Shown here: piece after piece, positions 1 through 64,000 of the stretch
How positions within the stretch are numbered: the first letter of the stretch is position 1
How the letters are laid out: each line of letters begins with the position of its first letter
Origin: Trichoplax adhaerens
Lineage: Eukaryota; Animalia; Placozoa
Direction of reading: 5' to 3'
DNA length: 64,000 bases
Assembly (NCBI RefSeq): GCF_000150275.1
Contig: NW_002060949.1
Coordinates: 4,955,006-5,019,005, forward strand
Program-made: the position numbers and the translations under genes
Notes under the pieces: model-generated
Databases searched by the model: none
Told to the model about the DNA's origin: nothing
The model's input: only the letters and a program-made list of their open reading frames with translations

Positions 1-294
1 GATATAATACAGAAACAAACTTTTTCCTTTCATATTCTTTAATTTGTTACTGAATAAGCTATTTAAATGTACGAGACTCGTAGATATCAATGGTTATCCT
101 TTTCAATAGTGGCTAAATTTTACTACCGGACTACGTTCTCCCTGAATAGATCATAAAGACTCGTACTGATAAGTACCATATATCAAATGACATATAAGAT
201 ATCGATGCTAATGTAATCTATTTGTTGCCATGTATCCTCATTTTTTTTTAAATTAGTCTGCTTTATACTACTATGAAATTATAGAAGATCATAC

Positions 295-1408
295 TTCCAA
301 ACAGCAACCAAAGCTGTGGCGTACCCAAGGCAATCATTCCCAATGGCGCAATTACACATGTTAGCCCTATATTGGCTAGAATGCTATCTCTTAGATACTT
401 TCGAAGGAAGAGCCAACCGAGAATACCACCGGCGGCAATTCCAAGTAAACGAATACTTTCAAAGATGTAAGCATTCGCTGATGTCCAACAATATGGATAC
501 AAGACAAGATAGGTATTGACCAAATCGGTCAATATAGCGTAAGAAAATACAGTGAAAACTAATGCTACCAATAACAAGCGAAATCGTAATTTATGTTTTC
601 TTTTCCTTACTAAAGTAAAGCATGTCACGCCAAAGCTAATTAATATGTCCAATAGCAGATTTTTTTTTACTACATTGTGATCATTTCTTGAACAATTATA
701 TTTGAGATGTATAAATATAAATGCAAAGATCAAACTGATTATATATATACTAATACAGATAATTAATATGACAATTAAATTATAATGGGAAAGCCCTCGA
801 AAAATCATCTGTAAAGAAATAGCATAACCTATATACATGCAAACTGTTAAGGTTGCCCACTGTAAGCCTTGATATTTTTGTGGGCAACCTTCACCTACGA
901 TGGCAAATAAACTAAAGATGAACGTTGGTAAGCCACCTGTTAAGCCTAATACTAATGATCCATATATCAGTAAATTGGGATTGTAACGGCCGTATACAGT
1001 TAAGAATGCCATGATGGCTTGACAAAGTAAACCGAATATAGATATAAGTGCATAAATAGAACGTTTGCCATAACGATCCGACCAACTTGCTAACAAGATG
1101 GAACTAATAGCCGTGGATATACAGGTTACCAAGTTAATAGTACTAATGGACACAATAGACGGTCTAGTCATGCTAATTGCAGCCAATCGATACGTTTGTG
1201 ATGAGTTAAAATAGATGCATGAACTATTCGATAAATAATAGTTTGCAATCGGCTCAATATGTCTTCGTCCTTGTTGGTCGACAATAAGATTGGTTTCAAT
1301 AGCATACTGAACCATATAATTCGTTAATACAATGATAGTTAACAAAAAATGACTTGGCGACAATGCCTTATGAATAGCTTTACTAACTTGAAATTTGGCG
1401 ACTGTCAT
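295..1408 (-). CDS. SLC46/PCFT-like MFS transporter paralog 1 (large exon; 3' exons lie left of the window)
   Basis: 381-aa multi-TM ORF with WSDRYGKR loop, LGLTGG and YPYCW motifs shared with the other two paralogs. Donor TTTGGAA|GTATGA ends the exon at 295. A phase-1 acceptor (CATCAG|AA ATG) at 1411-1412 suggests a short upstream exon. Confidence 0.8.
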
Positions 1409-2309
1409 TTCTGATGTAACTTTAATTAGAAACCAGCGGAGAAGATAATGTTGTATAATAAATACCAGTATCCGTATATAATCAATTTATAGCCAATGAA
1501 AAGTTTCTTGCTTATGCCGTCTACAGGATAAATGGCAACTGAGATGTTTGAATAGACTGAATTCGATTAACCAATTATAGTAGACATCTTGTTTTATAAG
1601 TTAATGCAATTTACGTTCTTTAATGACGATAATTCCAAATGTCCTGTTAATCCTAATCATCAATTGCCTTATAAGGTAGCCATAAAGTGGATAATATCCA
1701 CATAAACGCTCATAGATACCAATACTATTTGATTCAATAACTACGATCGGCAGTTTAAATCTAGTAACTCCTAGTCGGTCATTACCATAAACTGATCATT
1801 ATGTAACGATAACTTACTACTTCAGATCTTACTTGCCAGTATCATTGATAGAAGTCATTTATCTTAACAAATTACCGAGTAAAATTAGCGCATAAGTAGT
1901 TCTACGCAATGTATATGTGTACACAGCCTTGGTGAGTTGATTTTAATTATTATACCGTGCATTCAAGGACTATTGTAAATTTTTTTGACCAACGGACTCT
2001 GGACACCTACGGCAAATTATTACTATGAATTGTCTACTGTATACAATAGTCGATGCTAGAAAAATAATAACTTTTAGCTTGGAAACGTCATCTGCTGGTA
2101 CTATATACAACTACTGTCAAGTTGCTCAAACATAATGTTTGCTTTATTGACATTGCGTCGAAAACATGGCATTGGTGGTAATATTAAAGAGAGCTAATGC
2201 ATCTAATTTTATCCACGCCCACTTTGACTTCAAACATAAATTATCAAAGCTTATAGAATATTTCTACAGAATCTTGTGTGGGATGTTGAAATTAATTATA
2301 ATAATTCTT

Positions 2310-3329
2310 TATTTACTTTTTAGCTTATTTACTACGACATTTAACTGATTTTACGAATGATGCTTATGAAGGTATTGAAGATATTTTATGACATCGTACT
2401 GAGTATAGTATCAATTAATATTAGCTCATTCGCACGACATGGTATGCGGGTTAGGCTAGTAACGGTATATATGAATTTAATGTATTGTATGAACAGTATT
2501 CTATAATTTTCTATTTATATTTTATAGCTTATTTACTACAGCATTTAACTGATTTTACGAATGATGCTTATGAAGGTATTGAAGATATTTTATGGCATCG
2601 TACTGAGTATAGTATCAATTAATATTAGCTCATTCGCACGACATGGTATGCGGGTTAGGCTAGTAACGGTATATATGAATTTAATGTATTGTATGAACAG
2701 TATTCTATAATTTTCTATTTATATCTTATAGCTTATTTACTACGACATTTAACTGATTTTACGAATGATGCTTATGAAGGTATTGAAGATATTTTATGGC
2801 ATCGTACTGAGTATAGTATCAATTAATATTAGCTCATTCGCACGACATGGTATGCGGGTTAGGCTAGTAACGCTATATATGAATTTAATGTATTGTATGA
2901 ACAGTATTCTATAATTTTCTATTTATATTTTATAGCTTATTTACCACAGCATTTAACTGATTTTACGAATGATGCTTATGAAGGTATTGAAGATATTTTA
3001 TGGCATCGTACTGAGTATAGTATCAATTAATATTATCTCATTCGCACGACATGGTATGTGGGTTAGGCTAGTAACGGTATATATGAATTTAATGAATTTA
3101 ATGTATTGTATGAACAGTATTCTATAATTTTCTATTTATATTTTATAGCTTATTTACTACAGCATTTAACTGATTTTACGAATGATGCTTATGAAGGTAT
3201 TGAAGATATTTTATGGCATCGTACTGAGTATAGTATCAATTAATATTATCTCATTCGCACGACATGGTATGCGGGTTAGGCTAGTAACGGTATATATGAA
3301 TTTAATGTGTTGTATAAACAGTATTCTAT
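2310..3329. repeat. Tandem array, ~5 near-identical copies of a 204-bp unit
   Basis: TAGCTTATTTAC recurs at 2321, 2525, 2729, 2933 and 3146. The fourth unit is 213 bp because of a 9-bp GAATTTAAT duplication. Confidence 0.97.
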
Positions 3330-4173
3330 GATACTGAAGTTCCGTGTAAGGTGCCGGTACTGTAGTAGTCCATTACGAGTTAACCCACTCGAGGGCAACT
3401 GAAGGTAATAACATTGGTCAAATTTGCCAATAAAACTACATAGTTTGCATAGACTACAATACCGCTATGGTGTGTAATAATCATTATATTGTATTTACAA
3501 GTTTGATAATATTTAATTTTATCAAGTGTATTTGTTACCTTGCGTTGTAAACTCTTTAAATCCAAAAATCAAAATCAATTAGCAGAATATGATAGATACA
3601 CAATACTGACTCCTCCTGGAATATATCCCGATCAACCCTTTACAACCAGATACATGGACATTTACAAAAATATACGTAAAAATCATAGGTTGTTGAGATC
3701 AACTTTAAAATAGGTATGAAGCGGATCAGATGATCCTAAGAAGATGCTGAAGAGTTTACGTATATTTATACACATATACACGGTTAAGCAAAAGCCTTAC
3801 ACATCCTGTAATAATAATTTTTATTATTGTTGCTGTTGTGTGAGACTAAGCCATACTTGTTAATAAATAAGATCGAGAAGTTATATTGTAAGTTCTATTC
3901 ATTCAAGTTCATTAAAGACAGTGGCATGTAGCGATTTGATATGGCTAAAAGTACAATTATCCAGGTAATTAAAAATATTAATAAACACATGATATAATGA
4001 TCTATCCGCAGGAAATAAATTTCAGCTAACAGTTTATGTGATCATCTTTGAAAATATTATATAGGACTAAGGTTCAGGACCACATAGAAAGTTGAAATAA
4101 AGTCTTAGGGTGTTATTTTAATATAGGTTTAATAATATAACCAACTTAAACGGTATAGATAGATATTGTCATA

Positions 4174-6320
4174 TTACGCTTCTGATGTTTCTCCATGCCG
4201 ACGGTTTCTACAGTTTCTTATCGTTCTAAACCTATAAGATATAAGACATGACATATCCGTGATATTAATGAACTGATTTAACAATCAAGAATTGGGAAAT
4301 AAAACTTAGAATTAGCTAATCGTACATATAATTTTTCTATGTAAGGGATGCATTGCTTTAATTCATAATGCCTTACCATATTATACACTTGGGGATTAGG
4401 TATAATACTGCTATGGGGATGAATACAGTAGATGGATTGGAATATCGAGAGGCCAGAAAAATACCGTAATAAATAGGAAAGGCAACTATAGCAATAATTA
4501 TCTCAAGTAGTGCAATAAAGCAAAAAAGAACACCTATATATAAAGTATATAATAATAACTGTTATACGAAATCACGGAAATGCGATAATTTACTACAGTA
4601 CTTATTATATCATGATACAAACCTTGATTCTCATTTGATACCACGCTAGATAGTTGACCATAGATGCAAGGAAAAGTTACGCCGCCAACAGCTCCTACTG
4701 CAATAGCTAGAAGTATTATACAACGAGGATGGAATATAATCGTAAGTTTTTAACCAACTATATTTGATGAATATCAAGTAGTTATTAATTCATGACATCG
4801 CTTGCTGTAAAGTGTAAGTAATGTCAAAGGGAATCATGACGTTCGATCGTGTAAGAAATGGAGCGCTATTTGAGCAGTATTAATACAGTATAGGTACATA
4901 AATGAATTACAATAATCCAAATGACATATCGTAAACATACTTCCGTATACTGTGGGATTATGCGTGGCCATGGACAAAATTCCAATTTGAACGGTAAAAA
5001 AAGTCATACCAATACCAGCAATTGACATTTCCGATAAAATCTTTTTGAAGGCAAGCCAGACGACGATACCACCAATTGCAAAACTTGCAGCACGATAAGT
5101 ATCATATTCCAGAATTTGATCAAGGTTCCAGCACAACGGATAACCGGCGAGGTATATGTTAATTATTTCAGCAAATCCAGTGGTTGGAAACATAGTAAAG
5201 AAGAAAATTACTAGCAAGGCATAGTAATACTTTCTAGAGGCATCCTCTCCCGGTTTGTATATAGTTTTAAAAAATTTGGGAAAGTTACGCCAAAGGTCAG
5301 GAATATGATCTTTAGCCCGTTTGATTTCATAATTCTTCGTAGCAACAACAAGATGTGCTTGTAAAAAGATCACAGTGTATATCACTGCTAATGCCAATAA
5401 CACGACTGCAAAAATTAAGGGAGGTTTAAAGCCGTAGTATTTAGCCCATCTTTCCGAAGTGGTTGCAGTTATGGCTTCAGCCACGAAAATGACAAATTGG
5501 ATAATTACAAAGCGTGTTGTACGGCTAATTTTCAAATCGATATCCACTACGTACGCGTAACAACTAAATAAGAACGTCGGATAATTTCCAAATAATCCAG
5601 AGATTACATTTCCAGGGATAATTGCCGCTGGTGATGCTGTGGTTGCGACGGTAAGCACGGATCCAACAGCTTGAAATAGAAATCCGGTTATACACAATAC
5701 CAGGAAAATCTTTCTATTTTGATACAGGTCAGACCAAACAGAGTAAACAACAGATAATATAAGGCCAGGTAAATAGCTCGATAAGTTAATAATGGAAATC
5801 CATATAATCGGCGGCAAGGGTTTGGGAGGAGTTGATCCCGTTGGAGATGGAACTTTAGTAGGTGTGTTGTTTAAATGTCGATAGGGTAAGCAACTATTGG
5901 CAGGTCGCACAATAGTTTGAAAAACAGATGCATTTGGAGCAATTCGCAATAGAGGGTAAAAGTATGGATAAGAATCGCTTAGTTCATTTACAGTGCCGAT
6001 CGAGAAAATGACGAGAAATATGACGATAAGGATATTAACGAAAGGATACTTTCGGATTGTTAGGAGTAGATTATACTTGGATTGTTTATAATTGTTGTTA
6101 TCAGCAGCGGTAACTAAAATAGTTGAGAAAAGACGAATGATTAATAGAATAGAAATTTAAAGGAACTCCTACTGTACCATCAGAGAATATTGAAGCTCAT
6201 ATATAGTACAGTGTTGACTAATTGACAAAAACTCTAAAAGTGATGTTATTGTACAGTATACGGAAGATACTGTACACATAATATTCCATATTGTCTATTA
6301 CGATAGATAGTCCCCGCCAT
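4174..6320 (-). CDS. SLC46/PCFT-like MFS transporter paralog 2; exons 6302-6320 (tentative), 4941-6113, 4623-4706, 4377-4533, 4174-4231
   Basis: The frame extends upstream of the ORF-track start to an acceptor at 6114-6115. All introns are GT-AG and phase-compatible. An 84-nt exon encodes TIAVGAVGGVTFPCIYGQLSSVVSNENQG. Stop TAA at 4174-4176. The first exon begins AAAATGGCG and has a phase-1 donor. Confidence 0.85.
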
Positions 6321-6678
6321 TTTGAATCAAAACTTTAAAACACTTCCTTTCAGTTGTTCTATAGTAATTGCTTCTACATAATACAGTGCATCTGTCTCGG
6401 GTATATGATCGTGCATTATACAATTATACAGTGGCGATCCTGCTCAAAAAGAAAGTAGGCCAACACACAAATATACCGCAATGCTTTGATAAATAAATAC
6501 TGGTTATTGGACATAGGGAGAGCACATGATGCTCACGTTTTAATTATAATTATTTCTATTTGACGTAGCAAAGAACGAAGCTGTTGATACCGTTATTCAT
6601 TTCATATGATTTCATGATGAGGTAATCCAGTCTCATAATGTCAAGAGTATCGATGCCGTCTTATCGTCCAATCATCCC

Positions 6679-6992
6679 ACTTTTTGGACACTTTAGATAG
6701 AATGGAAGTATTTTATTTACTGCTAGTATCCACTTTGATTGTTGCTAAGGAATCAATCAGTTATAATGACTAATAAAGAAGGCAAGAGTTTATGTTGCAA
6801 ATGAACTTACTATTATAGTTGTAAGTAAAGTACTAACTGTAGTAGAGAAGAACACTACAGTACTATATCACTTTTTAGACACTTTAGACAGAAGGCAAGT
6901 ATTTTATTTACTACTGGTATCTACTTTGACTGTTGTTAAGCATGCAATCACTTGTAATGGCTAGTAAAGAAGGGCAAGGGTTTAAGTTACAA
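6679..6992. repeat. Diverged direct repeat, two ~120-bp copies about 190 bp apart
   Basis: GACACTTTAGA...AAGTATTTTATTTACT...ACTTTGA...AAAGAAGG occurs at ~6687 and ~6877. Confidence 0.8.
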
Positions 6993-7581
6993 TTTCAAGT
7001 AAAGCACCAAACTGTATACTGCAACTACTGCAATACAGAAAAATATGTTGTTTGAGTTATGCACGGTGCTGTAGAAGCATGACTGGCTTGGTGTTACATT
7101 AATTCACTACGACGTATACGACGGGGGCTGGTATGGCACTTGTGAAGTCTAAACGAGAATCAATTGACTGTTACAAGTTTAAAGGGGAAATAAACACTAA
7201 TGGTGTGTAGATCAAACTACGTTTGTCTATATATATACAATGCCACCTTTTATTTCCTTTTGACACAAATCTTGCTACATTAAGATTTGCTTGTGGACTC
7301 TATTTTCAGAATCGTCATAAAGTGTCAAATTGAGCTAGTGAAATACTCGAAGGACGAAGTAAGTAGGTATCTGCAAAAGGACTACATGGCCTCATTTTAC
7401 TGCTGATACAGAAATATGCTTCATGAATCAATGTACTAATGATCTAACGTAAGTGAAAATCATTTCAAGCCCTTTCTCATATCCAATTTATCTGCTATAA
7501 AAATATTTTCAATTTTAGACTGGTAGTATAGATGATCAGGTATCAGGCATAGCATTTTTTCCATTCTTGATGACGAAAACA

Positions 7582-8320
7582 TTGTACACTTACTGTACAG
7601 TAGACTGTGTACACTGTACAGTCGTAGTAGGCCATATTCAACGAGATACAGTAAGTCATTTACCTGCAGGTAATTCGGTAGCTGTTTCTTCCATATTGAT
7701 CTCTAATGCTTTCTTGCTTCACCTATTAGCTAGAAAGTTTACTAAAAGTGTAGTTTAATTTGAATAATAATTAATTTCCAACCAATTTTGCTGACAATTT
7801 CTTTCGCTAAATCCCTCGTCCAACTACTACAACAGTAGACATCAGCCAACAGTCCGGAATTAGAGTACTAACCAACCAAACGCAATTGAGATTCTGGTTG
7901 ATACAATACCTACGGTACGGTACGGCGCGATACGGCACGGAACGGTGCGATACGGTACGGTACACTAGAATAGTACTATAACGTACTGTACTTGCTGGTT
8001 ATATCTTTGAGCTGGTCATTTATTCATTACGCTACTGTACACTGTACAGATCATAAGTACAGATTTGATAGAGTTGGAAGAGAAAAGGGGTTGTACAAAA
8101 AAACTCTACAGGATAGATGACCAAGCAAATCACGTGCTTAGACAATGACTCTAGCCTTGTCTAGCTCAGCCCCATACAGTACGTGGCGTAGTGAAAGTGA
8201 GCATCCCCCATACAGTACATGCTACAACGTAGCACTGTATCAACCACATCGGTACAGTACTGCGTCATGTTTTGTACGCCACAGTACATTACTGTAGGAC
8301 ACTGCACTGTGCACTCTACG
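7582..8320. repeat. Interrupted TACAG/CTGTA and TACGG pentamer low-complexity tracts
   Basis: For example TGTACACTTACTGTACAGTAGACTGTGTACACTGTACAG (~7583) and TACGGTACGGTACGG (~7911). Confidence 0.75.
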
Positions 8321-9091
8321 CCTTCCATTGTTTCGACTCCACTAGATTGACTAAGAGACTTTCCATCCAAATAAAGAAATAAATAAATAAATAAATAATA
8401 ATAAAAGGAAATTCCCCCAAATACTCGTACATTATACGGGAAGAGTAAATAAATAAGTAAAAGCCATCCTATTTCTTCATTAGATCATTATCAGACGATC
8501 TCATCAGCTTGTAAATTAAAGGATACTGGTGTTCAGCACTCACTATACACTGTACTGTCTTGCTTACTGGACTAGCGTAACAATAATTGATCCTTGATCC
8601 AGTAGTTTGGATGTTGTGTAAGTAAAAAAAAAAAGGGCGCACTGCCTCCGACATCGTTGCAACGGACTTCAACGAAACTGCTATCCTACCACTGCATACT
8701 TGGCAGCCAACAACAAAGTAGTCAGTGAAATACAGATTCAAAATAGACGCGATCCTTATTGATTATTGGACTACTTGTTCAAGCAGCAGACGAAATACGG
8801 AAAAGTGAATACAGTAATTTGTTATAAAATAAATAAAGAATGATGCTTAATATTGATCCTCAATAGGAGGAATCAATCCTGGTGATAGCATGCATCTCTC
8901 TGACGCCACTCTTGGCTTTGTTGCATTCAATGTGCAACTCTTGAATTATTTTATTTTGATTGTATTTTACGTCGTATGCTTAGTGTTGTCTTGCTAGCTA
9001 TCTATTTCAAGTCATTTTTCACCCTTGTAAATAGGTAGAAAACCCGCACCCATCCATTGAACATCTCAAGTCCTGTACAAAAGCTACCAAA

Positions 9092-12000
9092 ATGAATGAT
9101 TTTGTCGAAGAGGATGAAGTTGAAATTGCAGGTAAACCACTTGATCCATCAATCTTAACATGAATCGACGTATGCGTTTACTTTGATCAATTGTACGATA
9201 GAATCGTAACGTGAAGAAAACGTAAAACTCGTATCGTAGTAAATTGCACGGAAAGATACCAATAAAGGAGAGAATTTTTTGCTATTCAATTTTCCGACTG
9301 AATTACATGGACAGGAGACATCTTACAGAAGTACACGTAACAGTCGTAATAGCTTTACAAGTTTGAGCAATACAATGCGATACTGTCAACGTAAAGCTTA
9401 TATATTATAATAAGCTAAAAGCAGTTGAGTTGCAGTATTCTATTTTCTCTGAATTATTCTATCAGTTCCTTGAGTTCGATATTGATGTATATACTAGTGG
9501 GATTTGTCGCAGAAGTACTCACGATAAAATAAGTCTAGCTAAAGATAGTGAATGCATTTGTACAGTACTTTATTATCGAACAGATAATACAGTATGGAAT
9601 TTGCAGGATCTGTATAGTGCAGTCCCCCCAAATAGCTTAAGATTAATAAGATTGGTAATTGAATAGACAAACTAATCTAGGTAATAAAGATTTACAAAAT
9701 GTTAAAGTTGCTATTATACGTATTATTGTAAAGATATTTTTGATCACAGTTACCATAAACTCTTATTGATTTGACAAATAAGCAATGATGTGCTAAAAAG
9801 AGTCGATGACTGTTCCATATTCACCAAATTGCTATGGTAGCCATGTGGTAACGTTAATTAGGTTTTATCTTAACGTAAATCATGTATCCATAATTTGCGT
9901 TGCAATGACAGTCAATGTCTAGATCGGGTCCCGTCCCGCTTGGCAAAGAATTAGTGACAATCGACATTCGGGCTTGTAATGACAACGACATTTTACCATG
10001 ACAGTGTACTGATAGTCATCATCAAGAAATAATCGCCTAAGCGATCTGTGAATATTTTCAATTTACAATTTGACGATACCATGTGCTATCGTTTGGTAAA
10101 TTACGTAAATAGTGTGTTTCGTGATTTCCCTTGCAGTGCCAATGACGATGACATTTATGATTGTACTGTATGTACTGTAGCGATTATTAAGAAATAAACG
10201 CGTTGGCACGAGATCTGTTAATCGTTTTACAGCTTGCCATAGTGTTCTGTTCTTACTTCATTATTGCTACTACTTATAGTTATTATTGACAGTAGGATGC
10301 TAGCGTAATTTACTGACCTCTGATACTACGAATATTATACAGTATAGTGGATAATTAATCAATGACCATCAACCACAGCGTTAGTAAGCTGTGCATGTAC
10401 AGTATAATGTACAGCAATGCAGTCTAAGAAGCTCTTAATGCGCCGTAGATGGTAGACGTTAATTGTAGATGACATCATAAATCCACTGATGGTCATGGTG
10501 GCTTTTATTTCTATGAAATCAAACTAATTTATGATGTCATAAATTAAGGTACTAAGTTTAGATACTTTGCCTATTTTTCTCCTCCGATCATATGACTGGC
10601 AGTATTGTGTTGGTAGACATACGAGCACGTATGCTTCTATTTTTCCCCAGTGGCCAATGATTGCAAATTCACGAAGTGGTTAATACCTTTATTTAATAAT
10701 AAGTCAATAAATAATAGTAATAAAATATTGCATTTCATACCACTACGATTTGCTCCATACAATTTAATAGCCATGTTAACATGCGTATAATGGCGATACG
10801 ATTATGCTCTAAATCCTAAAATCTCATGCGTTGACTTGCTACTTTTTAGTCAAAGTCAATACGCGTATGCTCGTAGGTACAGTATAGTAAAACATAATCG
10901 TGTTTATTGATTAGTTTTGCGTCATGTAGAATTGAATCCTAACGTATGGTCCGTAATCAGTCTATGAGATTGATCCAAAACACGTTTTAAGAGTCTTCGT
11001 ATTGTGGACAAAATTTCATGGGTTATACTGTAAATACAAATTAGACAACTAGTACTGTAAATATTCTGAATCTAGTTGTCACGAAGGTTTAAAACTTGAT
11101 TTGTTCTTACGAACGTATCATATGTCGTCCTAAGCTTATTGATTAAAACATGTAGTACAGTATGCGTAGTAACAGGCTACCGGAATGGAATTACCTACTA
11201 ATGGTGTATTAAATAAGATGTTTCACTTTTTAACGTATTTTTTATTCGTCAATATACAATATGTAATAAGTATTGTAATTAATAATATTGCTTCTCCCTC
11301 AGCTTTGATTGTTCAACTGCATTAATGAAGTACTTAATACAAAAAATACATGAAATTGAAGTGATAGATTGATTGATACGATCAAAAATTGGGGGCAAAC
11401 TGCTTTACAATGATTGTAGCTATGAATAGCAACAGTTTACAGCTATAACAAAGTGCTGACATGGACACAGAGGTCTATGGTATAGGTACAAGCAAGCATG
11501 GGCTACTGCAATCTCCTGTTATTATCCATCTTGATTCTGTACAATTTAGAAAAATAGACAATATAAGAAAGGGAGTGATACAAATGCCAACTGAGCTAAT
11601 ATGCCTTGGTATTTGCGTGCATATGCATACACATTCTACAGTGCACAATGCTTTAATTCGTAAAGAAATGCGTAGTATACAAAATAATAACATAGAATAT
11701 TACAACGTAGACTGTATAGTATATTAATGGTAATAGCTAGTCGCACACCATAAGGTACTTAAAACAGAACTCAAGTAATTATATATAATTGAATATATTA
11801 CTTTTCTCTACGTCAATTTCTACAAATTGACGAGCTCACTACCTCAAGTGCTACCGACTATCACAACCATTGAAACTATAACTTCGTGGGAAAGATTGCT
11901 CGTGGCGAATTAGATAAAGCTATATTACACTTTGATTGAAGTGATTCTACTTTTGGCTACCTTTTGTAATACTCATTTTTTACGGTCTAAAGCAAAATAC

Positions 12001-15000
12001 TTCAATCAAAATTTTACAGCACTACAATTTTGCTAATAGATAAAGTGCTGTACGAGTATATGTATCTATTATATAGTTACTGCTAAGGATTATTACAGAG
12101 TGTTTAATTTTAAATTTATAAACTAACTTCAATCTTGCTAATTGCACAAATCTGCTTAATTTTAGACTGTAAAATTTAGATTTTAAATTGTCGGACCTAC
12201 TTATTAACTATAGACAGTTTGTATAGCTGTAGTGAATAACAGTTACAAGAGTCGTCTAGGTCAATTAGTTCAAAAAAGCTTGAAAGCTTTTAGTGTCTAT
12301 CTACACGTATTGCATCTCTTTTTTCAGTTTGAAGGCTAAAGCTTCTTGATGCTATAGGTGATACTAGTTTGTATCTAGACGGATTAATTATAATAGCTAA
12401 TATTGTTTTTACAATCGTACGGTAGTTATAGGAATACGGTTTTAGTTATCTAAAATTAGCATAAATCGTTTCTTACTTGAAATTAATCAATTAGCATGGA
12501 TGAGACGGCTAAACCAGTAAGTGAAGAATTGGATGATTTATTCGTAGGTAGTGGCAATACCAAATCCAGGTTTTCCATTCCTATACTACGTCGCTACGTT
12601 TCACATATTGAAGTCGTAATATTCCTAGTATTTCTCGGCTACGGAATAGGCAACGAATTGTCTACCTCTTATCCAATTTTTTACAATACTTTAAAAAACT
12701 CACCAAATGCTTCGATATTTACTGGTCGCAATTCCAGCTATTGCATCCCCTATGGCCTATTACCTAAACCCAATATCACGAACAAACCGTCTTCGCAGCA
12801 TCATGAGCTATCACCAGTTGTTTGGATCGCTATTGTTAATTCAGTATACATTCTTCCGTCTGCTTTCTTCTCCATAATTTACTCTGTTTGGTCTGATCAG
12901 TACCGGAGTCGAAGGACCTTCTTAATAATGTCCATGACCGGTATTTTTATACAAATCATCGGTTATATCATTACTATCGCAACAATTTCGTCCCCAGCCG
13001 GCTTTATCGTTGGTAATGTGATGTCTGGAATATTTGGCGGCTATCCCACATTCATATTTTGCTGCTACGCTTACGTGGTAGATCTTAATAGCCAAAGTTC
13101 TCGTACATCTCGTTTCGTTTATATTCAGCTAGCTCAGCTACTCACTCAAGGCATCGCTACAATTGTAGGTGAGCAATGGGCAAAATACTACGGTTTTATT
13201 CCTCCTCTCGCACTATCTGCTGTAGTTGTAGCTTTAGCTATCTTCTACGTTTGGTATTTGTTGGAAGCGCCAAATGTCAAAGCCAGCATTTATGACATGA
13301 AACGGACAAGAGAATACGCCGCCGATATTTCTAAAAATATCGCCTTTTTCTTTAAGACCATCTTTAAATCTCGTGATAATAAAGTGCATTATTGCTTGAT
13401 ATGGGTTATTATTTCATTCGTATTACTTTCCGTGATTGGTTTTTTTGAAACGATTAACCTCTATCTATCCGGTTATCCGTATTGCTGGTCTATCGATAAA
13501 GTATTAATATATGATTGTGGACGAGAAATAGCTATGGGAGCAGGAGCAGTTATTGGCTGGTTACTGTTTAAAGGCTGCTTTACTGAATTGACAATAGCTG
13601 GTATTGGAATTACGTTTATGATTATGGAAACGATCATGATATCTGTGACGACCAGTAGCTCGGTACTATTTGGATGTAAGTGCTATTACCATTTATTTAG
13701 TCGATACATTTTATCACTTATAACACTACTGTGCATTTAGTTGTGCTGTGCCTAATTTAAGAAATTATAATAACGCAGTTGTTGATCATGTACGGGTAGA
13801 AAGATTTACCCAAATACCATGAACGTAATATCCAATGTATCTCGCAATTATATTGTATTGCATTCACCTATTACTAAATGAACAGGTCGTAATTTTTGTA
13901 CTCCTATTATTAATCTTTGCAACTATCCTACAGATATTAAAATCGAGTATATCGTTAATTTAATGTCAGCTTAAGTTAATATTCAATTATACATTGCACG
14001 GTCTGCCAGAGTAGCATTTTTCTTACCAAATGTTGCTTCATATGTCTATGCCTAATTCAAGTATGGTTATAGAATATTCTATCATTGGCTAAAATATTAA
14101 ATGAGATTCCTAAATCGCATCTTTATCTTTTCAATTATATCCAGCAATTGGTGTTGGAGCAATAGGAGGAGTTACCCTTCCTTGCTTGCTTAGCATTTTA
14201 TCTAGGCTTGTTAGTGAAGACGAACAAGGTAAACGTTTCACGTTCGCCATGTTTTATTATCATGCTCGCAGTGATGATACGGCGACTAAACTAGTCAATA
14301 TTACGATCGATAATCATCAAACTTATAACTTTAAAATCATACTGACGAGATGTCTTCATAAGCCCTTATCGTAATAGAAAGAAGTATACAATTATTTGAG
14401 TAGCGAGCAATTGCAATAGTTTTAGTAATAGCGAGTTATTCTATTGCTGCCAATATTCTATCATCTCAATACGTTTAAGCTCAATATATTGCATTACTAA
14501 ATAGTTATAGCAAGTTCATAACGTCACCGATAACATCGTAATAATTCTCATGATCTTGATATTCTAATCAATTCACGATAGTAACATCTACTCATACTTG
14601 CCCCAATTTAACTGATTAGATTTGTAATATTATAAAATTATTTTAGGAATCCTGTTCTGTTTTGCTGGCCTTCTTCAATTAATCATTGCTATAATTGGAT
14701 TGCCAACCTTCCTCGGAATATTTATGGCAAGCCGTGTAGTAAACCCTGCGATGGTTTTTATCGTCATGACTGCGATACTCGTAGTCCCTAAAGTTATCGT
14801 TTGGTAATGAAAAGCCTGATTTATGATCAATATTATAAAAGTGTGATTGTTGTCCTTACCTTATAAACATTGTTTTATCCTTAACTATAATTTCTAATAT
14901 AACCGCATTTATTCAATTGTTGAGCATGCCGATTTCCATTAAAATACTTTGTTGATCGTCCACATACCGTTAATAATCATAGTTTAATTTTAGTTTTCTA

Positions 15001-15049
15001 TTTTTCTAGGGTACTGTCTTTCCGTGAATGCAGACAGACAAGAGAATAA
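9092..15049 (+). CDS. SLC46/PCFT-like MFS transporter paralog 3; exons 9092-9131 (candidate first exon; alternatively ATG 12496), 12548-13675, 14145-14228, 14647-14803, 15010-15049
   Basis: 414-aa ORF paralogous to the 4174-6320 gene, with identical 84- and 157-nt internal exon sizes and canonical splice sites. Stop TAA at 15047-15049. Confidence 0.85.
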
Positions 15050-16620
15050 ATAATTCGAAGTACCGAGGCCTGATATTACAGTACCTTTGTTGTTCACTAC
15101 ACCGTTGATTATTTATTTATCCTATGGGCATGAATAGTTTAGAAAGCTCTGAATATTTGTACCATGTTTGCGGTTTAAGAATCGGAAGGGGTACATTGAT
15201 CTTCTTTCTCGCAAATCTAATCATAACCGGCTGTTTGAAAATCATAGCCATTACAATTAACTTCTCCCATGAAAATCTAACCTTAAGCATAAATCATGAT
15301 ACATGCACACATAAACAGTATGATTATTGTAGCGTTTGAGTTAGTTTGGCTTATACATCTATAAATCCCCACAGCTCGAATTAATTGCATTGTAATCATT
15401 TATACGTCACCTTGCTCATGTCTCTTGATAAATCAGTACGACTATCTGTACAATGAATTGAGGCATGGACTGGACTAAAGTAAAATTATGTGGTAATTTG
15501 ACTTTTGCACTTCATGCAATCCTATCTTATGTGCGTTAGAACTTGTTCAATTATAATTATGTTGAATCGCTTTGTAATATTAATATAATTATACTGTAAT
15601 ATTTGTTGTAATATCAAGGCCAATTCGTAATAATTATTAATAAATAATAACCTTAGTGGATGCATATATTCATGAAGAATTTGTAGCATAACGTTTAGAA
15701 TGAATATCGCCAGTCACTGACTTCTGACTAACACTTAAGCAATCTGCAATACGCGAAAGTGTACCTAGATACTGTAGCATGTTCATGAGCTATCCAATGA
15801 TGTATAATTATTTTTTTTACCGAGTCTAATAAAACGTTGACAGTAAAAGTATCTACGATCTTGTCACTATATTTCCACAGTAGTAAAATTATCCAATGGT
15901 GTGAACAAGTTTCGACTTAGAGGGCTTTCAAAAGGAAAAGATAGTGTTATTGCAGTAGTTTGCAGAAAGGTAATCGGTTCACCAATGTTACTACTGTACA
16001 CACTGATTCTAAACCTCATATATAAGAAGCATGACTGCTAGGGTAGCAGGTACAAATATCGTTCTTTATCTAATTAATATTATTTACCCTTGACAGCAAT
16101 GGCGATGTGCTTTAAAGTGATGTACATGTACTTTAATGTCTGGGAATCAGCATAGAATCGTACGTAAGTGGCGAATCTCTATCACGTAGCAGCGAAGGTG
16201 AAAATCTAAATATGATTACGTACTATGCGCAGTAATCAGCCACTAGAGCTCTAATGCTCAATAACAGCAAGCACCTAAATAGTTTAGTAAATATAATTTC
16301 ATGTACATCAAGCAGCCTACTAGACTAAATGATACAAATTTTGAATTTCACCCTGAAGCTACTTGCTAATGCGTATGTCTAACTATATCAGTTTCAAGGA
16401 TGAATTTGTAGAACTGCAAACTATGTATATGTAACCTATCGCATAAGAATATCAAACTCTATCCTAAGCTGAAAGAGGATAAAATGCTTGCAATTTGTAT
16501 CGATGTCAAATACGGTATTTCTTGTAATTTGGCACAAGATTACGTTAAATCAAGTTTTTATTTTAACATTGGAACTGACAGGTGTAGTAAATTTACAGAA
16601 GAGAATTTAATCCCAAGAAA

Positions 16621-17054
16621 TTAATCGAATAAGCCGAAGCCCATGTCATCGTCAGATTCTTCTTCTTCTTCCTTCTCAGCTGGTTTTTCTTCCTTTTCTG
16701 CTTCAGGGGCAGCACCACCTCCAGCCGATGCACCAGCACCTACAAATAATTGTAAAAGTACAAATTAAACTATTAGCCGATATTGGAATTGATCGATCGA
16801 AATCATCGCTTAAGCATGGAAATTCTTGGTATACCTGATGAGACAGCACCTCCAGATGGAACAGATGCTAATTTTGAAAGACCCCCTTTGATCACCTCAT
16901 CTACATCTTTACCTTCTAGTTCAGAGATTACTTTACTTAATCTTTCACTATCAACATCGATACCAACGCTGCCTAAAATACTTTCAATATCCGATGCACT
17001 AGGTGAATCGTTGCCACCAAGTCGTGCTAACAAGTATGCACTCACGTATCTCAT
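16621..17054 (-). CDS. RPLP2: 60S acidic ribosomal protein P2; coding exons 16835-17054 and 16621-16739
   Basis: N-terminus [14 protein letters not shown]; spliced C-terminus [16 protein letters not shown], the conserved P-protein epitope. Confidence 0.97.
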
Positions 17055-17388
17055 CTATCAACAGAAATCCATCAATAACTATAAGAAAAACGAAACGATT
17101 TACCAATAACAGCGTAGACCGACTCCAATGACTAACTCTATTACTATCAAAGAGTGGGTGAATTCAATTTTACGCCATCAAACTGACTACGCTATCAAGG
17201 CTACTTTTAGGTATAGCGCCATCTTCCACTAGTGTAATCTTTGAAATGACTCTAAAATGATCCTTATCAATCAATTACTATCCTATTTTGTACCATTTAG
17301 CCTTATTTTATTTCTATCTAGGTAATTTTACCAGTTTTTTTACCGTTATAAGCTGTAAACTAACTTATTTTAAGGGCAAGAAACTTAC

Positions 17389-17435
17389 TTTTCTCGAGGT
17401 TGTACACGCCGTAAATGTCGTAGTGTCAAAAGAGG
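17389..17435 (-). promoter_or_regulatory. RPLP2 non-coding first exon beginning at a TCT-motif/5'TOP (CCTCTTTT)
   Basis: The minus strand reads CCTCTTTTGACAC...GAGAAAA|GTAAGT, and an acceptor AG sits directly before the ATG at 17054. Confidence 0.7.
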
Positions 17436-17519
17436 ATGAAGCTTCGTCACAACGTGGTTTTATGACCGTCAGGCACCGCGGTCGGTGAGTCTTGTTCAAC
17501 AACCATGGTGCAAACCATA

Positions 17520-18310
17520 CTCTACAGTAATATATTACTGTATGGTAGAGTACGGCACAGGGTGTAGTGTACAGTACACTCTGTGAAAAAATGCATGGAT
17601 ACAGTAGAGTACAAACCAGCGGTCAACCAGTGTTACAGTACTGTACTACTGTATACAGTACACTGTACTGTAGACGCAGTGCATACTGTACAGTACTGTA
17701 CAGTACAGTACAGTACTGTACTACAGTACTTTTACAGCTTACAACTTACAGTACTGTACTGTAGTACAGCACTGTGACTGTTAATGCACGCTTTTTTTAT
17801 GTACTGTACAGTATAGTACTGTACAGTACAGTACAGTACACGACGCTACAGTACGATACACTGTACAGTACAGTACATGAGTACAGTACTGTACTGTACA
17901 GTATACTGTTGCGGACTACTAGACGGACAGGCAACGGCCGCTTATTAAGAAGACCTCCATAGTCAATTAGTCATTCATATTGTAGTGTTGCGGACTACTA
18001 GACGGAAAGGCAACGGCCGCTTATTAAGAAGACTAAAATGATAAGACTGACTATTTTGCTGGCCATCTCAACTAAATTGGATGTCTGAAATGATATACTA
18101 TAAGTATACTGTCTGCAATTGCCATCCAAAATGGCTGCTTGACTGTAAATTCAGGGCACAGCTACTGCGCTACAGTCGTGTCTTGTACTGTACAGTACGC
18201 TATACTGTAGTGTACTGTACTGTACAGTTACAGCGTACAGTACAGTACTCTAGTGGTCCTTAATACAGTATACTGTACTGTACAGTACTGTACAGTATAC
18301 TGTACAGTAC
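17520..18310. repeat. Dense TACAG/CTGTA palindromic pentamer tract
   Basis: Long runs such as TACTGTACAGTACTGTACAGTA, a perfect 22-bp palindrome at 17684-17705 and 18276-18297. Confidence 0.95.
17907..18033. repeat. 48-bp GC-rich direct duplication embedded in the tract
   Basis: TGTTGCGGACTACTAGACGGA(C/A)AGGCAACGGCCGCTTATTAAGAAGAC at 17907-17954 and 17986-18033. Confidence 0.93.
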
Positions 18311-18314
18311 AAAC

Positions 18315-18995
18315 TCACGTAGACGGCTTGCGATAATGTACCCATTTGTTAATAATTAACAGATAGTATTACCATTCGACATTATATATATTTATATATA
18401 TAAGGAGAGCGGGAATGGCAATGAAGGATGACTAATATAGTAGCTCTCCACTTCCTAGGATATTATTTGCCAAAAAAAATAAACAGTTGAAATACTGTAT
18501 TTTGGATTAGTATTAGTTCTCTCAAACTTGCATAGAACTATTCACGTCGACGGCTTACGATAATGTACCCATTTGTTAATAATTAACAGATAGTATTACC
18601 ATTCGACGTTATACATATATATATAAGGAGAGCGGGAATGGCAATGAAGGATGACTAATATAGTAGCTCTCCACTTCCTAGGATATTATTTGCCAAAAAA
18701 ATAAACAGTTGAAATACTGTATTTTGGATTAGTACTGTATTAGTTCTCTCAAACTTGCATAGAACTATTCACGTCGACGGCTTGCGATAATGTACCCATT
18801 TGTTAATAATTAACAGATAGTATTACCATTCGACATTATATATATTTATATATATAAGGAGAGCGGGAATGGCAATGAAGGATGACTAATATAGTAGCTC
18901 TCCACTTCCTAGGATATTATTTGCCAAAAAAATAAACAGTTGAAATACTGTATTTTGGATTAGTATTAGTTCTCTCAAATTTGCATAGAACTATT
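18315..18995. repeat. Tandem array, 3 copies of a 227-bp unit
   Basis: TCACGT(A/C)GACGGCTT starts at 18315, 18542 and 18769. Confidence 0.96.
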
Positions 18996-19619
18996 GTGTT
19001 GTCTATTGAATTCGATTGGAGCATACTGTACACTACTGTACACTATATTGTAGAGAACCGTTTCAGTAGCCTGCTTGACTACAGATTCCGAGGGAAATGG
19101 GTATGTCCATCCACATGTCTATCATAGTAGAAGAAAGGAAAAAAGGGAATTTTGTTATGGATTGCCTATTAAGTTATTATAATGATGCAGTAGTCTCCAA
19201 TATGAGCCACACTGATTTATTATATTTTAAAACAATCAACTTGAATTAATGAAGTTATTCATAATGAATATGGTATAGCAAAGTAATGATCTGATATCAA
19301 TATTTTGGGCAACGTCTCATTATAATAAAGTCGTTGACGGGTCCGACAGTCTGAAATAGACTTCCTGCCAAGTTGACCGAAAAGGCAAGATTGATCATAG
19401 TTGATCATGTATTGAGCGAGGTGGAAAAATAGCCAACGTTATTAACGAGCAATTTACTGTGCTAATTTTAGTAGACTGGCGCCATTCTACGACTGAAAAA
19501 TCTTCATCGTCGATAGCTAACAATTAGTACTATCCATATGATATTATTAAGACTACACGGGAAAACTCAAGTAGTTTGATAAGCTTCAATAGGGCCTTGA
19601 ATCCCGTCAACATTCAAGA

Positions 19620-20656
19620 ATGAAGAACACCACCTATCATAATAACTCAACAGGTACCACTCCTTCGCCTATTCAGGTAATCACTATCTATGGTATCATA
19701 TTTATTTTATCCTCCATTGGTAATGTTTTACTATGTGTAGTAACGTATAAGCAACACCATCGACGCTATTCTAGTGCTAGGTTATTTATATTCAACTTAG
19801 CAATTGCTGATCTGATTACAACCGCAAGTATACCCTTTATAGCCGTAGTGACTGTCTTTGACGAATTTCCCTTCGATGATTTCCTGTGTAAAGCTATTTA
19901 CAGTGTTCGCAATTGGGCAGTCTATGCAACGGCGTTAAATCTTGTCGCCATTAGCTACGACCGTTTGCTTTGTATTCGATCGCCGTTAACCTTTGGATTG
20001 AGTAAAAGATCAACTATTACGCTTATACTCATCGTTTGGTTTACAGCATTGATAGCTGTCTTCCCGCAATGGGTTATACTTCAGGTTCAGGAATTTCATG
20101 GTGATCATTATTGCATCGAAGCATGGACATCGCTAAAGAGTCGCCAAGCTTATTCAATCTCGATGGCGGTGTTATTCTATTTTATTCCCTTACTATGTAT
20201 TTGCATTTTCAACACTGGTATCGCATTAACCATATATAAAGCAGCAAGACAAGAAATTAATCGCAGCAAGGTTATTTCCAAGAGTAAAAGAAAAATCACC
20301 ATCATGATGGCAGTTATATGCATCATATTTTTCTCCTGTTATGCGTTAGCTTACATCCTTATCATATTAATTGATTTCAGTGCTCTCCCTTTGAATCCAT
20401 TCAATTCTTCGGATATATCCTTTTTCTTATTGCTGACTATATTGCTTATTCTCATTCTATTTGGAATCCTATTATCTATGGATTATTTACTATTGCAGTG
20501 AGAAAATACTCCAACAAATTGCTCTCATGTACTCGTTCGAAATCTCGCAATTCAGTGATAGAAAAAAATGGGACCAAACTTGCAACAATGACGCAAAATC
20601 GTAATCTCTCCAAGAGCAACCTAACTACGGTGCAACCTCTTCAAACAACTGTATGA
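19620..20656 (+). CDS. Intronless class A (rhodopsin-family, peptide-receptor-like) GPCR with an apparent 1-nt frameshift before TM7 (pseudogene, allele or assembly error)
   Basis: GN in TM1, NLAIAD in TM2 and YDRL (DRY-like) are in the first frame. TM7 SHSIWNPIIY (NPxxY at 20465-20479) and the C-tail to TGA 20654-20656 are in a different frame. Confidence 0.85.
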
Positions 20657-23600
20657 AAGAACGGATTGATAACCAAACTGAATAGCTATTGTAATCAAAT
20701 AAAAGTGGATGGTCTAGCAAATTCTTGATCATATAAAAAAAGGGTTATCGTGAATAAACGCCTGGGTAATCATAAATTACTTCGTATGCTCTGCACCTTA
20801 TCATTGTCTGTAGCAAAATCATGATTAACGCGAAATAAGGGTAATAGCCGTTTAAAGCTGCTAGATAATTTTGGAATATCTCAAAATTTACAAAGTATGA
20901 AGATAATGATCTTTAGCGAAAACTTTCTCGGTTTTAATATATATTGTATATACTGCACAGTATAATATCGACGAATAGGAACAGACATAATATTATTAAG
21001 TTTATCAGAAACGCTTGTAAAGCGATTCTACTGAAGATTGGTTTGATAAGATTGTTTTGATTTAGTAACTACAAAGTGTCAACTGCTAGCACTTTAAGAG
21101 ATATTTTATTGCACTCCATTTAATCAACGAAAATTGAAAATTGACGTAGCAAATTGATCATGATTCAATGCAAAACAAATCAATTCACCGAATGATCAAT
21201 TTTGTGAGTTCGATTTTATAGTTATTACTGATTGTAAATTTTTTAGCCCTTCGAAATAAAGGTACATTATTCTCAATGAAGCTGATTTTTGGTTGCACTT
21301 TGTTAGCCTATGTAATAACGGTATATAAAGATGCTTACTATAAAGCAGCAATGACTATACATCGTATCATAGTATAGGAAGGTAAATAACTTGTCTATTT
21401 TGCAACACTTTCTTAATCTTTTCCTTGATCAATAGCAAATAAATAGAATAATGGCACATTTAGAGAACTGTAAATTCATGAGAGGTAAAGTCAATAGATA
21501 ATAAAAGAGTTATTATTCATTTGTTTATGACTTTGACGAGTTAATATGGCAACTGTGGGTACAATAATGCCTCTATATGGTGCAACAATTAAATGGAATT
21601 GCTCTTACAAAGTATAACAGAAGAATTAATTCTTCTGTTGCATTGTTTGCAGTTACTACGGAAACATAACTATCATACACAAGTAAATTTTTTATCGAGT
21701 TATTAATTAAGCTGGACTCGATTGAATATCCATCATACTAGGTATAATTATTTCCGTTAATTTTAAAGTTAAAGATTATACTGTTAAAATCAGCTCGAAA
21801 ACTTAAATTACGCTAACTATGCTACGTATTTATTATTTAATGAATCATGGCAACTATTGAAAATCAATTACTTTACTTCAGGTCTTTAGCCTCATGATAG
21901 ATAGTAATAAATGGCAAACGTGGCCCGAAATTCAAACTAGCCTATTTCAGTGTCCTCACGCTATTCACTGAATTAGAGAGATATTGCTATAACTATATAA
22001 ATAGTATACTGGCGTTGTAAAGTACTGTACAGTTCATTCTAGCTGCTGTTACATTCTTGCTACTATGTTAGTATTGCTCCGCGTATTCTAGGTTAGAAAG
22101 TAAAATAAATTTAAAGATGGATGAAAATGGCTGTCATCAATAAACAATAAGATTCGGTCAGAGTCAATCTATCAGGTATGCAATACTAGGAGTTTCATAC
22201 TACAGTTCAATCTTGATACCCTCTATATTAGATAAATAAAATCTTCAGGATATATGGTTTCGTGCGTAATCAGTACCTGTATGAATTACCTTCAGTAATC
22301 TAACTTCAAAACAGTATCACTTTATTGCTATTTATTAGCTATCAATAAGTATACGATATTGTTAGGTGTAAGATGCGTTGTTATTAACTATATGGTACTA
22401 CACGGATACTGCTGAACGTTAGGATAATTAAACTTAAAAATACTACAGTAGCTAGCGCAATCAATCATAAGAAACGCTATAGTACCGGTGTCAGAGTTTA
22501 GAAATGCTATAAAAGAACCCGTATTTCATCGCTTTTCGGAGTCAGTTAAAGCAAGGCACAACTCTGCTAATTATAAATTGTTGAAAGCAAGCGAAGAAAA
22601 CCCAACATAGGGCGATAGCTGCTACACAATCAATCAAGATAGGCAAGACCTTGAACAGCAAATTAATACCACTACTTTTACGGTAGTAGAAATAGCCGCC
22701 TTAAGTAGATAGTGAAGTTTGTTACAGTCAAACTAATAAATAGATCAATCAGATATATATCTCATTGTCGCCTAACTACTATAACTCGGTACTGTTTACA
22801 TTCTAAGTTAGAAAAATAATTCCAGCTGCAAATTGGTTATTTTTCTCGTTTATGGGTTCGAATTTGTAATCACTACTTGAATCAGTATATAAATTAGCTT
22901 GATACCGTTATGAATTTATTTACTTTCAATGGCAATCATCACAACTACCTTTAGCTCATTATTTTCTAGCAATTACACCTCTCTCGTGCCTCCTCTTCAC
23001 TAAATTATGAGCTCAAATTTTATAGATATAACAATTAATTTACGGCAAACCTACACAGCTATCAATACACATTACTTAAATAACATTATAAATAGATGTA
23101 GCACACCGTCAAGCTAGTTGCAAGTATTTATTATCTCTTTATTAATACATGCTTGTTAAATTATCTAACAAATGCCATATGGCGATGATTAAATAATTCT
23201 CTTGCATTATAATAATGTATCGTACTTTAGCACACACGAGGTACAAAATGCACTAGCATCAAGGCAGTTGATTTAGATAATTCAGCTTTATCTAAATAAA
23301 CGGCATTAGAACTTTGAAATAGCATTATTATCGCATCTTAATGCAGTTCATATAATTATTTTATGCCCATAACCAAATGTATTTTTAATAATAATTAATA
23401 GAGTCATCATATAGATAACTCCTATACTGTAGATTTAGTAAATATTTATTTACATTCAATGTTATCATGAAACCAAAAGGCAACAAAAATTATGCTATAA
23501 CAACAGCGTAATAATTTTTCGCGATCAGGTCATTTGTTGTTCTTCTACGCTATACAAGAATATCGTAAGTCTATCTATCGATACTAAGCAAAGTTCAGAT

Positions 23601-24789
23601 ATATTCTACTGAGCGATAAAGATCACCCCCACACGCTAAGCTTAATCGACTTATGATCTGATCAAGCAATGTACGAGTATACACGTATAATACGCATATG
23701 CCGCACCGTTACTCTAAATCATTTCTGTCGTAAAATACTGTTGATAGAGTTAATTTTTTCTCTTCTGGCATAATCCACAGAATTAGTTCATGCAGTTGAT
23801 AACAATCTACTTTAAATCCTTTAGAGATTTCATTATCCAGTATTAATTATAAAATTTGATGTTGTCATGGTATTAACAGAAAAGACTAGTTTACGAAAAT
23901 CTACTTGCACCTTATATAAAGTGACGTGCATTCGCATATCAGCTACACTTTTAAAAATAATGATAATTTCATTCTGAAATTCGGATGAAAGCATACATGA
24001 AATTTATTGATAGGTTTAACGCGATAAATAATAATTACAAGACTAATTCATCAGAAATAGATTCCATGAAGCTTGTCATAAATTCGCAATTTCATTTAGA
24101 GGATACAGTGTTGGTTAAATAAACAATTACAATATCTGTTGAGAAGTATGGTAATTGCAGTTTTGCCATCATATTCACAAATCTGTCATTTAGATATTAA
24201 TACTGGAAATGATACAATTATGAGTATTTAACTCAACACAAGAAATTTACATTTCGATTCATCAATTTACGTTAATATATGTATATATTTACATGTACAG
24301 AGTCTAAACACGAATAAAATTGAACTAAAATTTTTGATAAATGCCGCTCTTTTATAGATTTCACTTACTGTCGATATAGTCGAGTTATATATATGTCACA
24401 AATTGATTCGCTATTAGGTTAGTTGCGCCATCTTATATCGGAAATGGGTAATAAAAAGTCATGTAGTACCAATTCAATGTACAGGAACTTCAATAATAAT
24501 ATCAATTACTTTGTACAATTTAACGTCGTCGTAGCGCAGATAAAATACTTTTATCAATAACTGAGTTATAAAATTACTTACTGTAAGAATTAGAACTCAT
24601 ACCAAGTACCTGAATAAGATTATTAACTTGTTCATTGCAATGAGACAATGTACAGTAATATTTAAAAATATAATCCAAGCTTGCAAGGATAAAAAATTTT
24701 TAAAATGAGGCATCTCTTCTGTATATTTCCTTACCAAGTTTGCGCACAACACGACGACGATAAACTAATCTACAAAAGGCTAAATTAAA

Positions 24790-27700
24790 TTAAATAATCG
24801 GTTGAGATTTCTTCATCTCAATGTCTAGCTTGGCTAGATTCTTCTTTATCCGTAATGCTGTTAATCTTGCCGGCGCAGACTGATGCCAACATTCAGATAG
24901 AACTTGACCAATAACTCGCATATGCTATAATTGTTAACAAGGATAAAAAAAGCGATTACACCTAAGATAACAGTTATAGCTATATCTTTCATGTTGCGAT
25001 AACACTTACCGCATCCCTAATCCATACATCATATATTGGTGGCCGTGTGTTTTGCAGCACTACAACCTCCTTCATTATTTCAAAACCTGGGTCCTGCGGT
25101 ACCTTATCCCAATAAGGTAAATGGTGTTCAACTATTCGATCATCATCGTCTATTATAGAGAGTGTATACACATATGTATCAAAAGATAGTTCTAACTATT
25201 TATAGGAAAATGCAAACAATTCAAACGTAAGGAAAAGCAATAATTATTTACCGTTGATAACGCTGCAAATGCATATTTCCCACAATACAAGACCAAAGGA
25301 GTAAACATCTGCCCTTTTAATGTCTTCAAATTTAGCGGTATTCAAAGTATCATTTAGAACTTCTGGAGCCATGTATCTTTTCGTGCCTACTCGCTTGTTT
25401 GGAGCAATATCTACTGTATCTTTTTCGGAATCATAGCGCACAGCCAAGCCTAATAACAAGTAATATTAAGTAGAACAACGTTGATCTAGATTAAATTAGA
25501 CAGTAAAATTTTAAACCTGAAGTTTATTTTTCCTACCCAAATCTCCAATACAGCAAGTCTTGTCACGTTTAACGAGAATATTCCTGGATTTGATATCGCG
25601 ATGAGCTATAGCGGGCTTACCTTGTTTACCAACAATTTCCGCATGCAGATATGCTAAACCACTAGCAGCTGACAAAGCTAATCGAATCATGTCAAATTTA
25701 TCGCAATACTGACCCTTTGAAAATTAAGATAATAGAAAACTAAGCAGTGAGCAATAATATGTAAATTTTATTGGTTGTACCTGTAGATAATCATACAACG
25801 ATCCGAATTCATGATAATCTGTTACGAGATATAACTGAGTAACACTTTGGCTACCCATAATGTCAGAAGCGATGTAGCCTAAGATATTTTCATGTCTCAT
25901 TAATGTTGTTTCATAAATTTCAGTTTCTCTTCTCCACGACGCTTCCTATAATTGATATTTAAAATTATTGTTACATAAGCGTCTAGAGCAAATTCAAGCA
26001 TAAATACAGCACAGTGTATGAAATGACCTCTATTGAGTAAAATATCTTAACAGCAACAAATCCACCGCGCCATTTTGCCATCCAAACTTCACCAAATCTT
26101 CCTCTTCCAACGGCTTTTACTAAAGTGATCTCTTTAGCAAATGTTCTCTTGACCTATTTTAAAGATTGTGGTTATCTATCGTACAACTTGCATTCTAATA
26201 ATCCCATTCGCCTACATTTAATGAAATATAATTTTACCATCAACGGCCTTCCAGCGCCTGAACCCGAAGTAACTTCACTATAAATTTTATATGATTCCAT
26301 AGTCGCTGCACTTGTACCATTTCCATCATTCATATTTAAATCTAAGCTAGAAGACGACTCCCGCTGATATTTTCGCTTAAACCTATATTGAATGAATATG
26401 AGCGTTAAAGAACTTCTTGAGAAAATTTATTTTTTCGGGCAAAGGCATTTACGCTGAAAACCAATAAATGATCTAACGTTCTATTTATCACAAAATGTGA
26501 ACTTTATTAAAGAACACTGTATAGGTAAATTCTTTTACCTTAGATAGAGATAGCCGGTGGCTAATACGATGAAACTAGTACCAATAGCAGAACACACAAT
26601 TAATGCGATATCACCACTGTCGATTGGTCTTTGGGTGCTTTGAGTTCCTAAAAAAAAGGAATTACACGCGTATTGGTTGTGTTGAGGCATCTACGTAATT
26701 TTTCTATTACTTTCAAGAATCAATGATCGACGATATTACTACCACGTGATGTACAAAAGTCTAATTATTGAATCGATTTAAATCAGTCAATTTATATGTC
26801 GTTAATTATAAGTTAAGAGGGATTACAGCACCTAAAATAAAAAAGCGCGAAATATCTTATAACTCGTCTATAATTATTTAAAATTCAAATATCCTCGTTG
26901 ACACCTTTCCGTTAAAGATACAAAATTAATCGCTCCAGGATTTACCTATCGGCGTCGATGGCTGAGGCTTCATCGTTGGTGGAGGATAAGTAGGCGGCGC
27001 CAAATTGCAGTAATCAGAATTGCAACAACGTATATAATTTCGAATCGGTGCATCTTTATTCGGTACAAAGTTACAGTGAAATAGAGTCGAACCGCTACCG
27101 TTGACATGCGACAAACAACCCATAACACTAGTAGTTACACTGCCATTGACTTCGAGAGAATGATAGCATCTAGATTTATCACGATTAGTTGTATTGCACA
27201 ATTTACTGCCATTCTTACTAGTATAACAGTGATTTGCATTTCCATGACTGTTACAATAGCAAGTGAGAGATATCGCTGAAAATAGATAAGGTTTATAAAT
27301 TAGTTGATGCTTGTTTCTTCCTTTCTTCTTTTTCAACATTATCTTATAGATTGCTTGCACAACTCAGTCGACAGTGGACAGTCTAGTTGATGGGAGGATC
27401 GTGGATTATTATTTTTGCTAATGGTCAATTTAAGCTTTTTAATAGTTTTCATCACTAGTTGAGGGATTTACGTGTTTACAAAGTAATTTTTGGCCGTATC
27501 TTAAAAAGCTCTTGCTATATAATGGGCAAATAGAATTAATTAAAAAATAACTGATAAATTACGATTGATGCATTAATCAAGATAACAATATAAATTATCA
27601 GGCGATTAATTGGCGATATATCACTGATAACAGACACAGAATTGATTAAGTGAATAAACCGATTAGACCATGAAAAATGACTCTACGTACTTTTATACCG

Positions 27701-29672
27701 TGCATAGCAATAACTATCTATATAATCTCATTCATCATGCGATGGCGGATGATTGATTGATTTTTCGCTATGTCAAGGATCGTGATAATATTGTTGATAC
27801 GTTTATAACTAGAGTATAAGCTTGAAGGAATTTCCTCTCGAAGTAATACCATTTTAATATAGCTATTTGGTTACCAGTAATTTTTTATAATCCCCAATTG
27901 TAACATAAATAGCTCGCTCCACTATATTGAAATTAATTTTTGCTGAATGTTATTGTCATGAAATACTATGACAAAGAAAAAATTTAGTGTAGCATGCAGG
28001 ACAGTAGAATGGAAAAAAATAAAAATTAATATACAAACTCGATTGACTTTATCGCTTGCGTAGTATTAAACTATCCATTAAAACACTAATGAGAACACTA
28101 TTGAAATTGCTAACAGCATCAACGCTATTGTTGTTGTTTTTATACAGTACTATGGGGTTTCTAGCCATCTTCAGAATATAAATGACCGCGTGATGTACCA
28201 TGGACTTATAGATCATCGCATCTAAAAGTCCATAGTTGTACTCGTACGTAGAGGATTTTTGTTCAGATAACGATACTTGAAACAAGAGTTGATTTATTCG
28301 AGGCTTTTTCTACATGCCATGATGGTATAAATGATGTCATACTACTGTAATTTACTCTAATGCATACGTTGAGATATCATTATCGTAGATATGACTAAAA
28401 ACGAAAACAAATAAAAAAACTAATTACTATAATGCTTTCCTTGCCTCTCTATCTAAAAACATGATTGCCTCCGATCGTTGCCAAAGCAATTCTGTATGTA
28501 AAATACGTAATAATAATACGATTAATCACTGGGAAAGATTGTCTAAAATATATACTGAAGAATGCATGGGTAATTTGGTATATACTGTAATATAACATTG
28601 ATAATACTACAAAGACATGATCATTGATCGACATGCTAGTCCGCAATAGCCTCATTAAAATGATAATAATACATTACTTAGCATTGTTATCAAGTGTACA
28701 CTATAGTGTTTATAGGATTTCTCTCTTGAATAGACAAGAAGAGATCTGATGATAACGTGATGAGAAGCTCCATCCAATTCATCATCGTATCTTTATTTCC
28801 ATGTAGGAATGGAGCGATAGATTGACTAACGCCATCGGCGGTGAAGTCAATCGACGATCATGATGAGTACAGAATAATGTTTCAGCTATCATAAAATTGA
28901 GTAAAACGAAACTGAAGATTGTGTGTCTGACTATGTACGTAATGAAATATAAAGATACAACATAAGATTGCATTCATTAATTGTGCGTACCATGTAATAA
29001 TAATAATGATGATCATCTTTTTTTCCACGACATCACTATCTGTCTTGTGTCCAGCGTAATGAATAACCAATCCATTCAATGAGTTGGAAGTAGAGTGATC
29101 AATCGTTTACTAATTGAAATGAATTGGTATCCTTTATAGTTGGATAAAATTTCAAATTCCCAATTTGAAATAGATCCTATTTAATTTACCTAATAGGGAG
29201 AATCAATCCTAATCGAGTCATTGACATTTTACTCCTTCTAAAGTCAGTGTAGTAATTAATCAATGCAATAGGATGGGCTTCTAGTGTGATTGAATTTCTT
29301 CCTAAATCCTCCAAAGGAACTACTACAAGACCGTGAATCAAGATAGCCTTGAATGGGCCGAAATCTCAATCATCGGTATCGTGCATGACCTTTTTTGACT
29401 GTGAGTTTGCATTAATCAAATAAATTTGTTTACTCGCGGTTTACCATTTCATACACGATTTTACTGGAGAAGCGCTAGTCTATCAACTTATCATACCAGT
29501 AAATTAAGCAAAGAAAAATTAAAAAAGAAAACCATACACCTTATGATCATGCCAAAAAATGAGCTAACATGATGAAATAGTTTATCGATCATTTCTTACC
29601 ATGTTCACAAACGAAGAGTATTGACAAAAGCAATAAAATGCGATTGGAAATATTACGCCTTGTCGTCGCCAT
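24790..29672 (-). CDS. TGF-beta superfamily type I receptor Ser/Thr kinase, BMPR1/ALK3-6-like; exons 29600-29672, 26946-27275, 26539-26647, 26238-26382, 26028-26153, 25781-25945, 25537-25714, 25252-25449, 25010-25149, 24790-24924
   Basis: Signal peptide, Cys-rich ectodomain with CCNSDYCN box, TM, GS box [25 protein letters not shown] and GTKRYMAPE. The L45 loop [15 protein letters not shown] resembles ALK3/6 (AADIKGTGSWTQLYL) more than ALK1/2 or ALK4/5/7. Confidence 0.93.
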
Positions 29673-29924
29673 GTTTGCTTTGAATGTCGGCGACACGCAC
29701 GCGTAGTGTTTACATAACCTCTTATCTTAATCTTTTTATTATGCTGGCGAGCGAGACGACTGTCGATCGGTACAATCAAAGTTGACCCGTAATCTTCTGA
29801 CGTAACTGATACGAGACCGCCCCGGACAATAAAAAATCACACTACAGTGTTGAAAGACGTGACGTTAACCAGTCAAAAAGCGCGATATCCGTGGTGACTT
29901 GCAAAATGAAATGTCACCCATGCA

Positions 29925-31470
29925 TGTACATTGTTCTGTACTGTACACTATAGTACTACAGTATACTGTATAGAGTAGACTGTACTGTAGACACTATAGT
30001 ATACTGTACTGGGTCAAGAAGAGAAAAAGTTCAAGGCAATTTTTCTTTCAGGACACTATAGTATTATTGTCAACCAGGTCCAAAAAACTGCATATACTGT
30101 ACTGGAATGCAGTCAATCCTTCTTGTACTCAGTTGGGCTCGTTAATTAATGATGATGAGTATTCAAAGGGTAAATCTACAATCTAGCTTGTGGCGTGAAA
30201 TGGTATAATTACGCCTATATCAACATACCAGTAATCGGAATTGAATACATGACAAGGCTCTTATTGTAAATCCCGGCGACTTGGACTCTTTCCGGTCTTG
30301 TGATTCGCTCTACTTATTGTGTTGTACTTCTACGGTATTAGTCTCTGGTCGAATACCGTAATTCGGTACCAAAACGATACGCTACTACCGTTCAGGACTA
30401 GAAAAAAAAATCTTTTCCAGTAGTCCTTGATTCGGTATTTCGGTGTACAGTACTGTAGTACTGCACTACGGGTATACAAGACTGTTATTCGATTGAATAC
30501 AGTTATTCAGCCACCCTTTGGTTTTATGGTGGCCGTCGAATGGAAGGTGTACTCTACTCGATTAGCAACAGCAAAGTCATCTATTCTCTTTACTAAATAA
30601 TGTGAAAGTTGTCGAATTAATTCAAGCGCTCCATTGATCCCTAAGCTGGTTCTCGAATACTGTACAGTACACTGTGTACAGTGTACAGTGTACAGTACGC
30701 CAAACTAGAGTACAGTACAGTACTGTACTGCGCTTAGTGCCGACTGCAGACTACAGTACAAATTATACTGTACTGAACACAGTGTACAGTATATGTAGTA
30801 CTGTACATTGTACTGTAGTGTACTCTACTCTTTTAGCAATTAGCAGCAGCAAAGTCATCTATTCTCTTTACTAATAAGAGTGAAACCTTGTCATATTAAT
30901 TCAAGCGCTCCATTGATCCCTAAGCTGGTTCTCGCATACTGTACTGTACACTGTACAGCACTGTATAATAGCAGTGTACTCTGCTCTATTAGCAATTAGC
31001 AACAGCAAAGTCATCTATTCTCTTTACTAATAAGAGTGAAACGATGTCGTATTATTAATTCAAGCGCTCCATTGATCTCTAAGCTGGCTCTCGCATACTG
31101 TACAGTACAGTGTACTGTATAGTCTACAGCACGCCAAACTACTGTACTGTAGAGTACTGCGCTTAGTGCCGACTACAGTACAAGAGCAACAGCAAAGTCA
31201 TCTATTCTCTTTGCTAATAAGAGTGAAACGTTGTCATCATATTAATTCAAGCGCTTCATTGATCCCTAAGCTAGTTCTCGCAATAGCAATGTACTCTACT
31301 CTATTAGCAATTAGCAACAGCAAAGTCATCTATTCTCTTTACTAATAAGAGTGAAACGTTGTCCTATTAATTCAAGCGCTCCATTGATCCTTAAGCTCGT
31401 TCTCGCATACTGTACTGTACTGTACACAGTGTACAGTACAATAGCTTCTCATGCCTGTACAGTACAATGT
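29925..31470. repeat. TACAG/CTGTA tracts in the receptor/HSPBP1 divergent interval
   Basis: Dense at 29925-30105 and 30445-31470. Confidence 0.9.
30547..31405. repeat. Five copies of a ~93-bp module separated by variable, mostly TACAG-type spacers
   Basis: AGCA(A/G)CAGCAAAGTCATCTATTCTCTTT...ATTAATTCAAGCGCT...TCTCG begins at ~30564, 30842, 30998, 31184 and 31313. Confidence 0.95.
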
Positions 31471-31538
31471 TCTGTACAAGTGTACATTCCTTGACGTGCA
31501 CTGTCTACACAACGCGTGCGCACTTGTTAAAATCAAAC

Positions 31539-34527
31539 ATGGCAGATCGCAGTAGAAGGAGAATCAACATCGAAGGCGTGTTGCGATTCGCATTAGAACA
31601 TCAAGATGCCCCAGCTGCTGGAGGAGAAATTGCCTATCAGCCTATTTCGGAAGATGTAAGCTATACAATGTTAGAAAAAGATCGATTTTCATGCTAGCTA
31701 AGCCTAGATCGTTTACTATCGTATTTAGTAGTTTTTTCTTCAACCAAGTGTTGATTTCATACTCAAGTCGGTGATTCAGTAAACACTGTTGAATCTCTCA
31801 TATTGTATCATTGACACAACGATCTTGAACAGACGAACAATAGTAGGATAGTATCAATGCATAATATAACTTTCTCTTCCTTAATCGATCAACTTATTTT
31901 GACTTGAACATAACTATACAAGAACATTCATACACACGTAATGTTGCATATACGTATGGTGTAGTAGATCGAGAAAATGGGTTCAGAAATGTATTGGTTT
32001 TAAACTGCATATCATAGACACGTGGGGAATGGATCTAGCATAAAATGATCCTTCTCCTCATTGGAGATACGATTTATAACTCTACGTAGAAAGTACTACA
32101 GGAAGTGTTGAAACACTTATACTAATATTGATGAATAAATGGATTGATTAATGTAAAGAGACGGACCTGGTTGAGAGCAGCATTAGATTTTTTATCCAGC
32201 GCAGAAAGTGAAATTGATCGCTTGAAAGCTTGTACGGAAGTATTGAAAAAATCGGAAATGAAACGAAAGGAGCGCAATATTGATACTTATGCTGATTCCG
32301 ATGAAGACAAAAAATTAGTTCTAAATGCTTTGGAGGAGATTATTGAAATTATCGATCAGATCGATAATGCACGAGGTAAGTTTTTGCTTTATGTTCATGA
32401 TAACATTTAAAAAGTTAAGCTTGTTCATTCCATGTAAATATCAATGCATTTCTTTTCCAATAAAATAAACTTCAGTATTCAGTATTGTGATAGTGCAGTT
32501 TTCCTCTTATAGATTGTAGGTAGATGTAATTTTCGTTATTTGCATTATTAGATTTCTGTACTATTGGTGGATTGAAATATGTGGTTAATTTAATCGAGGA
32601 AATCAAAAACAAGTAAGTTATTCCACTGTACCGGTAATACGAGTACGCGTATTAATATTACATATAAATAGAAGCTGGTTACTTTAACCTACTGTAGAAC
32701 AGTTTAATGTCGATGTAATTACGCCTGGTTGAAGTGATATCACATTTTACTATTCGAAGATATATCTATTTGATATGGGAGTTCAAAGTGTCAAATTAAT
32801 GTCTGATGCAAATATGCTATTAGTGTATACTGTACACCTTAGCGGCTAATGTTACCGCTTGAATTGAATTCAGTCAATTAATAAGATACTATGGTTACCC
32901 TGATCCCACTCATGACGGGATTATGTTCCGCTGTAAAGTAATTTCAGATTGGATTTATAAATTGTCTGTAGTCCTTTACAGTGACACCTGTATGGTATTT
33001 GATTTGATCTTGCTAATATGAACATTTTATGAACGAATTAATGATTTCAGTGATATCATTATTGCCTCATGTAACGTAATTGCCACCGTCACTCAAAACA
33101 ATCCATCGTGTCAAGACTTTGCTATTCGTTGCAAAGTTATTCAGCCGTTACTAAATTTGTTGCAAAACTCGGATGTGACAGAAGTTAAGGTTAAATGCGT
33201 ATATGCATTATCAGGTGAGAGGAACTACTATTTGAAAGCACTCTATTATGACATCATGCTGTATACTTTGAAATATCATTGAGCATGTATCGGCTACGAA
33301 GATAGCAATTGCCTCTGTCATAAAGCTAGTTCTAGTTATTTATTGCTACAGTCGAAAGTTTCAAGCCTTACTGTCCTATAGATTAGGCAATGTAGTACAT
33401 CCGGATGCATCCTAGCCGTGTAGTATATTTTCATTAACAAATGAATGATAGGCTGTTTGTCATTTTTGCTCTATCGTACATTCATAGTCTTAACAGATAC
33501 ACGATCGTAGCGATTAAAATTCTTTTTAGAAAATCTTCAACTGCGCTGCCTGCGCAATATGTATACGTAAATCATTCATCTAATAAATTATATCTTCTAA
33601 CTGGAGATCGCTTAATGCAACATTTATGCAAAGAATCTTTTCGTAACGTCTTGATTTCATTAATGAGTAGACAGTAGACTATGGTTCTAGTTTTAAGTAT
33701 ATCTGGATTTGAAATACAATATTGTCAAATTATAGCATATAAACAAATTATGCAAAAGAATGGCATCCAGTATAACTTTTATAAAGTAAGCTAATAAAAT
33801 ACTGTTACCTTACAATAGGCCTGATTAGAGAGCACATAAAGGCCCAGGAGTCATTCGCTGAAAACGATGGATACTCAATTATTGTTCGTTCCCTACAAGT
33901 GAAGGCGCCAAAATTGCGAATTAAAATAGCTTTCTTATGTAAAGCGTTGTGTGCTCATCAACCTGAAATTAAAGGTAAGATTATTCCAATTAATATTACC
34001 AGCATGATGATACCAAAATATGCCAAAAAGTATTGGGTTTAAATGTACATTAATATCGTTTGGTTATTGTATGGCTATTAACTATGTTTTGTGATTGTTT
34101 AATTTCTGTTCTAGATATTCTACTTCGCGTTGGATTTGTTGATCACCTTGCTGTGATTTTGCAGGAACCTCACAATAGCTACCATGAACACGTCTTGAGC
34201 GCATTAGTAGCTATAACCGATAATTGTGCTCCTGCCGTTGAAGCATGCCGTCAATCGCATCTTGAATTTGAAAAATCACTACGCTCGATCAAAGATCAAA
34301 TTTTATCTAGCCCTGAATTACGTGATTCACAGCAGGTATATTACGATAACTTTTGTAATCATCGTATTAAAACGTAGTAATTATAGCAAGAGCAGCTTAC
34401 AGTACTATCGCTATGATGAGTGCCGTTAACTTTATCAAATATTGATTTACAGGAAGAGCTGCAATATTGTGAGAAATTATTAACCTGCTGTTTTGACAGT
34501 GATACTTTAGCAGTCGGAGAAAGATAG
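31539..34527 (+). CDS. HSPBP1: Hsp70 nucleotide exchange factor HSPBP1/Fes1 (ARM repeats); exons 31539-31655, 32159-32375, 32552-32612, 33051-33214, 33819-33974, 34115-34335, 34453-34527
   Basis: RRTWLRAAL, IDNARDFCTIGG, TQNNP and KCVYALSGLIR motifs. No signal peptide or KDEL, so not SIL1. Introns are phase-consistent GT-AG. Confidence 0.88.
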
Positions 34528-35706
34528 TTTTCAAATGGCATACAGACTGCTATGGGACTAATTCTTATAAATCCAAAGTCATAATCATATGGCACTAAAT
34601 TTACTGTGTATAGCGATACGAATATATTAACGATTTTATTATGGTTGATGCTTATCTCACTTCAGCAACGGGTACATTTATTTTGAGACTAGATGTATAT
34701 GAACGTCTAACTATTTCAATTTTAACTCTGTTGTTAACGTTAAGTAGCTCTTTAGTATCAATTAGATCGATTAAGTTTTTTCGTCGTAATTGACGATATT
34801 TATGTCATTTTCACTTTAAAATTGTATGACACTAATCTATATCGTGATCATGCGGTGGCACCGTACGATAACTAATATACATACTCGTATATATATATAT
34901 GTTTACGCAGACAGATTGCGAATTGAATGGCTTGTATTTGTCTTTTCTAGATAAAACATACTGGATAGTAACATAATAGATGCTTCTATTTCAATAAAAT
35001 TACTATGAATTGTTGATTATAAACGGCTTTATAATTAAATTTTGTTTCATAGTTACAAGCAGCAGTTGTTAATTACTGATTCAGAGCAGGAATGTTTTAA
35101 TAATTTAATCCGCTAGTTCCTTGCTATAACTTTATAGTTTTAGAAAAGGCACAGTATTTTCAATGTATAGGCACAAGATCGAATAAGAAAAGTGATACAC
35201 CTATCTATGAAACGAAGCTGGCAAGCCTTATTGCTTAATGCCTTTCATGATACAGTACATAGAAGGAGAAGCCTTTAACTATAACAAAATAGTTAATTGA
35301 CCGTAAATACCGTAAATTCAGATCAGTTGTCAGTTAATAATATGCGCTGTAAGTGTCAGAAGAAGACGACTACTATTATTATATCATAGTTAAGATATAC
35401 TAGGCTACCAAATTGGCTTATGCAAAGCGTAAAATGTGTCAAGAGTTGGATTAAAATACAAACGAGGTACTGCAACTCTAATTTCTTTTCTTTATTTATT
35501 AGGGCAAAATCGATCAAATTTTAACTGCTACACATTAAGCTATAGTATTAATATTTCATTCTTGTAATATGATATCATGCGCTTACCTACATCACGCGTC
35601 TATATGAAATACAGAAAATGATTTGAATACTTTACGTAAAAATTTAGAAATTTTCTTACAGTGTACTAGACTAAAATATGACTATCATAAAATTATGCAT
35701 TTATTT

Positions 35707-37341
35707 TTAATCCACAGGGGTGACAGCAACAGCTTCATTCTCAATGCTGCATTCATCAACACCACGAAGGATTCTAAAAAAGCCATTTTCTCCCCATTTT
35801 GTTCCCCTACATTATAAGTATTATATTTTTTTAGAAATAAGATTGAAATATTTATCAGAGTTAAGGTAATAAAAGGATAATTGTTAATTAAGTTGATCTT
35901 GTATATATGCGATAATTAAATATTTATCTTCTTTAGATAGTAAGCACAAAGAATCTAATTAAAAAATTCAATGTCGAGATAATCTATAAGCATACATCAT
36001 CATATCGGTTACATCAATTGATTACTCATGACTGACTTACCAAGAATTTTTAACAATCCAGTAGTCTTTGCCAGATTTCTGGTCAGTTCCATAGCCAACT
36101 AATAAAACAGCATGGTTGGTAATCTGCCATGGATTATAACTATCTCCTAATCCGGTATGCTGATAAATACCACCTTTGTAATGCTTAAAATCGCCATAAA
36201 CCTCAAAACTAATAGAAATAGGGCCATTCTTTACCAACTCGCGCATCATAAGGTATTCATTGCATGCACCGTAAAATCCACCAACGTAATAGTAGTTCGT
36301 GGTCGAATGGCGACGGCATTTCGATTTGGTTTCTTTACACGGTTCGTCTTTTCCATTATAAGGGAAGCAGCTTTCTTCAACTAAGCCAAAATCTTCACCA
36401 TATTTACCAGCTATTAAGTATGGAAAACCACCAGCGCAACCTTGCGCGTACTCACTACAACTGACAACATCTTGAGGAGACATTACTCTTTTTACGCTAT
36501 TCTTACTTAGCACTCTGAGTCGAGCTTCATACATTGCCATGGAACTAAATGCGTAACAGCTACCACATGCTCCTTGATTTCTGACAGGCGATACGTAGTT
36601 CACGTTGGATACATTACGCCAATCAAACTGTTTTGGGAAGTAAATAAATTCGTCACTGTTACGAGATAGTCTATCTCGTTTCATCCTAAGTCGAGGTCCA
36701 GCGAAAGATTTGGGTACAGTTGGTCTACCAGATCGCATATTTAATTCAGCTAGAGTAAAATCTTCATATTCTGGGTATTCAGTAGCAGTCCACAAGCTTT
36801 GTGCACTATTAATTTGATTGATATAATCTTTATTGGGTATATATTTACGATGTTTTTGAAATTCTTGTAGAACAATTTGCTCTCTTAGATCGTGAGTACG
36901 AATTTCAGTACCTGATGGATGCATTTTAGTAGCATAATAGCATTGCCAATTGCTGTTATCGGTACTATGAGCCCATCCAAGTTGGGTTTGATCGCACATA
37001 CTGGTTACTTTTGATCCGTGCTTAACATATTTGGAAAATGCAAAGTATTTTCTACCAGCTAAGACAATTTCAAATCCTTGATTATAAACCATTGTCCAAA
37101 AGCCTACATTTCCAGCAGCATCGACTGCTTTATCGGGAAAGAGTAGGTGAACAGTATAGTTGTTGGTAATCTTGAAATTTTTAGAGCAATCCACTTTCTT
37201 GGTCATTCCATCAACACCCAAGTGCAGCACCCATGTACCAACGGAATCGCCATAAGTACAATTGGCTGGTGTATCGCTCTTGCATAAAGCTAAAAAGGAA
37301 AAAAGAACGACAACAACGCCAGCAAAATAGCGAGAATTCAT
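35707..37341 (-). CDS. CTSC: Cathepsin C / dipeptidyl peptidase I, 466 aa; exons 36041-37341 and 35707-35806
   Basis: Signal peptide then exclusion domain DTPANCT..., [10 protein letters not shown] catalytic Cys, TNHAV His, KNSW|G Asn, ending RGVDECSIE. Confidence 0.96.
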
Positions 37342-37494
37342 GTCGATATTGGTAGTCGATTGGAGGGAAAATGCTTGATGTTTGTCGGCGAGATTTTCCT
37401 GACTGGTTGCAAGGTTACCGACTTCCAGTGTCACCGTATCGCTGCTTCGAGCTTGAATCACATGATTCGCATGCAAATTATTCACTTTTGTGTT

Positions 37495-37615
37495 ACATAC
37501 CGTACCGTACCATAAGGGTTACCTTCATGAAGGCTACAGTACTGTACTGCACTGAACCACAGTACTCTGCATTGTAGCGTTTAGTGTACTGTACTGTACT
37601 GTAGAGTACTTACTA
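37495..37615. repeat. CCGTA/CTGTA pentamer tract just upstream of CTSC
   Basis: ATACCGTACCGTACC, TACAGTACTGTACTG and GTACTGTACTGTACTGTAG. Confidence 0.85.
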
Positions 37616-39532
37616 GAGATTGTATAAAATTTACAGTATCCCAGCAACAACTTCGACACCTGGAGAGCCTAGACCATAACATATAACGGTAGTGATAAAT
37701 TATTTGTCAGGTCTAGATAAATATAATATTTGGAGGGCCTTCATGAGTGCTATAGTAGATTGGAGTCGGATTGGACGCGAGAAAACAATCTTGCATTTCG
37801 AAATGAATAAGATGGAAGTTGCAGAATACTGCAGTGTACAGTGCCATAAGCGGCAGGTTTTTTTCTTTAAGCCCATGATATTACTCTGGCACATACTGTT
37901 CGCTACGAATTGCTTCTACGGATTACTAACTGTATCAATTAATTTAGTTAACCGTATACAGTAGTTTATTTAATTTAATTAGTATGTATTTTTGGTAAGA
38001 TCCTACTAACTTTCAGGTTATTCACAGAAGATTGTACTTTAAATAGCATATTGCGTGGATTTTATACATTAATTCATTAAATAATTAATTATAATGAATT
38101 CATGGAGTAAGAAATAGCAGAATCATGCAATATTTTCTAATGAAAAGAGTGTATAAAAATGACCGTAGTTAAACTACAGTACTGTATCTAGTAACTAATT
38201 ATAATATTAATAATTCATTCGCTAGGGTTAGGGTTAGGGATATATACAGTATAAAATAATTGATTCACCGCTCGTGTAAACGGATCTACAGTATTCAATA
38301 CTGTAGATAGAGCTGAAAGTATTACTGTTAAGAAACCTGGAGCAGTATATAAAGTGATGGTAGTGGTAGTAACTTGTCAGTATGCACTTTCTGGGCTTCC
38401 TACGTATTGCCATTTCTGCTAATTTAAACTTCTTACTAGTTATAGTTACTTATTGCTAGTAATATAGTACTATACTACACTACTGGATATTGTATGAACA
38501 TGAAGGACTCACCTGTACGAGTATACACTATTGTATACCAATAAGCAACCAATATGAAGTTCTTAAGAGTACTAATGTAAGACTCCGCTAACTGCATTAA
38601 AAAAATGGCTATAACTGGTGATACGCTGAATTGATAGTCGTAAACAACATCAGTATCGCTAGTTCTTTTATAACTCAACAAAATATAGCTTACATAGAGA
38701 AAATGGAACACTTTGCCGCTGCCATTGTCATTTGACCTCGCAGCTTCGTTACTTTATTTATATACTCAACAAAAGATAATAATATGATGATAGCGTCGTG
38801 AAAAATATAAATATGCCTACATTCCTCTACAAATCCACGATAAGCTGCAAACTACGTACTAAATTTTTTTGTAATACGTCAATTTAACTGACTATGAGTG
38901 CAGTATAAGTAGATACGTATTAGCGAGAATCGAGTCGTATAAGAATGGCCCTACCAGCTACATTTGGCACAATGTCCATCAACTGAAGTTTTTTGGCTGT
39001 ACAGTATTCATTATATATAGCCTCACATTATATCTGTATATTTATCCATTTATATATGTATATATAATAAATAGATATCAAATAGGTTGAATAAATTTTA
39101 GGACGCTAAAGAGGATTAGTAAGAGTAGATGACAATCAAATCTTCAAATTGGCTGCCCAATTGAATAGGTATACGCCTTATGTATATCATACAATGTGTG
39201 CAATATATACAAAGTATTATTCTCTAATTCGCACAGAACGAATATCTGGTTATTATTGGTATACGAGTCAACCTACCAGTCGGTAATGGCGATTATTTCG
39301 ATATAGTAAATCATCGACACCCCAGAATACAATACACGCTAGAGGGCTATCTCGATAATTAACACCTATCATGTAAAGTTTACAATATAATACATAATCT
39401 CTAGCAATTCCTATCAATTTATACAATGAATGTCATCAACTGAGCGTCAATTAATAAAATTGAACGGTTTATACAGTTCAAATCGCAATATATTTATATA
39501 TGAAATAATGTAATGGCTTATACTGTAACTAA

Positions 39533-40888
39533 TCAAACGTCTAACGGATGAGAATGGCATCTAATGGTTGGATTTCCAACAGGGAAATCGTCTGTGATGG
39601 CTAATTCACTAAAATCTATTCTCACTTTTCTGGCAATTTGCAACATTCTAATTTGATCTTTTGGACGGATTTGATGTTCGGCAAATCGAGACTCAATTTC
39701 ACCTCTTGTATAGTTATGATTAGGTTCAGGAGGATAATAAACATGAAATCCTGTCGTAAAAATGAAAGACTTGAAGTTACGATTCACTGGCAATGAGAGA
39801 AAATTACAGTGTGTGCGTATACTACTTTACTCTATTATACGTAGTAGTGTCATTCTGTAATTGTAAATCAGTATTTCATGAGTAACTTTTGCATCTAAGC
39901 AAAATGTACTTTAACTAACAGGAATCAATGATAAAACTTGACCACAGTAAAAGCATCAGTAAAAAAGGTGATATAATATTTCAATGAAGCAAAATATCGA
40001 CTCACGATTATCATGTTGAGGAATGACATTGAATTGTCTACCCAAAATGGCGACGTAAACGTCATCCACACTACTAATCACACGAACAGATTTGATAGCT
40101 AAAAGTAACTTTTTGACGACCGATCCCGACATTACGTAGGCAAAACCAGAGCAAAATTTAGGAAAATGATCAGCAGGATAATCTTCATATGATACGAAGT
40201 ACTTATTCCGTCTATCGCGAACGACCATACGAGCTAGAAGAGAGTGAGAAGAGCGACAAATCCAGACGTCTTCGTCGTATCGTGTTAGAGCAAATTCTCG
40301 GATAGCATCAAATAGGAGTGGAGCATTGACGAAAATATCGTCATCACCTTTGAAGAAAAATTTGGGCTGACAGTTCCGATGAGCCCACTGCATTCCGAGT
40401 AAGGTCTTGTAGGTTAAATTTTTCATACAATCAATAAATTCTCCTAATACTAAGTCGCCATACATGTGAGATTCTTCTTCGATTTTCTTATCCTTTTCTG
40501 GGTCTCCAGTCCTACCAATGACAAATAACGTCCTCCAAGCATAAGGATGATTGATCCTATTGATGTATTCCTTGCCATCTCCCCAACTTCGTCTAATTGC
40601 ATTTCGCCTTTCAAAGTGAGTTGGATACGAATTAATAACTAAGAGTACGAAAGCAGGTTGATCGCATGGTGTAGCGCTGGAACGGTTGTTGAAATTTAAC
40701 TTATATACCATTTCATCGTCGGGTAAAACATTGGCTTGAACGATATAAACTAATAACACAATATACATTACTATCCCCATGATCATACAAGTTCCTAACG
40801 CACACATAAAACATGAAGGTAAATATTCTCTTTTAACAGAAGTGGTGACGAATCGTTTGGCTCTTTTTCGTTTGAATGTACGAGTCAT
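39533..40888 (-). CDS. GT31 family beta-1,3-glycosyltransferase (B3GNT/B3GALT-like), type II membrane protein; exons 40006-40888 and 39533-39750
   Basis: RRNAIRRSWG, NLTYKT, KGDDDIFVN, FCSGFAY and VDDVY motifs. The phase-1 intron joins DN-RFHVY in frame. Confidence 0.9.
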
Positions 40889-41217
40889 GGATTACTCAAC
40901 CACCATCTACAGTGCGTGTACGATGCCTTTGGAAAGCTAAAATTCGTATCGTAGTCAATTGCTTGAGCAGTGTTGAAAAAATGCCACGTTCGAAGGCAGT
41001 TTCTGCCTAATTCTTGAAGTGATCCAAATGATAGTTTAAGCAATCAAAGAAGGATTATAATTCCAAGTTATAAATAAACTGCAACTTTATCGTATGCTAG
41101 GAATAGCTTTCATGTACATTTTGAATCCTTCCTGAACTGAGCAGAGAGGCGTGAGGCTCGAGGAGATGTCAAGCACTGTTGAAATCATATCATTGTACTC
41201 TACCGAGGCGTTGACTC

Positions 41218-41422
41218 ACTACAGTACAATTTTACAATCTTTTTTACAGTACAGTATGCAATAACAGTCATGGCTAATGAATTTTGAACTGTACTGTACA
41301 GTACAGTACTGTATAGTACTGTACCATTTGACATTTACAGTACTGAAAGTTTTACAGCACTGTACAGTACTGTACAGTACAGTGTACAGTACTGTACTGT
41401 ACAATGGACAGTACTGTACTGT
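41218..41422. repeat. Dense TACAG/CTGTA tract
   Basis: For example ACTGTACAGTACTGTACAGT palindrome at ~41359. Confidence 0.93.
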
Positions 41423-42505
41423 CGTGGGCCTGAGTGCTGGTGGATGGATGGACGTAAAGGACCAAAGAAGTGACACAATCGAGCTTGTTTCGCTCGTTTG
41501 TAGTGGCCTCAATGCCTCATTGGGTGCTGGTGGACGGACAGCCAACGAGGACCAAGGATGTGACACAAATGGACGAGCTTGTTTCGTTCGTTTGTAGTGG
41601 CCTCATTGAATGCTGGTGGACGGACAGCAACAAGGACCAAAGAAATGACACGAAACGAGCTTGTTTCGTTCGTTTTGTACAGTACAGTGTACAGTACAGT
41701 AGTGGCCTCATTGAGTGCTGGTGGACGGACAACCGGCAAGGACCAAAGAAGTGACACGAAACGAGCTTGTTTCGTTCGTTTGTAGTGGGACTAGTGGCCT
41801 CATTGAGTGCTGATGGACGGACAGCCAACAAGGACCAAAGAAGTGACACAATCGTGCTTGTTTCGTTCGTTTGTAAGTGGCCTCATTGAATGCTGGTGGA
41901 CGGACAGCAACAAGGACCAAAGAAATGACACGAAACGAGCTTGTTTCGTTCGTTTTGTACAGTACAGTGTACAGTACAGCGTATAGTACTGTACAGTAGT
42001 GGCCTCATTGAGTGCCGGTGGACGGACAACCGTCAAGGACCAAAGAAGTGACACGAAACGAGCTTGTTTCGTTCGTTTGTAGTGGGACTAGTCTCATTGA
42101 GTGCTGGTGGACGGACAGCCTTCGAGGACCAAAGAGGTGACACGAAACGAGCTTGTTTCGTTCGTTTGTAGTGGCACTAGTGGCCTCATTGAGTGCTGAT
42201 GGACGGACAGCCATCAAGGACCAAAGAAGTGACACGAAACGAGCTTGTTTCGTTCGTTTGTAGTGGCCTCATTGAGTGCTGATGGACGGACAGCCAACAA
42301 GGACCAAAGAAGTGACACGAAACGAGCTTGTTTCGTTCGTTTGTTGTGGCCTCATTGAGTGCTGATGGACGGACAGCCCGAAAGGACCAAAGAAGTGACA
42401 CAAATCGTGCTTGTTTCGTTCGTTTGTAGTGGCCTCATTGAGTGCTGGTGGACGGACAGCCGAAAGGACCAAAGAAGTAACACGATCGAGCTTGTTTCGT
42501 TTGGT
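41423..42505. repeat. GC-rich minisatellite, 12 copies of an ~83-bp unit, ending ~125 bp before the RAD54B ATG
   Basis: Consensus GTGGCCTCATTGAGTGCTG(G/A)TGGACGGACAGCCnnnnAGGACCAAAGAAGTGACACGAAACGAGCTTGTTTCGTTCGTTTGTA. Confidence 0.97.
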
Positions 42506-42630
42506 ACTGAAGCAGTCCGGCAGGATTCCGGTGTTCAGTGAATTCACAGTGAAAAATCAACTACAAATGGATGCCAAATTCTGCAAATAAAATCGAAATT
42601 TCATGATATAAACAACATCAACAATTTTCA

Positions 42631-45600
42631 ATGAGGCGTTCAGCTGCCCCTTCTGTTACCTCCAGTACAGCTAAGCGTGCTAAATTTCAAGTTCCCTTTG
42701 CAAAAGATGCTAAGGTAAATTGTGCAGTCACTAGCGTCATTCAACATTGCCTATTTTACTGCTCCTTTTTTTGAATATGCCGCCAGAAAATACGATTGCA
42801 GCTATTGCATAACATGGCAATTTCCAGTAATAAATTGCATGATTATAATTATCTTAAGCTATCCGTAAATTTTACGTGTTACAATTATTATTATGGATGT
42901 TTATGGCTGTCATTTGACAGAGAAGCAATGCAGGATATTGAGCTGACGCAACGGATAATAAAAATAATAGTATAATAAATAATCAATCATAATAATAAAG
43001 ATTTTAAAAATGACCACAAATATCCTCACGTTACTACTCTACAGTGCTATACTGCAGCGATAATTCAACATATAATTTCTAGTACTACAAATGGATTACG
43101 CACTCAGTTATATTTTACTCTGATACTTTTCCTGCCATCGACTTGCTATTTCGTATTGTTAGCTTAAAATTGAACATACACTCTCATAAAATATCTTGAC
43201 ATTAAAATTTCGAAAAGATAGTGTGACTTTAGCTGCAGTCTACCCTTACAGTAAGTCTACCTACAAATTTATTCGACAATGTACTGCACACTACTTAAGC
43301 GAGAGGGTACTGTAATAGCATACCTGTAATAACACTAAAACTGCACACTCTCTAGCCAGGTCTCCAATTGAAATTTAGTTTAATTTAGAATAACTTTAAC
43401 TAAAAATTTCCAACCGTGCATGAATATCTCCATCATAAATTCATTCAACTACTAGTATACTTTTGTATCTTTGAAGGACGCTGATACTGTTGGGTCATCA
43501 GTCTTGACTCAACTAATTCAACCTCTTATAATGAAAGATTTTTTGTTAATCATTTCGATTATCTCGTACGTAGGCAACGTGTTGCAGCCTGATATTAATA
43601 ATGCAATTTGATTGCTACTTTTACAGCATGCAACATCGGTGACCAAGAAACCGAATAATCAAACATCGTTGCTTGGCGATACTGGTCAATGCAGTGATAA
43701 ATTGGAGCATTGCAAAACCACTATTGAAGCACATGAGGACACGGGTAATACGGATGCAACACACCGTCTCATCACTACGAAAGTACCAGTAAAACATAAA
43801 ACTGCCACAACTGTTGGTTTTAGGTCCCTCACGACATCAGGTTTTAAACCTCCTACTTTAGTATCAAATACTCCTATAAAAAATGCATCTACTGGAGATA
43901 GTAGTGCTCTATCGACAGTTAGAACCGGTGATTTGGTAAAATCGAATGGTAAGCAGTAGAAGCAAAATTTTTAATTATTAATCAGTTTATTACAGTAGAA
44001 TGCTTAAAAGTGCTTTTTCAGATCGTTTTAGCTTATGATATCTACGCAATAAATTTTTTAATTCTATATTGAGACAGCTAACAGACGAGAAACGAGATCT
44101 TTCTATTCAAATAACTTTAAATTTCTGACAAAGCTTTTTCAATAACTGTTTGTACTGTGCAGTATAAACCATACCATTATTTTTAATCAATGCATCAGTC
44201 TAGATGAAAGGTACTTATAAAGAGCGCATTACATTTGCCTTGCTCTAATAAAAATGAAACTGTTAAAATTCACCTTTTGTAAATTTAATTTCCTAAAAAT
44301 ATGCACCTGCTTACATGGTTCATACAACTTAAGAACGTACCTGATGAGATATGCAATAGTTGATTATCCGATTGAAGCACTTGATATAACAATATATTAA
44401 TATACGCGTATATGTAAGCTAGGTATACGGGCTAAAAATTAAGAAATAAAATCCCTCAGTATAATTTCACTTTATTACAGAAGCAAAATCGAATGAAGAA
44501 ACTAGAAATCCTTGCTATTATAATGTCATGTGGTATGTAATAAACGGATAAAATAATAGTATAAGTGCATTGGAATTTGCACAAGTTTATGCAGCTTGTT
44601 GGATACGTATAGAACAACAGTAGACTTTGACAGTTACAAATGCACTCTATGTGATGATTAAATATACCATTATTTTTTGCGTTACCGCTTTACAGGTGCA
44701 AGTTATCAAATAAAAAGGTATGAGTGGAATAGACTGTACAGTAATCTTTTTTTGCAAACTGGAAATGAGATATTATTCCCGTTGCCTATAATAATTTTCT
44801 TTATGATAACTATTGTTAACGTAAAAAGCTAAGTCGAGCAGTCTAAATATTTCTCAAATTGTTCAATGGCACACTATTTTTAATTAAGTAGTCTCTAATA
44901 GGATACTTACAGTTGACATTACCGCTAAATTTAACATTATTCTTTCTTTTATAAGCATAGTTTACGTCAGAAATATCCATCTTGAACAATAATTGTAATA
45001 GTTCACTAATAAATGAGCGACTTTTACTAAATTATTAACTTCTGCTATGATTAATTTGCAACATGCATGCATATATACTCTTGTATACATGGTTAGAACA
45101 AAAAATGGGAGAGTGATGGTAAGTTATATGATAACTGTTTGACATAGTCCTAAACGTTATACATGCAATAGTAAGAAAGGTATCTTTATTGGCAGCTTTC
45201 CTTATAACTACCCCAACTACAGCAACCTTGGTTAACCTAGAAGGAAAAGAGTATGTGTAAAATATAAATATACTTGCTTCTGTTAAAATAAAGGTATCTA
45301 AATTATACATAGTCCGATGTAGCTGAAAATTTTAAATTCTCAGATTTATCTATGTAATTTACATGGCAGGATTGGAAAGAGTACAGGTTACAAATTATCA
45401 GAATTGAAAGATCTTCTGTCTGGTCAGACGTTGATAGTTGGAAGAAAGGAGGTTGAGGTTAGTCAGTAAATCTTGTATTCTTTTTTGTAAGGGGTCATGA
45501 TTCTGTATGTGAATCCGTACATTGGCAGATAATTAGTTCAATCAGCGATACCGATTGGGCAACTGGAAAGTGCTTCCGAACTGCTACTAACACTACCAAT

Positions 45601-48097
45601 GTAATACCGCAAATTGCCAGTAAGTATAGCATTATCAGCTAATTTTAATATTTGCTTTTGCTTTAAAAGGCTAAGTATATTATTGCCACTTTCGATTTAT
45701 ACTTTTATTGGTGCAATTTCCATCTACATTTTGCCTTTATATTGACGAAATAATTAGGACAAAAGTTTACAAATAAATTCTCATCTCCTTTGAAATCTAT
45801 CGAAAATATGCCCACGAAAGTATGTTTAATTTGTTAAATTTGGATTTACTGATTTACGGTACAGTAATTAGTATTTGAATAATTACAATTTCTATTTTGA
45901 TTGCAGGATGTAAAAATTACTCACGAAAGTCCTAGACACGACCCAAATGCTCCGGATGCTCTTGTAATGCCACGACCTAGTGTCGACCATCAGGTAATGT
46001 TAAAATTGTACCATTAATCTGATCACATTGATTGAATAAATTAAAATTTCAACATTTAATAGTACTGGAATATTTCATTTGTAGCGCAACTTCAATACAA
46101 ATAAGCTCTGTGTAGTCGATGTTGTTGTTGATCCATACATAAGTCGTCGTTTACGACCTCATCAACGCGATGGTGTCATATTTCTATATGAATGTGTTAT
46201 GGGAATGCGTGATTTTTCTGGCTTTGGTGCTATATTAGCGTTAGTATTTTTGTCAATAAAAATATAATCCTTGAACGTTAAAATTTTTGAATTTTTGCTA
46301 GCTTCTAAAACAATACTACAAATCGATCTATGTATTTAAATAGAGATGAAATGGGTCTTGGAAAATCGTTACAGTGCATTGCATTGATATGGTAAGTTGA
46401 TCATGGTTATAAATCTGTAAATCTTACTGTGAAAATGCGCGATAAAGTTATCTTTTAACAATTAATACATCTCACCCTTGGCTTTAACACTTAAATGTTA
46501 ATGTTCCCGTGAATTCTTGTCTACCCTACATTTTGTATAGGACACTTTATAAGCAAGGGATGTACGGTGGTAAAGCACCAATTAAGCGGATTCTTCTTGT
46601 TACTCCTGGTAGCTTAGTACAGGTCAGTCCAATATTATATAATGCACTGGTACAATTAATGATAAAAATGGTCTTAACTGAAGAACAAGATGTGCTGTGC
46701 TAAGCTCATTTCTTTGGTTAACTACTTACAAAGTATGACTATTACTTCGATAATGCTTACAATACCTCGCTCATCGAAATAATATTGTTACATCATGATT
46801 AGAATTGGTCTCGTGAATTTCGAAAATGGTTAGGCATTGAACGATTTAAGGTGTTTCCTGTCAGTTCTGATAAGAGAGTTGAGGTAAATTGTGATTTAAA
46901 GTATTTATCGCTATTTAATAATTGCATAAGTTACTATATATAAATAAAGTCGATGATGTTGCAGACTATTCAATTCGGAAACATTCGCGTATAATGCAGC
47001 TTTCGTATATCATACATATTGATTTCATTCCTATATAGGAATTTATCAAATATCCCCAATATCCACTGATGATTATTAGCTACGAAATGTTTGTACGCTC
47101 TTGCGATACACTGAAAGGCATCAAATTTGATCTTCTGATATGTGATGAAGGGCATCGCCTTAAAAACTCTTCCAATAAAACTTTTGCGGTTAGTTCTATT
47201 CCTATTATAATGTATAATTTGTACTGATAACAGTTAGAAAGTCTCCGTTATTACGTCTCATCGGAAATACTGTTATAGTTGATATCAAGCGTGCAAACAC
47301 GACGTCGAGTTCTTGTTACTGGCACTCCTATACAGGTAAATATAATTCACGCGTATATAACACTAATAACAGTAAAAAATATTATCTAAAAAAGTTAGCT
47401 TAATCATAATATTTTGCCAACGATTCCTAGAATGACTTACAGGAATTTTATGCCATTGTAGAATTTTGTAACCCAGGAATTTTAGGTCTTATAAATTGAA
47501 GTTACAATATTGTTGTTTTTAGCTTGATTGATTATAACGAATAAAGGTTGTGATATTATTAATCATTATATCCAAAGGGAGTGAGGCCGCATTTCGTCGT
47601 ATTTACGAAGATCCGATAGCTAAGTCGAGATTGCCAGGATGCAATAAAAAGGAGAAAAACCTCGGTGAAAGTCGAGCTATAGAGGTAATAGGCATTTATA
47701 AGGATATCGTTTTGGTCTAAAAGAATAATATGAGCATATTGCTGTTACATAAAAGTATATACGTTCACGTATGTGACGTGAGCACATATCGCAAGAGTAA
47801 ACAGTATTAATTTCATGCATAAAAGCTATTTAAATTATAAATTGTCTAGAATCGCTTTTACTTGCAATTTTTTACTGAATTTAAACAGTTGCTATGTGAT
47901 AAACATTAACTACTCTAAATCGCAGTATTAGCTTATGGTATCTGCTAATGTTCAAAACTCTACACATTTACTGCATTTTTTAACTGTTAACTGTATACCT
48001 ACGTAAAAAAGCTAGGACTATGCTATCAGCAGTACAGATTTCACCGTAAATAATTGGACAGTCAACTGAAACTGGGAAAATACTACAATATCTAATG

Positions 48098-48132
<35 letters not shown>

Positions 48133-50812
48133 ATATCGCAGACAACACAGTTATTCAAGCTTATTATAGGCTGTTCCAATTTTTAAATATTACTGATTAT
48201 TTCAATTCCACAAACATCCTTCTTAAGTTATCATATGTTTAACAGATCAATTTTTCAAATTAATTAGTAAACTCCTCATAATTTATTCTCTAGCTATCCA
48301 GATTAACAAAGCTTTTTTGCCTCAGACGCACTCAAGAAGTCATTATCCATCATCTTCCACCTAAAGGTTTAAGCATTATATTAATATCAAAAAATGTGCC
48401 CCATTTGTGTCCTTTCTAACATCTATGATTACGCACGTTATCACCTATTAGTGGAATATGTGATATTTTGCAGAACCGCACCACTACAAGTCCTTATATA
48501 TCGACATCTGCTCAGTTCTCGCCTATTTAAAGAATGCATAAGCGCAGTTGAATCGAATTATTGCAGACATTTCATGTGTATTAACGCTCTTAGAAAAGTT
48601 TGTAATGAGCCGAACTTAATTTATGAAGCAGTCAAGGATGCTGAATCACATCTGATTGATGACGAGATTGGTAAATCTATTGAGGAGGAGCACGTAGGTG
48701 TAATAGCTATATAAGAACGATTGAATCAGGTTGAATTAAAGTGAACTCCTACATTTACGGTGGTAATTCAATTTTATCTTTAAATTTTAATGCTTCCCTT
48801 ATTATGTCTGCAACTAGACACTTCTATACGCTGGAATTCAATCGTTATATCCACCCAACTATTCTCCTGATACTTTTACTACCGAGCATTCAGGCAAATT
48901 AGCCGTATTGAGTAATTTACTGGATTGGATATACCAAAATTCGCCTAAAGAAAAAGTAGTTGTTGTTTCTAATTTTACCAGAGTTAGTATGGTATCTGAA
49001 GTTGACGGAGAAACACTGTTCTGGTGCTGTAATACAAATATTGGATCATAGAAGCAAACACTAACATAGTCTTTTCTTTTTCAATTTATCTTAAGACCTT
49101 AGATGTACTACAGAAAATGTGTAAAAGTAAAAATTATCGCTACGTTCGACTAGATGGATCAACGCCAACTTCCAAAAGGCATACCATTGTTGAAAATTTT
49201 AATTCATCTTATAGTAAAACATGTGGGTAAAATTAATTAGTTAACGCTTTCGCTAGGAAGCTTTCATTAACGTTACATTCTTATACCTATTGTGCCTGAA
49301 GGACTGTCTAAAGTATCAAATTTTATTTTAGTTGTTTTTTTGTTAAGTTCGAAAGCCGGTGGTACTGGACTAAATCTAATTGGTGCTTCGCGATTAGTAT
49401 TATATGATATTGACTGGAATCCTGCTAATGACCTCCAGGTCAAACTAGTTACTCCAGTAGCTGAAAGACTTTCCTACAATAAATCCAGTGCTTTTAGATT
49501 TTTAATAAAACATTGGTGTTAGATGATGAAATGAAAAAATCACAAATTTTGAAATTATTTATTCAGGCAATGGCCAGGATTTGGAGAGATGGTCAAAAAA
49601 GAGATGTTTATATCTATCGACTAGTTACAACGGTATGCGCAATGATTGTGTAAACTGTGGATTGTTATGATCTGATTTGTTCGAATCAGTCTTAATACTC
49701 GTATATGTTATTCCAACATGAAATAGGGTACTATAGAAGAAAAAATTTTTCAACGACAAGTTATGAAACATGATTTAAGCGGGGCAGTGATGGATACGAG
49801 AGAGTCCGGAAGAAGTCAATTTACCAGAAAAGATTTACATGTAAGCCAAAATTATTTCCTTAACTTACATGAGATTTACCTATTGAACTGTACTTCTAGT
49901 AGTTACCAGAGTGGTATGCGATATAGTTGTACTAAGATTAATTACAAGTTATTAGACTTTCACAATAATAGTCTTCGTCTAAACTATGCATATAACATGT
50001 GCTATTTTTATCACTTTCGGATAAATTATGAAATATTATCAATGTTAAGTGATTATGTGTTTAGAAGTTTTTAGACTATTAAGTGCAAAGTTGTTAAAAA
50101 TTGCCTTTTAATTTACAGAATCTATTTAGCTTGCGAGAGGATATCGTGTGCGATACACATAAACTACTTGGCTGCAATTGCTGCCTCGAAGGAACGGTCT
50201 GCTAGTATTATTTTATTGAATGACATTAATTGATTGTAACATCGAATAACATGTTTCTTATCATATAGTTTAATGATGCTGATGAGAGCGATAACAATAC
50301 TGGACCTAAAAACTCTTCCATGGTTAGTTTTATTACTATGTTAGAGTTAAGTTTGTTGCCACTGGTCATTGTGAAGGACTTTTATTTATTTACGGATATT
50401 ACTAATTGCTAGAATAAGATTGAAATGGATGAATTAATGAAATGGGATCATATTCCAGTCCCACTCAGTGAATCAGTTAAGGTATGAGACAAAATTTGTA
50501 AACAAATATAAATAATAAATGGCCGTAACATATATACTTATATTCACAATATACCAAAATGTATTCAGTTTAACAATACTTAAATCAATTTTAATTACTC
50601 TTCACGATTATAATGATTTGCTGTGCAGTAAAATAGTGTACTTCTAGAATAATCGTTTACTTCACAAACTCTTTACTAATTTCTATATTATATATCATGA
50701 CGATCAAACATACGCGAACTGGCAGGATCAATGCCTTCAAGATATTGACAGCAAAAATATCACATTTGTATTCCAAAATAGAATGTCATTGAATAATGAT
50801 GTTACTTTATGA
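42631..50812 (+). CDS. RAD54B: DNA repair and recombination protein RAD54B (SNF2 translocase), many small exons
   Basis: N-terminus MRRSAAPS and KKWESDA match RAD54B. Helicase motifs [48 protein letters not shown] and [19 protein letters not shown] were assembled across GT-AG introns. Stop TGA at 50810-50812. Confidence 0.93.
48099..48129. repeat. (TA)n microsatellite in a RAD54B intron
   Basis: About 15 TA units. Confidence 0.95.
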
Positions 50813-50970
50813 ATTTCAAGTAGTAACTTATTTATGTATTCAATAGCCCGACTATATAGCTATTCTTACCAGTGAAGTACTAGTAGTATTAGTAAAGTTA
50901 TGTATTCCAAATAAAAGTCACAGTCTGTGTAAATATCATTGTGAAAGCTAAACTTGAAATAAATTGTCAG

Positions 50971-53900
50971 TTATTCCGCTTCAATAAAATTTTTCCACCA
51001 CTCCTTTAATTTATTGTCACTGTTTGTCCAAAATTTCTGAAAATCTGGTAGTAGTTTGTCTTGTTGATTGTCAGAAGTAGAACTTGAGCGTTTGGGCAGC
51101 ATGTAATTTTGCGACCACAAGAAATCGACCTGGGCCTCTTTCAAATTCGTTGTATCGCATAACTATAATAATTTGAATGCAAGAAATTTTTATAGTTACT
51201 GGTCAAATATTAATGAATCTACGAGTAAAAATTTACTATACGTGTATCACCCCTTTTTAAAATTACAAAATTAATTAAAATATTGCAAAACGACCAATTA
51301 GTGATAGCTTTACCCCAAAGTAATGACTAACATCAGGTTTACATTTTACCCATACCTTATTGATCTGCTCCTCTTTGCTACGTATGCGATATTTAACTAA
51401 TGCTGCACCGGAGGAGTGAATAAATAATAGCTGTTCGTTTTCTATTATTTCAACGCCAGGATCAATTATGAATTCAAGTCTATAACGAATAATATAAATT
51501 AATATGCACCCAGGGTATCTCAACTTGGTGATAGTGATTTTATTTTCTATCGCTAGATCCAACATACTGAATAATATGACAACTTTATCACTTACCTGTC
51601 CATCACAAGTTTAACAAATCGTCTAAATTTACCAACTGTTGTATCTGAAATTACAGCGAAGTTAAAAAAATGGGTGTATAGTTATCTAAATTACAGATTA
51701 CTCCACAGTAATTGCGATCGAATCTAGTGCAAGTAATAAAACAATATACTTTTTCCTTCCTCCTTCGCGTCATCATTAACAAGCCAAGAGAGATCAATAT
51801 CGATCTCAGCTGGTGAGTAAAATGGGTGTACAGAATTGGAAGTCGGAAACGGACAATATGGAACTGGTGTCAATAAGAAACCTGCTGCCCGAGCTCTTCT
51901 TCCCCAATCTTGGATCTGCTCATATATATTCGCGATTGTTACCGATAATATAGCTATTGCTCGCAGTTAATGATTACGTAACAGTGCTATAGCTAACTTA
52001 CGGTTTCGTTAACATCAGTAGCGGACGATATTAACCATCGCACTTCAAATCGATAAGCACACCTAGGCTTGTAATTTGTACTATAATTAACGGTAAACCA
52101 TTCTTGGAAGTTTTTATCTAATTGTTTCTTATGATCTACTTCAATTTGAAGACATCTGTATTGAAGATGTTCTGATTCTGAAAAATGCAATATCCCCTAT
52201 TTACCATCGCTGAACGCTACTATAGCCTAAGCAAGATTTGCTAAACATATATAATTATTAATTGTTAACTACCCTGAGAAGGCATAACATTCTTCATCCC
52301 ATAAATTTCTATCTCAACCCAGCGATCAGAAAATTCAGTTACAGTCTCATTACCTATAATATAATTGATTATATATATAGGCGTTATAATTTTAATTTGC
52401 AACAGTCGACAAATCAAATAAACAACAATCCTTTGATAGGTCTAATCTAAGAAGAATTTTACGTACTAGAAGCGATACAATAGACGTGGTATCCAAATAT
52501 AAATTGATTTTTCCTGGAGTTGGTTATCTTAATAATTAACTTTTCATCTAGAAGACGCTGATTGTCGAGAGATATTCCAGAATAGTAAAGTTATCATGCA
52601 GGATTTTATTTTACACGTTAGTCCAGAAATTAATTTACCCATTCATGATTTCACTACTCCACTAGTACCTCAGTAATGAAACTATGAAATATACCTGGCC
52701 TAAAGCTAAGGCATCTGTAATAGTATGAACAGAATCGATTGATTCTATGACCCAGCCAACAAAAGTCGCGGAGACAAAGGTCTTATTTGGAATGTCTCTT
52801 TGTTTATCTAAGAACGGTAGTCCAGCTCTATACAATCATGACATATAATAATTGTTACCAGTCAATTAGCTTACAACTTGTATAACATTTGCATGAAATA
52901 ATGCAATATTAAAGAATTCACTTACGAGATATCTTGCATCAGTTGAACAACTTCATTAGATGATATCGTCTTTGATGAATTATCAGATGTGCTACGAGCG
53001 CCTTCCTCTCCGGATATATTTTCTAATTATGTTTAATGAAAATACGTTTTAGAGTTAGATTGCTATCAGACATATTTTTTGTAATTCATTGATAGTAGAA
53101 AGTATTGAATAGAACTTTAGCTCTAAAAATTCACCTACCTTTTCGAGTTTCCATCGATTTATCAGCATCGGAATAAATCGTCCCGCTAGTGATTGACTCA
53201 TCCGGATCGACAAATGCCTTGAAAGCTTTCAGCTGCGACGGCTTCAAGTAAAGGATGACAACTTTACAGTTAATAATTAACTTTCACCTTACTACGCTCA
53301 TTAAGTTACCTTGCTTAAGGACTGTCGATGGGAACTTCTCCTACAGCGATTTAAATTTTCAGCAAATTTTAAAAATTGCTCTAACAAAAATATTTCCTTC
53401 AATCTCTCACTATAGACGCATGTGAGAGATTTCATTTCAGTACTTTTTTCGGGCACCATTATATGCAAGTAATTTAATATGGTGGCTTTGCTAGATGTAA
53501 CCGAGGAATGAACCGGAAGAAGAGCGAAACGTAATTGCCAGAACTTGACAAGCTAAACCGTTAAGCGAAAATATTATATGTATAACTTCACTGGTCACCC
53601 TATATATCATAGATATTGCTACTAAACAGAATACCTCATTTAAAAATTCATGAGATCTATCAATTTTTCCCATAACATAATTATCTATGGATTGCCAATC
53701 TAAATCTCGTAGTTCTCCACTCTTTAATTCAACCATTGTTTGCTTCAATAACCCAAAAAATCGTTAGAATTATTTTTAGAGTAGTACCGTGACGACCATA
53801 TAATTATTGCAAAATTAACAATGGAATAAGATATTAAATCAACTTAAACTGCAAACTCGATATCAACTAATAGACTCCTATTACAGAGTGGGAATGGATA

Positions 53901-56900
53901 TTAAATGAGCTACCTACTTGTATAACTTGTTACTGCGATACACGAATACTGTACAAGCGAAAACACTTAATTTGTTGACAGCAACTATTTCACGTCATAT
54001 TTATCACCAATATAATATCTATAAATTTAAAATTAATTTACAATCTACAGAATGTAGTAACCGTATGTATTACCTGAAATCCACTTCTTATGAATTGGCC
54101 ACAGATTATATTTATAATTCAATGAATCAGTTTTTTGTGACTTTCTAAAATCAACAAAAAAATTGGAGGTATTCCGTAGTAAAGTGAAAAAAATTAGTTT
54201 TTTCTACTAGAGTCGCCCATACAGTATACATATTGTTAGACAAATATACTTCGGATAATGTTTCACCAAGTGCACTACATGTTCAGTTAAATATAGTTCA
54301 TGCAAGATTAATCCAATGCTCAGCTTGTAGACGTTCTATAATAGGTACGTTATTACAATCTTTAGTACATTTAACCACGTTCATACGTATGGTAAATAAT
54401 ATAATTTATGGGAATATAATTTAAAACCGTATTTACTTTAATATCAACTTGTAACTGTTCTGAAGATAAAAACGGCTTTGATAACTCTTTATTATCTTTT
54501 ATAGGATAATAAACCTGAAAGCCCTATCATAGGAATAGTTGACAGTCAGCTATCTATTGAACATGATGTACCATAAATCACGCTACATCAGAATTATTAT
54601 TCTACAATCGTATCTGCTGGTGTGGCTGAACTTTTATGAATCAGCAGCTGGTCCTCTACCTGAGAAATTCTTTGCAAAACCATAACCTGAAATAGACCTT
54701 CAATTTCTGACTCACTAAAGCTAGCGCAAATAATCAATAAATCAATATATAACACGAAACTATAAATCAGATTTATATATCATAGCCACCCGTCGCTTTG
54801 CCGCACTTCATGAGTAGCACTATATTCCTTTAGAATATCTTCTCTAGAAGGATATTCACGATTTGTTAAAGGTAAACAAGCTGGCGCAGTTAGCGATCGC
54901 CAATCAACTCTTTCATAGAAATCCCAAAAAGTATCTGAATCTGTCGCGTAGATAGTACGTTTATTTTCTGGTTCTCTTTTTGGATTGACATAGTAGTAAG
55001 CTACTCCATGATTTGACTTCAGACCGTTGATGCCCTCTAAAAAAGATAACTGTTAATTCTTTTTACAATAAACTAATGTAACAAATGATAATCCTAAAAT
55101 ATTTTTGATACCGGATGCTGATTCGGTAAATTCTTGAATGTAATGATTAAAATATTCCTCCACATTTTTAGTATTTTCATCTATAACCTCATGGTCTTCG
55201 GGTTGTTGAACATCTTCTGCTAACGTCGAATCTCTTTCATTCATGTGCTTCAAAGCAGCTAAAGCAATAGTTTTGCTTGGAAATATGCAACTTGGAAGCT
55301 CATATCCTAATAATAAATATATATGGACTCTATAAGCACTCTGAACGGATCAAAGATTTCATATAAATTCGCATACCTATACCTCAAAACTAAAACGATA
55401 ATTATATTAACTAATTATATGGTCGATGCATTGAAAACAAACACCTTTATCATCATTTTGGTTATCTGCTTTGGAAACTACTGGACTTTGTAAAACAACA
55501 TCATTCCAACGACTATAGCAATGCCCACGATTTTTCATTAATGAGGGATAAAAAATTTTAATGTTTTCAGAGTCATCATCGTCTTCATTCGATACGGACC
55601 GATCATCATCTAATAAATCATGAAATAAAGAATCGTTCATGTAACAATATCGATTTTAAACGTACAGCATAACAACCGTTTCTAAAATCAACCAACCTTT
55701 AACATTTAGGTGATTCGTAGTATCCTTACTCTCCTTAATACTACAGTTTAGTTATATGTTATATGTTATAACTTAGGCAATCACATAATCATAACACAGC
55801 CATAAAGCAAAGAAATTAAAACATACGAATCTCCATCATCAGACTGCCTCTCCATATTCTCTAGCAATAAATTACCCCAGTCGAAATCATCTCCTCTATC
55901 ATCGCTTTCAAAAATTTTTAGTATTTGTTCCGCTAGCATAAAAAATATGAAGATATACATAAAAATGATTTAGAATATCTTCATTTAGGATGTAATATAA
56001 ACGATTCATACCTGGTGTTGCCCTGCGACTATTCTTTAAAGCATCAAACTAAAAATATTTTCAACATTTAATTATAGATTATAAATATAAAATAATTCAT
56101 TTTGATTCACGTAACAGATCCTTACAAAACTGCTTGAAAATTTAATTCTTGGAACATAATAACGGCTGGATTTTTTTCTTAGTTCAAGCTGTGTTTTTGA
56201 AACGTATCCACTATACCAAATGCAAGATTGCTTAATTAAAATTTTACTGCTAATTCTAACTCATTCTACATCTATAAAAATGGAGATTTTTAAATAAAAT
56301 TATATGTGCGATATAGTTAAAGAAATATTAAACCTCAGATTGATCCAATCATCCGGTACTTCATATTTATCTTCCGCATATTTTATCTATCAAACAAAGT
56401 GCAAGACACCTCTGATATTTTTATAATTCAACTATACGTTATAGCAACTTTCAATTAAGTAATTTCTTCATCAATATAAATGCATGGCAAATTATGGAAA
56501 CCTTTAATAATGGAACGTAATACAATGGAGACTCTCCCAAACAAACTAAATCAGCTGCAATCCCTAAAATATGTTAAATGACTTTTTATAGTAACAATTT
56601 GCACAAGTAATAATAGCAAGTCCGGTATTAATTTAATTTAAATTATAATCACCATAGTCTGATATTCTTTGTTTCGTTATATCAATTAGCTGCTTTTCAG
56701 CCTAGGCAATTTACGAATAGCGAAATATTGAAAACAATTTATGATGTGTTCTTACTCTTATATCTTTATAAAAACTATAATGTCATTGATCTATAAGATT
56801 AGTTGTTAATTTTAGCTCATTATCAGTGAATTTAGCCCAGAAATACGCGTATATATTCAAGAAGTTTTACCTCAATAATCCCAGGGCCAGCAGTAATAAC

Positions 56901-59756
56901 TGTTATACATTGTCCAGTCCGATCAAAGTTACGATCGATGTAATGCTTTTCTAATACTGGTATAAATAACAAAGAGAAATGATGAAATAGCCCTATCAGA
57001 TCAATTTATTAAATTGATTGTGCTCATTGTACGATGTAATAAACAGGTTACATACAGTTTAAGGCAAGATTCATTGCTTCTAAACAGTTTCCTTGTGAGT
57101 ATGAGGAATTTATATTACCATCTTTGCTAGAGCCTGTAGTAGAATATTTAAAGAATATAAAGTGGAAAGAATAACTTCAAAGTAGGATTGATATTGAAGA
57201 TCATCAGGGCAAGATTGCACCGACGTAATCTACAATGTCAAAAAACCCCTGCAAATACAGGCATAACTACCTTCTGGTGTTGTTACATTAACATGGCATA
57301 AGTACTCTCCAAAATAACGTTTGAGTTGAATTATTATTGTACTCCAGTCATTGCGTCTTTCAGATAGGGTAACAACTCTAAAAGCGAATAGAATGCAAAT
57401 TATATTTGTCAACTTGATGTCAGAATTTATTTACCCTATCATTTCTAAATAGTTATGACATAGATTCCGGAATAGAATCATATCAAACCTATAAAAATCT
57501 TCATAAGATGGAGAGGTTTCCTTTGTCGCACTAACGTTACCGGATTCTAATAAATCAAAATTACATTCGTAGCCTCCATAAGTTACTAAAATCTGAATGC
57601 TAGCCATTTTGCCAGTGTACGGATAATATTTATTAAAACGATCAAACAATAAAAAGGCGACTTTAAATTTACTGTCCCCTAACCGAAAGCCTCCAAATTA
57701 TAAATAGTCCTAGAAAACAATACAATTGTGACATCATGATCACAGGAATTGACCTAAAAGGGAAAGTATCATACTATAATTAATTCTCTAATCAAAGTAT
57801 TTTAAATGTAAATATTCTATGGCATATACATATAAATAGCATAGGCAATAAGACTAACTTTCCATTCGTTAAATAAAACAGATAGAAATTCAATAGTTTT
57901 CTCAAAATATAAATCTCCTGCAAATAGAACAAAGCCGACAAGTTCAAATCCGAAACCATTTAAATTTTACGGTAATAATATTCAATTTTATCATTGACGG
58001 TAAATATAGATATATTATATCGAACATATTGCTGGAAAGACCTCCTATATCGAATTCCCACATCTCTCTGCTCATTTGTATCATCAAAAATATCATTGCT
58101 CTTGAAGATCGGAAGATGATCTAAATGGCAACACACGTGCGTTAGATATCACCTTCTTACTGCTCAATAAATTCGTAACACAAGTATAGTGACATTCTAT
58201 AATTATAACTATAATGAACCCTTATACATACACGCTAATACCTTGGTATTTTTAGATATATATCCGCTATTTCCAGCAATAATTCTATCACTATTTCTAA
58301 ACCAAAGTTTATCTATCTGGCACCTAATTATAATATACTGTGAGATGGCTAAAGATGAAGCAATAAACAGATTCTTCTCAGTTGCTAAGTACCTGATACA
58401 GTCGTGTTCAAGTTTGCCTCCATAATACACACACCTATCTCTCTAAATTAGCCAATAAAATGACAATTTTTAAAACATCTTAACAGATATCACTTCATAA
58501 TAAGCAGTACAATAAGGCTAACTTGTACATATAATTTCGTGTATGCCTATAGCATTATGTGTTTAATCAAAATCTATTGGCTGTCAAGGATAATTTAACT
58601 TACCAATGCTTCTTTCAAGCACCACATATCTCTTCGGCCTATATACTGATCCTACATTGTTGTAAATTAATTAAGTTATCATTAGCTTAAAATAAGCAAT
58701 CATTCTACTTATTTTTCTAAGCTAATTTTAAATCTATTCCTTTATACCAAAGACTCTTTACCTTAAATGCCAATTCGATAGCATACAGTTCAATCTCCTA
58801 CATAAAATCATACAAAATTGCATTATTTTGTGTTTACTTTTTGTATATCCGTGTGTCAGTTTATGTCTTGGTATGGTATGGATATTGGTACGCTCTAAAA
58901 AAATTCATCAATATGCCTACTTCTTGATGGTAATGAGCGAATCAATCGAAAATCTATAACAAGGGCAATTTAATTAAGATAAAATTACCTGCTTATCAAG
59001 TAGCTTAAGTAAAACTGTCTGATACGCAGTTATACCAAGTACAGACGCTGCATTTTTATGAATTGACACCGTGCCTAATAAATTTAGATAGTAATAGCGA
59101 TCATTGCCAAAATCATATCGTATAATCTTAATATTTATTACGACAGTGTAGTAGCCTACCTTTAGGAATGTCATTGGTTATGGACTTGACTTGCAAGCTG
59201 ATACATTTCTCTCTTGTGCAACTACAGTAGGTGCGAGTATAATCGATACAACGTCTAGGTTAGATAAGATTTTATAAATAGTAATCCCATTTAACCCCAT
59301 TTAATTCAATTCATCAATAATTCCATGCTCTAATCTTTCAGATTATAATTGTATTATCTAAATATTCTGGTATTCGTACTATTGGAGACGTCATTATTTC
59401 ACTACGAGCGTACATCAATGTAGTAGGACTGCAATCATTTTATGACTCTATCAACTTACTTTTGAGTATCAATACATTGTGCAGCGCTTGGCAAACAAAT
59501 TTTGAATACATCCCCGAGTACAACGTCGGGAAAATCTTTACTATTTAAGATTAATTGCCCATCTATGAAAAAAACACAAAATGATGCGACCTTCAATTCA
59601 AAATAGCACTTCATAAGCTAACAGCTCGATCTTTGCAAGCTATCCAGCTCGATACTAATTCACAGACGTGTAAAATTGAAAGTACTCTACCGCTACCATA
59701 CCACTATAATTTTCCTGATGGACTCTAGCCTTATATTCATTCAAAGTATCTTTCAT
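50971..59756 (-). CDS. DEPDC5: GATOR1 subunit DEPDC5/Iml1, many small exons
   Basis: Spliced segments [66 protein letters not shown] domain ([13 protein letters not shown]...FIFGY), FIHSSGAAL and C-terminal NKLKEWW. ATG at 59756, stop at 50971. Not every internal junction was checked. Confidence 0.92.
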
Positions 59757-59876
59757 GTTGATCGAAATCAGGCTGATTGGAGCACCATCTCATAATCCAT
59801 GATAATATTGGGAAAGGCAATGATGATTCATGTCTGTTTATAGTCGAGACCAGCACCTATGGGTGGGCACCGTGGC

Positions 59877-60320
59877 TACAGTACATGCTGTACTGTACTG
59901 TACGTTAAAGTACAGTACAGTACTGTACTGTACAGTATGTACAGTATACAGTACTGTAATTTATACTGTAAGATTTGTCGAACTTCTTTACAAAGCTTAC
60001 AGTATGCATTTGTAAGGTTTTGTATGAAGCTTTATAATTCATACTAAAGCTTATAAATTAATTGGTACTTAAACGGTATACTGTAGAACCGATAAGTCTA
60101 AGTTTAATTGGTACGGCTCTGGTTTCAGCATTGAAGGTTCTCGACGGTTCTGATTCGAAATTTTTGTAAATGTGCATGCAGTACCAGAACCAAACCTTCG
60201 ACAGGTGTACAGACAGTACAGTACAGTACAGTACACTGTACAGTACAGTAAGTACAGTATAGGAGAGGTCTTACAGTACAGTATACTGTACGGCGTATAC
60301 GGTATATAGTACTGTAGATC
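59877..60320. repeat. TACAG/CTGTA tracts upstream of DEPDC5
   Basis: Dense at 59877-59970 and 60205-60320. Confidence 0.9.
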
Positions 60321-62262
60321 ACGTGATTGTGTTTTATTTGTTTATTTATACTGTATATATAAGATGTAAGATGTCCACAGCATCTTCAATCATAATTAAC
60401 AAGTGCTCGCTAACTGTCGAAAACAGTGATACAACTGTTCATCACTCTGTGTAATTCTTCTGTCCTATCTCCTGTATTCTTTGGTACTTCTGTTTGCAAC
60501 CTGTACTACATTTGTTGATTGTTCTTATAATAAACTCTGCTAACTTATCTGCTTTCGTCGCTCAATTACCAATATGATCATTCTTGAAGCCGGAAAGGTG
60601 ACATACTGTACAGTGTACACTCAGAAGATAGTATATTAATGTATACAGTTATATATCGTAGCAGGGTTCATGGACTCGGCTTTACTTATAACCAGCCTGA
60701 TCGAATCGAGGATAGGGCATCAAACAGCTAGATGAAATAAGAAACAACGTAGAACATCTTTCGTGACTTTGAAACGATAATATACGCGTTAATAATTATA
60801 ATGAATGAATGAATTAATACATATACGATTATATATGTATCATTCAATAATTTATCGCTTAATATCCTTGTTTTAACTATGCGCCGTGTATACATGTATA
60901 TCTGAATAGTTTTGATAATGTAGCAGTTTTTTTTTTATTTATTTGAAGCTTTCAGTCATAATATTTACCATAGCTTTTCTTATATAGCTTCAAGGATTGC
61001 AAATTTACTGCTTTATTACGGAGTATTTCCACTCTAAAATGAGGTGACTGATGTAAAATTGGCCATTTTATATAAGACTTAAGATTCAATCTTAATACTA
61101 ATAACATCACTTTATTATCAAGATATTCTACATCAAAAAGGAAATAATTACCAGCTTTACCTAATTTACAATTAAAATATCGCTAATCAATATGGTTCAA
61201 AATTGAGATCTCGCCAAAAGTAAGACATTATTAAAAATATTGAACAGTTAATACTTATAATCTACGAAAATTAGCATTTAGCCGTCTGGAAAACATACAG
61301 AAAATTGGATGCAAAATGTAATTTATAAAAGTCAATCATGTTACTTTAAAGTCAATATGCTCTAGGATAGAAAGGGTAAGCGCACTATAACAGAGGTTGT
61401 GTAAGAAAAATTATAGTTACTATTATGGTTAGTTACTTTAAATGAGCTAAACAATTGCAAATTATCATAACATTCAAATCTACATTGAAAAGTTGACATT
61501 TAGCAAGAAATTCTCGCTTGGAAATAACTCTACGATATGCTCTATTATAGCTAGTTGTTTGATACCGTATCCTCGATCAGACTAGACTTGAAGACGTGCA
61601 AAGTCCAATTTATCAATCAAAACACCGACGGACAGAATTATCCTCTGCTCAACCACTAGCTAATATTCCGTATATGCCATTGGTATACAGTCCATAGACT
61701 AGCAAGAGCCTCGAAGAACTGACAAACCTTGGTCTGTCCAACGCCTAAACATTATGTAAACATCTAAAAAACAATCTGGTGAACTTCCGTTAGACCTTCC
61801 CCATTCTTCATGACCTTTAGCGTTCATAACAAGGCTGCAGTATTATTCCTTATACTGAGTATTGCATGCTTCTAGTATAAACTATCAGAAATTTATCATT
61901 ATGGTGTTAATACAATTAATTAAAATTTTAAACAGACTGTAATGAAATACAATAAAGGAAATGTGTTATTTTTGATGGGAGGGATCTAATTAATCACAGC
62001 CTACTGTTTCCTTTATGTACCAGTGGATCTTTGCATGCACCCGCATCGGCTGCTGTAAACTGTAGTGTTTTGCACTAACTTGCACCGTAGACGCTACTAT
62101 TTACCCCACACTTGGTACATAATTTAGTTCTTTTTCAAAAACAAGCCCTGAGGTCATCCACGGTGTCTCGGTGAAAATTCCTGCTGTGCAATTCTTATTT
62201 CCAACCTCGTTCTTTTCAATTTGTGAGGTCGCATTCGCTTAAGTGAACCTGGTTTCATAAAC

Positions 62263-63988
62263 ATGTCGATCAAGAAAAGTAATTTTCCTGATATAAAAAT
62301 CCCTGAAGGGACTGTCTTCGATGTTGTTTTTAGTAACCTAGAGGAAAGAAAAGATCTCGTACTTTTGGTAAATCTCTATTTACCGTCTACTATAACTTGC
62401 AAATAGCTTATCATTATATACGAGTAATGTAACTTATCATTAAATCGATGCAATACCTACACAGACTCTGCCAACTAGGAAATCATTTCTATACTTTGAT
62501 ACCAATAGTCTCTTTAATTGCGGTTATCGTGACCTCAATAATCAAAACAAAATTGCCGATAGATATATTCACATTTGCACTAATTTTGCGTTATACTTTA
62601 CAAAATTAACTATTGCAATCCTGTACGATATGCTTACAGTAAGATACATTATATTGCTTAGATTTGAAGATTCTAAAGCCTTGCTAATGCACTAGTAATA
62701 TCCGTACAGAACTCTGATGTTATCATAATTTTATTCAAATTACAAGTAACAAATTTCTTTAGACCATTCATAGTAGCTACGATCGAAATCAAAATACGCT
62801 ATAATACCAATTGATTGCATTCTGTTATTTATTTAACTTTTATTTAAATACCAACTGAACTTTTAATCAAGAAAGTATACTTTATAAATTTTTAAAATGA
62901 TATTGTTTTCAACGTGATTATTAAGGTTGATGGACTCTCCGATAAGTCCTATACATTACAACAGATGTATGAATTATCCAGACGGGCATCTTGTGCTTTA
63001 CGAAAGCATGGTCTTCGTAAAGGCGATGTTTTAGCAATCATTAGTCCAAATACCCTAGATTATCCAATTATCCAGCTAGCTGCAATGGCTATAGGTGCTA
63101 CTATTACAGCTTTCAATCCTTTGTCGACACCTAAGGAAATATCCTATTTGCTAAATGATTCTGGAGCAAGATTTGTAATTTTGCATCCATTTGTGATTAA
63201 AAACTACGAGGCAGCGGAAAATAAAGGCGTTGATGAGAAATTCGTTTTTGGAAATGTCGACGGATACACTTCCATCTCCAGCTTTTATGAGTATGATTTA
63301 CGATATTTAAAAATTAGATCAATTGTATAATTATTATTGTTAATAAATACATTTATGCATACAAGCACCTTATATGTGAACGTATGGAGAAATTTTCGTA
63401 CTAGGCTAGATGTTATGCATTAGATATATAATTAATAACTGTTATTAAATTCGAGAATACACTACCCAAGAATTAGAGAAATAAATTATAAAAAAAATTT
63501 AGAAAATATGAAATTAGTAGACATATAATTGAGTATTTTACTACGTAGCACCTACACTAGTACTACACCATCCAGTAAATTGCTTTTACGAAGATACATT
63601 GTGAAGAATATCACAATATTTGTCTATCCATTACTGATGCGATACTTTTCCCATGGATAGGGAAGATGACTCCACATTTATGGTCGATGAAACTATTGAT
63701 GTTAAAGAAGATGTTGCAATGATGTTTTATTCAAGTGGTACTACAGGCTTACCTAAAGGAGTCATGCTTTCCCATCGCAACATTAACTCAATCTTCGGAA
63801 TGGCTGATGTTATAAATGAATTGCATCCTATTTTCTTTGTGGGAAAAGTTTGTTTTGGTCTCTTACCGTTCTACCATATTTATGGTAGTATCCTAGTACT
63901 ATTTTTGCGCATGGTAACCAGTAAAAAGCTAATTATTGTACCTCGATTCGATCCTGAAGGTTTTCTTGCTGCTATTCAGAAATATAAA
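62263..63988 (+). CDS. 4-coumarate-CoA ligase / luciferase-like acyl-CoA synthetase, 5' part; exons 62263-62367, 62926-63290, 63661-63988, continuing beyond the window
   Basis: GLRKGDVLAIISPN, AMP-binding signature YSSGTTGLPKGVMLSH and LLPFYHIYG. Confidence 0.9.
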
Positions 63989-64000
63989 GTAAGTACGATG

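Follow-up and report, generated by a model that had tools for sequence, protein, structure and literature searches.

The pentamer repeat and its genomic setting

The window, a 64-kb stretch from a 105.6-Mb genome (1414 scaffolds) with animal genes, carries tracts of a pentameric repeat on the upstream side of three predicted features: a GPCR ORF, the gene start at 31540 and a galactosyltransferase ORF. Clusters of these tracts adjoin predicted ORF or gene starts at 19620, 31540, 37485 and 40888. Rfam and tRNA scans of the window gave no matches. The best relative of a neighbouring cathepsin C, 87% identical, lies on a 3.9-kb contig (L004) that has no tracts and does not reach the arrays.

Motif 5-mers exceed the expectation from composition 2.1- to 3.3-fold in the window. 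Genome-wide, repeats of ACAGT or its complement are far above chance, with 1486 matches for a four-unit 20-mer and 0 for the reversed control. The most abundant microsatellite of Trichoplax adhaerens is (ACAGT)n, found mostly in the 1-5 kb ahead of genes (Wang et al. 2010, PMC2871265). Motif and genome are identical to those found here, and the pentamer of the window is this known promoter microsatellite. That study reports abundance and position, while the A/T spacer symmetry, the mixed orientation, and the gains and losses between sister repeats come from the present analysis. Where a single pentamer in front of thousands of Trichoplax genes came from has been a standing question since 2010.

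Among 1042 tracts of six cores in the genome, 234 keep a single orientation and 77.5% mix A and T spacers, and in 30 (2.8%) the central spacer is G or C. A similar picture emerges from 264 kb, with 91 A, 98 T and 9 G or C spacers. The tract is best described as (GTAC-W)n, that is, GTAC palindromes with one A or T between them. The chance of an A/T switch, and with it of a change in orientation, is approximately 31% per unit, or about once every three units, and G/C spacers are ten times rarer than such switches. This switch rate and the 2.8% of G or C at the same position are the two figures that any model must explain. Because most tracts mix A and T spacers and few have G or C at the central spacer, orientation switching is a general property of the repeat, and not special to the inserts, for which the initial annotation had noted it. 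It also departs from the homogeneous unit and orientation demanded of a classical slippage microsatellite, whose interruptions come from point mutation.

Isolated TACWGTA motifs follow the tracts closely: their density is 12 per kb at 25 bp or less from a tract but 0.54 per kb at distances above 5 kb, whereas that of control palindromes is about 0.2 per kb and hardly changes. Even with the tracts masked, the isolated motif is enriched 2-5-fold, most strongly near tracts, and beyond 5 kb it is still about 2.5-fold over the controls.

Differences between sister units in three arrays

The three differences between sister units on which the initial annotation was built are all present at the coordinates it gave, in tandem repeats with units of 227, 83 and approximately 118 bp (Table 1). 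These turnover events were caught inside tandem duplications just upstream of predicted ORFs or gene starts. All cases lie at most about 420 bp from existing tracts, which does not support the unrelated loci of the initial annotation.

Table 1. Positions of the tandem arrays, pentamer tracts and candidate templates in the window
Feature	Position	Strand	Remark
Two large tract clusters upstream of the 227-bp array	17568-17903, 18184-18311	.	within 17568..18311
227-bp tandem repeat, 3 units (18316, 18543, 18770)	18316..18996	+	~94% alike
TACTGTATT, candidate template of the 227-bp array gain	18715..18723	+	18 bp upstream of gain
5-nt gain in the 227-bp array, derived by parsimony	18732..18736	+	unit 2 only; absent from units 1 and 3
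Five ~118-bp units	30539..31407	+	unique to locus; pentamer tracts of 36-159 nt between, one junction excepted
Tract after unit 2 of the ~118-bp units	30937..30966	+	between CTCGCA and AATAGC
Sole tract-free junction of the ~118-bp units, CTCGCA-ATAGC	31277..31287	+	most likely loss
Tract after terminal unit 5 of the ~118-bp units	31408..31439	+	then AATAGC, then non-repeat DNA
Pentamer tract at left edge of the 83-bp array	41288..41422	+	abuts array
22-mer identical to the 83-bp array insert, candidate template	41371..41392	+	305 bp upstream, same strand
83-bp tandem repeat, 12 units	41424..42510	+	unit matches own locus only
Two ~280-bp higher-order copies, three units each	41578-41856, 41857-42151	+	96.7% identical
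First insert of the 83-bp array, ~22-nt tract plus one extra T	41676..41698	+	between TTTGTA and GTGG
Second insert of the 83-bp array	41956..41995	+	first insert in duplicate block plus 17 nt

The first approximately 70 nt of each 227-bp unit belong to a dispersed repeat family with at least 179 candidate members. Between the two tract clusters upstream lies an 80-bp duplication (x1.6, at 17905-18035), which is local only. Unit 2 differs from its sisters by a change of TTAGTATTAG to TTAGTACTGTATTAG, which turns TAGTATT into TAGTACTGTATT and can be placed anywhere over 18732-18740. Since the extra bases occur in one of the three units, the difference reads by parsimony as a derived 5-nt gain. 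The candidate template, TACTGTATT, is identical to the post-insertion 9-mer at 18733-18741. A copy of at least 9 nt was found in 5.8% of trials with mock insertions at TA sites near tracts (p 0.058).

Tract inserts are found at two of the 11 internal junctions of the 83-bp array, the other nine being tract-free. Their content is irregular, with a GT interruption and a CGTATAG, and the first insert is internally a perfect 12-nt duplication. Both occupy the same junction of the two higher-order copies, and because these block copies are 96.7% identical, the two inserts are counted as one event. By parsimony, this was a single gain that was copied by the ~280-bp duplication, after which one copy grew by 17 nt. 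The three independent insertions of the initial annotation are thereby reduced to two events in the window. The candidate 22-mer template has 181 copies in the 105.6-Mb genome, and the chance of meeting one in a neighbouring tract is approximately 0.01-0.05. As single-stranded DNA, the tract at the left edge of the array has a predicted fold of -38 kcal/mol (z -6.3).

Most of the 17 nucleotides added in the second insert read as the reverse complement of the 10 nt that precede them (10-bp hairpin stem, z -2.9). Fold-back synthesis could have given this result, but T-type units of any origin would pair likewise with upstream A-type units. Template switching, as put forward in the initial annotation, is a reasonable mechanism for the two gains. 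Unequal exchange with the left edge of the array was considered as a source of the insert and rejected, as the insert comes with neither the diverged first unit nor the other 30 nt of the tract. A GACGGACA-type motif that seemed to link the 83-bp unit to other promoter repeats was dropped, because GACGGACARGCC has only 10 copies in the genome and the pattern does not match the 83-bp units.

In the array of ~118-bp units, TACTGTAC stands directly after CTCG[AC]A in units 1, 2, 3 and the terminal unit 5. The tract after this terminal unit is followed by AATAGC, which indicates that the tract lay inside the duplicated segment. As four of the five units, the terminal one included, carry the tract at the same base, the tract-free junction is more likely a loss than a gain. 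The tract-bearing state being the majority, the polarity originally given to this case as an insertion is not supported. Derived pentamer gains other than copies of adjacent bases thus remain for the 227-bp and 83-bp arrays only. The same holds for the proposed (G)TA target site: the gains in these two arrays sit on TA or GTA, whereas the tract-free site of the third, CGCAATAGC, contains no GTA.

Probable copying from neighbouring motif copies

To watch the birth of a repeat, comparing its young sister copies is a valid approach. We scanned sister units in the window and in one unselected 200-kb block, together 264 kb, with gains and losses polarised by parsimony within arrays. Three gains were found in total, two of which come from the window that was picked for them. 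The third, at C1414:2187187 in the unselected block, is a 5-nt extra in one of three units, polarised by majority, with an identical 8-mer 22 bp upstream (mock-insertion chance 10.9%, p 0.109). It is the one birth among approximately 12 indels of at least 4 nt outside existing tracts in this block, and the other 22 arrays of the block contain no pentamer indel. With the window picked for births, an excess of births over chance is not established.

Each of the three inserts is flanked by TA or GTA, which gives microhomology at both junctions. TA/GTA is all that they share with their flanks, and birth by duplication of adjacent bases is therefore not what is seen. Instead, an exact copy lies near every gain, of 9 nt (18 bp away) in the 227-bp array, 22 nt (305 bp away) in the 83-bp array and 8 nt (22 bp away) at C1414:2187187. 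The probabilities of such copies are modest singly, about 0.03-0.11, and combine to approximately 0.01 by Fisher's method. Insert and flank thus match nearby sequence beyond chance, on three events. The initial annotation had allowed for insertions that lack a local template and for an unknown polymerase or reverse transcriptase; with an exact DNA copy near every gain, neither is supported. A generally high insertion rate at GTA sites does not agree with the dispersed repeat family either, in which we found no pentamer insertion at 107 GTA/GTAC site-copies (70 + 37). As a broader check on local copying, a search for irregular 16-mers shared between neighbouring tracts was underpowered, its near matches being dominated by the 83-bp array insert itself.

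Two gains with an exact nearby copy and one probable loss look like local copying and slippage. The evidence favours the copying of motif copies already present nearby, with later slippage and with losses as well, over new insertion machinery. We consider these events to be, probably, ordinary turnover of the known (ACAGT)n repeat by local microhomology-primed copying, slippage, loss and array duplication.

In such a process, a 3' end would stop on a chance TA or GTA near a tract, during replication or end-joining repair. It would then pair by 2-4 nt with a nearby motif copy, copy 5 to about 22 nt, and return via the newly made GTA. Copying from a neighbour with a return through GTA would leave an insertion that is bounded by GTA and identical to neighbouring sequence. 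The polymerase step and its enzyme we infer from these products. A family-A DNA polymerase gene at C1410:6404684-6406503 speaks for feasibility only. Once present, the new tract would lengthen or shorten by slippage, which, GTAC being self-complementary, could land on either strand and so mix both orientations. Tracts could be lost by deletion, as presumably happened between the ~118-bp units, and unequal exchange would copy units along with any tract attached to them, for which the 280-bp block of the 83-bp array and the unit-plus-tract repeats of the ~118-bp array would be examples. Between sister units, small tract indels measure 5, 10 and 15 nt, the whole-unit change of a classical slippage microsatellite, and the larger differences (17, 22 and 30 nt) do not correspond to full units. 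The perfect 12-nt duplication inside the first insert of the 83-bp array also fits slippage. Slippage of the classical kind alone does not predict a 31% orientation switch per unit.

Synthesis-dependent microhomology-mediated or polymerase-theta end joining offers a known parallel. Where the reports on this pathway treat insertions, they describe short insertions identical to nearby sequence, direct or inverted, which have microhomology at their borders and are promoted by sequence that forms hairpins (PMC2943611, PMC5728401, PMC5068794, PMC4912351). The gains in the 227-bp array and at C1414:2187187, with templates 18-22 bp away, fit those descriptions. The 305 bp of the 83-bp array are long for a templated insertion of the kind described there. 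For the events here, slippage at the replication fork could give the same product.

Microsatellite birth is described as proceeding by insertions of one or two units and then by whole-unit change, with slippage that has no length threshold (PMC2997547). The start from a short insertion and the later whole-unit change are alike here. However, classical births duplicate adjacent bases, whereas here the flank shares GTA only and the rest matches a copy further off, and the orientation changes about every three units.

A further parallel is quasi-palindrome mutation. In this type of template switch, the nascent strand moves to an imperfect repeat close by, inverted or direct, and makes that repeat more perfect, usually as a single correction within one quasi-palindrome. 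The 17-nt addition in the second insert of the 83-bp array likewise makes a perfect 10-bp stem. In contrast to a single correction, the process here would seed a genome-wide repeat.

Mutational drive, selection and other possible sources of the tracts

A bolder form of local copying can be proposed tentatively, although we regard it as doubtful. Strand-symmetric copying close to tracts would spread (GTAC-W)n to TA/GTA sites within approximately 1 kb, flipping orientation about every three units. The driver would be the self-complementary GTAC core, with which a free 3' end could re-pair in any register on either strand. Mutational drive, and not selection alone, would then explain the same repeat at thousands of placozoan promoters. 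If true, the repeat would be a clear example of spread within promoters through symmetry of the sequence itself. The sample behind the copying reading is small, three gains in 264 kb, and selection at promoters could also yield the enrichment near tracts and the restriction of spacers to A and T.

Selection in place of biased mutation is unlikely. Here, GTAC at 5-bp spacing with A/T spacers would be a binding array for a promoter factor, and random indels or substitutions that create or extend the array would be kept near promoters and lost elsewhere. The position of tracts upstream of genes (PMC2871265), the scarcity of G/C spacers relative to A/T switches and the enrichment of isolated TACWGTA, mostly near tracts, would all follow, and a sequence-to-Hi-C model recovered ACAGT as a motif linked to chromatin contact patterns. 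However, only about 1% of random 5-mers would spell the motif by a 5-nt insertion, yet three such gains were seen, and a nearby identical copy of each gain is not predicted. Moreover, the arrays are young duplicates, 94-97% alike, which leaves little time to sort many events.

Less probable still is that no gains occurred, every difference being a loss or an artefact of how the arrays arose, with units duplicated with or without a pre-existing tract. The ~118-bp units are best read in this way, and the tract that adjoins the 83-bp array on its left stands in the unit phase of the internal inserts. Unit-plus-tract repeats are also common. For example, scaffolds C100 and C1413, compared as possible second haplotypes, differ instead in the copy number of a 205-bp repeat that contains a tract. 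The gains in the 227-bp array and at C1414:2187187 are nevertheless clean 5-nt extras in one of three units, within otherwise collinear unique sequence. In the 83-bp array, the predominance of tract-free internal junctions argues against losses, and the diverged first-unit sequence, which a duplication from the array edge would bring along, does not follow the insert.

Dedicated sequence-specific machinery, such as an RNA-templated reverse transcriptase, a telomerase-like enzyme or an unknown polymerase, that would place the pentamer at GTA sites throughout the genome is very improbable. It would account for the same motif upstream of thousands of genes, for gains that do not copy adjacent bases and for the excess of isolated motifs beyond 5 kb from tracts. 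A telomerase-like addition would have one fixed register and orientation, whereas single inserts here mix both orientations and are interrupted by irregular bases, so that they do not follow one template register. The DNA copy near every gain, the untouched sites of the dispersed family and the other 22 arrays of the unselected block all speak against it.

A relation to transposons, with tracts as tails, preferred targets or excision footprints, for example of promoter-associated placozoan Mutator elements, is just as hard to credit: Mutator elements whose terminal repeat bears a motif have been reported from loop-forming promoters (PMC12221973), part of the 227-bp unit is dispersed and tracts abut repeat units at 17904, 18312 and 41423, but the 83-bp and ~118-bp units are unique to their loci, so that ~70 nt of the 227-bp unit are all that behaves as dispersed element copies would, the inserts lack terminal repeats and target duplications, a target duplication of 9 bp would space GTAC by 4 nt and this spacing is rare, and transposable elements make up 0.13% of the Trichoplax genome and are reported inactive (PMC2871265). 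The repeat described here shares the same genome and a promoter-proximal position with the Mutator terminal-repeat motif of the placozoan promoter hubs (Kim et al. 2025, PMC12221973), a motif which, in contrast, belongs to a transposon end. A later preprint gives ACGG, the transposon motif, and ACAGT as separate motifs.

The pentamer tracts of Trichoplax adhaerens

The pentamer of the window is that of the (ACAGT)n microsatellite, which a 2010 paper ranks first in abundance among the microsatellites of T. adhaerens and places mostly upstream of genes (PMC2871265). Its 5-mers exceed composition 2.1-3.3x in the window, which has a G+C of 33% and carries animal genes (rhodopsin-type receptor, cathepsin C, galactosyltransferase, MFS transporters). 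Across the assembly (105.6 Mb, 1414 scaffolds), a four-unit 20-mer occurs 1486 times and its reversed control 0 times. Many small scaffolds are tract-rich.

Tracts can be written as (GTAC-W)n. In 264 kb (the window plus an unselected block), 5 nt dominates the distance between successive GTACs, and the spacer is A in 91 cases, T in 98, and G or C in 9. Genome-wide, 1042 places hold six in-register GTAC cores with A/T spacers, only 234 of them with all-A or all-T spacers, corresponding to a switch chance of ~31% per step; G or C occupies the central spacer in only 30 places. Because this single base is the sole difference between the two pentamer orientations, the orientation switching which the initial annotation saw in the inserts is present, but all tracts share it, and it is nothing special to the inserts. 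A/T switches are far too common relative to G/C variants to be explained by point mutation of the usual kind. Either the self-complementary GTAC lets copying land on both strands, or A/T alone is tolerated by selection. The second commonest GTAC-to-GTAC spacing is 7 nt (44 vs 198 at 5 nt in the 264 kb), and (TGTACAG)n, the variant with this period, occurs in many tracts.

After masking of all tracts of at least 10 nt, isolated TACWGTA was counted 261 times where 55 (first-order) to 124 (third-order) would be expected, and five palindromes matched to it in composition, used as controls, were near expectation. TACWGTA density is 12/kb up to 25 bp from a tract, ~2/kb at 0.1-1 kb and 0.54/kb beyond 5 kb, and the controls are flat at ~0.2 per kb over the same distances. 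This gradient is compatible with each of three processes: local seeding, the decay of older tracts, and selection at promoters. TACSGTA is also ~3x above expectation in the masked sequence, and the window holds a (TACGG)n tract; a 2025 preprint lists, for Trichoplax, ACGG repeats as a motif carried by transposons and linked to insulation.

Gains and losses among sister repeat units

Repeat features of the window (window positions)
Feature	Position	Remarks
204-bp x5 tandem repeat	2301-3329	units 95% alike
(TACGG)n tract	7911-7963	
80-bp x1.6 tandem duplication	17905-18035	single-locus; abuts end of large tract cluster
227-bp repeat	18316, 18543, 18770 (unit starts)	3 units
Dispersed ~70-nt repeat	18322-18391	recurs in each 227-bp unit
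~118-bp units	30539-31407	five units; single-locus
(TGTACAG)n	30661-30696	
83-bp repeat	41424-42510	12 units

The pentamer had been proposed to be newly inserted at (G)TA sites. This reading holds in the 227-bp array, where 5 extra bases are confined to unit 2 (TAGTATT in units 1 and 3, TAGTACTGTATT in unit 2), which by majority among the three units is a gain, and the insert does not duplicate the bases beside it. The insertion creates the 9-mer TACTGTATT, which also stands, base for base, 18 bp upstream. Each unit begins with ~70 nt of dispersed repeat, which may be a transposon end; genome-wide it has at least 179 candidates (91-97% identity), and exact anchors are present in 70 copies.

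In the 83-bp array, TTTGTA-GTGG stands at nine of the 11 internal junctions and a tract at the other two (41676-41698 and 41956-41995). The inserts suggested at ~41674 and ~41953 are thus both present, yet they sit in two 96.7%-identical copies of a 280-bp three-unit block, so that the insert arose once and was copied with the block, one copy then undergoing a 17-nt change. The insert consists of a perfectly duplicated 12-nt sequence, and its 22-mer has an exact same-strand match in the array-flanking tract, 305 bp upstream. With 181 occurrences of this 22-mer in the genome, ~0.9% of which lies in tracts, we estimate the chance that the neighbouring tract holds it at roughly 0.01-0.05. Most of the 17-nt addition is the reverse complement of the 10 nt before it, so that a 10-bp stem forms, an outcome equally expected whenever units of the other spacer type join a (GTAC-W)n tract. 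Within the otherwise conserved units, a ~4-nt stretch between GGACAGCC and AAGGACC varies in almost every unit (AACA, GGCA, ATCA, CGAA, TTCG, GTCA), and each unit ends with a small hairpin, then TTTGT.

Among the ~118-bp units, TACTGTAC directly follows CTCG[AC]A in units 1, 2, 3 and 5, unit 4 being the only exception. AATAGC follows the tract in units 2 and 5, and that of unit 5 then runs into non-repeat DNA. As the same tract/AATAGC edge follows the terminal unit, the tract lay inside the duplicated segment, and the short junction (31277-31287) is therefore most simply a loss. By internal parsimony, rather than by an outgroup, this case thus falls under what the initial annotation itself named as refuting its reading, short alleles being deletions. 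The short site contains no GTA.

Nor do the data support general insertion at GTA sites: dispersed-family copies (70 with TAGTATTA, 37 with TGTACCC) contain no pentamer insertion. Across the 204-bp x5 repeat no pentamer change occurs between units despite 68 GTA/TAC sites, and its sole indel of at least 4 nt is a simple 9-nt tandem duplication.

Candidate local templates and likely mechanism

Sister units were compared for all tandem repeats in the window and in an unselected 200-kb block (scaffold C1414:2000001-2200000). The block contains 23 arrays (7.3 kb) with 20 indels of at least 4 nt, 11 of which fall in the 22 tract-free arrays and are unrelated to the pentamer. The remaining nine, in a tract-containing 480-bp repeat, are almost all unit-sized tract changes. 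Among these nine is a clean 5-nt gain, in one of three units, at a TA site in the non-tract flank (AAGCATATT to AAGCATACAGTATT), with an 8-nt copy 22 bp upstream. CWGTA was also inserted in silico at TA sites lying 26-1000 bp away from tracts; 5.8% of these mock insertions had a covering copy of at least 9 nt no more than 50 bp away, and 10.9% had one of at least 8 nt. By our own arithmetic, the three gains combined have a chance of ~0.01, in a small sample to which the window, chosen for the effect, contributes, and with gains and losses polarized by parsimony. These three events give moderate support to local templates. Reading births from sister repeats is a sound idea, worth a genome-wide run.

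We think it likeliest that a nearby motif copy serves as template for microhomology-primed copying, at the fork or in end joining, that slippage then acts on the tract, and that deletion and unequal exchange mould the arrays. Templated insertions of this type are well described (PMC2943611, PMC5728401, PMC5068794, PMC4912351). A gene assigned to the family-A DNA polymerases (C1410:6404684-6406503; three exon-like PF00476 matches, with a 780-aa open frame upstream) shows feasibility of such copying only. The unknown polymerase/RT or template RNA of the initial annotation is not needed, and the irregular, mixed-orientation inserts suit a dedicated enzyme poorly. A transposon origin of the 83-bp and 118-bp units is unlikely, as each is confined to a single locus.

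A length difference separates two scaffolds of the same genome. The 1-kb scaffold C100 matches C1413:3353400-3354700 at both ends (96-97%), and between them ~546 bp stand in place of the 17 bp of C1413. More copies of a ~205-bp tandem repeat with a pentamer tract inside make up the surplus, and the difference reflects either a haplotype left unmerged or a collapsed array.
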